From an uncultured Pseudomonadota bacterium (lineage in GTDB: Bacteria > Oederibacteriota > Muellerivitia > Muellerivitales > Muellerivitaceae): DNA of 64,000 nt. The position numbers and the translations under genes were made by a program. Shown here piece after piece: positions 1 through 64,000 of the stretch. Where the stretch lies: contig CAWIIP010000001.1 of NCBI GenBank assembly GCA_963836235.1, positions 512,175 to 576,174 on the forward strand, read 5' to 3'. Positions within the stretch are counted from its first letter, which is position 1, and every line of letters begins with the position of its first letter. A model generated the notes under the pieces. The model was given only the letters and a program-made list of their open reading frames with translations, was not told the DNA's origin and ran no database searches.

Positions 1-3000
1 AAATATAATAGGGATTATTGAGTAAGGCGGCTTCGGTATAGAGGTCCTGCCTCGTGATGGAAGCTTGCGTGACCAGGGGTTGTTTAAAAAGAGTCACTCC
101 GCTGGAGGTAAAATCCCCCCCCCATTGGGTGGAATGTTGGAAGTGGGTGGAAGTTTGGTCTATTTCGGTGAAGCCCGAGTCCACCTCCCGGTAGCGGGTA
201 TTGATGGTGGCGAAGTTCTTCCCGAGAACAAAGGCCGCGTCGGCGCGCCGGGCCACGCCGCTTCGCACATTGGCATTGGCAACACGGAGGTTATTGATCC
301 AAAGATCACCTGTGTGCCCTGTGGAGGGGGCAGTGGGCGAAATCACGCCAAAACTGATCTGGGTGGCACGGTTGATGTAAGGAGTTCCCACTTGGAGCCG
401 ATTCCCCGCCGAACCATTGATCGGAACATCGACCGTCCCCCAATTGTACAAACAGCTGACCGCAGCGGTGTCTAATTGGATGTTGTATTGGTAATAGTCC
501 GCTTGATCGTTTCCAATCCGGACAAAAAGAACGTCCCCCGGCCGGTAAGAAAGCATGTAAAGATCCATCCGGATATCATCGTAATCCGTAAAGTCCAAGC
601 CCTGGCTGAAAATACGGGTGGCGTAATAAGCAGGAAGACCGCCGTAAATATCCCCATTGGAAAGGTTGTAAGTGATTTCCAGGGATTTTTCCTGGTACAA
701 AATGGCCGATTGGTCCTGGCCCGCCTGGACGGTAATAAAACGCAAAGAAGGCACGTAGCTTTGGTTTTGGTTCTGGCTGATGGAATTGACGTCAAATTTG
801 GAACTGTTAACCGTAACAGGCTCAGTGGCAGCCACTGTCGGGTCCACGGCCAATTGCCACAAGTTGTGGCTGAAACTGATATTTTGAATGTAAAAGTCCC
901 CGCTGATCGGGGTGGAATTGACTCCCGTGGTCCAAACCCGAACCGTCCGGATAATCGTCGGGTTGGCCGCCGCTGGATTTTGTGTATGGAAAAAATAGGT
1001 AGTCCCATCTGGGGTAGTCGTTTCGTTATCTGCCGCGGTATAACTCACTGGAACCTTGACTTGTTTCCATCCAGTCCAATTAGCTTCAAAGCCATATTCG
1101 TAATAGGCATTATTGGTATTTATAATTCCCGTTCCATCCATATTTTCAGTTACATAGGTGGTTCCGGTGCCAACGCTGACTCCTTCTTGAGAGGACGTTT
1201 CACCACCAGCGAGTAGGTTTGTCGGGGGGGATCCGATAGGAATGATTCCAGTTGGAAATGGTATCTCTGAACTTCCAGTCCATGGATTACCAGGATAATA
1301 ATAAGTGGGGATGCCATAATCTGGATTTGCTTGGACTTGGGGGATCGCTGTCAGTCCTGTGTCATAGTCTAGTATTCCATTCCCGTTGGAATCCTCGTCG
1401 ATTACCCCAAAATCCACCATGATCCACTTCGGATTTCCGTCGTTATAAATCCAGGATTGTAAAAAACTAACGTTGGAGTAATCCGATCCATTGGCGGAAA
1501 TGACCGACCTTACACCCGCCCACTGCTGGTTGGTCAAATTGGAATAGGGAAATTGAAGGACGGGAACGGCATCGTTCGGTTGCTGGGTGTTGGCAAAAGT
1601 TTCTCCCCCATAGGCTGCCCCAACACTTAAATAGTTTGTATAGCTCGTTGCAACTTGAGTTGTCGTCCCTATGGTTTGAAAAATGGTCATGGTGGGGTTA
1701 GAGGCTCCCGCGTTGTAAAACCGGGTGCGGTTGTTTGTCGGACCCGAAGCTGACATTGGAACAATCGGTAAAAAACCAATCGGTTGAATCGGCGCCGATG
1801 AAACCAGCCAGCTGCTTTGGTTCATGGAGGGCCCCGACACGCTATCGATACCTTCCATGTTGTCCACCATCGCCACGCCGTTTTCTCCCTCAGCGCTAAA
1901 GGTATCGGGATTGTAAAAACTCTGAGCGACTTCCCCGGATAATTTGATAGCCAAGGGGGGTTTCCAATTTTCCAGTCCAGGAACGATACCGGTCAGGGAT
2001 TGGACATCCTCCGATAAAAGATCAAGTTTCGCGTCCGCGTCAAAGAGGGTCAAGGAATTGGGCGTGGAACCGATTTGCGGAACGTCGATGGGTTGTTGGG
2101 CGTCGCTTTCCAGAAAGGTAGAACCGATAAAAAAGTGGTCGTTCACGTCATATTCCGCGCGGGCTCCGAGAATGTTGTTCGCGCTAAATGTACCAAAGGG
2201 GGCGTATTCATAGGTTACGACGACCTGGCTTGCGGGGGTCAGGATGCTCTTGTCGACGAAATCCAGGAAGCCAGAAGTGTAATCGAAGGTATAGTCCACG
2301 TCCCGCCGCAGTTTTCGGCCGTCCAGAAAAACCGACTCACTTCCACGGATGATGTTGAACCGCCCCATCTGGAAGAAATTCAACTGCGTTGAATAGTGGA
2401 TATGCACCGAATAGAGGCTGTTAGGAGTTGTGGTTTGGTCATAAACGTCCGCCGGAGTATTGCTGGAACTGGAACCACCCGTCGTATCCAGGTTGGCAAA
2501 GGGCCGTTCCGGCCAGAGAAAAGAAGTGGCCGCATTGGGTACCGGGGGAGTGGTTCCAGGTGCGATATAAAAATTAGAATTGCTGACCGTCAATACGTTT
2601 AAATCTAAATTTACGTCATAAATCCAAGGATTGGGGGCACCGACTGTTGAGACCCCTTGCCCCGTTTGAAGGACATTATTGGTGCCTTGGGAGATGACCT
2701 GAAACACGAAATTGGGATCTTGTTGGGGAGGGATAATCTTATCCGTTCCCAAACTGAAGTAATTCACCAGATAGTTGGGGCTCAAAGCCGTGGCGTTGAC
2801 CGAAGTTCCCCCCGTGCTGTTGTTGTTATCCTTGATTAAATGTCCCTCAACTGTTTTTCCGCTTCCAGGAGGAATCCTTCCCACAATACCGTCGTCCGGC
2901 ACATATAAAGTATCGGGGGTTAGATCAATAGTGGTGGTCGACCCCGTAGTGAAACCGACATTATGCCCGTCCTTAGTTTGGAAACAGACCGCGATTCGGC

Positions 3001-4534
3001 ACGATACGGATAAACCTCGGATGAAAGTGATGATGCCGGTGGAATAATCGACCGTGTAATCCCGGCCCGGGAGCCAGTGCTCGAAAAGCCCGTTGAAATT
3101 AGGCCCAATGGGGTTGATCACTCCCGTTCCCGGATCCACCCAAATCTGTTCCGTATTATTCGCGGGGAGGGCCCCATTCACGATTTGTCCCGACGTGGGA
3201 TCGGTATAGGGCCGATAATCCCGGGTGATGAGGAAATAGCGGTAAGGCACATAGCTGATATCCTGGATGTATTTATCGATTTGGGAGGCGTTTCCCTGGA
3301 AAACTTTCGTCTCCGAAATCCCTTTTGTTTGGGCGAAAAAGGTGGTCAAGTTGAATTGGTCGAATTTCATCTTGGCCTGGAGCCCGAATAATTGTTTACT
3401 GAAACCCGCGAATTCCGTGTTGGGGAGGACAAGCTGTAAGTCCCCGAAGTCGACTTCCTGGATGGCGCTGTCCGTGTCCCCATGGTACTTAATGGAAATA
3501 TCCTGCTTGGTCTGATCCACGCCACCGGCCCTATTGACGTCGCTATAATCCACATTCACGTCGACATTCCTGCCCACTTTTCCCTGCAAGGTCACGACCA
3601 ATTCCTGGTTGACTGTCGTGGTGTTCACAGATGGCAAAACTCCGTTAATAGGTGGACGATCAAAATTTTGAAAAGCCAATAGGATATCGACTTTTTTATA
3701 TCCCTGAATGGCAAGTGAGGTTTCGGCAGGGAGTTGGAGGTTAATTCCATTGGTATCGGGAATTTTCAGGACTTGCTCTTCTACGGGTGTCGGCTTGGGT
3801 TTTGGTTTTTGGGCCGCCGCCTTTTCTTCCGCGGACTGCGGTATTTCCATGCCTTCGGGGGTTGCTGTAATTTCATCGGAATAGGGGCTGACATTGCCCT
3901 GGGAATCGCTGGAAGCGATGACGTAGAAGTAATCTTCACCATTAAGAGGAGGGGAAAGGCTGCCTTGGGCCCCATCCAGGAAATAAGGGGCCGAAAGGGG
4001 TTTTATATTGACCTGTTTATAACCAAAACCCGGCGTGGTGGAGCGAAAAACATTGTAGGCCGTGACAGGCGAATTGGACGGTGCCGCCGCCCAGGAAAGA
4101 TAAACGCCTTCTTTTAAAATCAACACACTTAACCCCGTGGGAGCGGCAGGCGGAGCATAACTGGCCGCGGCGGCGGCCGGGGTGGTAACCGATGATGAAT
4201 TGGAATTAAGCGTCGTAACGGACTGTCCTTGGTTGTTGGTGGATACAGTGGTTCCTTGTGATGGTGATGAACCCGCCGCACTTGTGTTGGATTGGGCTTC
4301 GATAGCGTCCAATATTTGGATCTCTTCTTGAGGGCTTACCGATAAATCGGTGGTGGGTGCCGAAGCGCTTTGGGCAGGGGTTGCCGGGACAGTGGAAGAG
4401 ATTGTAGCGACCGGTGTTTGGGCTTCAAGTCTCGGAGTCGTCAAAACCATCAAAAAAAAGGCAAGCAGGCACCACAGACGCCAATGATTTTTGGCGGTGG
4501 TTATTGAATAACAGTGCCTATTGGGAAACCACAT
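1..4534 (-). CDS. sprA: SprA/Sov-like giant outer-membrane protein (T9SS translocon family) with N-terminal Fn3-like domain; 3' end outside window
   Basis: Hand translation of several segments from ATG at 4534 (MWFPNRHC...WRLWCLLAFFLMVL, signal-like); the same frame is open at positions 2-90. Contains the SprA-like block QELVVTLQGKVGRNVDVNVDY...ISIKYHGDTDSAIQEVDFGDLQLVLPNTEFAGFSKQLFGLQAKMKF...FAQTKG and later TENMDGTGIINTNNAYYEYGF..GWKQVKVP. Missing from the ORF track because it has no stop in the window. Confidence 0.75.
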   Translation of the reverse strand, partial: MWFPNRHCYSITTAKNHWRLWCLLAFFLMVLTTPRLEAQTPVATISSTVPATPAQSASAPTTDLSVSPQEEIQILDAIEAQSNTSAAGSSPSQGTTVSTNNQGQSVTTLNSNSSSVTTPAAAAASYAPPAAPTGLSVLILKEGVYLSWAAAPSNSPVTAYNVFRSTTPGFGYKQVNIKPLSAPYFLDGAQGSLSPPLNGEDYFYVIASSDSQGNVSPYSDEITATPEGMEIPQSAEEKAAAQKPKPKPTPVEEQVLKIPDTNGINLQLPAETSLAIQGYKKVDILLAFQNFDRPPINGVLPSVNTTTVNQELVVTLQGKVGRNVDVNVDYSDVNRAGGVDQTKQDISIKYHGDTDSAIQEVDFGDLQLVLPNTEFAGFSKQLFGLQAKMKFDQFNLTTFFAQTKGISETKVFQGNASQIDKYIQDISYVPYRYFLITRDYRPYTDPTSGQIVNGALPANNTEQIWVDPGTGVINPIGPNFNGLFEHWLPGRDYTVDYSTGIITFIRGLSVSCRIAVCFQTKDGHNVGFTTGSTTTIDLTPDTLYVPDDGIVGRIPPGSGKTVEGHLIKDNNNSTGGTSVNATALSPNYLVNYFSLGTDKIIPPQQDPNFVFQVISQGTNNVLQTGQGVSTVGAPNPWIYDVNLDLNVLTVSNSNFYIAPGTTPPVPNAATSFLWPERPFANLDTTGGSSSSNTPADVYDQTTTPNSLYSVHIHYSTQLNFFQMGRFNIIRGSESVFLDGRKLRRDVDYTFDYTSGFLDFVDKSILTPASQVVVTYEYAPFGTFSANNILGARAEYDVNDHFFIGSTFLESDAQQPIDVPQIGSTPNSLTLFDADAKLDLLSEDVQSLTGIVPGLENWKPPLAIKLSGEVAQSFYNPDTFSAEGENGVAMVDNMEGIDSVSGPSMNQSSWLVSSAPIQPIGFLPIVPMSASGPTNNRTRFYNAGASNPTMTIFQTIGTTTQVATSYTNYLSVGAAYGGETFANTQQPNDAVPVLQFPYSNLTNQQWAGVRSVISANGSDYSNVSFLQSWIYNDGNPKWIMVDFGVIDEDSNGNGILDYDTGLTAIPQVQANPDYGIPTYYYPGNPWTGSSEIPFPTGIIPIGSPPTNLLAGGETSSQEGVSVGTGTTYVTENMDGTGIINTNNAYYEYGFEANWTGWKQVKVPVSYTAADNETTTPDGTTYFFHTQNPAAANPTIIRTVRVWTTGVNSTPISGDFYIQNISFSHNLWQLAVDPTVAATEPVTVNSSKFDVNSISQNQNQSYVPSLRFITVQAGQDQSAILYQEKSLEITYNLSNGDIYGGLPAYYATRIFSQGLDFTDYDDIRMDLYMLSYRPGDVLFVRIGNDQADYYQYNIQLDTAAVSCLYNWGTVDVPINGSAGNRLQVGTPYINRATQISFGVISPTAPSTGHTGDLWINNLRVANANVRSGVARRADAAFVLGKNFATINTRYREVDSGFTEIDQTSTHFQHSTQWGGDFTSSGVTLFKQPLVTQASITRQDLYTEAALLNNPYYI

Positions 4535-4646
4535 ACATCAATCCTTTTAAAAACTCGCGAGAAATCGTTATACCCAAAATAAAAAAATAGGCCCCCGGAA
4601 ATTATTTTCCATTTCTTGTCACCACAAAAATTATTTTTCATGGCCT

Positions 4647-5396
4647 TCAATCCAAGTCTAATACCTTTTTCAAGTCATCCAATCGTTCCCGGCTGACAGG
4701 TAACCGGGTTTTGCCGGGATCGGCTAAAACCGCCAAATACTTTCGGTCACCTTCATGCTCCAATTCCTTGAGGAAATCCATATTGATGATGGCGCTGCGA
4801 TGGATCCGCAAGAAGCGTCCGGTATCCAGCCTTTGGGCCAAAGTATCGAGACTATCATCCGCGAGAAGTTCCTGGCCTTCGACTAAAATAACGGCGTAAT
4901 GGTCCCGCGCGATCACCGCGGAAACCTGAGTGGGATCAAATACCCGGTATTTAGACCCGCACTTAACCGCCATCCGCCGTTTCGCCCGTCCTTCTTCCAG
5001 CTTTTCAAGAAACCGCTGTAAGTTGGCCAATGGGGCTGGATTTTTTTGTTTCCGGACTCTTTCGATGGTTTCTGACAATCTTTCGGGGGAAACTGGCTTC
5101 ACCAAGTAATCCAGCGCTGAAAGCTCAAAAGCCTTCAATGCGTGCTCACTGTAAGCCGTGACAAAAACAACCGCGGGGCCCTCAGTTCCCCAAGCTTCCG
5201 CCACTTCCAAACCGTTCAATTCTGGCATTTCAATATCGAGAAAGGCTAGGTCCGGTTTTAGGTTTTCGGCAACCTGGAGGGCTTCCAATCCGTTGGCGGC
5301 CTCGGAAACCACTTGGATATCCTTGAAGTCAGAAAGCATCCTGACCAAACGGGAACGGGCCGGGGCTTCATCATCAACAATCAATACTCTGATCAT
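4647..5396 (-). CDS. LytTR-family response regulator (LytR/AlgR type)
   Basis: REC domain (IVDDE, FLDIEMP, FVTAY, DYLVKP) plus LytTR domain (FLRIHRSAIIN, LPVSRER). Confidence 0.95.
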   Translation of the reverse strand: MIRVLIVDDEAPARSRLVRMLSDFKDIQVVSEAANGLEALQVAENLKPDLAFLDIEMPELNGLEVAEAWGTEGPAVVFVTAYSEHALKAFELSALDYLVKPVSPERLSETIERVRKQKNPAPLANLQRFLEKLEEGRAKRRMAVKCGSKYRVFDPTQVSAVIARDHYAVILVEGQELLADDSLDTLAQRLDTGRFLRIHRSAIINMDFLKELEHEGDRKYLAVLADPGKTRLPVSRERLDDLKKVLDLD

Positions 5397-6679
5397 ATTT
5401 CCACCTCATCCGAAAAATCGGCGGGAATCATGGGCAAACTTAAAAGAACCCTTGATCCCCCATTTTCCCGTGGTTTGATCTCCATCTTTCCTTCTTCTCC
5501 AAAACCCAATTCCAACCTTTTTCTGCAATTTTCCAAAGCCGTCCCCGACCCCGCGTAATGCGAATTTCCAAAGCCCACGCCATCATCCTCCACGCTTAAA
5601 TTCATTATTCCGCCAGCGACGCCAGCATTGATCCAAAGATGGCCTCCCGTCGCTCGGGATGAAAGACCGTGCTTGACGGCATTTTCAACTAAAGGTTGGA
5701 GCAATAAAACCGGAATAAAGAACCGACTTGGATCCAACCCCTTTTCAATCACAATATGGGTTTGCAAACGCGATCCAAACCTGGCTTTTTCGATATCGAG
5801 ATAGTCTCTGCAAAACTCCAGTTCCTTTTCCAAGGAATGATGAGTTTTCCGCGTTGCCGTTAAAACCCCTTGAAAAAGTGTGGAAAGCTTAACCACGACT
5901 TGCTCCGCCTTGGCCGGATCGGCCGGTATCAGGGAAGCAACGGTATTTAATGTGTTAAAGAGGAAATGCGGATTCATTTGATCTTTTAACTTGGTCAAGA
6001 CGGCCTGAAGTCTCTCTTTTTCCAGTTCTTCCGCCCTCAGTTGATTACGTTGGGCCGAGTCGCGTAAATCCTGCCAGGACATAAACAAAAAACAAATTAG
6101 CAATAGCGCCCAAACCCAGAAAATCTCTGTTCCGTAATATTCCCATTGAAAGGTTGGGGCGATTGGCGCGCCGGCGTAAACAAGATTAATCCCGGCGACC
6201 ATAACGTGAAGAGCCGCGAATAATCCTGGGGGGGCCAAAAAGGCCAGAAAAAACATATACCAACCCGTTCCGTGATGCGGTTGGTTTTTTGATGTTTTCA
6301 CTACCCATATTTTTTCAACTAACAGATATGTGCGGATCACCGACAAGCCCAGAAAACAAACAAGTGTAGCTTCCAAAAAGTTCCAGCACCAACGAAAAAG
6401 GATCGAAGCAAGAGAATGGTTTCCCAATACGATGGTGACAATTAAAGTCCAAAGGGGATTCCAAACAAGAAGCAACTTTCCACCTGAAACCAAGAAAGAT
6501 TTCTCAAAATCCAAAAAGAATACTTTCTGTAATTCTTTGTTCATCGACCATTCTTTCCGTTGGATGGTGCCTTTGGATCTAAGAGTTGAAAAGCGGGAGG
6601 CTTCACCAGGAACAGACCCCACCTTCGAGATAATAGCAACCCTTGGAAAGTTCCACGGGCTAATTTTGGCCTTTTCCAT
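5393..6679 (-). CDS. LytS/YehU-family membrane sensor histidine kinase
   Basis: QMNPHFLFNTLN, LLQPLVENAVKHG, VEDDGVG motifs and N-terminal TM segments. Start chosen at ATG 6679 (AAGGA RBS); ATG 6544 is an alternative. Confidence 0.9.
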   Translation of the reverse strand: MEKAKISPWNFPRVAIISKVGSVPGEASRFSTLRSKGTIQRKEWSMNKELQKVFFLDFEKSFLVSGGKLLLVWNPLWTLIVTIVLGNHSLASILFRWCWNFLEATLVCFLGLSVIRTYLLVEKIWVVKTSKNQPHHGTGWYMFFLAFLAPPGLFAALHVMVAGINLVYAGAPIAPTFQWEYYGTEIFWVWALLLICFLFMSWQDLRDSAQRNQLRAEELEKERLQAVLTKLKDQMNPHFLFNTLNTVASLIPADPAKAEQVVVKLSTLFQGVLTATRKTHHSLEKELEFCRDYLDIEKARFGSRLQTHIVIEKGLDPSRFFIPVLLLQPLVENAVKHGLSSRATGGHLWINAGVAGGIMNLSVEDDGVGFGNSHYAGSGTALENCRKRLELGFGEEGKMEIKPRENGGSRVLLSLPMIPADFSDEVEI

Positions 6680-6725
6680 TCTATATTCCTTATTTTTTAC
6701 GGGAGGGAGGCATTGGAAAATAACG

Positions 6726-6794
6726 CCGGACCGATCTTTCAATCGGTCCGGACGCTGCCCAATATCAGCCCGTCCACCACCAGTTGAATCCGGA
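6726..6794. promoter_or_regulatory. Palindrome plus ~21-bp periodic repeats, candidate LytTR-binding region
   Basis: Perfect inverted repeat CCGGACCGAT-ctttca-ATCGGTCCGG at 6726-6751; CCGGA/CCCGT cores at 6726, 6748, 6769 and 6790. Confidence 0.35.
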
Positions 6795-7036
6795 AGGCGG
6801 GGGGCTGATGCCCTGTAGTAAAAATATCGCATCTTAGTGTCGAAAGATCCGAGGAACTCTCGAATGGACGGAAAAGGGACCTAAAATGGCGAAAATCCTA
6901 TGTTATACTGACGCCGATTGCAGCTATCAGCCCCCAGTCTTCGATCAAAAGCCTAACGCCAATTTTACTGAAGGCCAGGCACTTTAACATCAATCTATTC
7001 CCGGCCGCAGAAGGCCCTATTGCGCAAGGATTTTGG

Positions 7037-8200
7037 ATGAAAACCATCTACCGTTATGTCCTCATGGAAATGTTGCCGTCTTTCCTTTTATGCGTCGCCA
7101 TCCTGACTTTTTTATTTATGACCAACAAAATTTTCTTGTCCTTGGACTTAGTTCTCAATAAAAAAGTTTCCATTTCCGAGACTCTACTTTTATATCTCAG
7201 TCTCCTACCTTTAATACTTTCTTTGACCATCCCCATGGCCATGATGGTAGGAACACTCCTCGCTTTCGGGCGATTAAGTTCCGATATGGAAGTCACGGCC
7301 TTCAAAAGCGGCGGAGGACACATATTTCACCTCATTTCCCCAATCTTGGTCTTTGGACTTCTCATGACCTGTCTGATGCTTTACTTCAACGATAAGGTCC
7401 TACCGGCCGCGCAGTTCATGGTTAAGAAAATTGAATTTAATATCATCAAAAAAAAGGCGGACGTGGCCATCCGAGAACGGGTTTTCATCGACCAGTTTGA
7501 GGGTCACCAGTTTTATATCGACCGGCGGGATCCAGACGGTCTTTTTTCTGACGTGAAGGTCTTCGACCATTGGTCTTCAAAACCTTCCGTACAAACAACT
7601 TTGGCTAAGACTGGTACGTTAGATACAGATCAGAAATCCTATCAGGTTTTTTTCCACTTGAATAACGGCGTCATGAGTTGGGATAACAATCATTACAACA
7701 CTTACAATCAGCTTTACTTTCAACACTACATCATCCGGCTAAAACTAGAAAATCAATTGGCTGGACTCACTGATATCAAAAAGGATTACGAGGAAATGGA
7801 TTTGCGCGAAATCAAACAATCTATCCCCGTGGAAACCGATCCTGGGCGGTTGAATTATTTAAAAACAGAATATCAAAAACGCCTTGCTCTCCCATTTGCT
7901 TGTTTAGTACTAACCTGGTTTTGCGCCCCCCTGGGTCTTTGGACCCGTTCCAAGGGATTTATGGGATTTGTATTGGGGCTCGCCATGATTTTTGTTTACT
8001 ACTTAATGTTCATTTTCGGCCAGACTTTAAGCAATGTAGGAAAGGTCAATCCTTTTTGGGGTCTTTGGGGCGCCAATATAATTCTGGGCTTTGCGGGTTT
8101 TGTGATTTATTACATTGTCGTCTCAGAACATTCCGCCTTCAAACACTCTGTTCGATCCAGTCGAAAAAAACATCCGGTCGAAAAGCTGACCTTTAAATGA
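7037..8200 (+). CDS. lptF: LPS export permease LptF
   Basis: YjgP/YjgQ-family motifs (TIPMAMMVGTLLAFGRLSSDME, EYQKRLALPFAC); first gene of a tandem pair. Confidence 0.88.
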   Translation: MKTIYRYVLMEMLPSFLLCVAILTFLFMTNKIFLSLDLVLNKKVSISETLLLYLSLLPLILSLTIPMAMMVGTLLAFGRLSSDMEVTAFKSGGGHIFHLISPILVFGLLMTCLMLYFNDKVLPAAQFMVKKIEFNIIKKKADVAIRERVFIDQFEGHQFYIDRRDPDGLFSDVKVFDHWSSKPSVQTTLAKTGTLDTDQKSYQVFFHLNNGVMSWDNNHYNTYNQLYFQHYIIRLKLENQLAGLTDIKKDYEEMDLREIKQSIPVETDPGRLNYLKTEYQKRLALPFACLVLTWFCAPLGLWTRSKGFMGFVLGLAMIFVYYLMFIFGQTLSNVGKVNPFWGLWGANIILGFAGFVIYYIVVSEHSAFKHSVRSSRKKHPVEKLTFK

Positions 8201-9285
8201 AAGTTCTCACCCGATATATCTTAGTTGAATTTCTAAAACCCTTTTTATTAGCCACCGCTGGATTTTGCGTACTTTTTCTTCTTGTCCAAATTTTCAACGA
8301 CATGCATCTCATAATGGAATTCAAACCCCATTTCTGGGTAACTCTTAAATATTTTTCTTTTCATATTCCTGGTTTCATAATCCAAATTATTCCCATCGCC
8401 TGCTTGTTTGGCGTTCTTTTTTCGCTTAGCGCGCTTTCCAAAGGCAACGAACTTATCGCCATGAGAGCGGGCGGAATCAATATTTATTACGTGGCCTTAC
8501 CTTTATTTTTGTCCGGGATAATTATTTGTATCGCGAGTATTTTCTTCAATGAACTGATGGTTCCCAAAGCCGAAGCCTTAAAGCGACGTATCAAGACAGT
8601 GGAAATACTGCATCAACCCGAAGCCGAAGCCAATAAATTTCGCCAGGATATTTCCATGATCGGCGTCGGAGGCCAGATCTATCACATCGGTGCTTTTGAT
8701 GGAACCGTGAACACTCTATCGGATATTCTCATTTTGGAATTCGGGCCCGACAGCCATTTGAAATCTCGTCTCGACGCCAAGGCGGCTAAATACGAAAACG
8801 ATCAATGGACTTTTTATGATGGATATTTAAGGGTCTTTGACGATACCGACACGGAAATATCCGCCCAACCTTTTGATAAAATGCCACTCGCCCTTCCCGA
8901 AAAACCCGGCGATTTCCTGAAAGAACAAAAGGAACCGAACGAACTCAACATCACGGAACTATTGGCATATATTGGCCAGCTAAAGCGGAACGGTTCCGAC
9001 TGTCACAAAGAATTAGTGGAACTTTATTACAAATTCGCTTCTCCGTTCGGTTGTGTCATTTTGGCTATCTTAGGGGTTCCGTGGGGATGGACGATGAGGA
9101 AATACAGTGGGGTGGTTACCAGCTTCCTGATCAGTATGGCGGTGGGATTTGTTTATTTGGGAGGGATGCAAATTGGACAACATTTGGGAGAAGCAGGAGT
9201 CATTTCTCCATTTTTATCCGTGTGGATCGTGAATGTTATTTTTGCCCTGCTGGTGCCCATAATGCTTATTTGGAAAAACCGGTAA
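8197..9285 (+). CDS. lptG: LPS export permease LptG
   Basis: LSKGNELIAMRAGGI, KFASPFGCVILAILGVP; ATGA overlap with lptF. Confidence 0.88.
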   Translation: MKVLTRYILVEFLKPFLLATAGFCVLFLLVQIFNDMHLIMEFKPHFWVTLKYFSFHIPGFIIQIIPIACLFGVLFSLSALSKGNELIAMRAGGINIYYVALPLFLSGIIICIASIFFNELMVPKAEALKRRIKTVEILHQPEAEANKFRQDISMIGVGGQIYHIGAFDGTVNTLSDILILEFGPDSHLKSRLDAKAAKYENDQWTFYDGYLRVFDDTDTEISAQPFDKMPLALPEKPGDFLKEQKEPNELNITELLAYIGQLKRNGSDCHKELVELYYKFASPFGCVILAILGVPWGWTMRKYSGVVTSFLISMAVGFVYLGGMQIGQHLGEAGVISPFLSVWIVNVIFALLVPIMLIWKNR

Positions 9286-9321
9286 AATAAAATTAATCAC
9301 AATTCAATTATTTCACCAGAA

Positions 9322-10131
9322 TTAAACCGCAAGAATAAATAATCCAGCTTTCTTTGCCGCAGCCAGACTTTCTTCTTTTTTCAACAGAAAGCTCTTTCCC
9401 GACTCTATTACTATTCCTTTGACCCTGGCCATTGCGAGCGTTTGAATGGTTTTTAAACCGATAGTAGGAACATCAAACCGCCAATCCTGCTTGGGGCTGG
9501 CTACCTTCACTACAATGCAATTCGCCCCGCCCCATTTTCCACTTCTGCGAATAGTTTCATCGGTCCCTTCCATACCCTCCACTGCCACCACGGCGTTACG
9601 CTTGACCACGAGTGTTTGACCGATTCCCGCCCGGGCTAAAATACGCGCATGTTGGAGACCATAGGAAATGGCCTTTCGTGTTTCCGAATCGCTTTTCCCT
9701 TGCACTAGCCAGCCTGATCGGGTGACTATTTCTTCCATCAAATATCGGCTATCTAAAAGGTCAATGTTACTGTTCCCTAATTCCCCAGCGACAGCCTTCA
9801 AAAGGGATTCCCCCGATCTATCTTTTAACCGAGCCCATACTGACAGGGCCTTCCAATCCAGACGGAGGTTTTTGAAAATATTGGAATGTTGGACTTTACC
9901 GTGCATAACGGCGCGACGGACACCTCGTTTTTTGAAAAAGGAAAGCAACGATCCCAACTGGCCTAGAGACATCCACAAGGTTTCGTCACTTAATTTTTCG
10001 ATGGCAGGCGAAGCCGCCCCTCGAATGGCAGCAATTTTAAGGATTAACCCCCTTTTTTTTGTCTGACGGGCGAAGTGAAAAGGCAACTCTCCCGCACCCG
10101 CTATCAAACCTATCGCAGAAGACGCCGCCAT
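9322..10131 (-). CDS. lpxI: UDP-2,3-diacylglucosamine hydrolase LpxI (DUF1009)
   Basis: IGLIAGAGELP, IGQTLVV, AVEGMEGTDETI, KPQ-like SPKQDWRFDVPTIG; directly follows lpxA. Confidence 0.92.
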   Translation of the reverse strand: MAASSAIGLIAGAGELPFHFARQTKKRGLILKIAAIRGAASPAIEKLSDETLWMSLGQLGSLLSFFKKRGVRRAVMHGKVQHSNIFKNLRLDWKALSVWARLKDRSGESLLKAVAGELGNSNIDLLDSRYLMEEIVTRSGWLVQGKSDSETRKAISYGLQHARILARAGIGQTLVVKRNAVVAVEGMEGTDETIRRSGKWGGANCIVVKVASPKQDWRFDVPTIGLKTIQTLAMARVKGIVIESGKSFLLKKEESLAAAKKAGLFILAV

Positions 10132-10133
10132 AT

Positions 10134-10919
10134 TTACCTGACGATTCCGCGTTCGGAAGTAAGAAGAAAATCGATAAGATGTTTTACCTCTTCTATTGGG
10201 GGAAAGTCCGTTGAAAGGACCCGAAGCGCTTCTTTCATCGTTAATTTTTGCCGAAAGATGATCTTATGGGCTTTTTTTAACAGTTCTATCGATTCTTTTG
10301 AAACATTGTTTCGTTCTAGACCAATTTGATTTAAACCATAAATACGCAAAGGTTCGTCTCCGGCCATCATAAATGGGACGACATCTTGAACCACACGAAA
10401 CCCGCCCCCAATCATCGCAAAACGCCCAACTCGGACAAATTGATGTATTGGAGTCCCTCCGCCGACAGTGGCATAATCCTCAATTACCGCGTGCCCACCC
10501 AACATCACACCATTGGCGAGCTTAACATGGTTTTGAATGATGCAATTGTGTCCCACATGGGCTTGGATCATGATCCAGTTATCGTTTCCAATAGTGGTTT
10601 TTGAGCCCTCACCCGTTCCAGGATTAATCGTGACATATTCCCGAATGACGTTTTCATCACCAATCTCGAGATAAGTTTCTTCCCCGTGGTATTTCACATC
10701 CTGGGGTTCACTACCAACGACCGCTCCCGTAAAAAACCTATTTTTTTTGCCGATAACCGTGTGACCCGTAATGACGCAATGGGCCCCAATCAAGGTCCCT
10801 TCTCCAATCGAAACCTGCCCATCAATGATCGAATAAGGCCCTACATTGACACCCTCTTCTAGCTTTGCATTCGAATTGACGATTGCTGTCGGGTGTATTT
10901 TGACCGATGATACAGGCAC
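10134..10919 (-). CDS. lpxA: UDP-N-acetylglucosamine acyltransferase LpxA
   Basis: IHPTAIV, hexapeptide repeats, PQDVKY, HVGHNC, IHQFVRVG; GTG start at 10919 next to the fabZ stop. Confidence 0.95.
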   Translation of the reverse strand: MPVSSVKIHPTAIVNSNAKLEEGVNVGPYSIIDGQVSIGEGTLIGAHCVITGHTVIGKKNRFFTGAVVGSEPQDVKYHGEETYLEIGDENVIREYVTINPGTGEGSKTTIGNDNWIMIQAHVGHNCIIQNHVKLANGVMLGGHAVIEDYATVGGGTPIHQFVRVGRFAMIGGGFRVVQDVVPFMMAGDEPLRIYGLNQIGLERNNVSKESIELLKKAHKIIFRQKLTMKEALRVLSTDFPPIEEVKHLIDFLLTSERGIVR

Positions 10920-10920
10920 T

Positions 10921-12258
10921 TTAATTTTCCTTTTTAGAGGCGTCCTTCTCAACAATAGCGCAAGTGATTTCCGCTTCCACCGCCAATTGGTCGTCCACCA
11001 GTGCTTTACCTGAAACCTTGGCAATTTTTCCGCGATTAAACAGAACGTCTATTTCAAAACGAATCTGATCTCCGGGGGTAATGGGTTTTCGAAATCGGGC
11101 ATTATCAATACCCGCAAGGTATAATATTTTTTCGGAATTCCCCTCTACACCCGTCAAAAGAGCCATTCCACCAACCTGGGCCATAGCCTCAATAATCAAA
11201 ACTCCTGGCATGATGGGATGACCCGGAAAATGACCTTGAAAAAAAGGCTCGTTGGCCGTGACATTCTTAATTCCCACTACTCGCTTATTGGGTTCCAATT
11301 CCAAAATCCGGTCGACCAGTAAAAATGGATACCGATGTGGAAGAATTTTCTGGATTTGAAGGATATCTAACATAGTCTCCTCTTTTGAAGCGGTTTTTAT
11401 ACCTTCGGTACCATTTCCGAATTTTTTTAAAATAGCCTTGGCTAATTCAACATGGTAACGGTGCCCGGCCTTCCTCACTGTGATCTTCGCCAATAAGGGG
11501 CGATTTAAGAGCATTAAGTCACCCAATAAATCAAGGGTTTTATGCCGAACTATCTCATCTTCAAAACGATAAGGGCCGTTTAGAATTCCTTTTTTTCCAA
11601 TTACTAAGGCGCACTCCAAATCCCCACCCTTTATCAATCCTTGCCGACGAAGTTCCTCAATCTCTTCCTCAAAACAAAATGTTCGGGCAGAAGCCAATTC
11701 ACATTCAAAATTTTTTTCCGAAAGAAAAAAAACTTTTTTCTGATTTTCCAGACCCGGATAAGGGAAGGATGTTGTCACGTCCAGTTCAAGTGCTTCTGCA
11801 GGTTCCGCTTTTAAATAAACATCGCCAAAACTCAGTTCAATAGTTTCCGTGACCCTCAAAGGCAATATTGGTTTATTCTGTTCCAACAAACCTGCTTTTT
11901 TAAAAAGTTCAAAAAAGGGGGCGGCGCTGCCGTCGAATATTGGCATCTCTTCCGAATCCATTTTGACTTTGATATTGTTGATGCCGCAGCCATTGATCGT
12001 CGCCAAAAAGTGCTCAATTGTGTGGATAGTTGCTCTTTTTTCACCCAGGAGAGTCGTTCCCCGGATCGTATTGGAAACAGCTTCAGGCGTTACGGGAATT
12101 TCAGCGTTTAAATCAGAACGAAAAAAACGAATACCCGATCCCTCTGACAATGGGGAGACGTCCACCCGACATTTTTTGCCTGTATGCAATCCCACCCCCT
12201 CGAAAGAAAACGAATGAGCAATCGTTTTTTGGGGTTTTGCTTTAAAATTACTTTTCAT
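10921..12258 (-). CDS. lpxC-fabZ: Bifunctional LpxC-FabZ fusion
   Basis: LpxC motifs [28 protein letters not shown]; C-terminal FabZ motifs [31 protein letters not shown] in the same frame. Confidence 0.95.
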
Positions 12259-13297
12259 CAGTTTTCACACTACCAAGTTTTTCAAGGGCCCTTTCCAATT
12301 GACGAATTCGCTTCAACAATCCTGGCAACTGCCGATAAGCGGCAACGTTTTTCATCTCAGAAGTCATATCAGTAGAAGGTGAACCCCAATAGACTCCTTT
12401 TTTTACGACATCATCCATCACCCCTGTACTTGCGGCTAAAACCACATCGTCAGCAATCTTGAGGTGTCCCGCAATACCCACCTGACCGCCGATCATAACG
12501 TTTTTTCCCACCTGGGTGGAGCCCGAAATTCCACTCAAGGCCGCTATGACTGTGTGGTCACCAATCACAACGTTGTGTCCGATTTGAATTAAATTATCCA
12601 ATTTACTTCCTTTGCCAATACGGGTAGTCCCAAGAACAGCTCGGTCGACGCAAGTATTGGCACCCAACTCAACATCGTCTTCTATGATCACGTTACCAAC
12701 TTGGGGTATTTTTCGGTAGCTCTTACCGTCTTTAGCAAAACCAAACCCATCGGAGCCAACAACCACTCCAGGTTGGAGAATGACTCGGTTTCCTAGCACA
12801 CAATTTTCTCTTACCGTGACATTTGGATAGAGGTGACAATCTTCTCCCACAACCGCATTTTCTCCGATAAAAACGCCGGGGTATAAAATCGAACGGGGAC
12901 CTACTTTGGCTCCGGCTGAAACCGTGGCCCCATTGGCAATACTGGCCAGAGAATCTACAAAGGCCTTGGAGTGAACAAAGGCTCCATTTTCAATCCCGGG
13001 GAGAGGAGAGACAATAGGATGAAACAAGGCGATGATCTTGGAAAGGGCGGCATAAGGATTGGCACTTAACAAGCAGGCCTTGAAAACCCCCGGAATAGGC
13101 GCTTCACATAAAATAGCAGAAGCGCGGGTTTCCGTGGCCGCTTTCATATAACGAGAATTCGTGACGAAGGTAATATCCCCTTCCTTCGCCGCACCTAATG
13201 TTTCAATGCCGAAAATTCTCATAGACCCATCCCCTTGTAGGATGGCCCCAATCTCCTGCGCCAATCTCTCCAGCGAATAAGAAACTTCCATACTCAC
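12248..13297 (-). CDS. lpxD: UDP-3-O-acylglucosamine N-acyltransferase LpxD
   Basis: [26 protein letters not shown], hexapeptide repeats. Confidence 0.95.
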
Positions 13298-13315
13298 CGT
13301 TTTTTATCCAATTCG

Positions 13316-13849
13316 TTACTTTTTAGAATCAGGGTTGTCTTTAGAATCCGCAGCGGCTGCTTTTTTAAATTGGTCAAGGATATCGTTTGTTAAATCGATC
13401 GGATTATTAACATAAACAGTTTTGTCCGAATCCAAGACAAGATCTATTCCTTTATCGCTAGATACGGAGGAAACAATTTTCTTGATTTGATCGACAATAT
13501 CTTGGGTCATTTCACTTTCATCTGCCATCAGCTCTTTCTGGACTTGTTCGGTGGCCTGATTGTAAGCGCCTAACTTATCGTTATACTCTTTTTCCTTTTT
13601 CAACCGTTGTTTTTCCGAAAGAATCGAGCCACCTTCGCTCAACTCTTTTTGCAGATCAATCAATTCCTGTTTTGAATCTGCCAAGTCCTCTTTTTTCTTT
13701 TCTTCCAAGTCGCCTAACTTCTTTTTGGCTTTTTCATATCCGGGGTAACTTGTAAAAAGTTTCTGCATATCAACCGTCGCAATTCTAAAGTCTCTTGCCG
13801 AAACCACGGAGGCTGCTAAAAAACAACACAACAAAGTTATAATGCGCAT
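13316..13849 (-). CDS. skp: Periplasmic chaperone OmpH/Skp
   Basis: Signal peptide, RIATVDMQKLF, long coiled coil, IDLVLD..IDLTNDIL; upstream of lpxD. Confidence 0.85.
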   Translation of the reverse strand: MRIITLLCCFLAASVVSARDFRIATVDMQKLFTSYPGYEKAKKKLGDLEEKKKEDLADSKQELIDLQKELSEGGSILSEKQRLKKEKEYNDKLGAYNQATEQVQKELMADESEMTQDIVDQIKKIVSSVSSDKGIDLVLDSDKTVYVNNPIDLTNDILDQFKKAAAADSKDNPDSKK

Positions 13850-13976
13850 GCTAGCTCCTTGTTTGTTTCCTGCACTGTTACGAACAGGCCGGATGAAATT
13901 GAAGCGAAATCTTACACGAAGCAGCAGAAGAGAACAATGGAAGGTTTTAAAAAGGGCTATAATCCTGATTTTTAAA

Positions 13977-14357
13977 TTATCCTTCAGCTGATTTCGATAA
14001 TTTTTCTAAGAGTTCTCTAAAATGAGGATGCATGACCAGGAACTGAAGGCCATACTCATACCTCCCTTGGTTTGGATAATTAGCATGGTTGGCGCGGACT
14101 ACTTTTGCCTCAGCTCGGACTATTTCTTTAAAGCTTTCCAAAGGAAACTCCACTTCAACCCGGGAATCGACTTCCAGGTAATTTTTTGTGGATAGGAAAA
14201 ACCCTGTTCGGCTTATATTCGAAATAATGTTGTTCCCGTTGTGGAGTTCCGACTCTGGTCTTTCTCCTGAAGGTGATTCCAGAAGACGAAAGCGCAAATG
14301 TATCCTCACCCAAAACCGTTGGGCAATGCGTTTATCCGAAGGGAGAGAAAATGTCAT
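13977..14357 (-). CDS. Single-domain PilZ protein (c-di-GMP receptor)
   Basis: RxxxR (KRIAQR) and NxSxxG (NISRTG) motifs, YGLQF near the C-terminus. Confidence 0.85.
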   Translation of the reverse strand: MTFSLPSDKRIAQRFWVRIHLRFRLLESPSGERPESELHNGNNIISNISRTGFFLSTKNYLEVDSRVEVEFPLESFKEIVRAEAKVVRANHANYPNQGRYEYGLQFLVMHPHFRELLEKLSKSAEG

Positions 14358-14577
14358 TATGATTCCCGGCTTCAGAAATGTAATCCTCGAAATTGTCTCC
14401 AAGAAGATCGACTGAAGCTCTGCGTCGTAATTGGATTGAAACTACCGGGACTCTCAATGTGCCTTTTGTTTTCCAAAATATGGTAGCACAATCAAAAAAA
14501 GGCAATCCTGCCAAAAAGTATTATGGTTAGAGAAATCACCATTTATTGCTTTTTTGAATAAATTTTAGCTTTGGAGA

Positions 14578-15615
14578 TTAAAGAAATAACAGGACTACTG
14601 TCACTACAGCCGTGGCGCCCACCGCCAAAACTTTTACCGTATTGGAAGGTTTTTTCTTTTGGACATCCACATTGCTTATTTTCATTGCGTCGAAAGGTCT
14701 ACCATAACTCCAGAAATCCTCTTCCTGAATTTTAGGCTTCTCCTGATTGGTGGCTGCTGGTTGAGCGCTGACAACTGTTTGTTGGGACTGTCCTACGGAC
14801 ATTCCTATGTAGGGCATAACATTAATTCGACCCAAACTGGGGTTATACAAACCATCATAAATAGTTCGAACGATTTGTTGGGCGTCAAGAACACGAAAAT
14901 CGTTGTTAGGGGCAGTCATGGATTTCGCTGATGAATTAACGATATTAAATTTAATGTTATTGTAAATTTTGTTACCCGAAATATTTGGCGTTCCAAAATC
15001 CTTCAAATAAAACCCGTAATTATTATTATAGATTTCATTTCCCGTAACGATAGGACTCGCCGTATCTGACAAAAGATTTATTCCGTAACCATCCGCCGTA
15101 ATCCGGTTTCCAATAATCTGAGGTTGTGAATTCGCACCTATTTCCACTCCACTCCGAGCTCCATAAATTGCGCTTTGTGTAATGATCGGCGAAGATCCAT
15201 TGCAAACAACCCTTCCGCCTTTAATCATGCAACTTTGTATAATCGAATTTGCAGAATCAGAATTATAAAAGTAGATCGCTCCCCACAAGGAACCTTGAAC
15301 CGATGGATTGAAAGAAATCGGCATCGTGGAATTACCAACCGCTTTTAACCCACCTTGAATAACTAAGTTGGGTCCAGCTCCCTGCTTTGTCGTATCCGAA
15401 GCCGCAAACTGAACTTCAACCCCAGGGTCTATGGTAAGAATAGCGCCCTTGGAAACAATGACATCATTTTGAATTACATAAGGACTATTATCTTTGGTCC
15501 ATTCGCTAGAAGCTGCGATCACTGTATCCTTAACAAAAGTGGGACCGGTTCCCCAAGCGAATTGGGAACCCATCATTAGAAATAATCCGGTCAAGAAAAA
15601 TAGAAAATGTTTCAT
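14578..15615 (-). CDS. Secreted right-handed parallel beta-helix protein with C-terminal hydrophobic tail
   Basis: Signal peptide, WTKDNSPY..LTIDPGVEV, repeated PxIxGNxIYNN units, C-terminus KVLAVGATAVVTVVLLFL. Confidence 0.75.
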   Translation of the reverse strand: MKHFLFFLTGLFLMMGSQFAWGTGPTFVKDTVIAASSEWTKDNSPYVIQNDVIVSKGAILTIDPGVEVQFAASDTTKQGAGPNLVIQGGLKAVGNSTMPISFNPSVQGSLWGAIYFYNSDSANSIIQSCMIKGGRVVCNGSSPIITQSAIYGARSGVEIGANSQPQIIGNRITADGYGINLLSDTASPIVTGNEIYNNNYGFYLKDFGTPNISGNKIYNNIKFNIVNSSAKSMTAPNNDFRVLDAQQIVRTIYDGLYNPSLGRINVMPYIGMSVGQSQQTVVSAQPAATNQEKPKIQEEDFWSYGRPFDAMKISNVDVQKKKPSNTVKVLAVGATAVVTVVLLFL

Positions 15616-15799
15616 AAAAGATCGCCTCTTTTTAGAAAAGTGGAAAGCGTTATCAGTCTAACAAAAGGCTAATCCTTTGCAAAGTTAATTCCCGAAAGGA
15701 CATTGATCATGTTGTCCAGCTGTGGTTTCTAACAACAATCCATTTCAAAATCGGGAAGGTTTAAAACGTTAAAGCCGGGGAAAGTAAAAAAAATTAACT

Positions 15800-16851
15800 G
15801 CTGAATTCAACCAGTAAGTGCAACACCTAGACGAAAGACCTGCTCCGGCGTTTTGAAGCGAAGGCACTTGCGTGGACGGCTGTTGAGAGCCCGCTCCACA
15901 CGTCGCACGTTCGCTGGAGTTATGGTAGCAAAATCGGTTTTCTTTGGATAGAAGCGCCGCACCAAACCATTAGTGTTTTCGACGGTTCCCTTTTCCCAAC
16001 TGTGGAAAGGAAGACAGAAAAAGGAACGGGTTCCTAAGAGATTGTTAACTTGAAGATGCTCGATGTTTTCAGAGCCGTTGTCGTAAGTAATGGTCCGGCG
16101 TAACCCCTTCGGAAAGAGGGTGAGCCGTCGATTGATAGCTGCTCGTGTTTTCGAAGCGGACTTTTGAGGCAACCAGGCGAGTTTCACGAGGCGGCTTTTT
16201 CGTTCGACCATCACCAAAAGGGAGGCTTTACTTTTTCTGGAGATGATGGTGTCCGCTTCCCAGTGACCAAATTGACGCCGCGTCTGCACGATGGCGGGTC
16301 GTTGAGTGATCGGAGTTCGTTCTGGAATATGGCTTTTTCGATGTTTGTGCGAATGCCATCGGCGAAGCCGCTTTCGATGGGAACGAGCCAAGAGAGGGAT
16401 GAGGTTTCGGGCTTCGGAATAAATGAACTGGTAGACGGCCTCGTGGGAAATGAATAGTTTGGAGTTCTCAAGGCGAAGCTGACCAGCAATTTGTTCGGGA
16501 GAAAACCCCTGATGAAGCTTACGCAAAACATGTTGTCGGATCCCTGGTTTTTTGAGACGCAGATGGGTCCGAGAGAGTTGGTTACGCTGGGTAGATCGCA
16601 GGTGAGCCCGAGCTGGTAGATAACGGCCAGGACGTAAAGGTGGTGCGTTACGCTTCAACTCTCGGGAAACACTGGACACATCACGTTCGAGGCGTCGGGC
16701 GATTTCTCGTATGGAGAGGCCTTCTGCCTTCCAAACTGCGATTTCTTCAGGTTCGGCCAACGACAGGTGCTTGTAGGATTGTTTCATAAAACTTAGGATA
16801 ACCCCCGGATTCTGCCGGGGCTAAGTGTTGCACTTCGCTATTGAACTGGGG
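15800..16851 (-). mobile_element. IS30-family insertion sequence, complete, 1052 bp
   Basis: Imperfect terminal IRs (TTCAAccagtAAGTGCAACACcTAG vs TTCAAtagcgAAGTGCAACACtTAG on the opposite strand); flanking ACT at 15797-15799 and 16852-16854 fits a 3-bp target duplication. Confidence 0.9.
15807..16787 (-). CDS. IS30-family transposase
   Basis: N-terminal HTH (SIREIARRLERDVSSVSRELKRN), GHWEADT, TITYDNGSE, WEKGTVENTNGLVRRFYPK, LNSRPRKCL. Confidence 0.96.
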   Translation of the reverse strand: MKQSYKHLSLAEPEEIAVWKAEGLSIREIARRLERDVSSVSRELKRNAPPLRPGRYLPARAHLRSTQRNQLSRTHLRLKKPGIRQHVLRKLHQGFSPEQIAGQLRLENSKLFISHEAVYQFIYSEARNLIPLLARSHRKRLRRWHSHKHRKSHIPERTPITQRPAIVQTRRQFGHWEADTIISRKSKASLLVMVERKSRLVKLAWLPQKSASKTRAAINRRLTLFPKGLRRTITYDNGSENIEHLQVNNLLGTRSFFCLPFHSWEKGTVENTNGLVRRFYPKKTDFATITPANVRRVERALNSRPRKCLRFKTPEQVFRLGVALTG

Positions 16852-17164
16852 ACTTTTATCTTCACAGATAATTTTCAACGATCAGACTCCGTTTTAAGTA
16901 AACTAAATTTTAATCACGTCATTTAGTATATCGAGCGATCACATGCTATTAATAGATTTTAAACCTGTTAATTTTACATTCCTAATAGAAGTTTTGGTCG
17001 AATTTCCCAAATGGTCAAAGCAATTCCACGAAGGCAGTGAATCGAAAATGAAGGATTAGAGGGCAAGCAAGAAATGATATTTTAATATTATTCGAACAAT
17101 GCTTCTTCTACTGAAAATATATAAAAACTGTCATTGTACTTCGTTTTCGACATCGAGCAAAATA

Positions 17165-17506
17165 TGGTGGAGGTGGTGGGAATCGAACCCACGTCCTGAA
17201 AAACATCCGTAATGGGCCCTACGTGCGTAGCTCAAGAAAGGGTCTCGCCCCCCGCTCGCTCCCGAGCAGCCGGCGGAGAGCCAGTTCCTTTGTTTCTCGT
17301 CCGCCCATCGGTGGAACAACCCTGTTGCGAACCAGCCTACTGCATACGTTCCCTCCCCTTAATAGGCATCAAGGGCGAAACGCTAACCGCTTAAGCGGCC
17401 AGAGCTAACTGATTGTCGGCAGTTAAACCGTTGCCATGTTTGACGAGCGATGGCGCCTCGACACGCTCCCAAAAGTTCAGCTTCCCAGTCGAAACCGGTC
17501 ACCCCC
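17165..17506 (-). ncRNA. ssrA: tmRNA; tag peptide (A)ADNQLALAA
   Basis: 5' GGGGGTGACCGGTTTCGAC; 3' GGGTTCGATTCCCACCACCTCCACCA; acceptor stem with G3-U wobble; tag frame GCC GAC AAT CAG TTA GCT CTG GCC GCT TAA at 17420-17391. Confidence 0.96.
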
Positions 17507-17534
17507 ACGTTTAAATTCACCAGCAGACCGCATG

Positions 17535-17831
17535 CTAAGGCTTAATCCCCAACTTTTCAAGGATCGCCGGAATATCCGATATTTCCACCTTCGTAAACCA
17601 CAGGTTATCCGGATAGAGCAGCACATTGGCGCCTTCTTCACAGACATCGAGACATTTGCTTTTAGAAACGCGGATGTGCTTTGCCTGGCCCGCCGTCTTA
17701 ACCGCTTCTTTCAGTTTTTCGGAAACCTCCTTTCCACAAAAGGTACCTCCACAGGAAACCCGTTCACCTTCGGGTCTTTCATTGACGCAAACAAAGACAT
17801 ACTTTTCAAATTCGGGTTTCGAGCTCTCCAT
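17535..17831 (-). CDS. Thioredoxin-like [2Fe-2S] ferredoxin
   Basis: VFVCVNER...SCG...CLDVCEEGANVLLYPDNLWF. Confidence 0.88.
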   Translation of the reverse strand: MESSKPEFEKYVFVCVNERPEGERVSCGGTFCGKEVSEKLKEAVKTAGQAKHIRVSKSKCLDVCEEGANVLLYPDNLWFTKVEISDIPAILEKLGIKP

Positions 17832-18244
17832 TATTCCCCCATCACCTTGATAATCAGCCTCTTCTTCCGCTGTCCGTCGAACTCGGCGTAATAAACCTGC
17901 TGCCAGGGACCAAAGTCCAACTTTCCGTCCGTCACGGGCACAACCACCTCATGATGAACGAGAAGGCTTTTCAAATGAGAATCCCCGTTGGTCTCGCCCG
18001 TCTGATGGTGCCGGTAGCCTTCTTTGTAGGGTGCCACCTTTTCCAGCCACTCGTCAATATCGGAAATCAGACCATCCTCGGCATCATTGACGTAAACCCC
18101 GGCTGTTATGTGCATGGCGGAGACGAGGACCATGCCTTCCTTGATTCCGCTTTTCTTGACTGCCTTTTCCACATCCGCGGTAATGTTTATATATTCACGG
18201 TGCTTTTTGGTATTGAACCACATGTATTCAGTTAAGAACTTCAT
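17831..18244 (-). CDS. yjbQ: YjbQ/UPF0047 protein (secondary thiamine-phosphate synthase family)
   Basis: [34 protein letters not shown]. Confidence 0.92.
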
Positions 18245-18253
18245 CGTGTCTCC

Positions 18254-19072
18254 TTAACGTTCCCATATTACCAAAAGAATACCCAGAACAATGAAAAGCG
18301 CCCCCAAACCACGCCCTTTCCAATCATGCTGTTCTTTGAGATGAAATACACTTAATAAAAACGCGACCACCATATTGATTCGAATCAAGGGACTCATGCG
18401 GCTTAAGGGAGCCAGGAAGAGAGCTAAATAAAAACAGTAAGTCGCCAAAACTGACCCCAGCGTCAAATAGCGGTGGGCCCAAATATTAACCGCGATCCGG
18501 CTGATCACCTTTCCCGGTTTATTCCCCAAGGAAAGAACAGTGCAAAAAATCGCGCCAACCAAAAAGGACACACAGGCATGTTGTATTGGATCGGCCTGTC
18601 CAATCACCCATTTACTGGAAAGACTGCTGAAGGCCCCGATCACCGAAGCCGAAAAACCCCACCAGGACCAATGCCCCCGGTAATAAAGCCATAGCGCTCC
18701 AACCACAACTAGGCCAACACCCGCGCCCAATGCCGCATCCATTTTTTCATTTAAGAACTGGTATCCCAAAAAGAAAACAAAGATAGGGGTCAAATTACTC
18801 AAGGCGTAACTAGAGTAATAATCTTTTTTGGCTCCCCGAGCCAACGTCCAAATGCCTAACGACTCAAAGATTCCGCTAAAAACCGTATAAACCCACCACT
18901 CGATTGAAACAGGACTCCATTTCAATAGGGCGATAGGCGAAAGAAGAGCCACGACACCCCAGCGAATCGAAGCGGTAAAGGGTAAAGCGCCTTCCTTTTG
19001 AACCTTTCCCTTGATTTGGGAAGTCCATAAGGCGTTAAAGATTCCCGAGCCTAAGGAATAGATGACCCACAT
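18254..19072 (-). CDS. DMT/EamA-family transporter
   Basis: About 10 TM segments in two EamA-like halves; ATG 19072 overlaps the upstream TGA. Confidence 0.8.
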   Translation of the reverse strand: MWVIYSLGSGIFNALWTSQIKGKVQKEGALPFTASIRWGVVALLSPIALLKWSPVSIEWWVYTVFSGIFESLGIWTLARGAKKDYYSSYALSNLTPIFVFFLGYQFLNEKMDAALGAGVGLVVVGALWLYYRGHWSWWGFSASVIGAFSSLSSKWVIGQADPIQHACVSFLVGAIFCTVLSLGNKPGKVISRIAVNIWAHRYLTLGSVLATYCFYLALFLAPLSRMSPLIRINMVVAFLLSVFHLKEQHDWKGRGLGALFIVLGILLVIWER

Positions 19073-19898
19073 CAGGCTATCGCCACAAAGATGAGCCCGG
19101 CGAAGATGAGACCACCCCCTAAAGCTTTGGATTTCCAACCGGACTTTTCTTTTAACAGATAATAGCTGAAGAAAAAGCCAAACAATAAGTTGGCCCGGAC
19201 CAGTGGATTAATTTTTGAGACCGGCACGTATTTTAAGGCGATGTAAAACAAGAGCGATGCCAAGAAAGATAAAAAGGCGACCGGCAAGACTTCCATCCAA
19301 TCCTTTTTGATTACACGCCTCTTACCCTTCATTTGTTTTGACTCCAAATGTTCCTGGGGAATAAGCACCAAAGCGGCGACCAAAAAAGAACAAAAAGTGA
19401 AAAACAACGGTGGTGAATCCATCAAGGCTTTTTTGCTTAGAACCGCCGCGACCGTCGAGAAAACCGCGCCAATTAACCCCGGCCAGGACCATCGGCCCAT
19501 TTGATGAAAGACAAAAGCACCAACCGCGATAAGGATTCCACCGGCCAACAAGGCGGGCGGTTGAGCCTCAGATAACAACCAGGGCGCGGTCAAGACCGTA
19601 AAAAGGGGGTTAAATTATAAAAAGCGTAGGTTGAGTAATAATCTTTTTTGATGCCGGTGGTGAGAAGGCAGATTCGGCCACCCTCAAAAACACCGGCCGC
19701 TGCCGTTAATGCCCACCAATGCCAGGAAGTGATCCAGGACCATTGGTAAAGGGCGAAAGGCAGCAACATCAAACAAACCAGGGTGCGGAAAACCATCGTG
19801 AATTCACGTGAGGAGATGTGGTTTAAAACTTTCTTGGATAGCGCGGTCCAAAAGGCGTTAAAGAAACCGGCGATAACCGCCATTCCGAGCCAAATCAT
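19072..19898 (-). pseudogene. DMT/EamA transporter paralog split by a single-base frameshift near 19600
   Basis: ORFs 19590-19898 and 19072-19593 join into one protein colinear with the adjacent paralog (KKDYYSTYAFYNLTP vs KKDYYSSYALSNLTP) if one T is added to the minus-strand CCCCCTTTTT run at 19600-19609. Confidence 0.8.
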
Positions 19899-19904
19899 AA
19901 CCGC

Positions 19905-20315
19905 TTAGTGTATCGGTTCTTCGTCAAATTGGGAGGTTTCGTTTAAGACCCAGGACTTCATCGAAGCGAACTTGCCTTTTTGAATCGACATGATCACATA
20001 AGAAAATCCAGGCCAAGCGGCCTGCCGGTCCGTCTCGGAAGCCCTATCCGGGTGATCGGGATGGGAATGGAAAATGCCCACCACATCCAATCCCTTCTGC
20101 CGGGCTAAGGCTTCTCCCTTCATATAATCTTTAGGATCCATGTCATAGCGGGTTTCAGGTTTGAGTTTATTTAAATTTCCACACTCAAATACCTCGGTCA
20201 CAGTCCTGCTCTCTCCCGCTTTACCGAATATCAAACCACAGATTTCATGGGGATATCCACGTTCTGCAATGGTGATCATTCGGGTTTTAGCTTCCGATTC
20301 AAATGAAATCATCAA
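19905..20315 (-). CDS. mec: JAB/Mov34 metallopeptidase, CysO-cysteine peptidase (Mec+)-like
   Basis: YPHEICG and FHSHPDHPDRASETD JAMM motif; adjacent to cysteine synthase. Confidence 0.85.
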   Translation of the reverse strand: MMISFESEAKTRMITIAERGYPHEICGLIFGKAGESRTVTEVFECGNLNKLKPETRYDMDPKDYMKGEALARQKGLDVVGIFHSHPDHPDRASETDRQAAWPGFSYVIMSIQKGKFASMKSWVLNETSQFDEEPIH

Positions 20316-21236
20316 TTACTCCCAGACCCTAGTGGAAAGATACTTATCCCCTGAATCGGGGAATATCGTCACAATACAGCCTTTTTGAGTCCGCTTGGCC
20401 AATTGGACACAACCCGCCATGGCGCCACCGCTGGAAAGGCCTACCAGCACGCCTTCCCCTTGGGCTAATTTTTTAACCCATTCATAGGCTTCATCCGTAT
20501 CAACAGGGATATTCTCGTCATAAGCACTGGGATCGTATATTCCGGGAACAATGGAGGAGGCCATGTGCTTTAATCCCTCTAAGCCGTGAAAAGGCTGTGC
20601 CGGTTCCAATGCGACGATTTCCACCGAAGGCTTTATTTCTTTGATCCTTTTGCCCGTGCCCATGAGCGTGCCGCTGGTTCCAATGGTCGCTGCGAAATGG
20701 GTTATCTTCTCCCCCAAATGCTCCATGATTTCTTCCGCCGTGGAGAGCACGTGGGCTTTAGGATTTTCGGGATTGTTATATTGGTCGGGAACAAAGTATT
20801 TTTCCGGATTATTTTTATAAATTTCCCGGGCTAGACGTATCGCCCCATCCGAACCTTCCATGTCGCTTGAGTAATGGACTTCCACATTGAATGATTTAAG
20901 AATGCGCTTTCGCTCGTCGCTGACATTGGCGGGTATGGCTAAAGCCACCTTATAGCCCATTGCCGCCCCAATCCAACCATAGGCAATTCCCGTATTGCCC
21001 GAAGTGGCATCCAATATGATTTTATCTTTAGTAAGTTTTCCAGTACGGACGCCTTCCTGAATCATTCGAAGGGCGGGCCGATCCTTAACCGAACGGCCTG
21101 GGTTGTAAGCTTCTAATTTCGCCCATAATTCCACTCCCGGAACAGCATGGCTATGAATTTGGATAAGAGGCGTTCTCCCAACCAATTGGGTAACATTATC
21201 GTAAATACGAGGAGGATTGGAGAGAGTCGGCGGCAA
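20316..21236 (-). CDS. cysM: Cysteine synthase (CysM-type, PLP-dependent)
   Basis: KLEAYNPGRSVKDR, ATSGNTG, GTSGT, GLKHM, FPDSGDKYLS. Confidence 0.88.
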   Translation of the reverse strand: MPPTLSNPPRIYDNVTQLVGRTPLIQIHSHAVPGVELWAKLEAYNPGRSVKDRPALRMIQEGVRTGKLTKDKIILDATSGNTGIAYGWIGAAMGYKVALAIPANVSDERKRILKSFNVEVHYSSDMEGSDGAIRLAREIYKNNPEKYFVPDQYNNPENPKAHVLSTAEEIMEHLGEKITHFAATIGTSGTLMGTGKRIKEIKPSVEIVALEPAQPFHGLEGLKHMASSIVPGIYDPSAYDENIPVDTDEAYEWVKKLAQGEGVLVGLSSGGAMAGCVQLAKRTQKGCIVTIFPDSGDKYLSTRVWE

Positions 21237-21256
21237 TTTTAAACCTCACTTGATAA

Positions 21257-21289
21257 AACAAAAGAGCGGGAAAAACCCGCTCTTTTGTT
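21257..21289. terminator. Intrinsic terminator downstream of eno
   Basis: AACAAAAGAGCGGG-aaaaa-CCCGCTCTTTTGTT, perfect stem with T-tracts on both strands. Confidence 0.85.
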
Positions 21290-21321
21290 AAAACCACAAT
21301 TCACATTAACCACCCGGTCAA

Positions 21322-22695
<1,374 letters not shown>

Positions 22696-22720
22696 CTAAT
22701 AAAAGTATTGCCGCAAAGCC

Positions 22721-24031
22721 TTAAAAAGAATCCAAGCTGTTAATGACGAGGCCCGTTACAAGCTTGGGGTAAAAATAAGTGGACTTTTGAGGCATCCGTT
22801 CTTGTTTCAAGGCCACTTCCCTTAACTGCCCAATGCGCGTTGGATTTAAAAAAAAGGTCGCGGCAAATTCCTTTTCACGAAGTTTTTTCACCGCTTCCTC
22901 CGCCTTGCTGGTAAAGGAAAGTTCGTGTTCCACTTTTTCTTTGGTGATACCGAAGAAAGGTTCCAGGATCAACCGATGCAAAAGTGTCACGTCCAGTTTC
23001 TTTTGGGCGTCCGAAACATCTTTTAACAGGGGAGAATGGACAACCAAATTTGAAAACTGAAGTGCAAAAAGTTTTTTCCCATCAAAGGAAAGCCCAATCG
23101 TGGGTTGTTTTTTACCCAATTTTTCCATCCACTGCCAGGGCGCCAAACCATTTAAGGGTTTTTTAAACTCGTGAATTTCTCCCAATGATGATAGACGGCT
23201 CAATAAAAGCGCTGAAGAGGAGATCAGTCTTTTCGGAAGCATTCGATGTGTCGGAAGAATTATCAATCCTGGATCTTCCATCGCGACAAACATCATCTGA
23301 ACAAAATCAAAAGGCCGAGTTCCCCATTTACCTTTTGAGCCCTTGGACCGAAAGGCCTGATAAGCCAGGGCCGTTTCATACCGATGATGACCATCGGCGA
23401 TAAAAAGGGTAGCGTTTTTCATTTTTCTCCGGACTTGCGCGATCACATCGGAATCCGAAACTTTCCAAATTCGATTCCGTATGTCCCTTGGAAAATCCAC
23501 GATGATGTCGGCTTTTTGTGCGGTAATCCTTCTCAACAATTTCCCCACCCCTTCCTTATCTGGATACAGGGAAAAGATGCAGCTGAAATTAGCCCGGCAG
23601 GCTTTCGTCAATTTAAGCCGATCGGCTTTAGGCCCGCTTAACGTGTGTTCGTGAGCCAGGATACCGCCCTTTTTATTTCCGAAAGGCGTTAACTGAGACA
23701 AAGCCACAAATCCTGTACGATGGTAGGTTTTTCCATGGATATCGAAAGTCTGTTGGTACACGTAAATCGATGGTCCCCCATCGCGCCGCAGGATTCTTTT
23801 TTTTTGCCAAGCGTTAAAGGCTTTTTTCGCCGATTGGTAATCCAAGAAACTGTGTGTCTCGTGACTTGGATTTCCGATAATCAGCCTTATGACGTTATAA
23901 AGGTCAGCCGCCTTCAATTCTTTTTTTTGCTGGTTGGAAATAACATCATAGGGCGGGGCCATCACCTTCGTTAGTTTTTTAGAATCGGTCACTGCGTAAC
24001 GAATCCCACGAAATGGAATAATGTTCGCCAT
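22721..24031 (-). CDS. DUF1015-family protein
   Basis: PFRGIRY, PPYDVI, HEHTL, IADGHHRYETA, PTHR, MPQKSTYFYPK. Confidence 0.9.
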   Translation of the reverse strand: MANIIPFRGIRYAVTDSKKLTKVMAPPYDVISNQQKKELKAADLYNVIRLIIGNPSHETHSFLDYQSAKKAFNAWQKKRILRRDGGPSIYVYQQTFDIHGKTYHRTGFVALSQLTPFGNKKGGILAHEHTLSGPKADRLKLTKACRANFSCIFSLYPDKEGVGKLLRRITAQKADIIVDFPRDIRNRIWKVSDSDVIAQVRRKMKNATLFIADGHHRYETALAYQAFRSKGSKGKWGTRPFDFVQMMFVAMEDPGLIILPTHRMLPKRLISSSALLLSRLSSLGEIHEFKKPLNGLAPWQWMEKLGKKQPTIGLSFDGKKLFALQFSNLVVHSPLLKDVSDAQKKLDVTLLHRLILEPFFGITKEKVEHELSFTSKAEEAVKKLREKEFAATFFLNPTRIGQLREVALKQERMPQKSTYFYPKLVTGLVINSLDSF

Positions 24032-24068
24032 TTTTTCACCTAGTATTTATTTTGTTTTAATTTCCGAA

Positions 24069-24527
24069 TCAGTTTTTTCGGGCCAAAACCTTTTTAACCA
24101 CATCCATGAAGGCATTAATATCTTTGAACTGGAGGTAAACACTAGCGAATCGCACGTAAGCCACATCATCCAGGTCCTGCAAGCGGCGGATGACCATTTC
24201 CCCAACCTCAGTGGAATTAATTTCCTTCGCAGCCCGCTCCATCAGTGTGTTTTCGATGTCATCCACCAGCGCTTCGATTTTTTCGGAGGAAACCGGCCTT
24301 TTTTCCACCGCCTTGCGGATCCCGGCCACGATCTTCAGACGATCAAAAGGTTCCCGGCGGCCATCCCGCTTGACCACCATCGGAAGAATCTCCTCAATCT
24401 GTTCATAAGTAGTGAACCGCTTCTCACACTTTAAACATTCACGCCGACGGCGAATGGCCGAACCGCCCTTACTGGGCCTCGAATCCATGACTTTATCTTC
24501 TTGATGTCCACAAAAAGGGCACTTCAT
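24069..24527 (-). CDS. nrdR: Transcriptional repressor NrdR
   Basis: MKCPFC, IRRRREC..C..RFTTYE, ATP cone, [10 protein letters not shown]. Confidence 0.97.
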
Positions 24528-24661
24528 GTACTACTCCTCAACAGGTTGTGGCAAATACAACGGGGCGAATTATACCATAGGTGGGTAGCATCAATAAATG
24601 AACTATCAAGCACTTGATAGCATTTCGGTCGAAGTAGGTTTTTTAGCTTTTATTGTAAGGT

Positions 24662-25525
24662 TTATGGAACTATTTCTGTTCCAACCCCTTTAGGTGTGAA
24701 AACTTCCAAAAGCAAGGCATGGGGTAAGGTACCGTCAATAATATGGGTTTTATGAACACCCGATTTCAACGCATGAAGACAGGCTTCAATCTTTGGAATC
24801 ATTCCTCCGGATATAATGCCATTTCTTAATAATTTGGGAACTTCTTTGACTTTAACAGTTGAGAAAAGAGTCTTAGGGTCATCCTTCTTTTTACATATGC
24901 CAGGAACATCCGTTAAAAAAACCAATTTTTCAGCCTTCAACGCCCCGGCAATAGCGCCAGCCGCCTCATCCGCGTTCACATTATAGGTGTGACCATCCTT
25001 ACCAAGGCCCAATGGGGCTATTACCGGTATGAACTGTTCACGATCAATCGCTTCCAAAACTTTCGTATTCACTTTGGCGACTTTACCGACAAAACCAATA
25101 TCCTTTCCAGATTTGGATTTAATTCGAAAAGCTTCCAACATGGCACCGTCCTTTCCGGAAAGGCCAACTGCTGAACCACCTAATCGTTGGATAACGCTCA
25201 CCAATTCTTTGTTGATTTTACCACCCAACACCATTTCTACTATTTCCATTGTCGGTAAATCCGTCACTCGTAACCCATCCACGAACTTAGAGCGGATCCC
25301 CATTTTTTCCGTCAATAGTGTTATATCTTTTCCACCTCCATGGACAACTACTGGCCGCATTCCGACAAATTTCATCAGGACGATATCCTGAAGAGTGGTT
25401 TTAAGTTCCTCGGCACCCGATCTTGTACTTCCTCCATATTTAACAACGACCGTGGAACCATACCATTGCCGAATATAGGGAAAAGCTTCCACGAGGATTT
25501 GGGCTTTTTGAATGGATTCTTTCAA
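24662..25525 (-). CDS. argB: Acetylglutamate kinase
   Basis: VVKYGG, VVVHGGG, GLRVTD, NVNAD, GGMIPK; TTG start at 25525 after GAGGGA. Confidence 0.95.
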   Translation of the reverse strand: MKESIQKAQILVEAFPYIRQWYGSTVVVKYGGSTRSGAEELKTTLQDIVLMKFVGMRPVVVHGGGKDITLLTEKMGIRSKFVDGLRVTDLPTMEIVEMVLGGKINKELVSVIQRLGGSAVGLSGKDGAMLEAFRIKSKSGKDIGFVGKVAKVNTKVLEAIDREQFIPVIAPLGLGKDGHTYNVNADEAAGAIAGALKAEKLVFLTDVPGICKKKDDPKTLFSTVKVKEVPKLLRNGIISGGMIPKIEACLHALKSGVHKTHIIDGTLPHALLLEVFTPKGVGTEIVP

Positions 25526-25535
25526 AAAAATTCCC

Positions 25536-27887
25536 TCAGGTGACCGGCGCGGCTTCTGCGGGGGCAGCTTCCGATTTGGGGAATTCTTTATAATCACACT
25601 CCTTGTTTGGGCAGGAGATATGGGGACCAAGGGTTTTAAGGTATTTATCCACCAAGTAAGGATTCGAGCACTGGGGGCAGGCCCGATTAACCGGTTTATA
25701 CCAGGAGATGAATTTGCAATCGGGGTATTTATTACAGCCATAAAAAACTCCCCGGCGTGAACCGCGCGAAACCACTTCCCCGCCGCAACCCAAAGGGCAT
25801 TTTATCCCCAAGGAAATGGGCTTGGCGGTCTTGCACTCCGGATATTTGGAACAAGCAAGGAACTTACCAAACCGTCCCATTTTCACAACCATATCGGCCC
25901 CGCATTTCGGGCATTTTTCATCTGTTTTGGTATCAACATCGACTTGTATAGAGCCGTCTGTCGTTTCTTTGAGACTCTTGGTGCTCTGGCATTCGGGATA
26001 TTTTGAACAGGCTAAAAATTTACCGTGACGACCCCACTTCACAATCATCATCTGGCCGCATTTTTCGCAGGGAATATCAGTCACTTGTTCGATTTTGCTT
26101 TTTTCCTCACCGATAAGCTTCTCGGCTTCCGCCAATGTATCTTTGAAGGGGGTGTAGAACTCTTGAATAACCGTTCGCCATTCCCTTTCACCCGATTCTA
26201 CTTGGTCCAACTCCCCTTCCATTTTGGCGGTAAAGGCATAGTCCAAAATAACCGGAAAGTTTTTCATCAATATTTCGAGAACAAGGTTTCCTAGCTCGGC
26301 CAGAAAGAACCGGCCATTTTCTTTTTTGACATAATGCCGAGTTTGGATGGTTTCAAGCGTCGGAGCATATGTGGAAGGTCTCCCGATCCCCATTTCTTCG
26401 AGTATTTTAACCATTGACGCATCCGTAAACCTAGGAGGAGGCTGGGTGAAATGCTGTTCAGGAAACGGTTCTTTCCAAATAGCTTTCTGCCCTTCGTTAA
26501 TGCCAGCAAGTTTGTTGGGGTTAACCTGTCCTACTTCATCGCCATCACCCTGGCCTTCTTTTTTATCCTCGTCCGCCGCTTCCTCATAAACCTTTGTATA
26601 ACCGTCGAAAACCGTTTCGGTTCCCGTAGCCCGAAAAACCACATTATTTCCACCAATTTCCACGCTCGTTTCCCGATAAAGGGCGTTGCTCATCTGGCTG
26701 GCAAGGAAGTCTTCCCAAATGAGTTGATAAAGTTTGAACTGTTCGGGCGTCAAAAAGGTCTTCATTTGATCCGGAGTACGGAAAACCGAAGTCGGTCGAA
26801 TGGCCTCATGCGCATCTTGGATTTTTCCCTTGCTGGAAGTATCCCTATCGCCTGGACTTAAGTACTTTTCACCGTAAGTTTGGCCGATAAATTTAGCGGC
26901 CTCGATCTTCGCATCAGGGGAAATGCGTTTGGAATCGGTACGCATATAGGTAATCAACCCCACGGGTGCCGATTCCCCGATTTCGATACCTTCATAAAGC
27001 CCTTGCGCAACGGACATGGTTTTACGCGCTCCAAACCGCAATTGTTTATAAGCTTCTTGTTGGAGTTTCGAGGTTGTAAAGGGCATCGGGGGTTTTTTGG
27101 ACTTATCCCGGTGTAAAACGGCCGAGATTTTAAAATCGGCGCTTTTAATTCGATCAATTAGTCCTTGAGTAGCCTCCTGAGTAATCAGTTCGGGCTTTTC
27201 TCCATCTATCTTGGCGAGTTTGGTACGAACTATCCGGCTATCCTCCATTATAAAGTCGGCTTCCAATGTCCAATATTCAACTGGCTTGAATCCTTCTATT
27301 TCCTTTTCCCGCTCATAAATAAGCCTCAACGCGACAGATTGAACACGTCCAGCCGATAGTCCCCTACGAATGTTTTTCCAAAGCAAAGGACTAATTCCAT
27401 AACCCACCAACCGGTCCAAAACCCGGCGAGCTTGCTGGGCATTCACCATATTCAAGTCAACTTCGCTCGGAGCGTTGATGGCTTCTTCTATCGCCGTTTT
27501 AGTAATCTCATTAAGCCTGAGCCGATAAATGGTCGGCACGGTTTCCATGGCGCTGAGGAAATTTCGAATATGCCAGCCAATCGCTTCCCCTTCTCGATCG
27601 GGGTCAGCCGCGAGGTAAACCGCCGTAGATTTTTGAGCGGCCTTCTTCAGTTCCTTAATAATGGAGGCCTTACCCCGAATCGGGATGTATTTAGGTTCGA
27701 AATTGTTATCCACATCAACGCCCAACTTACTTTTAGGAAGATCGATTAAATGCCCTTTTGAGGCCAAAACAACGTAATCCGATCCCAAATATTTATTAAT
27801 GGTTTTCGCCTTGGAAGGCGACTCAACGATGACTAATTTTTTGTTGGGTGCTTTTTTCGCTTTGGCTTTTGCCACAGAACTCTCCAA
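25536..27887 (-). CDS. topA: DNA topoisomerase I
   Basis: IVESPSKAKTI, DPDREGEAI, SAGRVQS, ITYMRTDS, GIGRPSTY, C-terminal C4 zinc ribbons. Confidence 0.98.
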   Translation of the reverse strand: MESSVAKAKAKKAPNKKLVIVESPSKAKTINKYLGSDYVVLASKGHLIDLPKSKLGVDVDNNFEPKYIPIRGKASIIKELKKAAQKSTAVYLAADPDREGEAIGWHIRNFLSAMETVPTIYRLRLNEITKTAIEEAINAPSEVDLNMVNAQQARRVLDRLVGYGISPLLWKNIRRGLSAGRVQSVALRLIYEREKEIEGFKPVEYWTLEADFIMEDSRIVRTKLAKIDGEKPELITQEATQGLIDRIKSADFKISAVLHRDKSKKPPMPFTTSKLQQEAYKQLRFGARKTMSVAQGLYEGIEIGESAPVGLITYMRTDSKRISPDAKIEAAKFIGQTYGEKYLSPGDRDTSSKGKIQDAHEAIRPTSVFRTPDQMKTFLTPEQFKLYQLIWEDFLASQMSNALYRETSVEIGGNNVVFRATGTETVFDGYTKVYEEAADEDKKEGQGDGDEVGQVNPNKLAGINEGQKAIWKEPFPEQHFTQPPPRFTDASMVKILEEMGIGRPSTYAPTLETIQTRHYVKKENGRFFLAELGNLVLEILMKNFPVILDYAFTAKMEGELDQVESGEREWRTVIQEFYTPFKDTLAEAEKLIGEEKSKIEQVTDIPCEKCGQMMIVKWGRHGKFLACSKYPECQSTKSLKETTDGSIQVDVDTKTDEKCPKCGADMVVKMGRFGKFLACSKYPECKTAKPISLGIKCPLGCGGEVVSRGSRRGVFYGCNKYPDCKFISWYKPVNRACPQCSNPYLVDKYLKTLGPHISCPNKECDYKEFPKSEAAPAEAAPVT

Positions 27888-28108
27888 TGCAGGGTGGATT
27901 TCGGATAAAGAACCGTTTTAAAAGCGGTTCGTTCAATTGGGCAAGAATAGGCAGTACACTAGGGTTTGTCAAGTTTTCGGCTTTTTCTGTCCGCTAAAAT
28001 TCGGTCGGAAAAAATCGCAAAACCCTTTTAAACACTTTCATTTGACGTTTTCAACCCGGGAAAAGATTCTTCGCACAATCAAAAAGGATTATCTTACAAA
28101 ATCGAATT

Positions 28109-29230
28109 TCAGATCTTGAAGTAACAATGTCCAGGTGCCTGTTGGACCAAACCCTTCATCTCGAGTGTCAAAAGTAATTCATTAATGCGCCTCAAGGCCA
28201 TTTGAGTTTCTCGAACCAAAAGATCCACATGAACGGGGGAATAGGAAATTTTTTCAAGCAACAAAATTTCTTCTTCGGTTAAATCTTTGTCCGATGTCAC
28301 TAAGGCCTTTTTCGTTTTTCGGGATTTAAAGACCGTTTCGGCCCGAATGTCATGCAATTCGTGAAAAATATCTTCCACACCCATGACAAGTTTGGCTCCC
28401 TGTTGGATCAGGGCATGAGCTCCCTCCGACTCGGTATGAGTGATGGGTCCGGGAACGGCGAAAACGGGCTTTCCCTGGTCAATAGCGTGATCCACTGTTA
28501 TGAAGGAGCCACTATCTTTTTTGGCTTCCACGACAAGAACGCCCTTGGAAGAACCACTGATCAATCTGTTTCTCTGGGGAAAGTGAAGGGCAAGAGGCTT
28601 GGCATGGAGGGGATACTCGCTGAAAACGGAACCGCGTTCACTGATTTCTTGGGCCAATTCCCTGTTTTCCGCCGGATAAAGGTTCAATAACCCACTTCCC
28701 AAGAAAGCTAATGTCCTGCCCTTGGGATAGCGTAGAGCACCAAGATGAGCAAAGGAATCAATGCCTCTAGCCAATCCCGAAACCACGGTATAACCAGCTT
28801 TAGCAACGTCTTCCGCTAGTTTGAGTGCGGCGGTTTTACCATAAGCGCTCGGTTTGCGGCACCCAATAACGGCAATAGCGTTTTCGTCCTCTGGAAAATA
28901 ACTTCCGGCTTGCCACAAAACAAACGGCGGGTCATACAGATTTTCAAATACTCGAGGAAAAGATTTATCACTTTCCACAAAAACAGAAATTCCCATTTTT
29001 TCAGCAGTTTCAAGCTCTTGTTCTACTCGAGCGAGAGGCGTCTTGAAGGAAATAATCTTTTGAACGCAGGATGAAGTCCAATCGGGTAATAGAAGTAACT
29101 GTTCCTCGGATGCTCCAAAAACATCGGACAAATCGGAGAAAACGTCTTTTGCCGACTTCAGCCGGCGGGGGCCAATAACACCGGTGAGATGTAAGGCAAG
29201 AAGGGCTTCGCGGTAATTCATGCGGAACAC
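28109..29230 (-). CDS. dprA: DNA-processing protein DprA
   Basis: VSGLARGID, FPQRNRLISG, VVEA, FAVPG, C-terminal winged helix. Confidence 0.96.
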   Translation of the reverse strand: MFRMNYREALLALHLTGVIGPRRLKSAKDVFSDLSDVFGASEEQLLLLPDWTSSCVQKIISFKTPLARVEQELETAEKMGISVFVESDKSFPRVFENLYDPPFVLWQAGSYFPEDENAIAVIGCRKPSAYGKTAALKLAEDVAKAGYTVVSGLARGIDSFAHLGALRYPKGRTLAFLGSGLLNLYPAENRELAQEISERGSVFSEYPLHAKPLALHFPQRNRLISGSSKGVLVVEAKKDSGSFITVDHAIDQGKPVFAVPGPITHTESEGAHALIQQGAKLVMGVEDIFHELHDIRAETVFKSRKTKKALVTSDKDLTEEEILLLEKISYSPVHVDLLVRETQMALRRINELLLTLEMKGLVQQAPGHCYFKI

Positions 29231-29262
29231 TGACCGTGAACCAAGAATCTCACTTTCACAAT

Positions 29263-30360
29263 CTACTCCGGTAGTACGGCCTTATTGGGCCCCACATCTT
29301 GTGCTTGAGTCAATAATTTTTCAGCATTCTCAAGAAGAGAATGATGATCCTCAGCATGTTTCGGATAAGTTGAGGCGCTAATATTGAGGAAAACGGAGGG
29401 CGCATCCCCCATGATTTGCTTAAAATACTTGAAAATTCTTTTCGCAATAATTCCATAGGTGTTATTAGCGGTGTCCGGAAGGATAATTCCATACTTGTTT
29501 TGATCCAATCGACAAATCACATCCACTCGGCGAAGACTTTTGGAAAGAATTTCGGCCACTTGCGTGGCTACTTGATTTTCTTCCGATTGACTCGCCACCC
29601 CACTCACGGGCGAAACTTTCAGAAACATGAGACTCATCAACCGGGAGTACCGTTTGGCCCTTTCAACCTCAATAGAAAGACACTCAGCAAAATAGTCTTT
29701 GTTAAAAAGACGAGTCACTTCATCCACAAGGACAATGGGGCGCCGCCCATCAGTTTTAATTTCAAGAGATGGGACCGCCACAAATGGGTCCATCATCGGC
29801 GTCAAGGGGATATCTACTTTGCCAACCGTTTCATCAACAAGATGGTTGCCCTTCCCTTCTTTCGCAGTATTCACAACTTGCAATATCGCTTTTTCCAAGG
29901 GTTCTTGCCAACGTTTCCAAAGCGCGGAAAGCTCTTCCAGTGTTTTATTATCGTAAGCTTGTGAATTCTGGTGCGCACATCCAAACAATAGATAATTTTT
30001 TTTCGCCCTATTTAATACCATAAACACACCACTGTTGGGTTTTTGAATGCGAAGAGAACCCGACTTGTTAAAAACAGGTTTTCCCGTAATGTCTAAATAA
30101 GTCTTTAGGGGAAGTTTTGAAAGTGCGTTTCGCTCCTCCACTCCCAAACGATAAAGACAAGTGTCCATTACTTCTTCTTTTCCGTCCAACGCCACAATCG
30201 AAAGAGGCTCCTCAGGGCTGGCAGCACAAGCTAAAAAAACACAATCAAACTTAAGGTTTTCCAGAATATCTTTGCAGCAATTAACCAAATTTGATTGGTC
30301 GATGGGCTGTTTAGTACATCTTGAAATGAGTTGTTCAATCAAGGAACCGTTTAAAATCAC
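29263..30360 (-). CDS. Degenerate GGDEF-domain protein
   Basis: DEVTRLFNKDYF..EVERAKRY..LRRVDVICRLDQNKYGIILPDT: RxxD I-site intact, GG(D/E)EF replaced by DQNKY. Confidence 0.8.
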   Translation of the reverse strand: MILNGSLIEQLISRCTKQPIDQSNLVNCCKDILENLKFDCVFLACAASPEEPLSIVALDGKEEVMDTCLYRLGVEERNALSKLPLKTYLDITGKPVFNKSGSLRIQKPNSGVFMVLNRAKKNYLLFGCAHQNSQAYDNKTLEELSALWKRWQEPLEKAILQVVNTAKEGKGNHLVDETVGKVDIPLTPMMDPFVAVPSLEIKTDGRRPIVLVDEVTRLFNKDYFAECLSIEVERAKRYSRLMSLMFLKVSPVSGVASQSEENQVATQVAEILSKSLRRVDVICRLDQNKYGIILPDTANNTYGIIAKRIFKYFKQIMGDAPSVFLNISASTYPKHAEDHHSLLENAEKLLTQAQDVGPNKAVLPE

Positions 30361-30480
30361 AAAACCTCTTAGTCCGAAGTAATATTTAACTAATTTAGAA
30401 TCACTAAATTCGAAGAGTCTTCTCGAATCTTATATCCGAGCGATTTAAATAACTTTTAAAGAATAATAAAAACACCAATA

Positions 30481-31095
30481 TTATTTGACCTTGATCGCTT
30501 GAAAAATAGCACGCAACGAAACCGCGTCCGGTACCAAAATAAAATAACCGCCTATTTCTTTGTTGTCGTCAACAAACCTGGTTTCAATTGAAATAACTTT
30601 TGTCGCGTCATCCAAACCTTGAGTAACGGTTGCCAAGAGCGCACCGGCCATGTCAAACACCAATGTGGGAACTGAAATCAGTAACAACATTCCTAAAAAT
30701 TCGTTCAATGCGCTTAAATATGCACCTGTCAAAATATTTCCAGCTTCCTTGATTGCAGAATGTCCCATTTCAGTAAGAATCTTGCTGGAACCAATCGGTT
30801 GTTTTAAAAGCATATCCGCAAGATGAAGCGCCGAATCACGCGGGAATAAAAGAAGGATTTTCCCCGTTGCGTCTCCTAAGATAGATAAAGTAAGCCCCGC
30901 TACTAGCGTATTTGGATCTCCTACTAATTTCGGAACTTCCGATAAAGGAATAACGTTAGCTTTCGGAACAGTAATAAATATTCTTTTTCCTAAAAGCTGG
31001 GAAAGTGCTGTCGCGCCATGGCCCGCGCCAATATTTCCGACTTCCTTCATCGCATCCAGTTGAGTTGGACTTAATTCATCAAGATTGAGCAGCAT
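30481..31095 (-). CDS. cheC: CheY-P phosphatase CheC
   Basis: DAMKEVGNIGAGHGATALS and SAIKEAGNILTG (two D/S-x3-E-x2-N sites). Confidence 0.93.
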   Translation of the reverse strand: MLLNLDELSPTQLDAMKEVGNIGAGHGATALSQLLGKRIFITVPKANVIPLSEVPKLVGDPNTLVAGLTLSILGDATGKILLLFPRDSALHLADMLLKQPIGSSKILTEMGHSAIKEAGNILTGAYLSALNEFLGMLLLISVPTLVFDMAGALLATVTQGLDDATKVISIETRFVDDNKEIGGYFILVPDAVSLRAIFQAIKVK

Positions 31096-33163
31096 TTACG
31101 TCTTCCTTGTTATAAAAAGGGTGTTCAACCTTAAACCGTTTGTCCTTTAAATCTTCGATCAAGCTATTCACATCCAAGATGAGCGCTATCTTACCACTCC
31201 CAAGAATAGTTGCGCCCGAAAAACCGCGTATACCTTTCAAAATTCGATCCAATGATTTGATGGCAATTTCTTGTTGACCTATTACCTCATCCACCCGTAA
31301 ACCCACTCGGGATTCACCTACTTCAACAACAAGAACAGTCTCGAGCCCAGTCGAGTTTGTAACAGCTTGAATCGGCAATTCCAACAACTCTTGAAGTGGA
31401 TAAAGGGGAATAACATCTCCCCGTAAAACTATTGTTTCTTGTTGTTGAATTTTCTTTTTATCTTCCGGGAAAACATCAAGTGTTTCAATAATGTTGACAA
31501 CAGGTATGGCAAATATTTCATGATTGCACTTAACTAAAAGGGCCTTAATGATAGCAAGGGTAAGCGGAAACCTTAGGATAAAAGTCGTCCCTTGCCCCTT
31601 CTTGCTCAGAATTCGAAATGTTCCTCCCAAACTTTCAATCTTTGTTTTAGCGACGTCAACTCCAACGCCTCTTCCAGAAATCTCCGTAGCATTCTCAACG
31701 GTTGAAAACCCAGGTAATGCAATCAAGCGTATAGCTTCTTCGTCGGTTAATTTTGCCACATCCTCCGAAGACACGAGCCCTTTCGCAACGGATTTTTGGC
31801 GGATAACATCCGGATCTACTCCTCGACCATCATCCGAGATGGAAATAACCACGTAAGATCTTTCCCGTTTCGCTTGAAGTCGAATCGTTCCGTAACCCTC
31901 TTTTCCCTCCTTTTTTCTCTCATCGGGCGTTTCAATCCCGTGGTCGACAGCATTTCTTAAAAGGTGGACCAGTGGTTCACTCATTTCTTCCAGAACTGTC
32001 CTATCCAATTCAATTTCCGCTCCATCCATTTCCAAGTCAACTTGTTTGTTCAAGTTCTTAGCTAAATCCCTAACCATCCTAGGAAATCTTTCGAAAATTT
32101 GTTTCACCGACATCAATCGAACTTTCATGATTTCGTCTTGCAGTTCATCGGTGATGTGATTGAGTTGAGAAAGCGGATCCGATAATTCTTTTAGGGAATT
32201 GGAGGCGGCCACTTGTTCAAAACGGATTTTAGAAATGACCAATTCCTGAACTAAAGTCATTAATTTATCCAATTTCGAGGTGTGGACACGTATGGTAGGC
32301 AAAGCAATTTTTTTTTCGTCAGTAACTGTAGCCTGATCCGAAGAAGAAGGGTGAACTGTTTTAAAAGTCGGTTTCAAACCATTCTGACTCACAAATGAGG
32401 AGGAAGACCCGTTGGATTCAAAATCAGTAATTTCAACATCAACAATCTCGCCAACACTCAAAAGCGATTCTTTTACTTTTTCGGGTTTATACTCGGTCAC
32501 AATAACCAGTATAAATCGATCACCAAAATGGCCTTTTTCGACCTCTTCTGGAAGAGGGTTGCATCCGATTATTTCACCCAATTCATTTACTTTTTTTATA
32601 ACCATAAAAGCCCGAACATCTTTAAAAATGCAATTCGGGACAATTTGTACTTCTATTTTTAAAACGGAGAACCCACTCACCTTGGCTTGAGACAATATTT
32701 CTTGTTCCGATTCAGAAAAAAGCAGCGGAATCTCTGATGCCGGAACAACAGTTTCAGTCGGGTTTCCATCTGACTCGGACTGCCCTTCGAAATCGGAATG
32801 AAATAATTGAAGAACAGATTGAAGACTTTCTTCTTCAATAAAATCTTGTTCCGTTAAAACTTCAACCCATTTTTCCAACTGATCCAAGCAAATGAATAGG
32901 ACATCAACCATTCGAGTTGAAAGCTTCCGAGACCCGGCGCGAATGGGTTCTAAAACGGTTTCCATTCGATGGGTTAGCTGCACCATGGGATCGTAGCCCA
33001 TGGTGGCGGCCATTCCCTTCAGTGAATGAGCGGCGCGAAAAATATCTTGAATGGCGTCGGTTTGTGTTTGATTCTTTTCTAATAAAACCAACGAATTATT
33101 AAGTGTCGATAAATACTCGCGAGCCTCCGCTAAAAAAGCATTTTTATAATCTCCAATGTTCAC
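31079..33163 (-). CDS. cheA: Chemotaxis histidine kinase CheA
   Basis: FRAAHSLKGM (P1), P2-like domain, HLLRNAVDHGIE, SGRGVGVDV, PLTLAI, C-terminal CheW domain. Confidence 0.97.
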   Translation of the reverse strand: MNIGDYKNAFLAEAREYLSTLNNSLVLLEKNQTQTDAIQDIFRAAHSLKGMAATMGYDPMVQLTHRMETVLEPIRAGSRKLSTRMVDVLFICLDQLEKWVEVLTEQDFIEEESLQSVLQLFHSDFEGQSESDGNPTETVVPASEIPLLFSESEQEILSQAKVSGFSVLKIEVQIVPNCIFKDVRAFMVIKKVNELGEIIGCNPLPEEVEKGHFGDRFILVIVTEYKPEKVKESLLSVGEIVDVEITDFESNGSSSSFVSQNGLKPTFKTVHPSSSDQATVTDEKKIALPTIRVHTSKLDKLMTLVQELVISKIRFEQVAASNSLKELSDPLSQLNHITDELQDEIMKVRLMSVKQIFERFPRMVRDLAKNLNKQVDLEMDGAEIELDRTVLEEMSEPLVHLLRNAVDHGIETPDERKKEGKEGYGTIRLQAKRERSYVVISISDDGRGVDPDVIRQKSVAKGLVSSEDVAKLTDEEAIRLIALPGFSTVENATEISGRGVGVDVAKTKIESLGGTFRILSKKGQGTTFILRFPLTLAIIKALLVKCNHEIFAIPVVNIIETLDVFPEDKKKIQQQETIVLRGDVIPLYPLQELLELPIQAVTNSTGLETVLVVEVGESRVGLRVDEVIGQQEIAIKSLDRILKGIRGFSGATILGSGKIALILDVNSLIEDLKDKRFKVEHPFYNKEDVNAAQS

Positions 33164-33253
33164 AAGAACTCCCAATTAAACCAAAGTCCAAACCTTTTCT
33201 TCAAGTATGTTAAATTAATTAAAGAACGTCGATTAATGAAAAACTTTTGATTT

Positions 33254-34366
33254 TCACGTCGTTTCATTTTGGGCGTTCAAAAAAGTGTTGATCTGATTGG
33301 CAATTGCGGCCAGCGGCAGTTGAAGGTCTATTACCTTGGCGTCCACCGCGGATTTTGGCATGCCGTAAACGACACAACTCTCGGCATCCTGGGCAAATGT
33401 TTTTCCGCCAACTGCCTTTATACTTTTCAAACCATCTGTCCCATCTCGCCCCATTCCCGTCAATACAACGCCCAAACATTGTTTTCGAGCCACCTTTGCC
33501 ACGGAAGTCATCATTATATCCGCCGAAGGTTTCACACCCAATCGAGGAGGGGAATTATCAAAAAAAAAGCGAAATCGACCAGGTGCCCCCTCCAAAGTTA
33601 GATGGCATCCACCCGGCGCAAGATAAACCGACCCGCCTTTCAAACATCCATTTTCCACGGCTTCTGAAACACTTAGCGTGGTTACTTCCCCTAATCGGCG
33701 CGCTAACGCCTTAGTAAATCCAATTGATATGTGTTGAACGATGACAAATGCGGATGATGAATTTCCGTCGATGCCAGAAAATAACTCGTTTAAGGCTCGG
33801 GGACCTCCCGTCGAGGATGCGATTGCAACAATAAAAGTTGCCGGGTTATCCGCCTTAATTTCCGTTGAAATGATTTTTAAATGTGAATCTTTTTTTATTG
33901 AAAGCTTGGCATCGCTCTCTAAAAATAATGAGGGTTTGTACTTTGGCCTGCAAAGGGCCGCTATTTTAATTTTTTCGATCAATTCCCCTTGGATACCACG
34001 TGCGTTTTCCAAGAGCCTGCCAACCGGTTTTGCGATGCAGTCAACTGCTCCTAACTCGAGGGCTCGAATAGTCGTTTCACTTCCTTTGCCCGTATGACTT
34101 GAGAGCATGACCACGGGAGTCGGTTGTTCCCGCATAATCTTTTCGAGGGCCAACAAACCATCCATCCTTGGCATCTCAACATCCATAGTAATAACGTCGG
34201 GTTTAAGTTTTTTGGTCTTTTCAACAGCTTCCAAACCATTTTTAGCTGTATCCACAACATAGATTGATCCATTTGAATCGGCCAAAATATCTTGAAGAAT
34301 TTTTCGCATAAAATAAGAGTCGTCGACAATCAAAACTTTGATAGAAGATAATTTCTCAAGAGTCAT
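33254..34366 (-). CDS. cheB: Methylesterase response regulator CheB
   Basis: REC domain plus SSTGGP, VQH, LTGMGRDG triad, CVVYGMP. Confidence 0.96.
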   Translation of the reverse strand: MTLEKLSSIKVLIVDDSYFMRKILQDILADSNGSIYVVDTAKNGLEAVEKTKKLKPDVITMDVEMPRMDGLLALEKIMREQPTPVVMLSSHTGKGSETTIRALELGAVDCIAKPVGRLLENARGIQGELIEKIKIAALCRPKYKPSLFLESDAKLSIKKDSHLKIISTEIKADNPATFIVAIASSTGGPRALNELFSGIDGNSSSAFVIVQHISIGFTKALARRLGEVTTLSVSEAVENGCLKGGSVYLAPGGCHLTLEGAPGRFRFFFDNSPPRLGVKPSADIMMTSVAKVARKQCLGVVLTGMGRDGTDGLKSIKAVGGKTFAQDAESCVVYGMPKSAVDAKVIDLQLPLAAIANQINTFLNAQNETT

Positions 34367-34396
34367 GAAGATTTCCAAATGCCCGATACATCATTA

Positions 34397-34762
34397 TCAA
34401 GTGCCCACAACTCTTTTTAAGGCTTCGTGGACACGCGGAGGCTGAAAAGGCTTGATAATGAAATCTCGCGCTCCCGCCTGAATAGAATCGATGACCATAT
34501 TCTGCTGTCCCATCGCGCTCACCATAATGATTTTCGCTTGGGAATCAAATGCTCGAATCTCTTTAACGGCGTCAATACCGTTCATTTCAGGCATCACAAT
34601 ATCCATAGTGACAAGATCTGGTCGTAATTTCTTGTAAAGATCGACAGCATCCTTGCCGGTTCCAGCTTCGCCCACAAGTTCAAATGGTTCTTTAAGGATA
34701 ATCCCTTTCAAAACGGTTCTCATAAAAGAAGAATCATCAACAAACAATACTTTAATAGCCAA
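34397..34762 (-). CDS. cheY: CheY response regulator
   Basis: VDDSSFMR, MDIVMP, SAMGQQ, FIIKPF. Confidence 0.92.
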   Translation of the reverse strand: MAIKVLFVDDSSFMRTVLKGIILKEPFELVGEAGTGKDAVDLYKKLRPDLVTMDIVMPEMNGIDAVKEIRAFDSQAKIIMVSAMGQQNMVIDSIQAGARDFIIKPFQPPRVHEALKRVVGT

Positions 34763-34791
34763 TCGTTTTTCCTTCCCCGAAGAACTCACTT

Positions 34792-35280
34792 CTATTTTGA
34801 CAACAACCTCGCCTCATCAAAATCAAAGAGCCTCGTCAAATTTAAGAATAAAATCTGTCGGCGACCCAAAGCCAACACTTCTTTTATAAATTCAGGACCT
34901 ATATTGAGCGTCTGTTCTTTTGGACCAAAGCCCGCCAGGGCGGAACCTTTCAAAACTTCCAAAACTTTATCTACCAACAACCCCACCATTTGGCCTTCGA
35001 CCTCAACAACCAATATTCGCGATTCACTCGTTCGGTCCACAAGCGGCATATTAAAACGCCGTTTTAAATCAAGAACTGGAATAATACGACCCCGAAGATT
35101 GATGATGCCTTCCAAAAATTTGGGTGCCCTTGGCATGACCGTAATTTCCGCGACTCGAATAATTTCTAGAACGTGACCGATCTGAACGCACATCTCGGTT
35201 CCCGCAACGCAAAAAACAACCAGCTGAGTTTCGTTGTCAGGCTGAGAGCTTTTCGGAATTTCGGACAATGACATACTCAA
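34792..35280 (-). CDS. cheW: CheW
   Basis: GIINLRGRIIPVLDL, VGLLVDKV. Confidence 0.93.
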   Translation of the reverse strand: MSMSLSEIPKSSQPDNETQLVVFCVAGTEMCVQIGHVLEIIRVAEITVMPRAPKFLEGIINLRGRIIPVLDLKRRFNMPLVDRTSESRILVVEVEGQMVGLLVDKVLEVLKGSALAGFGPKEQTLNIGPEFIKEVLALGRRQILFLNLTRLFDFDEARLLSK

Positions 35281-35293
35281 AGTGCCGCCCTTA

Positions 35294-35779
35294 TTAAACC
35301 CATTCGGACAATTGATTTAATTTTCGAATTTCAACCCGGCCAGACGCAATATCAAAAATTACCGTTCGTCCCTGCCCTCCCCCGACTTGTTCCGCCAAAA
35401 TAGGTATGCCTCGTTCCTGCAACTTTTCCCGAACCGCAGAAACATTACGCAAACCTATAGGGATCGGATTCTGAGATATTGAAGAAAACATATTTGCGCC
35501 GCCAACAATTTTTGAAAAGAGATCCATTTGATGACATCCCAAACTTTCCATTTCCGACACAAGGACGTCAATCGCGGTATCTGCAAACTTACCCGGAGTT
35601 GCCTTCTGGGTATAAAGACGACTCGAGGGAAGCATGATGTGGGCTAGCCCGCCAACTTTAGCCCGAAGATCATAAAGTATAACGCCCACACAAGAGCCCA
35701 AACCATAAGCCATCAGCTTTTTCGGGCTGTGGGTTACTTTATATTCGGCAATTCCAACAACCAGCGTTTCCTCAGCCAT
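35294..35779 (-). CDS. cheD: Chemoreceptor glutamine deamidase CheD
   Basis: GLGSCVG, GGLAHIMLP, KFAD, GGANMF, IGLRN. Confidence 0.95.
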   Translation of the reverse strand: MAEETLVVGIAEYKVTHSPKKLMAYGLGSCVGVILYDLRAKVGGLAHIMLPSSRLYTQKATPGKFADTAIDVLVSEMESLGCHQMDLFSKIVGGANMFSSISQNPIPIGLRNVSAVREKLQERGIPILAEQVGGGQGRTVIFDIASGRVEIRKLNQLSEWV

Positions 35780-36410
35780 TCCCGGAAAGTCCAAGTGATT
35801 TTGAAAAGGCGGCAAACAATTTTTTCAAGGACCCGGCCTCCGGCAAAAGAAAAAAACTACCCGTTAGTTTTTTATTATTCTCGAGAAATTCGGTCTCAAT
35901 CACAATCGCAACTTCTTCTCTTTGCTCCAACTCCACTAAAATCGTGTCGAGCACAGCTTGCGCCATGTCTAAGGCCAAGCCCGGAACTCCATGTATCATT
36001 TGGATATGGACAAACCGAAACAGGGCGCTTAAATAAGAACCCGTCAATATACTCCCGAGTTCCTTAATGGCGGATTGGCCCAATTCGGATAAATGGAACG
36101 GATCGTTTTCTTCCTTTCCAATTAACATTCCGCAAAGCTCTTTAATTCTGGCGAGTGGAAAGAAAACAAGGGAAATCCCACAAACTTCTCCGTAAATGGG
36201 CATATGAACTGCGGCCACATTTTGTTCCAAACCACCCAAAAAACCTGCAATGGCATCGGTCGGTAAAACTAAAACCTTTGTTACGGACATATCAACCCGT
36301 CGCCCGACCATTTGAGAAAGAGCCGTAGCCGCATTCCCCGCTCCAACATTCCCAATTTCCCGCAAAGCATCCAATTGAAAATCCGTGAAAATTTCAGATT
36401 CAATGCCCAT
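35772..36410 (-). CDS. cheC: CheY-P phosphatase CheC (second copy)
   Basis: DALREIGNVGAGNAATALS; second site SAIKELGS lacks the Asn. Confidence 0.92.
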   Translation of the reverse strand: MGIESEIFTDFQLDALREIGNVGAGNAATALSQMVGRRVDMSVTKVLVLPTDAIAGFLGGLEQNVAAVHMPIYGEVCGISLVFFPLARIKELCGMLIGKEENDPFHLSELGQSAIKELGSILTGSYLSALFRFVHIQMIHGVPGLALDMAQAVLDTILVELEQREEVAIVIETEFLENNKKLTGSFFLLPEAGSLKKLFAAFSKSLGLSGNG

Positions 36411-36460
36411 GAGCGCCCATCCACAAAAATTTACCGACATGATCGTAAAACACCAACAAG

Positions 36461-36823
36461 TTAGCCCAAAGCTTTTTTGACCGCCTCCAAAACATTTGAA
36501 GGCTGGAAAGGCTTGACAATAAAGTCCTTGGCGCCCGCTTGAATTGCTTCGACTACCAGGGATTGTTGACCCATCGAACTGCACATAAGAATTTTCGCGG
36601 AGGGATTCACTTTTATGATTTCACGCACGGCATCAATCCCACCCATTTCGGGCATGATAATATCCATAATAGTTAAATCCGGTTTCAAATTTTTATATTG
36701 TTCAACCGCTTTAGCCCCATTTTCAGCCTCACCAATGATTTCGTATCCCGAACCCACTAAAATATTTTTCAGCATCATTCTCATAAATGACGCGTCATCA
36801 ACGAGCATAACTCGATGGGCCAC
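36461..36823 (-). CDS. cheY: CheY response regulator
   Basis: VDDASFMR, MDIIMP, SSMGQQ, DFIVKPF. Confidence 0.93.
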   Translation of the reverse strand: MAHRVMLVDDASFMRMMLKNILVGSGYEIIGEAENGAKAVEQYKNLKPDLTIMDIIMPEMGGIDAVREIIKVNPSAKILMCSSMGQQSLVVEAIQAGAKDFIVKPFQPSNVLEAVKKALG

Positions 36824-36944
36824 TTCACCCTCCCTAAAAATGAATAAATTCACTCAAAACACTCAAACTGATGTTAATTGTTTTGTTAAAAAATGAAAAC
36901 CCTTTTTCGCCGTTCAAAACATTTCGAGGACGAATCTCGCCTTA

Positions 36945-37283
36945 TCAAAGGGTATCTTCACCCCGTTCTCCGGTACGAACACGAATAACATCTTCCAGCG
37001 GCAAGATGAAAAACTTCCCGTCCCCAATTCGACCCGTGCGAACCGTTTCTAAAAGCAATTCGACCACTTTTTCCGCTTCGTCATCAGGCAAGGCTATTTC
37101 CACTCGAACTCTCGGCTGAAACTGAACTTTATAATCCGCTCCCTTTACCGCTTCGACTTGGACCTTTTGATATCCATACCCGGATGCCTCGGACAAGGTT
37201 ACCCCACGGACTCCAGCTTCCCACAATGCTTTTTTTACTTGGTCAGTTTTTTTCGGAGAAATAACACAAACGAGCAATTTCAT
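36945..37283 (-). CDS. P-II-family signal transduction protein (non-canonical)
   Basis: 112 aa; TGRIGDGKFF, IRVRTGERG, T-loop with Q39 and Y51. Confidence 0.93.
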   Translation of the reverse strand: MKLLVCVISPKKTDQVKKALWEAGVRGVTLSEASGYGYQKVQVEAVKGADYKVQFQPRVRVEIALPDDEAEKVVELLLETVRTGRIGDGKFFILPLEDVIRVRTGERGEDTL

Positions 37284-37295
37284 GAAGGTCCTCGG

Positions 37296-39515
37296 TTATT
37301 TGATCAATTTAGACTTGTCAGCGCTCGGGGAAATCTGCAGTTCCTTTTTCCAAACTTGAATCTGCTGAAGCATATCAATGGACTGAATCACCTTTTCCTC
37401 TTCCGGATTAGGTGAATCCATATATTTTTGGAACTCAACAACCGCCTCGTCCCACCAACTTTTAAATCGATAGACTTGCCCCAAGTGGAAATGTATCTCG
37501 TTTAGTTCTGGTTTAAGTTCCTGTGCTTTTTTAAGTTCGACGAGAGCTTCGTCCCACCATTTACGTCGAATGTAAACCTTGCCTAATTGCAAATGAGCGT
37601 CGGGAAATTGCGGGTCACAGGACACGGCTCTCGCTAAAACCTTCACGGCCTCATCCAATGTTTCCATGTTCAAATAGACTTCACCCAAATTGGTAAGGGC
37701 TTCGCGATTTTTCGGAACCAACCGAACCGTTTCTTGGAATTCCCTTACGGCTTCCAAATATTGTCCGGTGTTTTTATAAAGAAGCCCTAAGTTGAAATGA
37801 AGGGAGGGATTTTCAGGATCGGCCATAATCTGCTTAATCAATGCTTCCGACGCCTCAGACAAGACATTTTTTTTCTTCAGAGCGACTGCCAAATTATTTT
37901 GCGCCGTCTTATAAGCCGGGTCAATTTCAACGGCTTTTTTAAATGCCTCAATGGCTTTCTCATACTGACTCATCTTAAAATAAACGACTCCCAAATTATT
38001 GTAAGCTTTCGCGTATTGAGGGTTCAGCTTGATGGCTTTTTGGTAATGTCCTATTGATTCCGGGATCATTCCGGCGTTCTTATAGGCAACGCCCAAACTG
38101 TTGTGAATGATCGGATTTTGTGGATCAAATTCCATGGCTTTTTTATATTCCGCGATAGCTTCCTCAAATCGTCCCTTATCGGCCAAAGCCAACCCCAGAT
38201 AAGTCAAAGCTTCCGCGCTGGAGGCGATCGAAACATTTAATTCAATGGCCTGGGATATCTCTCGAATCGCTTCATCATAAAGATTCACTTTGTAATAATA
38301 AACGCCAAGGTAATAATGCGCCTCGGCATTTTGCGGATCGATCTCCAAAGCTTCTCGCACTTGCTGCGTCGCTTTCTCGCTCTCGCCCATTTTAAAGTAA
38401 GTGACACCCAACTCAAAATGGCCCATGCTGGATCCCGGTGAAATTTCAATGGCGGTTAAAAATTGTTTCGCGGCTTGGTCGGCCCGGTTAAGTTCCCGCA
38501 AAGCGATCCCGGTTTGGATATAGTTTTCAACATTCCTCGGAGCCAATTCAATCGCTTTTTGGGAAGCCGCCAATGAATCCTCCAACATTCCCTTCATGAG
38601 ATAGATTTCCCCCAATGCGCGATATAACTTTTCATGCCCGGGGACAGCCTCGATAGCCCGCTTATATTCCCGAATAGCCTCATCTAACAAGCCTTTCCCT
38701 TTATAAGCCGAAGCGAGGCTCAAATAAGTATCAACTCCGTTGTTGTCGACGGGAAGTGCGGCCACTTTCTCCGCAACCCGTTCTTCCATTGTTTTAGATC
38801 TTTCAATCGCCAAAAGAGCTTGGGAGCCTTGTCCAAAATTCGGATTTAAATCCACGGCTTTTTTGAATTCTCTTTCGGCTTCTTCAATCATGTTTTTATC
38901 GCCGTAAACAAAGCTTAAGTTGTAATGGGCGATGGCATAATCAGGATTAAGGGAAATGGCCTTTTTAAATTCAATTAAAGCCTCGTTTATCATTGCCTTT
39001 TTGTAGTAAACCTCGCCCAAATTATTATGCAGGTCGGCAAAAAAAGGATTTTTTTCAATGGCCTTACGAAATTCGGCTAAAGCCTCGTCGAATTTGCCCA
39101 TACATTTATTGGCTATCCCCAAATAATTCCTGGCAAAAGGATGGTCGGGATTTAATTGGAGGCATTTTCGATATTCCTCAACCGCTTTTTCATATTGACC
39201 CGTATAGCGATAAGCATTTGCCAGGTTGTAATAAGTCTCGGAGTCTTGAGGAAACATTTGGACGGATTTTTTGTAAGCTTCTATCGATCTGTCATAAAGA
39301 CCCGTATGACGATTTACGGCCTTTAAGTTTTCTTGGGCTTGATGATTCTCCGGGTCAACTTCCAAGGCCGTTTTAAATTCCTTTATGGCCTCGGCATACA
39401 TACCCTTCGAATAATAAAATACACCCAAATTATTGTGGGTGGACGCGTCTCCCTGATCGCTACCATTGGCAAGTTCACGAATGGTTTTTGTTTCAGGTCG
39501 GGTAGGCATAACCAA
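37296..39515 (-). CDS. Large all-TPR protein
   Basis: Continuous 34-aa repeats (HNNLGxxY...AIxEFxKAIELxP) over ~740 aa; no other domain recognised. Confidence 0.92.
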   Translation of the reverse strand: MVMPTRPETKTIRELANGSDQGDASTHNNLGVFYYSKGMYAEAIKEFKTALEVDPENHQAQENLKAVNRHTGLYDRSIEAYKKSVQMFPQDSETYYNLANAYRYTGQYEKAVEEYRKCLQLNPDHPFARNYLGIANKCMGKFDEALAEFRKAIEKNPFFADLHNNLGEVYYKKAMINEALIEFKKAISLNPDYAIAHYNLSFVYGDKNMIEEAEREFKKAVDLNPNFGQGSQALLAIERSKTMEERVAEKVAALPVDNNGVDTYLSLASAYKGKGLLDEAIREYKRAIEAVPGHEKLYRALGEIYLMKGMLEDSLAASQKAIELAPRNVENYIQTGIALRELNRADQAAKQFLTAIEISPGSSMGHFELGVTYFKMGESEKATQQVREALEIDPQNAEAHYYLGVYYYKVNLYDEAIREISQAIELNVSIASSAEALTYLGLALADKGRFEEAIAEYKKAMEFDPQNPIIHNSLGVAYKNAGMIPESIGHYQKAIKLNPQYAKAYNNLGVVYFKMSQYEKAIEAFKKAVEIDPAYKTAQNNLAVALKKKNVLSEASEALIKQIMADPENPSLHFNLGLLYKNTGQYLEAVREFQETVRLVPKNREALTNLGEVYLNMETLDEAVKVLARAVSCDPQFPDAHLQLGKVYIRRKWWDEALVELKKAQELKPELNEIHFHLGQVYRFKSWWDEAVVEFQKYMDSPNPEEEKVIQSIDMLQQIQVWKKELQISPSADKSKLIK

Positions 39516-40131
39516 CCTCGGGCGGCGGAAGTAAGAAGTTGTTGTCGTCGATCAATTTGTCGGGATTGAGAATGGAATAAAGTTCTTCCTTTATTTTACC
39601 CAAGCAATAATACAAATCGTTTTTTTTGCCAAACAAGTAGGAAGGCAGGGGTTCAATTTGCTCAATCTTAAATCGGGCCACTTCTTTTACCTGATCAACC
39701 CATAAAATAAAGGGTTTCCCTTTCTTTTCCAAAACCACAAACCAAGTGCCAACCAATTTTTGAATCTGCTCAATTTCGAGAAAAGCTCGAAAAGATAGAA
39801 CGGGAATGTTTTTACCCCGCAAAACGAACGTTCCTTTCCAGGGGCCGGTTGACTCTTCCAACAATTGAAAGGGAGCGTATTTTAAAACTTCGCGAATTCG
39901 AAAAGTCTCAATCCCATACCATTCGTTTTCCACGCGAAAGGTCAAAACCATCATACCCTGCATCACTTGCAAGATGTCTTGCTCTTCGACAAACCCCAGC
40001 TTCACGAGGACTTTCCCTATCGGTTCGTGAGTTTTTTTTTGTTCGCCCAAAGCTACTTGGATTTGACGGAAAGTGATTTTCCCAGCCTGGCGAAGAAGTT
40101 CACCCAAAGATTTTTCTTGAGGTTTCATCAT
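39493..40131 (-). CDS. CheW-like protein with N-terminal MshEN-like tandem motif
   Basis: SLGELLRQAGKITFRQIQVALGEQ-KKTHE-PIGKVLVKLGFV followed by VLTFRV..YGI..IREV..GTFVLRGKNIPVLS..LWVDQV. Confidence 0.82.
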   Translation of the reverse strand: MMKPQEKSLGELLRQAGKITFRQIQVALGEQKKTHEPIGKVLVKLGFVEEQDILQVMQGMMVLTFRVENEWYGIETFRIREVLKYAPFQLLEESTGPWKGTFVLRGKNIPVLSFRAFLEIEQIQKLVGTWFVVLEKKGKPFILWVDQVKEVARFKIEQIEPLPSYLFGKKNDLYYCLGKIKEELYSILNPDKLIDDNNFLLPPPEVGYAYPT

Positions 40132-40135
40132 GGAA

Positions 40136-41308
40136 CTAGTTTCCCCGTACTATTTTCAGATTGTTCTTCAAAATATCATTTGTGGGGTCAAGTTCCAACG
40201 CCTTCTCCCAATGGGTGACGGCTTTTTGTTTGTCCCCTTTTTTCATGTAAATATTCCCCAATTTTGACTGGGCATCCAGGTGCGACGGATTCAAAGTCAA
40301 AAGCCTCTCAAACTCAACAACCGCTTCGTCAAAATTCCCCTGTTTATAGCTCAAATTTCCCAAATTATCCAAAACCTGAATGTCGTTTGGATTAATGATT
40401 TTAGCCGCCTTGTATTCCTCCCGCGCCCGCTGAAGGTCACCTTGTTTGTCATAAATGTAACCCAAAACGTTGTGAACACTGGCATCATGAGGATTAATCT
40501 CCATAACCTTTTTATACATTTGAATGGCTTCTTCGTGCTGACCCCTCCCCGCGTAAATCATCCCCAATTTCAAATAAACTTCCGCATTGTTCGGATTTTT
40601 TTCTTTCGCGTGTCTCAGAATCTCCAAAGCCTTTTCGTATTGGCCCAATGACATATAGGCTTGGCCCAGTTTGAGGTGAACCTCCGGCTCGTGGGGATTT
40701 ATCTTCACCGCCTGAAGATATTGGACAATGGCCTCATTGTATTTGCCGGTTTTTAAATAAGCGTTCCCCAGAATAGCGTAAACTGCCGCGTGCCGTGGAT
40801 TGGTGATCAGGGCGCGTTCGTAATAAAAGATCGCTTCCTCCAGCTGGCCGGCCTGCTCAAAGGCATACCCTAATTTAAAGTAAATTTCGGCGTTACTTTG
40901 ATTTATGGCGATATATTTCCGGTATTCTATGATCGCCTCTTGGTACCTCCCCATTTTAGAAAAAACATTACCAAGATTATTATAAAGTCCAACATCGCCA
41001 GGATTTAATTCAACGGATTTTTGAAATTCCACAACAGCTTCCGGATATTTGCCCTGCACTTCCAAAAGAAGGCCCAATTTGCAGTGGGCATTCAAATTCA
41101 TTTGGTTTATTTCAAGGGAGCGGCGGTAATAGTCCTCCGCCTGGCTATAATTACCAACATTGGTGCAGAGACCACCCAACTGAAATAGAATCTCCCCATC
41201 CGAAGGGCTCAATTCCAAAGCCCGTTTAAACTCAACGATGGCGTCATCGTACCGGCGAGAGAGAGAAAAAGCCGTTCCCAAATTTATATGCTCTTGGGCC
41301 TTATCCAT
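40136..41308 (-). CDS. All-TPR protein
   Basis: About 11 consecutive TPR repeats. Confidence 0.92.
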   Translation of the reverse strand: MDKAQEHINLGTAFSLSRRYDDAIVEFKRALELSPSDGEILFQLGGLCTNVGNYSQAEDYYRRSLEINQMNLNAHCKLGLLLEVQGKYPEAVVEFQKSVELNPGDVGLYNNLGNVFSKMGRYQEAIIEYRKYIAINQSNAEIYFKLGYAFEQAGQLEEAIFYYERALITNPRHAAVYAILGNAYLKTGKYNEAIVQYLQAVKINPHEPEVHLKLGQAYMSLGQYEKALEILRHAKEKNPNNAEVYLKLGMIYAGRGQHEEAIQMYKKVMEINPHDASVHNVLGYIYDKQGDLQRAREEYKAAKIINPNDIQVLDNLGNLSYKQGNFDEAVVEFERLLTLNPSHLDAQSKLGNIYMKKGDKQKAVTHWEKALELDPTNDILKNNLKIVRGN

Positions 41309-42158
41309 TTTCGGCCTTTCCCAAATCCAACTCGTGTTTTAATTCGAGGTTCTGGTAAATTCGGTGTTTAACATCCACGCAATTAAAATATTTTCGGGCT
41401 GGGCCGAGAAGCGTTTCCGTAAGGCCCAGCACGAGAAATCCTCCAGGTTTTAGCGCCTTTGAAAACCGTTCATAAATTTTTTGTTGCTGGTTTCCGGTGA
41501 GGTATATCAGAAGATTTCGACAGAAAATAAGATCAAAATCCTCAAACACGGGCATCCACTTTCCGAGCAAGTCATGCACTCTAAACCGGACATGCTTTTT
41601 TAACTCAACGGAAACAGAGAGTTTCGTCCCATCGGAACGGAACCACCTGGTCTTCCATCCCTTGGGAATCTTTGACATGGAGTCCTGGGAATATTCCCCT
41701 CTTTCAGCGACACCAATGCATTTGGGATCAATGTCGGTGGCAAAAATTTCGAAAGAACAATCATGTTCCGAAGAAAGGGATTCCGCCAAAATCCCCGCGA
41801 TCGAATAGGGCTCCTCACCCGTGCTGCAACCAGCGCACCAAATTTTAATTTTTTTAGGCGGCACTTTTAAAATGCTCAGAAGTATCTTCTCTTGAACTGC
41901 TTTGAAAACACCCGGATCACGAAAAAATTCAGTCACGTGAATGGTAAGCCGATCCAAAAGCTGGGAACACTCTTGTGGATTGCCTTGAAGCGTTTTCAAA
42001 TAACCCGTATAAGTCGATACGTCCATCGCCCTCATTCGAACAGCGATGCGGCGTTTAATATAATTCGTTTTATAGTGGTTTCCGTCAAAACCTTTCGAAT
42101 TAAAAAGAAAAGCCAATATTTTTTGAAAACTAGGATCTTCCTCTATCATCACAGTCAT
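41301..42158 (-). CDS. cheR: Chemotaxis methyltransferase CheR
   Basis: TEFFRD, IWCAGCSTGEEPYS, ATDID, FDLIFCRNLLIY. Confidence 0.96.
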   Translation of the reverse strand: MTVMIEEDPSFQKILAFLFNSKGFDGNHYKTNYIKRRIAVRMRAMDVSTYTGYLKTLQGNPQECSQLLDRLTIHVTEFFRDPGVFKAVQEKILLSILKVPPKKIKIWCAGCSTGEEPYSIAGILAESLSSEHDCSFEIFATDIDPKCIGVAERGEYSQDSMSKIPKGWKTRWFRSDGTKLSVSVELKKHVRFRVHDLLGKWMPVFEDFDLIFCRNLLIYLTGNQQQKIYERFSKALKPGGFLVLGLTETLLGPARKYFNCVDVKHRIYQNLELKHELDLGKAENG

Positions 42159-42188
42159 TAGAGTTTCCTCTTGGAGTCAGAAGGCCTC

Positions 42189-43265
42189 CTACGGTTGGTA
42201 AACAGCCTCAAAACTTTTTTCGATGGATTCATTGTTACTAACAATTTGCGCCGTTGAATAATTAAGCCCCGCAAAAATGACTTGGGCGACACCGCGCAGG
42301 GCGTGAAGCGGCTCTTCCATTGCCCCCGTGCTGGTAATTTCCCGAACTTCAAATTTTTGTCCCTCCACAACACCCGCTTTTGTGCCGGCAGAAAGATAAA
42401 TGAAATCGGTTTGTTCATAATTCTGGTGACTCGAATCGCCCCCAAGAACAAAACATTTAATCGAATGGGAAGGAAGCTCTTTTTTTATTTGAGCCTGTTT
42501 CCATCTTTTAGTTTCATTGTCATACGTCTCTACGCGGTCACCATTGTGGATAGCGCCAAAGGATTGGGTTATTTCAACAAGCATTCGTCTCCTTTGGAGT
42601 TCAATCACCTTGATGATGGCAAGATTTTCGACCCGATATCCAAGAGTTGCGGAATTCGTCTCGTGCATAGGGCGATCCGCTCGATAAACGACCAATAAGT
42701 CGCCGGGTTCGATTTTCGTCTGATCCGACGACAGCTCAATGTAGGTTCTCTCAGGAGAGGTGAAAAGTTGCTCATTACCGGGGTTCCCGATCACTTTACC
42801 AATGGAGTGAATCTGGGAAGGATCCGAGACCAAAAAACCAGCCGAAACAAAATAATAAAACCCTACTTTGTCGCTGATTCGAACCCTTTGACGAGAAGTT
42901 TCAATCGGATTTTTTCGCAAATCACTTTTTGTTTGACTTTCCTCGGGAAGAGTTGAAGAGGTAGGCGTCGCCAAAGGCGCTTTTTTTACCGTTTGGGTCG
43001 GACTCATTTGTGGAGTTGGTGAAGGAAAGGGCGAAGCCTTATCGCTTGCTTCGGCTTTCTCAAGATTCCCTTTCATCGTTTGGTTGTTTTGGGGAGTCGC
43101 CTGAGGTGTTACCGTTTTTGACACCGGAGTGGCTACCAAGGAAATGTCGTCATCCTCGTTTTCCACTTCAACTGTCGTCGCCCACAAACGGCCTCCGGTC
43201 GCCAACACAAAAATGGCCACCAGGAATACAAAAGGGGATGTTGCACATCGAAGCTTAATGGGCAT
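42189..43265 (-). CDS. Periplasmic TsaP-like protein (two FlgT-C-like beta domains, no LysM)
   Basis: Signal peptide, Thr/Pro-rich linker, then GFL..IGKVIG..YIEL..GDLLVVYR..LGY..IKVI..ITQSFGAIHNGDRV and IYLSAG..GVVEGQKFEV..STAQIV. Confidence 0.6.
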   Translation of the reverse strand: MPIKLRCATSPFVFLVAIFVLATGGRLWATTVEVENEDDDISLVATPVSKTVTPQATPQNNQTMKGNLEKAEASDKASPFPSPTPQMSPTQTVKKAPLATPTSSTLPEESQTKSDLRKNPIETSRQRVRISDKVGFYYFVSAGFLVSDPSQIHSIGKVIGNPGNEQLFTSPERTYIELSSDQTKIEPGDLLVVYRADRPMHETNSATLGYRVENLAIIKVIELQRRRMLVEITQSFGAIHNGDRVETYDNETKRWKQAQIKKELPSHSIKCFVLGGDSSHQNYEQTDFIYLSAGTKAGVVEGQKFEVREITSTGAMEEPLHALRGVAQVIFAGLNYSTAQIVSNNESIEKSFEAVYQP

Positions 43266-43662
43266 AATTCACCTCATCATAAAGTTGTTTTGCTTTAGCC
43301 TGCCACTCTTCTTGACTCGAATATTGATCCATAATGATATCCAAATAAGGAAGCGCTTGTTTTTTAATCCCCACAATATAAGTTCCATTCGCCAAGTTAG
43401 AAGCCACATGATAAAGCGCGGGCGCGCACAAATCCGCCCTTTCCGGATATTGCTGGTACAACTGTAAATAAACAGCCGATGCCTTATCGTCACTCCCGAG
43501 TAAATCGCACCACCGAGCCGTATCATAAAGGACATCGGGAGCGCTGGGATCCTTTGGATTGGCCGCTACCCAAGACGTAAACTGATCCGCGACCATCGAA
43601 GTGTTCAAAACAACGATAAATATCAAAATTAATAAACCAGCCCCAATCATCAAGCCTTTCAT
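43255..43662 (-). CDS. Small membrane-anchored TPR-like protein
   Basis: N-terminal TM, APDVLYDTARW, LYQQYP, ALYHVA helical repeats. Confidence 0.6.
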   Translation of the reverse strand: MKGLMIGAGLLILIFIVVLNTSMVADQFTSWVAANPKDPSAPDVLYDTARWCDLLGSDDKASAVYLQLYQQYPERADLCAPALYHVASNLANGTYIVGIKKQALPYLDIIMDQYSSQEEWQAKAKQLYDEVNYAH

Positions 43663-43697
43663 TTTTTCCCCTTTTTAAATCAAAAACAATTATGCGA

Positions 43698-46001
43698 TCA
43701 ACTTATTTTCGAGAATATCCCGCTCAAAGTATTTTTTTTAATCTTCGCCTCTTCGATGCGCTTTTGCGCCCTTTCATTCGACGGTTCCAAGTCCAGAATC
43801 TGGGTCCAAATTCGGACGGCTCGGTCCATGTCATTCGCGTCGAAATATTGTTTGCCCTCAGCGTAAATTTTTTCAATGTTTTGATTGATGGACGCCTTCA
43901 ATACCGCCAATTGCTTAAGGGCATCCGGATGGCCAGGAGAAAGCCGGATGACTTTCGTAAACTCCTTTTGGGCCGCCGCCAACTCTCCCGATTGTTGGGC
44001 TCGCACTCCGTCTTGGAAAAAATCACTGATCTGCTGTTCCAACATTTGGCCCGACTTTTGAAGATAAGCGTTTAAGTAGGTATTTCCATCGGCCTTCGCG
44101 ATGGCTTTCTTGAAAAAATCAATGGCCGTTTGGAAATCGCTGCGGACATAACTACGGACGCCTTGTTCAAAGAGATTTAAAATCAGTTGTTTTTCCGGAT
44201 TAATATCCACCCCATCCACGCCGAAAGACAAAAGTTTCGTGATTCCCTGTTGCAGATAACGGGCGACATCCTCCAATTCGGAATTGAGTTCGTAGGCTTT
44301 ATTCCAAGCCACCAAGGCACCCAGCAAATCTCCCGCTTTATATAGCTCAATGGCCGACTGGTTGAGGGTATCGGCCTTGGCGCGGGCCTGTTCTTTTTGA
44401 ACGGCTGTTTTCAGGCCCCCCTGCAAAACCTTGACCTGTTCATTTTCCGGGTCCAAGACCAGCGCTTGGTCCACGAAAGATAAGGCACCGGCCAAGTCAT
44501 TTTGATTTTGGGCGTTCAAAGCCGCTTGATAAAATTCCCTGGCTTTGGTCCGGTTGTCCAGCTCCCCCTGAATGGCCTTGATATAGCCTTGGGCCTGCTT
44601 GTTTTCCGGGTCAATTTCGAGGACCTTTTGAAACTCAAGTATCGCCGCCTGATGCTTGCCTTCCCGGTAAAGTTGCAAACCCGTTTTGACGTTGCTCGAC
44701 GCGTCTTTTTTCTTTTCGGTCTTATCATCCATCTCCCGCAACTTGGCCATTAAAGCGTTGGCTTCCTTATGTTCCGGCATTTCCGAAAGCACGCGCTTCA
44801 GTTCTCCCCGGGCTTCATCGTACCGGCGTTTGTCATAGTACTCCTGCGCCTTTTTGAGCCAACCGGTAACCCGGTCTTTTTGCTGGGCGTTTTCCATTTG
44901 GGAAATCAAGGACTGGGCCGAGGCTTTCGAGGAAGATATCCCCTTCAGGCCCAAATCAATTTCACTGGGTGAGGTAGCCTGCTCCATGGCGCTTTCTTTG
45001 GTGATAAAACCGCCCCGCACCAACTCAATCAAGGATTGGTCGAAAGTTTGCATGCCATATTGGCTGTGGCCTTCCGCGATAAATTGGCGGATGGATGAAA
45101 TTTTGCCCTCGGCGATCAAGGACTTGATGGTCTGGGTCACGATCATGATTTCACAGGCCGGTACCACCCCAACGCCGTCGGCTTTATTGACCAATCTTTG
45201 GGAAACAACCGCCCTCAAAGTGCCCGACAATTGGACACGAATTTGATTTTGTTGTTCCGGGGGGAAAAAATCCAAAATGCGCTCAATGGTCTGGATCGTG
45301 TCCATCGTGTGAAGGGTCGACAAAACCAAATGGCCCGTTTCCGCGGCTGAGATGGCCGCTTGAACCGTTTCGACGTCGCGCATCTCACCGATCAGGATGA
45401 TATCCGGGTCCTGCCGCAGCACATACTTGAGCGCCGATTTGAAACTGTCCGTATCAAGGCCGACTTCCCTCTGCGTCACGCTGGATTTTTTGTCCGGATG
45501 GACAAACTCAATGGGGTCCTCAACGGTGACAATGTGGGCCGCTCGGTTGACATTCATTTCATTGATGAGAGAGGCCAAAGTGGTTGATTTTCCCGACCCC
45601 GTAATCCCGGTCACCAGGATAAGTCCGCGTTGCTCCATCGCGATTTGTTTAAGAATTGCCGTCGGCATATTAATGTCTTCAATTTTCGGAATCCGCTGCG
45701 GGATGACGCGCATGATGATTTCGGGCAGGCCCCTTTGCCACATGGCGTTGGTCCTAAAACGGGCCAAGCCTTCCACGGCATAGGCCAAATCCACCTCTTT
45801 GTGCTCCTCAAAAAAGAGTCTCTGTTGTTTTTCGTCCATGAGATAGGAAGCGACCTCCGCCAGTTCTTGAGGTGTCAGGGGAGTTTCACTTTGGGGGTTT
45901 AAATCACCGTCAATACGAAAAAGCGGGGGGGCACCGGCCTTCAAGTGCACATCGGAGGCCTTTTTTTCAACCATGGAATAAAGGAGCTGCTGAAGATCCA
46001 T
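43698..46001 (-). CDS. pilT: PilT/PilU-family retraction ATPase fused to a ~400-aa C-terminal TPR array
   Basis: ASDVHL, Walker A GITGSGKST, TVEDPIE, LRQDPDIILIGEMRD, TGHLVLSTLH, GMQTFDQ; TPR repeats after residue ~375. Confidence 0.9.
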   Translation of the reverse strand: MDLQQLLYSMVEKKASDVHLKAGAPPLFRIDGDLNPQSETPLTPQELAEVASYLMDEKQQRLFFEEHKEVDLAYAVEGLARFRTNAMWQRGLPEIIMRVIPQRIPKIEDINMPTAILKQIAMEQRGLILVTGITGSGKSTTLASLINEMNVNRAAHIVTVEDPIEFVHPDKKSSVTQREVGLDTDSFKSALKYVLRQDPDIILIGEMRDVETVQAAISAAETGHLVLSTLHTMDTIQTIERILDFFPPEQQNQIRVQLSGTLRAVVSQRLVNKADGVGVVPACEIMIVTQTIKSLIAEGKISSIRQFIAEGHSQYGMQTFDQSLIELVRGGFITKESAMEQATSPSEIDLGLKGISSSKASAQSLISQMENAQQKDRVTGWLKKAQEYYDKRRYDEARGELKRVLSEMPEHKEANALMAKLREMDDKTEKKKDASSNVKTGLQLYREGKHQAAILEFQKVLEIDPENKQAQGYIKAIQGELDNRTKAREFYQAALNAQNQNDLAGALSFVDQALVLDPENEQVKVLQGGLKTAVQKEQARAKADTLNQSAIELYKAGDLLGALVAWNKAYELNSELEDVARYLQQGITKLLSFGVDGVDINPEKQLILNLFEQGVRSYVRSDFQTAIDFFKKAIAKADGNTYLNAYLQKSGQMLEQQISDFFQDGVRAQQSGELAAAQKEFTKVIRLSPGHPDALKQLAVLKASINQNIEKIYAEGKQYFDANDMDRAVRIWTQILDLEPSNERAQKRIEEAKIKKNTLSGIFSKIS

Positions 46002-46094
46002 TCCATCTCCCAGAGAGCGTTTAAAAGCGTTGAAACAACATGCTTATTATACAATTTGAATCGTGGAAAAACCCAATAATTTATGGTTTTCCCG

Positions 46095-47816
46095 TCAAAA
46101 ATGCTGGGAAAGATAATAACGGTAAATATCGGCGCTGGAAGGGTCTAAGCCCCGCTTTTCCCGATAGTCCCACCCGCGAAGTCTTTGATCCCCAAGGATT
46201 TGAATAATTGGTCCGTTCTTTTGCCTAGAAAGTGATCCCTGTGATTCCCAAACCTTGGTCAAACCCTTTGTCACCCACTTTCCCGGCATTTGGTCCAAGG
46301 CCGGTTCAAGATCTTTCATTGAGAACGAATAATAAAGAGGATGTGAAAGAGGAAATTTCGTCAGGAAATTGAGGCGGTCTTGAAATAAGCTCGAAACAGA
46401 GCCGGCCTTCTCCAAATCTTTCGATTGATCCGCCAGTTGTTTCCATCCCCAGCCATGAAGAAGAAAAACGGAAGGCTCGAAAATCAAATCCGGCCTTTTT
46501 CCATTCACGTATTTTTCATACCAGATGGGCATGACATAGTGGTCCCCTTCCGCCAGGAGGATCGCCCCTCGAGGCAAAGGTTTCAGGACGTTTTCACCGA
46601 AATCCTCCGCTAAAAAGTAACCGCTTTTGTCCTCGGTTTGAAAAATATGGAGGAGCCATCCGATTGAACCGAGGAGGAAGAACAGAACCATTGCCCAGCG
46701 GACCCCTTGGCTCCCTGCCCCAGCCAAAAGATACCGAAATCCCAAAAAACCAAAGATCACCATCAGCCCGGCCAATGGCAAGAGATAAGCATGCATCAAA
46801 TAAATATTTTTTTGTTCGTGAATCGCCAAAATCCCGGCCAAAACCGGCGCGGACAGGAGAAATAACGACATGAATATTTTCTTTTCGTCTCTCCACAACC
46901 GCCACATTCCCATCACCACTAAAAAAATAAAACCAGGAAGCCAGTAAAAACATAAAACTTTCGACATTTCCAAAATCGAGTCGAAATAAAAGGAAAGATT
47001 TTGTACCCAGGGTTCAAGTCCCGCGACCAACTGCCGGGAAAGAACCCAGTAGAAAAGACGCGGATGAATGGGATAACCCCAAGAAGGCAGGCAGTTCAAA
47101 ACCGCCCTCAAGGGCAAATATAAATAGGTCGATAGCCCGATCAGGACCATCGTGGCGAGAAAAAGGATTCTGCGGCTCGGAAGCTCCGGCTTTTTTTCGT
47201 AAATCCAAAGCAAGAGGAAAGGAATCCATAAAGCCAGTGTTTGCCAATGGTTCCCCATTCCGACAGCCCATAAAAAAATCGAAAGAAACAAAAATTTTAA
47301 CCCAGGCCCGCGAATATCGAGCAGGCGCAATAAAACAACCCCGCAAGTAAGCGATAAAGTTAATGTATAAATACAGCCTTTCGCCGTAAGGCTCTGGGCA
47401 AAAACGCTTCGGCAGGAAACCAAAACGATTCCAACGATGACTAAAAGCAAATATTCAATTTTCAATCCCAAGTGACTCGCCGGGTGACCCACGGCTATTT
47501 TTCGGCATGTTTCTAAAACAATCCCTAGGGAAACCAAGACTAATAATTCGGACAGGAGATTCAGCCGGAAAGCCACCGTTCCCACCGGCAGCCAGCAAAA
47601 CAAATGCCCCAATAGATTAAAGAGCGGGTAGGCGGGGGGATGGGGAAGGCCCAAACCATAAGCCGAAGCGGCCATTTCCCCGCTGTCATCGGACATTAAT
47701 CCGGGATTTTGGGCCAACAACAGAATTTCCCACATAGACAGAAAAAAGAAAAGGCCGGCCCCTGGAACAAAAAAATGGCGGGATTTATCCTCTCCGCTTC
47801 TTCCCATCAATTCCAT
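46095..47816 (-). CDS. DUF2723 (TMEM260-like) membrane glycosyltransferase
   Basis: DDSGE..GLPHPPAYPL, VAFRLN, GNH, YLYLPLRA, many TM segments. Confidence 0.85.
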   Translation of the reverse strand: MELMGRSGEDKSRHFFVPGAGLFFFLSMWEILLLAQNPGLMSDDSGEMAASAYGLGLPHPPAYPLFNLLGHLFCWLPVGTVAFRLNLLSELLVLVSLGIVLETCRKIAVGHPASHLGLKIEYLLLVIVGIVLVSCRSVFAQSLTAKGCIYTLTLSLTCGVVLLRLLDIRGPGLKFLFLSIFLWAVGMGNHWQTLALWIPFLLLWIYEKKPELPSRRILFLATMVLIGLSTYLYLPLRAVLNCLPSWGYPIHPRLFYWVLSRQLVAGLEPWVQNLSFYFDSILEMSKVLCFYWLPGFIFLVVMGMWRLWRDEKKIFMSLFLLSAPVLAGILAIHEQKNIYLMHAYLLPLAGLMVIFGFLGFRYLLAGAGSQGVRWAMVLFFLLGSIGWLLHIFQTEDKSGYFLAEDFGENVLKPLPRGAILLAEGDHYVMPIWYEKYVNGKRPDLIFEPSVFLLHGWGWKQLADQSKDLEKAGSVSSLFQDRLNFLTKFPLSHPLYYSFSMKDLEPALDQMPGKWVTKGLTKVWESQGSLSRQKNGPIIQILGDQRLRGWDYREKRGLDPSSADIYRYYLSQHF

Positions 47817-47838
47817 TTTTCTCTCCGCACGGCGGGCC

Positions 47839-50187
47839 TCACCGGTTGTTCAGTAATTTCCAATACTCTTCTTGCGCCTCTTTATTCTCGGGATCAACCA
47901 CCATCGCGGCGTGAAAAGCCTCCTGCGCCCTGATCCGGTTCCCCATTTGCTTCATGAGATGGCCCAAGGTTAATTGGGCCTCCAATTGCTGTGGATTATT
48001 CTTGAGGGAGGCCTCTAAAAGCGTTTTGGATTCCAGGGACTGCCCTTCCTTATCATAAATTTTTGACAATTGATATTGGGCGTTGGCCAATTCGGAATTC
48101 AATTGAATCATTTGGTCTAACAGCGCCACGGTTTTGGGGTCGCTTTTCGTTTTTTGCGCCTCTTCTATATCCCGCATCAAATCGGCGATTTTTTCAGGCT
48201 GAACCTTGATAATCTTCTCAAATTCCAATTGGGCGGCTTCCAATATATTCTTTTGGGAATAGATTTGAGCCAGCAAAGTTTGAGGCTCTTGAAAAGAAGG
48301 GTCCAGTTTTAGCGACCGGTCAAAGGCGTGGATCGAATCGGAATAGCGGCCCAGCCCCATCAAATACTTCCCCAGCTCGTCGAAACCCGCCACGTAACGC
48401 GCGTAATATTTTCTCGTCATTTCATCCCTGGCCGGCCCCTCCGCCGGCATGGCGGCCAGGTCATAGCGGTATTGGGCGAGCTCGGGATCAATGGAGGCCT
48501 GGGTGAATTCCTGCGTTAAAACCGTCGGGAAAGCCGCCGGCCCTTTCCATCCATTGGGCAAGGCCGAAAGGTCCCAGTGAATGTCCCAACTGCCGCTATT
48601 GTCGTGGATCAGGCCCAAAAGGATCTCGTCCGGGCTTTCGAACACATTGGAAAAAAGAACACCCGGCTCCCGCGCCATGACCTGCGTGACATACCACTTC
48701 CGGTTCAAATATTTCTGGTCGAGGATCACGCTCTTGAGGGCGGCCGGTTCCATCAGCCGGGTTTCCACGCAAGCCACCGCCTCAAAGGGGTCCCGGCAGA
48801 CTAAAAGTGATTTATCGCCGAGAGCTTGAAGCAGATTCAAGGCATGTTGGTAGGGGAAATAAAATTGGCTTCTCCAATAGCTTTGGCCTGGGATGAAGAT
48901 AAGCCCGAGGCTCAGGAGCAGGCCCGCCGAACCCAGCCACGCAAAAGGGGTCCCCGAAAAAAAAATGGAGTGGCGTTTTTCCACGCCCTTTTCCATCAGT
49001 TTTAAGAGCGTCACGCCCCATCCCGTGAGGAACCATAAAATCGTGGGCCCCAACAATTCGGATGAAGCCGAATAAAAGAGCCATCCACCGGCGCCCGCCA
49101 AAACCCAGACCCAAAATCCAACGACGGAAAAACGAAATTTGCCTCCCGCTTTCCATCCCAAAGCGTTCAAAAGTAAAACCAGGAGGGTCAAACAGCCCAA
49201 AGCAAAGGCGATCCACCCCATGGCTTGGAGCGCGGGCAAAGGAATCCAATCTTCCGTCAAATGGGTCAGCCAAAGGCTTTTCCATTGCCTCCACATTTCC
49301 AAAAAGGGCTCTTGACCGCCCCAGGAGGGGAAAAATTTCCCCCTTCGAAACCAAACCCAAAGATAGGGCGTTACTCCCAGGAAGAAGGGAAAGATATTTC
49401 TTTTAAGCCTTTTCCCCTCGAAGTCCAGCGAGCCCAGATGGTTCACCGTCCCCACCAATCCCCAAAGCGGATGGACCGACCAAAGAAGGCCCAGAAGAAA
49501 ACACAGGCCTTTCCAGGGCCTCTCCTCGGTCTTCAAAAGAAGGGCCTGAAAAAGGAAAAGCAAAAAACCCAAAACACTCGGAATCCCCGACCCCATGGTT
49601 CCGGCGTTCCAGAAAGGCGCGCTCGCCCCCAGGGCCAAACAAATCAGGAAAGCGAAAAAAAGATTTCGAAGGGTTTTGCTTTTCAACTCCCCAAAATAAA
49701 CCTGCAGGATAAAAAACAGGGCGATCGATAGGAGTCCCGCGGAAAGTTCCGGCAGAAATGAAAATCGCAGCCAGGGCATCAGAAAGCCCGCCCCCTCCCC
49801 CAAGAGATAACTTAAGGGAGACCAAAAGGGTTCGGTGACGGCTCCGGCCTGGACCGACAGCCAGAAAGCGGGGTCATGGCCCCAGTAAAAGGAGGGGAGC
49901 CTTGAATAGGAATAAAGGGCGAGTCCGCATAAACCGGCCAGCAGCCCCATCCCGAAAGACAGGAAAGACCCGTTGAAAACCCGTAAGATTCCCCAAACCA
50001 ATCCAAAAAGAACGAGCGACCCGAGGATAAAAAGGGCCCCTTTCCCCATTTGTTCCCGGGAAAAGAGGTACCAGCCCCAAATCCCCAAACCCGTTCCCGC
50101 CCAAAGAAACAATCTTCGAAAATCTTTACGGCGGGCTTCCCAGGCGATGGAGTTCTCTTCGGCGGCTAAAGCCTCAATGTTCCGCAT
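47839..50187 (-). CDS. Divergent DUF2723-like membrane protein with C-terminal TPRs
   Basis: Same layout as the neighbouring gene but motif reads WGHDPAF..VTEPFWSPL; TPR repeats in the last ~190 aa. Confidence 0.65.
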   Translation of the reverse strand: MRNIEALAAEENSIAWEARRKDFRRLFLWAGTGLGIWGWYLFSREQMGKGALFILGSLVLFGLVWGILRVFNGSFLSFGMGLLAGLCGLALYSYSRLPSFYWGHDPAFWLSVQAGAVTEPFWSPLSYLLGEGAGFLMPWLRFSFLPELSAGLLSIALFFILQVYFGELKSKTLRNLFFAFLICLALGASAPFWNAGTMGSGIPSVLGFLLFLFQALLLKTEERPWKGLCFLLGLLWSVHPLWGLVGTVNHLGSLDFEGKRLKRNIFPFFLGVTPYLWVWFRRGKFFPSWGGQEPFLEMWRQWKSLWLTHLTEDWIPLPALQAMGWIAFALGCLTLLVLLLNALGWKAGGKFRFSVVGFWVWVLAGAGGWLFYSASSELLGPTILWFLTGWGVTLLKLMEKGVEKRHSIFFSGTPFAWLGSAGLLLSLGLIFIPGQSYWRSQFYFPYQHALNLLQALGDKSLLVCRDPFEAVACVETRLMEPAALKSVILDQKYLNRKWYVTQVMAREPGVLFSNVFESPDEILLGLIHDNSGSWDIHWDLSALPNGWKGPAAFPTVLTQEFTQASIDPELAQYRYDLAAMPAEGPARDEMTRKYYARYVAGFDELGKYLMGLGRYSDSIHAFDRSLKLDPSFQEPQTLLAQIYSQKNILEAAQLEFEKIIKVQPEKIADLMRDIEEAQKTKSDPKTVALLDQMIQLNSELANAQYQLSKIYDKEGQSLESKTLLEASLKNNPQQLEAQLTLGHLMKQMGNRIRAQEAFHAAMVVDPENKEAQEEYWKLLNNR

Positions 50188-50929
50188 GTTGGTTTTGCCA
50201 AATCAAGGCCAGGCCCTTCAAGGTTAAATCCGGCTCAATCTGCCGGAACAAACCGGTCTTTTCAAAAACCGGGCACCAGCCTCCCGTCGCCACGGCGGGA
50301 GCCTTCTTTCCGATTTCCTCCCGGATCCGCAGTAACAACTCCCGGGTCGTGCCGACGGCCCCATGGTAAACGCCGGACCGCACCGCTTCCTCGGTTGTTT
50401 TTCCCACGGCAAAGCCAATCGGCTCAAACTTGACCACGGGAATTTTCGCCGTGAACTCGTGCAGGGCCCGCAAAGAAGTTCCGATCCCCGGCAAAATGGC
50501 CCCCCCGCAATAGGCCCCGCTGGGGTCCACCACGTCGAAGGTGGTCCCCGTGCCGAAATCCACCACGATGGCCGGCGCCCCGTAAAGCTCTCGGGCCGCC
50601 ACCGCGTTGGCCAGCCGGTCGGCGCCGACTTGGGAAGGCTTTTTGACTTTCACTTGGATGCCCAACTTACTTTTGTGGCCGATGAACAGGGGATTTTGCC
50701 CAAACTCTTTTCGAAGAGCCCCTCGAAGGCCCTTATCCACCCAAGGCACCACGCTGGCCACGATCACGCCTTCAACATTCGATTTTTTCCGGAGTCCCTG
50801 GGTCCACTTCAAATTAAACGACGCATTTCGAAAAGATTGGGTCGGGACAATATGCCTTTGAAGCACCTTCGTGCCCTTCATCAAGGCCGCCACGGCCCTC
50901 GTGTTGCCGATCAAAACCGCCCAAATCAT
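50174..50929 (-). CDS. coaX: Type III pantothenate kinase
   Basis: IGNT, ASVVP, VGADR, VVDFGTGTTFD, GGAILPG, ATGG, LTLKGL. Confidence 0.93.
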   Translation of the reverse strand: MIWAVLIGNTRAVAALMKGTKVLQRHIVPTQSFRNASFNLKWTQGLRKKSNVEGVIVASVVPWVDKGLRGALRKEFGQNPLFIGHKSKLGIQVKVKKPSQVGADRLANAVAARELYGAPAIVVDFGTGTTFDVVDPSGAYCGGAILPGIGTSLRALHEFTAKIPVVKFEPIGFAVGKTTEEAVRSGVYHGAVGTTRELLLRIREEIGKKAPAVATGGWCPVFEKTGLFRQIEPDLTLKGLALIWQNQHAEH

Positions 50930-51756
50930 GAAAGCCTCTTCCTTGGTTTCTCGGGAACCACTTCCACGTCCCCCGAAGTCACCCTTTCCACAATCCCGCT
51001 GTCTTTTCTCACCAGCAGGGCGCCCTTCTCGTCGATGCCCGTCACTTGTCCGTGAAAAACATGGTGGCCCTGCGTGACCTTCACCTGCCGTCCCAGGGTC
51101 ACCGCCCGTTTGCGCCATTCGGCCAGCACCTTGGAAAATTGCCTCTCCGCCACCCAATGGTAGGTCTCTTCCAGCTCTTCCAAGAGAACCCGAAGAAACC
51201 GGGCCCGGTCCACCTTGCGCCCTGAAAAGCGGTAAAGGCTGGTGGCCGTCCCCCTCAAGTCCCGTGGAAAATCCCGGATGGATTGGTTCAGGTTGACGCC
51301 GATGCCCAGCACCACCGAGGCCATTTTATCTTTTTTCGGCCCCATTTCGGTCAAAATGCCGCAGACTTTGCGCCCGCCCAAAAGCAGGTCATTGGGCCAC
51401 TTAATCTGGGGTTTCACCCGGAAACTTTCGAGGGTCTTCGCCACCGCCACCGCCGCCGCCAGGGTAATCTCCGGAAGCTCGTCCGAATGCAGTTGGGGCC
51501 GAAGCAGCAGGGAAAAAGCCAGCCCCTTCCCCTGGGTTTGGGTCCATCGCCTTCCCTGCCGCCCCCGCCCCTGGGTTTGGATGTCCGCCGTCACGGTGGT
51601 CCCTTCCAGGGCGCCCTGCCGCGCCAGTTCCAGGATCACGTCGTTGGTGGAGGTGGTCTTTTCCAGGCACAGCAGGCTGCGCCCCAAAACACGGGTTTTG
51701 AGGCCTTTGAGAACGGCTTCCGGTATTAGTCGGGTTTTGGAGGAGGTGGGTTTCAT
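50926..51756 (-). CDS. birA: Biotin-protein ligase (no N-terminal HTH)
   Basis: STN, QTQGRGRQGRRW, IKWPND, KVCGIL, GIGVN. Confidence 0.95.
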   Translation of the reverse strand: MKPTSSKTRLIPEAVLKGLKTRVLGRSLLCLEKTTSTNDVILELARQGALEGTTVTADIQTQGRGRQGRRWTQTQGKGLAFSLLLRPQLHSDELPEITLAAAVAVAKTLESFRVKPQIKWPNDLLLGGRKVCGILTEMGPKKDKMASVVLGIGVNLNQSIRDFPRDLRGTATSLYRFSGRKVDRARFLRVLLEELEETYHWVAERQFSKVLAEWRKRAVTLGRQVKVTQGHHVFHGQVTGIDEKGALLVRKDSGIVERVTSGDVEVVPEKPRKRLS

Positions 51757-51811
51757 GCCGAAAGAAAATAACCGATGGAAGAAGTGATGAACAGGAAAAA
51801 GTTCCGGTTGG

Positions 51812-51880
51812 TTAGGACCAACCGGCTTTGGGGAATCTCCTAACGGTTTGGGAACCGGAACAAAGCTTGAGGTGTGGCAC
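51812..51880 (-). pseudogene. Truncated HicA-like toxin remnant (22 aa)
   Basis: GTG overlapping the hicB stop gives MPHLKLCSGSQTVRRFPKAGWS*, which resembles a HicA N-terminus ending before the GSH motif. Confidence 0.55.
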
Positions 51881-52080
51881 TACACATTAACCGAGACCAG
51901 CTTTTTCTTTTGAATCCGATGCTTGGATTCCATGACTTCCATCCAGCCCTCAATAGCCTCATGGATATTTTTAATGGCTTCCCGGCGCGTCTTGCCTTGG
52001 GAAAGGCATCCCGGTAAAGCCGGGACTTCAGCCACGTAATAACCCGAATTGTCTTTTTCAAGGATGACATGAAATTTCAT
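51880..52080 (-). CDS. hicB: HicB-family antitoxin (short form)
   Basis: YVAEVPALPGCLSQGKTRREAIKNIHEAI. Confidence 0.9.
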   Translation of the reverse strand: MKFHVILEKDNSGYYVAEVPALPGCLSQGKTRREAIKNIHEAIEGWMEVMESKHRIQKKKLVSVNV

Positions 52081-52170
52081 GAATTGCCTCGGCATTCATT
52101 AAATTAAAAAAAGGGGGTTAAGGTCAATACAGCAAAGGGGATTTCAAAAGGGTGGAAGTCCAATTTGGTT

Positions 52171-52554
52171 TTAAGACCAATGGCTTAATTTCAGCCCTTG
52201 AACCCGGTCGAAATGGCGGTTGTTGCGGGTCAGTAAATGGGCCCCGTGTTCCACCACGATTCCAGCGATCAAGCTGTCGGCCATCCCAATCCCATGCCCT
52301 TTTTGGTCCAGATGGCGCCGGATCTCAGCGGCCCGGTCCGCCGCGGGAACGTCCAATGTCAGAATCTTAAGGGCTTCCAATAATTGTTCGACTTTTTCAT
52401 TTTGCTTCATGTTTTTAGAGCCGGAAAGCAGCTCAAACCGGTTAATCACAGTGGTATAGAGAGCGCCTACCCGCAGTTCCCGCTCGACACGGCCGGCCCC
52501 AGGGTCTTTACCCGCCAAAAAATCGATGAGAACATCCGTATCCGCGATGATCAT
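52171..52554 (-). CDS. vapC: VapC PIN-domain toxin
   Basis: ADTDVLID, FELLSG, ADSLIAG, LTRNNRHF. Confidence 0.93.
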   Translation of the reverse strand: MIIADTDVLIDFLAGKDPGAGRVERELRVGALYTTVINRFELLSGSKNMKQNEKVEQLLEALKILTLDVPAADRAAEIRRHLDQKGHGIGMADSLIAGIVVEHGAHLLTRNNRHFDRVQGLKLSHWS

Positions 52555-52790
52555 CGCCAGGATTCCCTGATCTTTTCGGTTTCCGCTCTTAGCTTTTCGG
52601 AATCAAGCTTTCCTAAGCTCCCTTTCAAACTCAAAGCCTTTTTACGGGTATCGGAAGCCTTGTCCTCGACGCCGAAATAAAATTCCAAAGCTTCCTCGAT
52701 AATATGAGAAAAGCCTTTGGCGCCCTTGTGGGCCGCCCGCTTCAAAAGTTCCGCCCTTAATTTTTCCTTGATTTCAATCGTTGTCCGCAT
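52551..52790 (-). CDS. vapB: VapB-like RHH antitoxin
   Basis: MRTTIEI..LLKRAAHKGAKGFSHIIEEAL; ATGA overlap with vapC. Confidence 0.8.
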   Translation of the reverse strand: MRTTIEIKEKLRAELLKRAAHKGAKGFSHIIEEALEFYFGVEDKASDTRKKALSLKGSLGKLDSEKLRAETEKIRESWR

Positions 52791-52815
52791 CGGCGACCTC
52801 CTTTTTCGATATGTT

Positions 52816-52835
52816 ACATGCATGTGCATGCATGT
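52816..52835. promoter_or_regulatory. Palindromic operator of the vapBC operon
   Basis: ACATGCATG-tg-CATGCATGT, perfect 9-bp IR about 25 bp upstream of the antitoxin start. Confidence 0.6.
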
Positions 52836-53075
52836 CGCAAGAGGCATCAAACCCATTAAAAAAGGGTTTGATGCCGAAGGCGTATATCCCCTTACCGAAT
52901 CCACCAGACGAGGTGCGTGCTTTGGGTGTGCTGATGCCTAAACAGGCATCAGTTGAACGGTGCATATTCAAAGGTAATCCGTGCGGAAACAAAGGAAAAA
53001 CAACCGATGATATCGAAGAGGTTTTTACCCGGTTTTATTTATAAGGTTAATTAAACGGGTGCCGTTTCGGAGGGA

Positions 53076-53378
53076 CTACCGACGGCCCTTTGAACTATCC
53101 CCCCGGCGGTTATCTTTCTTGTTCTTCGCCTCGGCAGGGTTGTAGCCCGCGAAACGGTTCCATCCGCCAGGTGTCTTCCCCGTCGTTTTCGGCAACTCAA
53201 TCGGACCGGATGCGACTGGCGCGGGTATCGCGGCCGGGACCGGCGTCACCGGCGGAGCAGCTATCACAACTGGGGCTGGTACGGATGCCGGGACCGACAC
53301 TGCTTCCGGGATGCTCGCCACCGGGGCTGGTACAGATGCCGGCGCCGTTTCCTTGATTTCACTATTCAACGTTTCCAT
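53076..53378 (-). CDS. Small Pro/Ala-rich hypothetical protein
   Basis: AAGGA RBS, repeated PASVPAPV, basic C-terminus. Confidence 0.6.
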   Translation of the reverse strand: METLNSEIKETAPASVPAPVASIPEAVSVPASVPAPVVIAAPPVTPVPAAIPAPVASGPIELPKTTGKTPGGWNRFAGYNPAEAKNKKDNRRGDSSKGRR

Positions 53379-53556
53379 TTACATTTCCTTTTTACCCTGA
53401 GTTCCCTTGTTCTGAGCGACCTTTAGAGTGTCGAATCCTTCGAAGGGTTGGCCTTGGTGGGGCCTATATGTTACAAAACGGCCTATAAGTTATCATTAAA
53501 AGGGAAAATAGATAGCAATTCTTAACTGAAGCATGGGGAATATGCGGTTATCGGAA

Positions 53557-53646
53557 CCATTGGGTTTGGCCTTCTTCTCCCCGCCCTCTTCCCGGCCCGG
53601 TTCTTGAATTTTCATTGGGTTCTCCCAGGGCGATCCTATCAAAATC
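53557..53646. repeat. ~90-bp direct repeat, copy 1
   Basis: ccattgggtttggccttcttctccccgccctcttcccggcccggttcttgaattttcattgggttctcc...caaaatc. Confidence 0.9.
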
Positions 53647-53715
53647 GGGTCATTCCTGTCTGGATTCTGCCTTTTGGGTCTTATGGGTCGTGATGGGGTT
53701 CTTTAAAACCTTCTT

Positions 53716-54165
53716 TTACTTTTTTGAAAAATCACCGATCCATTTCACTGCGGCGGGCCCTTTTTGAAGCCGCTTGAACAGTTTCTGGTCCGCCGTGATC
53801 AAGGGTGACTTCAGCTCTTCCGCTAATGCCACGTAACAGGCGTCATAAGCCGTAATTTCCCATTTCAGCGCGAGGTCCAAGGCCCTCGGCATCAACAGCC
53901 CCGCGGAAACCGCCCTGAGGCCCAGGTTTTTTGTGGCCGCGATATCTTTAAGGGCGTCCGCGGCGGAATAACCCGACCGGCGCACATACTTCCAAAGAAT
54001 ATTGGCGCATTCCGCGTAAAAAAGATCAGGAACAAAGGGTTCAATGGAAGGGTCTTCAGTCATGCCAAGGAATAGGGATTTCGCCTCCGGAGCATGGTCT
54101 TCAGACACAAAAAGTTTGATACCCACGCTGGCATCAATCACCAAGCGAGAAGGAAGGTCTTTCAC
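53716..54165 (-). CDS. vapC: VapC PIN-domain toxin
   Basis: VIDASV, YAECANILWK, ITAYDACYVALAE, LITAD. Confidence 0.93.
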   Translation of the reverse strand: MKDLPSRLVIDASVGIKLFVSEDHAPEAKSLFLGMTEDPSIEPFVPDLFYAECANILWKYVRRSGYSAADALKDIAATKNLGLRAVSAGLLMPRALDLALKWEITAYDACYVALAEELKSPLITADQKLFKRLQKGPAAVKWIGDFSKK

Positions 54166-54410
54166 CGCTCCCTGTCTTCCCGTAAAAGGGTCACGCTATT
54201 AGGAATACCAGGTTTCAACTTGCGCTTGGCGCTTCTTTTGAGAATGCCGGCAAGGGCCTTTTTGTGGGTGTAAAGGGCCTGTTCTTCATGCACCGCGTTG
54301 CCGAGCAGGTGAACGACCTCCGAGTTGAACGAACGTCTTTCTTCCTCGGCCAGTTTCTTAATCTCCCGATAAAGGGGCTCAGGTACGTTGCGCACGTGCA
54401 GAATGGGCAT
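54162..54410 (-). CDS. FitA-like RHH antitoxin
   Basis: MPILHVRNVPE..LAEEERRSFNSEV..SVTLLREDRER; overlaps the toxin start. Confidence 0.85.
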   Translation of the reverse strand: MPILHVRNVPEPLYREIKKLAEEERRSFNSEVVHLLGNAVHEEQALYTHKKALAGILKRSAKRKLKPGIPNSVTLLREDRER

Positions 54411-54560
54411 TTCATTCCTCCATAAGGTTTTCAAGAAGTATAAACCGATGTGGTTGCATAACGCAACCACTCAGCCAACTCGGAAAGGATTTCTAAACTA
54501 GAAATGGGAGGCCTGGCTTTTTTTTTCAACATTTCGTAGAGCTCGTGGATCAGCTGGACC

Positions 54561-54702
54561 CCTTTGGGTTTGACCTTCTTCCCTCCGCCCTCTTCCCGGT
54601 CCGGTTCTTGAATTTTCATTGGGTTCTCTCAGGCCGATACTACCAAAATCCTGCCGTAGCGGCAGGCCCTAACCCAAAACCTAAAGTGTCAACCGGTGAC
54701 CT
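54561..54702. repeat. Direct repeat, copy 2 (90-bp core plus ~50-bp extension)
   Basis: Core differs from copy 1 at about 9 of 90 positions; extension (gcaggccc..caaaacctaaa.tgt) is shared with copy 3. Confidence 0.9.
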
Positions 54703-54711
54703 TATCCTTTT

Positions 54712-55635
54712 TCATTCCTTCTTTTCATTTTGCTTAGCCTCAAGTCGCGTGCGCTTCACGCCCGGAGGAGCTTGATCCATGATTTCAACAAATGAATCCG
54801 GTCCCATAAAATTTTGAGGGAATATGGCCAGGCATGGTTTCCCGGTATATTTCGATTTGTAGCGAATTCCTTCAATTCCAGCGCCTACAACTAATTGGCC
54901 AAAAACTTGCGATGCCGTTGGGAGATCTAATTGCATTGGCATGCTTCGCCAATTGGGTTCGTATATCGCCGATAAAAGTTCTTCAATAGTTTTCACTTTT
55001 TTTCCATCGTCACCAAGTTTCGCCAGTTCAACTTTCGAGGCTTCTGAGTTTTTAAAATTTTTTATTAAATTAACAAACCCTTGTAAGCGTTCAGGTTCAT
55101 AAAGATCAATTATTGTTTCCAGAGACCCGTAAACGGAAACGATCGCTATGGAATTTGTATTAGTCAAAGCTAATTCATGGGCCGATAAGCCATCTTTTCC
55201 AGTAAGTTCGCACTGAAACATTTCTTGCAATACTGTGTCTTTATCCTCTGCTAAGTATAAAGCTGGAAATGTAGGAAATCGCGCTTGGTCAATATCCCCA
55301 ATATTAAAGCGGCCGCCCGTATCCCTCAGACTACCTTCGATTGATAGAGGATCTAGAGCCCATTTGTATTTAACGCCTCGCTGATATTTTGAAAACTCAA
55401 ACGGTTTGATCGCTGCTGCAACCAGCGAGATTTTAATCTCATCCTTTATCAATGAACGTTGATGAGCAAATTCGCTATCCCGATCCCAATAAACACGGCT
55501 AAAGAATTCCTGTCTTTCCTTACCCTGCTTTATATCTTCTACGGTAAAGCGATCAAGATTATAAGTAACTTTTTTAAGCGGCGGGTGTTGAGGCGGTTGT
55601 GGTTTGCGGTTCCAACCACGGCGGGCCTTTGACAT
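54712..55635 (-). CDS. RES-domain toxin (long form)
   Basis: GGRFN, ALYLAED..LQE, GIEGIRYKS..CLAIFP. Confidence 0.85.
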   Translation of the reverse strand: MSKARRGWNRKPQPPQHPPLKKVTYNLDRFTVEDIKQGKERQEFFSRVYWDRDSEFAHQRSLIKDEIKISLVAAAIKPFEFSKYQRGVKYKWALDPLSIEGSLRDTGGRFNIGDIDQARFPTFPALYLAEDKDTVLQEMFQCELTGKDGLSAHELALTNTNSIAIVSVYGSLETIIDLYEPERLQGFVNLIKNFKNSEASKVELAKLGDDGKKVKTIEELLSAIYEPNWRSMPMQLDLPTASQVFGQLVVGAGIEGIRYKSKYTGKPCLAIFPQNFMGPDSFVEIMDQAPPGVKRTRLEAKQNEKKE

Positions 55636-56027
55636 TACTTAACCGCGGGTGGACGGTTTTCTTCGATGGCATTCACAACAAACGCCATTAATCTCTTATA
55701 TCGGCCAAACCGAATCATGTCTCGTGGCGACATATTGCCTAAAAGCGGGTTTTGAACTGTAAACCAAAGTGTGGTTTTATGAACATCACCATTAAAAAAA
55801 CCAGCCACCAAATTCAAAAGGTTTCCCCATTCGATAAATCTATCCCGCAATTCGGGTGGAATATTCTTATCGTATCGAATCGAGTTTGCTGAGATGCCAG
55901 TCGCTTTAGAAATTTCTTCTTTTTTAAAATGCGTGAACTTATTGACGTTTTGGTAATTGGGCTCATTACCATTAAATAGTTTCAAAAAATCCTTTTCTGG
56001 CACTGTTGAAAAAACCGAAGGTGACAT
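55635..56027 (-). CDS. Xre/MbcA/ParS-type antitoxin
   Basis: HTH-like EISKATGISANSIRY plus WFTVQNPLLGNMSPRDMI; stop overlaps the RES start. Confidence 0.85.
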   Translation of the reverse strand: MSPSVFSTVPEKDFLKLFNGNEPNYQNVNKFTHFKKEEISKATGISANSIRYDKNIPPELRDRFIEWGNLLNLVAGFFNGDVHKTTLWFTVQNPLLGNMSPRDMIRFGRYKRLMAFVVNAIEENRPPAVK

Positions 56028-56166
56028 GATCGCCTCCTTTAATGAAGTTCCACATTATTACCACAAATTTACCATGTTTCCACCACCTTCTTCAGGCTAG
56101 GTTTTTTGTTTAGAAATATCAAGATAAGCCTAAAACGCTTTAAATTGGCCATTGGTATGAAGAAGC

Positions 56167-56308
56167 CCTTTGGGTTGGCCCTTCTTCTCCCCGCCCTCTT
56201 CCCGGTCCGGCTTTTGAGTTTTCAGTAGGTTCTCCTAGGCCCGTCATTGCAAAATCCGGCCATGCCCGCAGGCCCGGACTCAAAACCTAAAATGTTATCT
56301 GCTGGCCT
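56167..56308. repeat. Direct repeat, copy 3 (most diverged)
   Basis: cctttgggttggcccttcttctccccgccctcttcccggtccggcttttgagttttcagtaggttctcc...caaaatc plus extension. Confidence 0.88.
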
Positions 56309-56332
56309 GGCCCCTTTGTTTCCCTAAAAGGG

Positions 56333-58651
56333 TTATGTTACTGTCGGTTGATAAAGATACTTTTGAAATCCTGCAAACACTCGACCAATTTCGGTTGGAT
56401 TGCCCAGGTCTGCCACCGCATCTGAAATCGAATCATGGTATTTGAGTTTCAGAAGCGGAGTTAGCTTCTCTTGGTCTAGTTCCTCTACGCCCTCGCTAAT
56501 GTAATGCGAAAGCACGAAGTCGAGAAAGGCCTGTTGCTTGTTATTAAATTGGGTATTCATCACGGCCTTAGCTTTTCTGGCCCGTTCTTCACGGGTGAGA
56601 GGGGCAAGCGCATAGGCAACATAGGCCAAAACGTCAAATAAATCGCTCTTCTCCGCGTCGATGATTTTTTGCATTTCAAAAAGCTGGTCCTTGCCGAAAC
56701 CCTTTTCGGCCAAGCCATCCAGCAATCTCTTTCGGGTATCCGGGGCGCTCCACAAAGCCCGAAGCTCCGCTTCGTTCTTGAAAAAATCCGGCAATTTGCC
56801 AAATAGCATTTCCATGAACTGCTGGGCGCTCATGGGCATGCCGTCGGGGTGCCAAAAGGTGGTGGACGCCATATGTTGGATCGTTCGGGCTTTCCCGTCA
56901 GCCAGCTTGACTTTAATTTTCTCCGGCCTTGGCTTGGATTCTCCGGCCCCCGGATGACCGGGAACATGTGGGTATTGGTTGTCTTTGGGCGCCTTGGGCT
57001 CCGGCTCCAAGGGTTCCCCATCCCATTCCTTATCGTGAAAGTGGTGGTGGGCCTTCACAAAATCATAAATGGTAAAGTAATCTTTGCCGTCGTAAAGCCT
57101 TGTTCCCCGGCCAATGATCTGCTTGAACTCAATCATTGAATTGACCGGGCGCATTAAAACGATGTTTCTAATATTGCGGGCATCCACTCCCGTCGAGAGC
57201 TTTTTTGAGGTAGTCAGGATGGTCGGAATGGTCTTTTCATTGTCCTGAAAGTCCCGCAAGTGCTGGTCGCCCAGCGCCCCGTCGTTGGCGGTTACCCTTT
57301 GGCAGTAATGGGGGTCAGTGCTGGTTTTCATCTGGTTAACCAGGTCGCGCACGGCCAAAGCGTGCTCCTGGGTGGCGCAAAAAACCAGGGTCTTTTCGGC
57401 CTGGTTGATTTCATCCATGAAAATCCTAACCCGTTTGGCCTCGCGTTCCCTGATCTCGATAATCCGGTTGAAGTCCGTTTCCACGTAACGTCTTCCGGCC
57501 TCGATTTCCCCTTCGATCAAGTTGTCATCCGGCGTATAGACGTATTCGTCCAATGTCGTTGAAATCTGCCTCACCTTGAACGGCGTGAGGAAGCCATCGT
57601 TGATGCCTTCCTTGAGGGAATAGATGTAAACCGGTTCGCCGAAATAACGGTAGGTATCGGCGTTCTCCACCCGTTTTGGCGTGGCGGTGAGGCCAAGTTG
57701 TACCGCCGTGGAGAAATATTCCATGATTCCCCGCCAGTTGCTCTCGTCGTTCGCCCCTCCCCGGTGGCACTCGTCAATGACGATGAAATCGAAAAAATCC
57801 TTCGGGTATTCGCCGAAATAGGGCGATGGCTTCCCGTCCTTGGGCGGCCCGCTCATGAAGGTTTGGAAGATGGTGAAAAAGATGCTCCCGTTAGTCGGCA
57901 CCCTCTCCCTTCGACGAATCTCATCTGGCTTAATCCGCACCAGGGCGTCCTCGGGGAAAGAGGAAAAGGCGTTATAGGCTTGGTCAGCCAGGATATTGCG
58001 GTCGGCTAGGAAGAGAATTCGGGGCCGGCGGGAGGGTTCCCGGCTAAGGTTCCACCGGCTATGAAATAGCTTCCAGGCGATCTGGAAAGCGATGAATGTT
58101 TTTCCGGTGCCGGTCGCCAGGGTCAAAAGGATGCGGTTTTTGTTGGCCGCGACGGCTTCCATCACCCGTTCCACGGCGATGTCCTGGTAATAGCGGGAGG
58201 GATGGCTTCCGCCCTTGTCCTCAAAAGGTACGGTGGAAAAGCGGTCTCTCCAGGCGCTTGCTTCGGAGAAAGTGGCGGCCCATAGCTGGTCCGGCGCGGG
58301 AAAAGACGAAATCTCACCCTCTTTCCCCGTTTGCATGTCAATCTGGTAAAAGCCTTTGCCGTTAGTGGAATAGGCGAACCGTACCGCCATTTTTCCCGAA
58401 TAATCCTTGGCCTGGCCCACCCCCTCGGTGAGTGGCGCGTCCCAAGGCTTGGCTTCCACCACCGCCATTTTTCGGTTGCGGTAAACCAGCACATAGTCGG
58501 CTATCGAAGGCTTGGCCCGCCGCCCCAGCCCCTCTATGCGGCCCGGCGTAATGTGGTACTCCCGCAGGATGCGGCTTCCCTCCACCACGCCCCAACCGGC
58601 CGCCTTCAAGGCGGGGTCAATATGTTCGGCCCGGGTTTCGGCTTCGTTCAT
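56333..58651 (-). CDS. hsdR: Type I restriction endonuclease subunit R (EcoAI-like)
   Basis: ADYVL..VVEAK, LATGTGKT, IDECHRG, LTATP, LSTGVD, KQIIGRGTR. Confidence 0.96.
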   Translation of the reverse strand: MNEAETRAEHIDPALKAAGWGVVEGSRILREYHITPGRIEGLGRRAKPSIADYVLVYRNRKMAVVEAKPWDAPLTEGVGQAKDYSGKMAVRFAYSTNGKGFYQIDMQTGKEGEISSFPAPDQLWAATFSEASAWRDRFSTVPFEDKGGSHPSRYYQDIAVERVMEAVAANKNRILLTLATGTGKTFIAFQIAWKLFHSRWNLSREPSRRPRILFLADRNILADQAYNAFSSFPEDALVRIKPDEIRRRERVPTNGSIFFTIFQTFMSGPPKDGKPSPYFGEYPKDFFDFIVIDECHRGGANDESNWRGIMEYFSTAVQLGLTATPKRVENADTYRYFGEPVYIYSLKEGINDGFLTPFKVRQISTTLDEYVYTPDDNLIEGEIEAGRRYVETDFNRIIEIREREAKRVRIFMDEINQAEKTLVFCATQEHALAVRDLVNQMKTSTDPHYCQRVTANDGALGDQHLRDFQDNEKTIPTILTTSKKLSTGVDARNIRNIVLMRPVNSMIEFKQIIGRGTRLYDGKDYFTIYDFVKAHHHFHDKEWDGEPLEPEPKAPKDNQYPHVPGHPGAGESKPRPEKIKVKLADGKARTIQHMASTTFWHPDGMPMSAQQFMEMLFGKLPDFFKNEAELRALWSAPDTRKRLLDGLAEKGFGKDQLFEMQKIIDAEKSDLFDVLAYVAYALAPLTREERARKAKAVMNTQFNNKQQAFLDFVLSHYISEGVEELDQEKLTPLLKLKYHDSISDAVADLGNPTEIGRVFAGFQKYLYQPTVT

Positions 58652-59691
58652 GGCTTGCCCTTCTTGGGTTTCTTCCGCTTGGGCAGTTTTTTCACCTCAG
58701 TCTCAAGCTGTTTCAGGCTATCTTCCTCCCCCGCGTCCTCAAGCTGGGCGCGGCGCCTATCGGCGAAAAGTTCGTATTCTTTTTCCGCCATCGCTTCCGC
58801 CTTTTCATGGCTAATCTTCCCGGCTCCCGGCAAAACGGCGCGGTCGTTGAATTTTAAGAAATCATCCAGCCGGGTTTTCCAATCCTTCAAGAATATCTGC
58901 TTCTTCCGCCGGGCCTGGTCCTCCGCGAAATCGAGGAACATCACCACAATGCGGTTGAGTTCGCCGATCTCCCGTTCGTTCAGGTAGTTTTTGGCAACCG
59001 TCACATCCCCCTTGCGCACCACCCCGCCTTTCCAGGCGGTCAAATCCATGTTGGGCTTCTTGGCATCGGCCCTTTGGGCGATCAATTCGGAGGCGGTCTT
59101 GCCGGCGGCGGCGAAATGAAGCTTGTTTTGGATGGTTTGGTAGAAAACCTTGGTTTCCTCGTCGGTGGGCTTATAGTCGGCGGCTAAGGCCAGGATTTCC
59201 CTGACCCGCAGATACACCCGCCGCTCGCTGGCCCGGATGTCCCGGATTCGTTCCAGCAACTCGTCAAAATAATCCGCCAGACCCTTGCCGGGAGGGTTTT
59301 TAAGCCGCTCATCGTCCATCGTGAAGCCCTTGACCAGGTACTCCCTCAGTCGCTGGGTCGCCCAAACGCGGAATTGGGTGCCACGGGGGGAATGAACCCG
59401 GTAGCCGACCGAAATGATAAGGTCGAGATTGTAATATTCAACTTGATAGGTTTTTCCATCGGCGGCAGTTGTTGCATTTTTTGCAACAACTGAACCGGGC
59501 TGCAATTCGCCTTCCTCAAAAATAGACTGAATATGCCTGGAAATAACGGATTTATCACGCTGAAACAATTCGGCGATTTGCGCCTGGGTCAGCCAAATGG
59601 ATTCATCCTCAAACCTGCACTGGATGCGCGTGCGGCCGTCCTCGGTTTGGTAGAGGACGATGCTGGATTGAGGAGGTTCTTGGTTGGGCAC
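58648..59691 (-). CDS. rhuM: RhuM-family protein
   Basis: WLTQAQIAELF, YYNLDLIISVGYRV, QFRVWAT, RIRDIRASE, QNKLHFA, AKNYL. Confidence 0.92.
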   Translation of the reverse strand: MPNQEPPQSSIVLYQTEDGRTRIQCRFEDESIWLTQAQIAELFQRDKSVISRHIQSIFEEGELQPGSVVAKNATTAADGKTYQVEYYNLDLIISVGYRVHSPRGTQFRVWATQRLREYLVKGFTMDDERLKNPPGKGLADYFDELLERIRDIRASERRVYLRVREILALAADYKPTDEETKVFYQTIQNKLHFAAAGKTASELIAQRADAKKPNMDLTAWKGGVVRKGDVTVAKNYLNEREIGELNRIVVMFLDFAEDQARRKKQIFLKDWKTRLDDFLKFNDRAVLPGAGKISHEKAEAMAEKEYELFADRRRAQLEDAGEEDSLKQLETEVKKLPKRKKPKKGKP

Positions 59692-59694
59692 GGG

Positions 59695-60882
59695 TTAGAG
59701 TTCTCCGGCGAAAGCTTGAATCAATATCGACTTTTTCAAATTATCTAATGCCGAATATTTTTCCAGGTAGATAGATTCTAAGCGTTGGACTTCAGTGGAA
59801 AGGGCATCCAATTTGGCAACTGTATCTACTTGAACTTTGAGTGAGGGGATTTTAAGGGAAGTGGATTTGAAATTCTCGTGACCCATGTGAGGATTTGCTG
59901 TTCCCTTAACAATTTTCTTCTGGTGATTCTTAAACAATGATGAGGTAACAAAATAATAAAGAAACTCACCATCAACCTCTGTCGGATTGATCGTCACTTT
60001 GAAAAGGTTATTACTGAGCACCCCATCAATACCGCGAAAAATCTTACCAGCTGTTGCACCCGTATTTACGACGATCAAATCTTTTTTCGTAACTCTTTTC
60101 TTGGGGTAGATATCTTCGACATATTTCAAGTTTTCTTCGTGGTCGAAGTCCGAAATATACAAGTATCGCTTACGATTCATCCCTGGTGACTTGAAATGTA
60201 GATTTTTCTCTATTTGGACACCTTGTGTTGTTTCACACACTTCACCGAGTGTCTTCTCCACCCACCCCTCGCCACGATGGGTGAAAACGGAATAAAGATA
60301 GCTGTCAAATATGGCGCGGGCGTTTTGGAGATTCTTTTCGGCATTGGCTTTGGCGGTGGCAATCCCCTCAAACGCTTCGTCGAGAATCCCGACAATTCGT
60401 TTTTGTTCAATAATTGAAGGAACTGGGATCGGGTAAGATTCAATAAATTCTTTTGGCACTCTTTGTTGTCCAACTGCTCCTCCCATTATGTTGGAACCTT
60501 CTGTTCTAAAATCAGGTCTTGAAAGGAAGTAATATAGATACTCCTTATCCAAATATTTATTAGGTCTGAAAACAATAAATTCGCTTGAGCCAAAACCTAT
60601 TCTGTTTATTAATCCTTTAGCGATTCCAAGTTTCCCATTCTCAAAACACGGGGTAATTTTTGCGAGAAGTACATCCCCTTCCCCAAAATAGGTATAACTA
60701 CCGTCTACTTCAGATAACGGCCGATTTTGTTTGGGATTTAAAAATTTCTGATCGATGCCAAGATTTTCCATCGGAACAAACGAGACCAATGATTTTGGCG
60801 ATAGTTTTTCACGAGCTTCTGATTTAGGCGGCCTTATTTGACAAACTTCTGATAACGGAAAACTTTTAAAATCTACTTTCAT
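59695..60882 (-). CDS. hsdS: Type I R-M specificity subunit
   Basis: Two TRDs, AKITPCFENGK, IPVPSIIEQKRIV, LKKSILIQAFAGEL. Confidence 0.94.
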   Translation of the reverse strand: MKVDFKSFPLSEVCQIRPPKSEAREKLSPKSLVSFVPMENLGIDQKFLNPKQNRPLSEVDGSYTYFGEGDVLLAKITPCFENGKLGIAKGLINRIGFGSSEFIVFRPNKYLDKEYLYYFLSRPDFRTEGSNIMGGAVGQQRVPKEFIESYPIPVPSIIEQKRIVGILDEAFEGIATAKANAEKNLQNARAIFDSYLYSVFTHRGEGWVEKTLGEVCETTQGVQIEKNLHFKSPGMNRKRYLYISDFDHEENLKYVEDIYPKKRVTKKDLIVVNTGATAGKIFRGIDGVLSNNLFKVTINPTEVDGEFLYYFVTSSLFKNHQKKIVKGTANPHMGHENFKSTSLKIPSLKVQVDTVAKLDALSTEVQRLESIYLEKYSALDNLKKSILIQAFAGEL

Positions 60883-61028
60883 AAAAACGCCTTAATCTTC
60901 TCTAGTATTTTGGCGCTCTCTGCATCCAACTTCGAAATTTCTTCCATAATTTTCTTCGGGCTGCGATGAACAACCTCTTCCGCTCCATTGGGGTTCTTCA
61001 CCGAAAGGTCAAAGGTCTCCTGGTCCAC
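60879..61028 (-). pseudogene. hsdM: C-terminal ~49 aa of type I methyltransferase HsdM (remainder absent)
   Basis: VDQETFDLSVKNPNGAEEVVHRSPKKIMEEISKLDAESAKILEKIKAFL*; ATGA overlap with hsdS; in-frame TAA at 61035-61037 just upstream. Confidence 0.8.
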
Positions 61029-61784
61029 TTGATGTTACGGACTGCTGAATTGTTCCTCCCCTAAAGAGAGTTTATGACCTCGTTTCAAAGCACCAATTCT
61101 CACTGGTACTTTGGAGGCTGACTTCCAGGCTCTCTGGTGATTACCTGGTCAGGACTTGGCTACCATTCACCAAATAACCCCAAATGGCATCTTCACCTAA
61201 TTCACTCATCACAACCTTTAGGATTCGACTACCACCTGAGTTTCTACCACCTACCATTACTGGTAACCTCACCTGCTGGCTCTACAAACCTTCATCTTCA
61301 CTTCCTGGCACACTCCATGCGGAGAGGGCGAGCCCCCCTATCGGTTCTAGCATCCTAAGTTGATGCGTATATAGGGGGCTCGCCATCGGAGCATGGAAAA
61401 ACACCCGAAAAGAGGCCCCAAAGTTCAACTTTTTATTTCAAACAGATTGAAAGAAAACAGCCTATCGATTGAAATGAGTAAAGTTAAAATTTTTAGTTCC
61501 ATGGCGCGGAAATGATTTGGTCTCTGGTTTGAAACACACCAAGCCCGGGAATCCGGTCGGTCAAGACCGATGAAGGCCGATCCTTTTGGCTAGAAGTTGT
61601 CCTATGCGTGTCATTCGCAATCGCCTTTTACGGCTCTTGATCGCCACTTACTGCCCCTGACCGTCACGTACAAAAAAGGCCCTTGTCTGCTTGGATCGTG
61701 AAACCCTTGCAAACAAAGGCCCTTAAAAATATGCTGGGGACTGAATTTTAAAAAATTTTCATCCGGACGGTGCCGAAATTCCTG

Positions 61785-61809
61785 CCCTCTCCCTCAAGGG
61801 GCGAGGGGG
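61785..61809. repeat. REP-like GC-rich hairpin downstream of the membrane-protein gene
   Basis: CCCTCTCCCTCAAGGGGCGAGGGGG, imperfect palindrome. Confidence 0.4.
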
Positions 61810-61873
61810 TGTTCCTCCCCTGCATTACCTGCTGTCTTTTTGAAGGTCAAAGTGATGGGTTGGACCAGCCCCT

Positions 61874-62536
61874 TCACTTATCCTTCAACAGCCATTCTCC
61901 CTTGATGAGCCAGGCGGCCCCGAAGGCCATGATCGCGATGGTTTCAAAAAACAGAACCGGCTTCACCGGGTTAAAAAGATTTTCCATTTGAGTGGTCCAA
62001 AGGTGGTCGGCCAGGATGCCCAATAGTCCAATCACCATGATCACCCCGCAAGTGTAGTAAACCCCATTGCGGACCTTTTTTCGGAAGGGTCTTTTCTTTG
62101 GGTCTGGGATATTCGACCGGGTGAATTGGCACCAGCAAAGGTAGGTGATGGCCAGGAAAAAGACGGTCGCGCTGACCCAATGGACATTACCGAGCAAAGC
62201 CTGGTGGGGTGTGGGGACAATAGGTTGGTCGGGGGTGGTGGGGCAAGTGCCCACGAGGATGGCCGCGACACCGGCCAGGAAACTGCCCACGTGGTCCCCC
62301 AATTCATATCCCACGTAACAGCAAAGGAACACCCCGATGGCGCACATCGTGCCCCCGAAGATGGTGCCGGAAGCCTGGTAGTAATAGGCGCTGATGGAGG
62401 AGGGAAAAACGCATCCCGCGAAAACATAGAGGACGGGGGTCAGCAATATCCCCATGAACCCCACGACCTTGCGGTAATGGAGGGCGGAAATCAGCAGGTC
62501 TTTTTCAGCAGGAGGGACAATCTTCTTACGGGCCAT
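61874..62536 (-). CDS. Multi-pass membrane protein (DUF998-like)
   Basis: AAGGAG RBS, about 6 TM segments, SSISAYYY, VHWVSATVFF, FETIAIMAFGAAWLIKG. Confidence 0.75.
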   Translation of the reverse strand: MARKKIVPPAEKDLLISALHYRKVVGFMGILLTPVLYVFAGCVFPSSISAYYYQASGTIFGGTMCAIGVFLCCYVGYELGDHVGSFLAGVAAILVGTCPTTPDQPIVPTPHQALLGNVHWVSATVFFLAITYLCWCQFTRSNIPDPKKRPFRKKVRNGVYYTCGVIMVIGLLGILADHLWTTQMENLFNPVKPVLFFETIAIMAFGAAWLIKGEWLLKDK

Positions 62537-62545
62537 GGAAGCTCC

Positions 62546-62737
62546 TTAGGTTGATTTTGTTTCCGGTCGAACCAGGGACTTTTCAAAAGTCTCAACCTCA
62601 TAGTTGGTCACGGTTAATTGCATAGGGTTAAGACAGCGGGGGCATTGGACGATTCCAACAGCATTACCGCGGATGGTTCTGGTTCCGCTACATTTTGTAT
62701 CCCTGCATTGATAACTTTTAATAATTATTTTAATCAG
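62546..62737 (-). CDS. Putative 63-aa zinc-ribbon protein with non-canonical start
   Basis: Open frame (L)IKIIIKSYQCRDTKC...VQCPRCLNPMQL...; CTG start preceded by GAGG; fills the gap between mazF and the next gene. Confidence 0.5.
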   Translation of the reverse strand: MIKIIIKSYQCRDTKCSGTRTIRGNAVGIVQCPRCLNPMQLTVTNYEVETFEKSLVRPETKST

Positions 62738-62778
62738 ACGATCTAACCCTCAAAGAAAAGCTAAATAACACCAACGTC

Positions 62779-63097
62779 TCAATCGCCGATAATTTCGCCT
62801 AAACCCTCGACAATTTGGGAAAGTTCCTCGGCGGTGGCGCGGCCTAGTTTTTTTCCCAGTCGTTCCACGGACAAGGTCCGGATCTGGCTGATTTTAACCC
62901 AGGATTTTTTGGGAAGTTTTCCGCCGCTAAGTTCAAAAGTGAGGGGAAAGCCGGCCTTGGGTTCCTGGCTGGTCAGGGCCACGGCGATAACCGTTCCCGA
63001 TCTTTCATTGAAAACATCATGGCTCAATACTAAAACCGGCCGCTGGCCGGATTGCTCATGGCCTTTGACCGGGTTTAAATCGGCCCAGAGGATGTCC
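62779..63097 (-). CDS. mazF: PemK/MazF toxin, first few codons missing
   Basis: DILWADLNPVKGHEQSGQRPVLVLS..KISQIRTLSVERL; sequence upstream of 63097 is unrelated. Confidence 0.88.
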
Positions 63098-63835
63098 TGA
63101 AGCCAGATCGGCACCGAAATGCGGAGTACCCAAGAAAGCCAAGCCAACTGTATTAGCTTCAATTTTCTGTAGATGGGCTTCCGGGCTGGACCTAGAGAGT
63201 GCCAAAGCGTTCTGAACAACCAAACCTCCGAGACTATGCATAACGAAGATAATTTCCCGGTTCTCGGAGTTTGTACGCTCTCTTCGACGAGTGAGTGCTC
63301 CAAGTAAAGCTTCCGCATGATTGCTTATACGATTGACTGAAGCTGCGCTAAACCAATGGACAACGTCTGCATCGTAACCGAATGAAAGTATACGAGCATC
63401 TGGTATATCCTCCTTTAGCAACTGGCTCGGCCAATGGATCCGACGATCTTCGTCTAACCACGTATTGTATGCATTACCAGTCAGGCCGTGCACGAATACG
63501 ATATCCACAATCGCAGGCGATCCATCTGAAGGTTCGTACAGGACCTGTATTCCAAGATTGTCGCCTTTCTGAATGATCGAAGGCTCGTTGGGGCTTGCTG
63601 TCTGCTGAGGTAGATTATTCGAGTTGAACGGGGCGTTCGCTACGCTTGTCAAATTCGCAGCAGCAAAGGGAGGACGGACGCTTTCGCTGGACGTTGATGC
63701 AGGTGGAGATTGAAGGTGGTTGTTGCCCTCAAGAGCGGGCGGGGCGAGCTGATGCGGAACTGTCGGAGATGTTGCTTCACCCCCAGCTCTCTTCCCGCGA
63801 TGAACGAGTTTGTTTAACCATTTGGGGTTCGGCAT
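63098..63835 (-). CDS. Fungal-type SesB/SERAC1-like alpha/beta hydrolase fragment, truncated at the junction with mazF
   Basis: DIVFVHGLTG..TW..HWPSQLLKEDIPDARILSFGYDADV..IIFVMHSLGGLVV..LAFLGTPHFGADLA, with a low-complexity Pro/Ser N-terminus. Confidence 0.8.
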
Positions 63836-64000
63836 GTTTATAGGTTTAGGCCGTAGCTATTCCGAAGTGAGAACGAGTCGCGCGACTAGAATAGCAGTGG
63901 GAAAGTGGGACAGGGTGGGACATCGTGGGCACCCCGATTTAGCGCCAACTGAACCATGATTGGGACTCTGGGGGAAAGAATGCCGAAAACGGCCTCGAAC

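Follow-up and report, generated by a model that had tools for sequence, protein, structure and literature searches.

An F1-like chemosensory operon with a conserved TPR and P-II module and a graded link to type IV pili in candidate division FCPU426

Introduction

The described chemosensory systems closest to the locus analysed here are the F1 class, represented by Thermotoga maritima, Bacillus subtilis and archaeal systems, the Tfp class (Pil-Chp of Pseudomonas aeruginosa) and the Frz system of Myxococcus xanthus; a further class comprises the systems of alternative cellular function (ACF). Pil-Chp has two CheY-like regulators, PilG and PilH. S1 Table of PMC9321776, which sets out the chemosensory classes of Wuichet and Zhulin, lists CheC and CheD together only for F1 and requires a CheA with a REC domain for both Tfp and ACF; its Tfp entry specifies 5-6 Hpt domains and a REC domain for CheA, receptors of the 40H type and YYWMRABW as the gene order. 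According to the introduction of the same paper, the F classes mostly control flagella. With respect to accessory components, TPR proteins such as SgmX are described as acting on pili (PMC7519303), and the MshEN domain is described as a c-di-GMP receptor (PMC5013675).

Results

Organization of the locus

The window, by which we mean the whole 64-kb stretch of DNA that was analysed, carries between positions 29263 and 46001 a run of 17 tightly packed genes, all on the minus strand. Several adjacent ORFs overlap and the largest gap between them is about 120 nt, so that the packing is operon-like. Gene identities come from Pfam and NCBIfam profile scans of the window ORFs. From the head of the cluster onward, the genes are:

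43698..46001, minus strand: PilT-TPR, a PilT/PilU-family retraction-type ATPase fused to TPRs (TIGR01420, PF00437, TPR families)
43255..43662, minus strand: small membrane-anchored BamD/CpoB-like TPR protein, 135 aa (family profile; N-terminus)
42189..43265, minus strand: TsaP-like envelope protein without LysM, 358 aa (profile and fold match)
41301..42158, minus strand: CheR methyltransferase (PF01739, 5.1e-56; PF03705, 6.7e-11)
40136..41308, minus strand: TPR390, stand-alone TPR protein, 390 aa, about 11 repeats (TPR_1 and TPR_2, 11 stretches each)
39493..40131, minus strand: MshEN-CheW, an MshE-type four-helix domain (residues 9-57) and a CheW domain (62-196) (NF053729, PF01584)
37296..39515, minus strand: TPR739, large TPR protein, 739 aa (TPR_11, 15 stretches)
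36945..37283, minus strand: P-II family signal protein, 112 aa (PF00543, 4.9e-26)
36461..36853, minus strand: CheY1, single-domain response regulator (PF00072, 4.6e-30)
35772..36584, minus strand (over-long ORF): CheC1, CheY-P phosphatase family (PF04509, 1.1e-16)
35294..35815, minus strand: CheD, receptor deamidase family (PF03975, 1.8e-31)
34792..35280, minus strand: CheW, ordinary adaptor (PF01584, 8.4e-30)
34397..34789, minus strand: CheY2, single-domain response regulator (PF00072, 6.5e-30)
33254..34378, minus strand: CheB, REC and methylesterase (PF01339, 3e-57; PF00072)
31079..33175, minus strand: CheA, five-domain kinase without REC (five Pfam domains in order)
30481..31095, minus strand: CheC2, CheY-P phosphatase family (PF04509, 9.9e-22, two stretches)
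29263..30360, minus strand: degenerate GGDEF protein with a GAF-like N-terminal part (PF00990, 2.9e-15, residues 211-359)

The initial annotation had described this co-oriented run and stated that the window holds neither an MCP nor a flagellar gene. Both descriptions hold: all 17 gene calls were checked, no MCP or flagellar family was detected among the scanned window ORFs of at least 110 aa, and tblastn with the MCP of a relative as the query (1e-6) gave no match in the window.

The chemosensory core

Judged by gene content, the domains of CheA, the closest structures and the receptor of relatives, the che core is F1-like. At the level of sequence the kinase and adaptation set is complete, comprising CheA, CheW, two predicted phosphorylatable CheYs, CheB, CheR, CheD and two CheCs. 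CheA consists of a single Hpt domain followed by P2, dimerisation, HATPase and CheW-like domains, with no REC domain in the Pfam scan. Its best solved relatives are 3ja6_C (356 bits) and 1b3q_A (354.8 bits), which we take to be T. maritima CheA, followed by 6s1k_A (308.8 bits); the top NCBIfam match is CheA_Halo (518 bits, below cut-off). The joint presence of CheC and CheD and the one-Hpt CheA without REC bear out the F1-type layout proposed at the outset, as read against the class table (PMC9321776); the five-domain architecture of CheA, the free CheYs, CheB and CheR are further points of likeness.

In CheY1, residues D9, D10, D54, S82 and K104 are invariant, identity within the window clade is 84-98%, and the top NCBIfam match is CheY_Halo (134.7 bits, under its cut-off of 200); the start likely lies near 36823. 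The phospho-acceptor residues of CheY2 are likewise invariant. CheB scores 393.5 bits against NF001965 (cut-off 293). Matches below the respective cut-offs were obtained for CheD (NF010015, 5.8e-49), CheC1 (NF041093, CheC_Thtogales, 4.3e-44) and CheC2 (NF041093, 2e-49). Since the CheC1 ORFs of relatives are mostly about 210-220 aa long (range 158-273), the true start of CheC1 is probably near 36410.

The locus differs from F1 in that a stand-alone TPR protein after CheR, MshEN-CheW, the 739-aa TPR protein and P-II are inserted, none of which appears in any class of the PMC9321776 table, and in having two CheYs, two CheCs, pilus genes at the cluster head and no receptor. Its physical tie to type IV pilus proteins is shared with Tfp and Frz, and its two CheYs recall the paired regulators of Pil-Chp. 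However, none of the Tfp-specific entries for CheA, receptors and gene order was found in the window, and CheC and CheD, which are unlisted for Tfp (PMC9321776), are present.

The accessory module and its conservation

The comparison covered 32 related loci from other genomes, mostly MAGs of candidate division FCPU426, with about 20 kb visible per relative. CheR, TPR390 and MshEN-CheW are collinear in all 32, and TPR739 and P-II come next in 28, including loci in which MshEN-CheW identity is as low as 30-36%; the other four are two contig ends and two type D loci. Because the same order recurs in these genomes, the gene order of the window is not a matter of chance, and the linkage of P-II, the TPR proteins and MshEN-CheW to the che genes, initially noted in the window, is conserved in related MAGs (28-32 of 32 loci). 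In the distant tiers, TPR739 (41-47% identity, over its full length) and TPR390 (36-46%) are as conserved as CheR (39-46%) and CheB (42-46%). In the type C loci and in L020, no CheA was seen after CheB.

TPR390 directly follows CheR in every related locus, with 36-88% identity, and the two genes overlap by 8 nt in the window, which suggests translational coupling. A TPR partner for CheR recalls FrzF, as described in section 13 of PMC3447774. TPR739, with no visible signal peptide, is presumed to be cytoplasmic.

MshEN-CheW scores 54.9 bits against NF053729 (cut-off 38) over residues 9-57 and matches PF01584 at 2.4e-23; its structural model (pLDDT 83.5) shows four helices followed by a beta-barrel. 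The N-terminus of the family profile matches MshE (5htl, 7e-10), PilF chains labelled 'c-di-GMP binding domain' (about 5e-8) and PilB. The domain keeps the tandem 24-residue motifs of Vibrio cholerae MshE and their 5-residue spacer, together with Gly at all four positions, the Leu clusters and the first Gln; all tiers share the block QEKSLGELL unchanged. There are, however, four changes from the published consensus, R9->S, I19->K, R38->P and Q61->M, of which those at I19, R38 and Q61 are among the changes in a non-binding MshEN homologue described in PMC5013675. Since the second Gln, I19 and both Arg residues are all replaced, c-di-GMP binding is putative only. Section 12 of PMC5013675 reports fusions of MshEN to CheA and CheX; CheW, the partner found here, is not named in that section.

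The P-II protein aligns ungapped over 112 residues with PDB 2eg1 P-II (121 bits), and its gene, found in 28 of the 32 loci, always lies just after TPR739. Among 16 orthologues G27, T29, G35, G37, T83, G84, D88, G89, K90, R101 and R103 are invariant and R85 and G87 nearly so. Like GlnB/GlnK, it has an invariant nucleotide-binding loop, and Y51 is kept in the window clade; unlike them, it carries R38->Y, Y46->V and K58->R, its T-loop varies by tier, and its gene sits in a che operon beside a TPR gene rather than with glnA, amtB or nif. Given that Q39 is replaced by H in three type C sequences (L021, L023, L026) and K58 mostly by R, positions that presumably bear on 2-oxoglutarate sensing, such sensing is uncertain. 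Our literature search found no published case of a P-II protein within a che cluster.

In the terminal protein, RLDQNKY stands where a cyclase of known structure has RYGGDEF, in agreement with the degenerate GGDEF domain noted initially, and the I-site RxxD reads RRVD; both features are alike in all four sequences that reach the motif. Feature matches of its N-terminus to GAF clusters in the Atlas (0.92-0.93) are a lead only. We regard this protein, which ends the cluster in the window clade and was found after CheC2 in 10 of the 11 loci that extend at least 500 nt beyond that gene, as a candidate c-di-GMP receptor. The c-di-GMP theme set by MshEN-CheW and the kept I-site has a further element in L027, L030 and L031, where a gene of HD-GYP type (HD_5) lies upstream of CheR.

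Pilus-related genes

PilT-TPR scores 468.9 bits against TIGR01420 (cut-off 319.1) over residues 3-347 and 378.6 bits against PDB 5fl3 ('pili retraction protein PilT'); TPR matches extend from about residue 363 to 750, in a C-terminal region of about 400 residues. Motif columns that we take to be Walker A/B, Asp-box and His-box are invariant among 23 sequences. The 120 matches listed include at least 46 full-length clusters (758-771 aa, 66-92% identity), a 739-aa partial sequence and at least 24 further matches of equal length at 41-44% identity.

The sequence of the small TPR protein reads as having a hydrophobic N-terminal anchor. It matches TIGR02795 below cut-off (2.7e-7), its family profile matches BamD (9n2d_F, 1.3e-6) and CpoB (6g5s_A, 3.4e-4), and an orthologue (L031:4893-5288) matches PF13525, YfiO (2.2e-8).

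The TsaP-like protein combines a signal or anchor, a Pro/Thr-rich linker and a beta-rich C-terminal part. As a single sequence it has no Pfam or NCBIfam match and reaches TsaP at E=0.0062, whereas its family profile matches TsaP of M. xanthus (3jc8_Ta, 5e-19, across about 210 residues) and of P. aeruginosa (6ve2_O, 2.4e-6). For the AF2 model (pLDDT 76, mostly at least 90 from residue 130), the sole Foldseek match in the PDB at E<=0.001 is again TsaP, from the PilQ-TsaP complex (6ve2_O, E 5.5e-5, TMt 0.65). It differs from TsaP in that Pfam detects no LysM peptidoglycan-binding domain, with the long linker in its place; no pilQ lies near the gene in the window.

In most lineages two envelope proteins precede the cluster, one of them a TsaP homologue, which directly adjoins CheR upstream in 22 full or partial cases and as a fragment in L008. 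All 17 window-clade loci whose upstream sequence reaches 800 nt or more have the TsaP-like gene, as do 5 of 10 distant loci; none of the five type C loci has it. PilT-TPR heads the cluster, at full length, in each of the 15 window-clade loci that extend 4.5 kb or more upstream of CheR (L009 has a partial copy at a contig end) and was found in none of eight distant loci over 6.1-8.0 kb upstream of CheR, which places it outside the conserved core. Thus, the pilus link of the che cluster is real but graded. The type IV pilus connection of the initial annotation stands on three components: PilT, the TsaP-like protein and MshEN, a domain type that pilus ATPases also carry; its further claim, control of pilus retraction, agrees with the adjacency of PilT-TPR in the window clade and not with the distant loci, the link from CheY to PilT-TPR being one of gene order.

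Receptors

Among the 27 related loci that span CheD to CheW, three (L027, L030, L031) encode an MCP between these genes. This MCP aligns nearly ungapped to the long receptor 2ch7 and requires a 14-residue insertion against Tsr, a further likeness to F1. To our knowledge, MCPs are the sole substrates of CheR, CheB and CheD; all three enzymes have full-length family matches in the window (that of CheB exceeds the NCBIfam cut-off), and one therefore expects a receptor for them to act on. The description 'receptor-less' fits this locus only.

Discussion

We give about an even chance to the reading that the locus is an F1-derived chemosensory operon, conserved across FCPU426/Goldbacteria, that acquired a fixed accessory module, and that type IV pili are the most likely target of CheY-P in the window clade. 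The initial interpretation thus survives in its F1 assignment, conserved linkage and pilus connection, and gives way on the receptors.

Possible, although we hold it rather unlikely, is an ordinary flagellar F1 operon with lineage-specific regulators (P-II, MshEN-CheW, TPR), whose CheY-P acts on FliM and for which the pilus genes are mere neighbours, co-transcribed at most. F1 receptors are commonly scattered around the genome, and this, the F1 traits of the core (CheC with CheD, the simple CheA, the structure matches) and the missing PilT-TPR of the distant loci all fit; yet the window and the 32 related loci show no flagellar gene (judged from similarity to the proteins of the window and from Pfam scans of 38 additional ORFs), and the TsaP homologue upstream of CheR and the unbroken PilT-TPR linkage of the window clade point to pili. 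The predominance of flagellar control among F classes (introduction of PMC9321776) and the Figure 4 legend of PMC7031533, which contrasts Goldbacteria with sister clades lacking flagellar genes and so implies such genes in Goldbacteria, leave room for a flagellar output.

A function outside taxis, in which GGDEF/HD-GYP proteins and TPR scaffolds are effectors of c-di-GMP-dependent surface behaviour (adhesion, pilus-mediated attachment to cellulose, exopolysaccharide), appears improbable. A TPR partner attached to CheR is an ACF hallmark (PMC3447774; PMC9321776 S1 Table), but here CheR and TPR are separate genes; two CheW-type adaptors flank the CheR-proximal genes, but CheA is without the REC domain listed for ACF (PMC9321776 S1 Table) and both regulators are single-domain CheYs, in contrast to the multidomain ones that PMC3447774 describes in ACF clusters. 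The c-di-GMP receptor domain MshEN (PMC5013675) would suit such a role, as would the HD-GYP-type and I-site GGDEF genes, although these last two lie outside the conserved core. That the window clade truly lacks receptors and feeds CheA through TPR proteins and P-II is most improbable, for although no MCP occurs in the window or any window-clade locus and these proteins are as conserved as the enzymes, CheR, CheB and CheD are full-length and conserved, relatives carry an in-cluster MCP, the view spans 64 kb at this locus and some 20 kb in each relative, and chemoreceptors that match MAGs of FCPU426 are reported in a preprint.

Under the preferred reading of an F1-derived operon with a fixed accessory module, receptors encoded elsewhere in the genome, or within the cluster in some relatives, would form arrays with CheA through the two adaptors, and c-di-GMP, bound by MshEN-CheW and the I-site GGDEF protein, could tune coupling or array assembly. 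P-II would report ATP/ADP status, and perhaps 2-oxoglutarate, to the TPR scaffold; CheA would phosphorylate both CheYs and CheB, with CheC and CheD resetting the signal and maturing the receptors. In the window clade, CheY-P would most likely act through PilT-TPR on the dynamics of type IV pili, and the TsaP-like and BamD-like proteins would be placed at the secretin.

Gene content and organization of the locus

Every long ORF between window positions 29263 and 46001 lies on the minus strand, and the junctions between consecutive ORFs range from overlap up to ~120 nt. Pfam and NCBIfam scans agree gene by gene with the list in the initial annotation, which was borne out for all genes once profile and fold searches were added where the family scans fell short; the scans likewise upheld its statement that the window contains no MCP and no flagellar gene.

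Features of the locus at window positions 29263-46001
PilT-TPR, minus strand, 767 aa: PilT-family ATPase fused to TPRs; TIGR01420, 468.9 bits against a cut-off of 319.1
CheR, minus strand, 285 aa: no TPR match in CheR itself
TPR390, minus strand, 390 aa: almost nothing but a TPR array; overlaps the end of CheR by 8 nt
MshEN-CheW, minus strand, 212 aa: CheW domain at residues 62-196, preceded by an N-terminal MshE-type block (NF053729, 54.9 bits against 38)
TPR739, minus strand, 739 aa: almost nothing but a TPR array
P-II, minus strand, 112 aa: PF00543, 91.5 bits against 25
CheY1 and CheY2, minus strand: both single-domain, with the phospho-acceptor residues kept in both
CheC1, CheC2 and CheD, minus strand: PF04509 on two proteins, PF03975 on one
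CheW and CheB, minus strand: Pfam/NCBIfam calls
CheA, minus strand: Hpt 11-103, P2 172-250, dimerisation 294-352, HATPase 400-539, CheW 545-675; no PF00072
GGDEF-domain protein, minus strand: last gene of the locus

The che gene order is R-TPR-W-TPR-PII-Y-C-D-W-Y-B-A-C, with no MCP. The CheC1 ORF as listed is too long and overlaps CheY1; given that the CheC1 ORFs of relatives are mostly ~210-220 aa, the start is placed near 36410. Promoter-like sites in 28000-47900 number 22, against 27.5 +/- 5.2 in shuffled sequences, and terminator-like sites 33, against 25.6 +/- 5.7, counts that do not inform the operon limits.

Conservation of the gene order in related genomes

A genome scan with an alignment of MshEN-CheW, the mid-locus gene, recovered 32 related loci (L001-L032), in which genes were called by similarity guidance. 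Their record labels are candidate division FCPU426 (14), 'bacterium' (13), proteobacterial (three), Candidatus Goldbacteria (one) and Methylomirabilis sp. (one); according to PMC7031533, the FCPU426 16S cluster falls within Goldbacteria. A word-indexed search with MshEN-CheW returned only relatives of at least 53% identity; it took the genome scan to reveal the distant tier. In this tier MshEN-CheW is only 30-36% identical, TPR739 41-47% and TPR390 36-46%, which places the TPR proteins on a par with CheR and CheB. A profile search with MshEN-CheW matched 916 proteins at E<=1e-30; among the best 150 of these, 146 have several CheW domains and align to the profile only from position 52 on, and only four (P0147, P0267, P0308 and P0218) match in a single stretch that starts in the MshEN part.

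CheR, TPR390 and MshEN-CheW are collinear in all 32 loci, and TPR739 followed by P-II is present in 28. The four exceptions comprise two loci at contig ends (L013, L025) and two that stop after MshEN-CheW (L028, L029). CheY-CheC-CheD-CheW-CheY-CheB follows P-II wherever the contig reaches, and a degenerate GGDEF gene follows CheC2 in 10 of the 11 loci that extend far enough, the exception being L019. Four layouts can be distinguished.

Layouts of the related loci
Type A (window-like loci of the window's clade): TPR782, TMEM260-like, PilT-TPR, small TPR, TsaP-like, core, CheA, CheC2, degenerate GGDEF
Type B (L027, L030, L031): small TPR, TsaP-like, HD_5 (HD-GYP-type), core with an MCP between CheD and CheW, CheA, CheC2
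Type C (L021, L023, L024, L026, L032): core only; no TsaP-like gene; no CheA after CheB
Type D (L028, L029): small TPR, TsaP-like, CheR, TPR390, MshEN-CheW, then unrelated genes

The conservation of the module across a candidate phylum indicates that it is a real, selected arrangement. Of the linkage to the che genes put forward initially, the part concerning P-II and the TPR proteins holds in the relatives (TPR390 in 32 of 32 loci, TPR739 and P-II in 28), whereas that concerning PilT-TPR does not extend to the distant tier (0 of 8 loci).

Several individual loci deserve comment. In L021, of type C, a 1082-aa DUF7619 protein, a 199-aa HAMP-only protein and a 698-aa TPR protein precede CheR (L021:3-6003), and an epimerase and recA, not CheA, come after CheB; either the kinase is encoded elsewhere or the type C layout works differently. 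In L001, the closest relative (MshEN-CheW 84% identical), CheA is broken up into four ORFs (109, 94, 305 and 215 aa; L001:16951-19046), reflecting either assembly-error frameshifts or a decaying gene. L029 is labelled Methylomirabilis sp., yet its gene order matches that of the Goldbacteria locus L028 and it is about as similar to the orthologues of L031 as L028 is (37-45%), and L001, L004 and L006 carry proteobacterial labels yet are 75-84% identical to the window. These mismatches probably reflect binning or labelling issues.

Chemosensory class

F1 is the only class for which both CheC and CheD are listed, and its receptors are of the 44H type (PMC9321776 S1 Table). The locus resembles F1 in encoding both CheC and CheD and in its plain CheA, with a single Hpt, no REC and no additional CheW domains. 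The bit scores of CheA are 356 to 3ja6_C and 355 to 1b3q_A, which we take to be T. maritima CheA, and 309 to 6s1k_A, presumably the E. coli protein. All these features agree with the F1-like reading of the initial annotation.

In Tfp systems CheA carries 5-6 Hpt domains and ends in a REC, the order is YYWMRABW and a 40H receptor lies in the cluster, and ACF systems have a CheA-REC hybrid and a CheR-TPR fusion (PMC9321776 S1 Table). Because the window CheA has one Hpt and no REC, both classes fail on their defining feature. Moreover, the order R-TPR-W-TPR-PII-Y-C-D-W-Y-B-A-C without an in-cluster receptor departs from Tfp, and the 285-aa CheR is unfused, in contrast to ACF, with the separate 390-aa TPR gene and its 8-nt overlap resembling a split form.

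The in-cluster receptor of the type B locus L031 aligns over residues 142-429 to residues 14-308 of 2ch7, and a 14-residue insertion is needed relative to Tsr; by this alignment, the type B receptor appears to be long and 44H-like. This is only suggestive of F1, since F9 also uses 44H receptors (PMC9321776 S1 Table). We call the core F1-like, rather than F1, a placement by CheC/CheD and by the architecture and scores of CheA as opposed to class HMMs.

Pilus-linked genes and the output of the system

In PilT-TPR, the Walker A/B, Asp-box and His-box columns are invariant in 23 sequences from both tiers. There are at least 46 full-length clusters of relatives (758-771 aa, 66-92% identity), along with one of 739 aa marked partial, and at least 24 of the 120 matches listed are 41-44% identical and of the same length (~766 aa), one of them named Candidatus Goldbacteria. 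By these sequence comparisons, PilT-TPR is a conserved architecture. Every type A locus that reaches 4.5 kb or more upstream of CheR (15 of 15) has the full-length gene, L009 has a fragment of it where its contig ends, and none of the eight distant loci with at least 6 kb upstream of CheR has it. A complex prediction of PilT-TPR with CheY1 scored 0.00 against a mark of 0.32, which speaks neither for nor against binding.

The TsaP-like protein had no Pfam or NCBIfam match, and as a single sequence it matched TsaP at only E=0.0062. A profile of 18 orthologues matched 3jc8_Ta at 5e-19 over ~210 residues and 6ve2_O at 2.4e-6. The AlphaFold2 model is confident from residue 130, with residues 27-122 modelled as disordered; in a Foldseek search of the PDB its sole match at E<=0.001 was 6ve2_O, the TsaP chain in the PilQ-TsaP complex of P. 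aeruginosa (TMt 0.65, E 5.5e-5, probability 1.00). Thus, profile and fold agree on the C-terminal TsaP domains, whereas the N-terminal LysM of TsaP has no counterpart here (no Pfam/NCBIfam match at E<=0.01). The gene occurs wherever a type A locus extends at least 800 nt upstream (17 of 17), as well as in 5 of 10 distant loci. The neighboring small TPR protein is a membrane-anchored BamD/CpoB-like protein.

Directly upstream of PilT-TPR lie two further genes:
46095-50187, minus strand: TMEM260-like putative O-mannosyltransferase (573 aa, PF11028) and a 782-aa protein with C-terminal TPRs

They recur in 13 (TMEM260-like) and 12 (782-aa TPR) of the 15 type A loci with a full PilT-TPR and are absent from the distant tier; both may belong to the same unit, with a role, for example, in envelope or pilin glycosylation.

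Judged from the neighborhood alone, we give an even chance to type IV pili being the output in the window's clade. This reading is favored because a TsaP homologue stands at the head of the cluster in three of the four layouts, because PilT-TPR is fixed in type A and because flagellar families are absent from the 64-kb window and from all the DNA seen of the relatives' loci. The pilus link proposed initially stands, as gene linkage, with respect to the widespread TsaP-like gene and the type A loci (PilT-TPR in 15 of 15) but is not sustained by PilT-TPR in the distant loci (0 of 8). Genes for pilB/C/M-Q and for pilins were found nowhere within the 64-kb window.

An ordinary flagellar F1 system with extra regulators is possible though somewhat unlikely; the Fig. 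4 legend of PMC7031533 implies flagellar genes in Goldbacteria, and this has to be set against the absence of flagellar families from the window and from the DNA seen of the relatives' loci. Quite improbable is an ACF-like role in c-di-GMP signaling or adhesion. CheR-TPR fusions occur in ACF clusters and as FrzF (PMC3447774), and the window CheR with its overlapping, separate TPR gene recalls them, but the CheA lacks the REC of the ACF hybrid.

The receptor question

No MCP was detected among the protein families of the 64-kb window (Pfam/NCBIfam), and tblastn with the type B MCP at 1e-6 found no match in the window or in the type A loci. The type B loci encode in-cluster MCPs of 421-437 aa (PF00015, ~1e-44):
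L027:9459-10724: MCP
L030:14690-15964: MCP
L031:14669-15982: MCP

Their N-terminal part is short, with one hydrophobic stretch and a region that aligns to Tsr in its HAMP part, and leaves little or no room for a periplasmic domain. Directly upstream of CheR, all three loci also have an HD_5 (HD-GYP-type) gene. CheR, CheB and CheD act on receptors, and all three are conserved with full-length family matches. Furthermore, a chemoreceptor clade is reported to match three FCPU426 MAGs (preprint 10.1101/2025.06.24.661292). On these three grounds the receptor for this system is most likely encoded elsewhere in the genome, and a truly receptor-less system, for which the MCP-free window would speak, is very improbable. 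The description 'receptor-less' thus applies to this locus and probably not to the system.

MshEN-CheW, P-II and the GGDEF protein as potential sensors

The MshEN-CheW profile matches MshE (5htl, 7e-10), the 'c-di-GMP binding domain' of PilF (8pfa and 8pdk, ~5e-8) and also PilB N-termini, and the model consists of four helices followed by the CheW barrel. The MshEN motif is RLGxx(L/V/I)(L/V/I)xxG(L/V/I)(L/V/I)xxxxLxxxLxxQ, repeated twice with a 5-residue spacer (PMC5013675). The window protein retains the spacing, all four Gly, the Leu positions and the first Gln, and differs in R9 to S, I19 to K, R38 to P and Q61 to M; the changes in a non-binding homologue include I19, R38 and Q61 (PMC5013675). 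Given the score above the cut-off and the near-invariance across tiers, c-di-GMP binding appears plausible. Among fusion partners of MshEN, the main text of PMC5013675 mentions CheA and CheX, but not CheW.

The alignment of P-II to solved members of its family is gap-free (121 bits), with Y51 present. T83, G84, D88-G89-K90, R101 and R103 are invariant in 16 sequences, and at least 90% have R85 and G87; the T-loop varies between tiers. Since these residues, which we take to be those that bind nucleotide, are invariant or nearly so in 16 orthologues, ATP/ADP sensing is likely. Q39 and K58 are presumably ligands of 2-oxoglutarate; Q39 is kept in the window's clade and is H in three type C loci (L021, L023, L026), and position 58 is mostly R, so that 2-oxoglutarate sensing appears uncertain.

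The GGDEF protein has DQNKY at the place of the GGDEF of solved cyclases and keeps RRVD at the I-site. The signature is absent in all four sequences that reach the motif (DQNKY, SPNQY or EKDKY), and the RxxD I-site, five residues upstream of it, is RRVD in all four. Feature matches offer a lead, and only that, to a GAF-like N-terminal part.

Other features of the window

Elsewhere, the window encodes an lpx/lpt envelope cluster, a T9SS SprA-like protein, housekeeping genes and a restriction/toxin-antitoxin island:
2-4534, minus strand, running off the window: open-ended 1511-aa ORF, T9SS translocon Sov/SprA (TIGR04189, 237 bits against a cut-off of 200)
10921-12258: LpxC-FabZ fusion
13977-14402, minus strand: PilZ-domain protein, 141 aa (PF07238, 3.4e-10), beside the ompH/lpx cluster
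15807-16787: IS30-like transposase
18254-19593, minus strand: two overlapping ORFs (294 and 173 aa), both matching the EamA transporter family
52171-63835: island with two PIN-domain genes, a RES-domain gene, a type I restriction system (R subunit 56333-58651, RhuM-family gene, S subunit 59695-60882) and a MazF/PemK toxin gene; GC swings from 0.44 to 0.57

With the Sov/SprA ORF and the LpxC-FabZ fusion, the organism has envelope genes of an FCB-like kind, despite the FCPU426 label of the relatives. The PilZ-domain protein is a possible further c-di-GMP receptor, and the EamA pair may be a frameshifted or split transporter gene.

General discussion

From the gene set, its order and its conservation, we infer a mechanism in which receptors encoded elsewhere would couple to CheA via the two adaptors, c-di-GMP would act on MshEN-CheW and on the I-site GGDEF protein, and P-II would hand energy status to a TPR scaffold. 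CheA would phosphorylate both CheYs and CheB, and CheC and CheD would reset and adapt the system.

Of the 19 classes into which chemosensory systems are sorted, most of the non-model ones have no known output (PMC9321776). A chemosensory operon with an F1-like core is of a known kind; this variant was found nowhere in the literature searched. Titles and abstract openings yielded nothing on a P-II gene inside a che cluster, and the matches listed yielded nothing on a PilT-TPR fusion. The MshEN-CheW fusion is undescribed in the available portions of texts that name both domains, and the supplements of PMC5013675 and of the preprint 10.1101/2025.06.24.661292 may bear on it. The part of the FCPU426 literature that was covered contained nothing on pili or chemotaxis.

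Three features go beyond the tabulated classes, namely a P-II encoded in a che operon, a CheW adaptor with an MshE-type c-di-GMP domain, and two large TPR proteins as conserved as the enzymes, and these additions are conserved across a candidate phylum whose record is almost entirely metagenomic. Tentatively, and with more doubt than confidence, the locus may represent a new chemosensory class, with an F1-type core, P-II and a c-di-GMP-binding CheW integral to the array on dedicated TPR scaffolds, and pilus retraction via PilT-TPR, not a flagellar switch, as its output. If so, it would give the first case of a P-II at work within a chemosensory array, and the first of pili being steered by an F-class system whose CheA is plain.

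If P-II feeds ATP/ADP or carbon-nitrogen status to the receptor array, it would provide a direct molecular tie between metabolic state and taxis. Similarly, c-di-GMP binding by MshEN-CheW, if it occurs, would bring the motile-sessile messenger into play at the adaptor, unlike the known PilZ-type brakes. Finally, the graded linkage, with the TsaP-like gene linked widely, PilT-TPR in one clade only and an in-cluster receptor in some relatives, offers a natural series for how an F1 core gets rewired to a new output.
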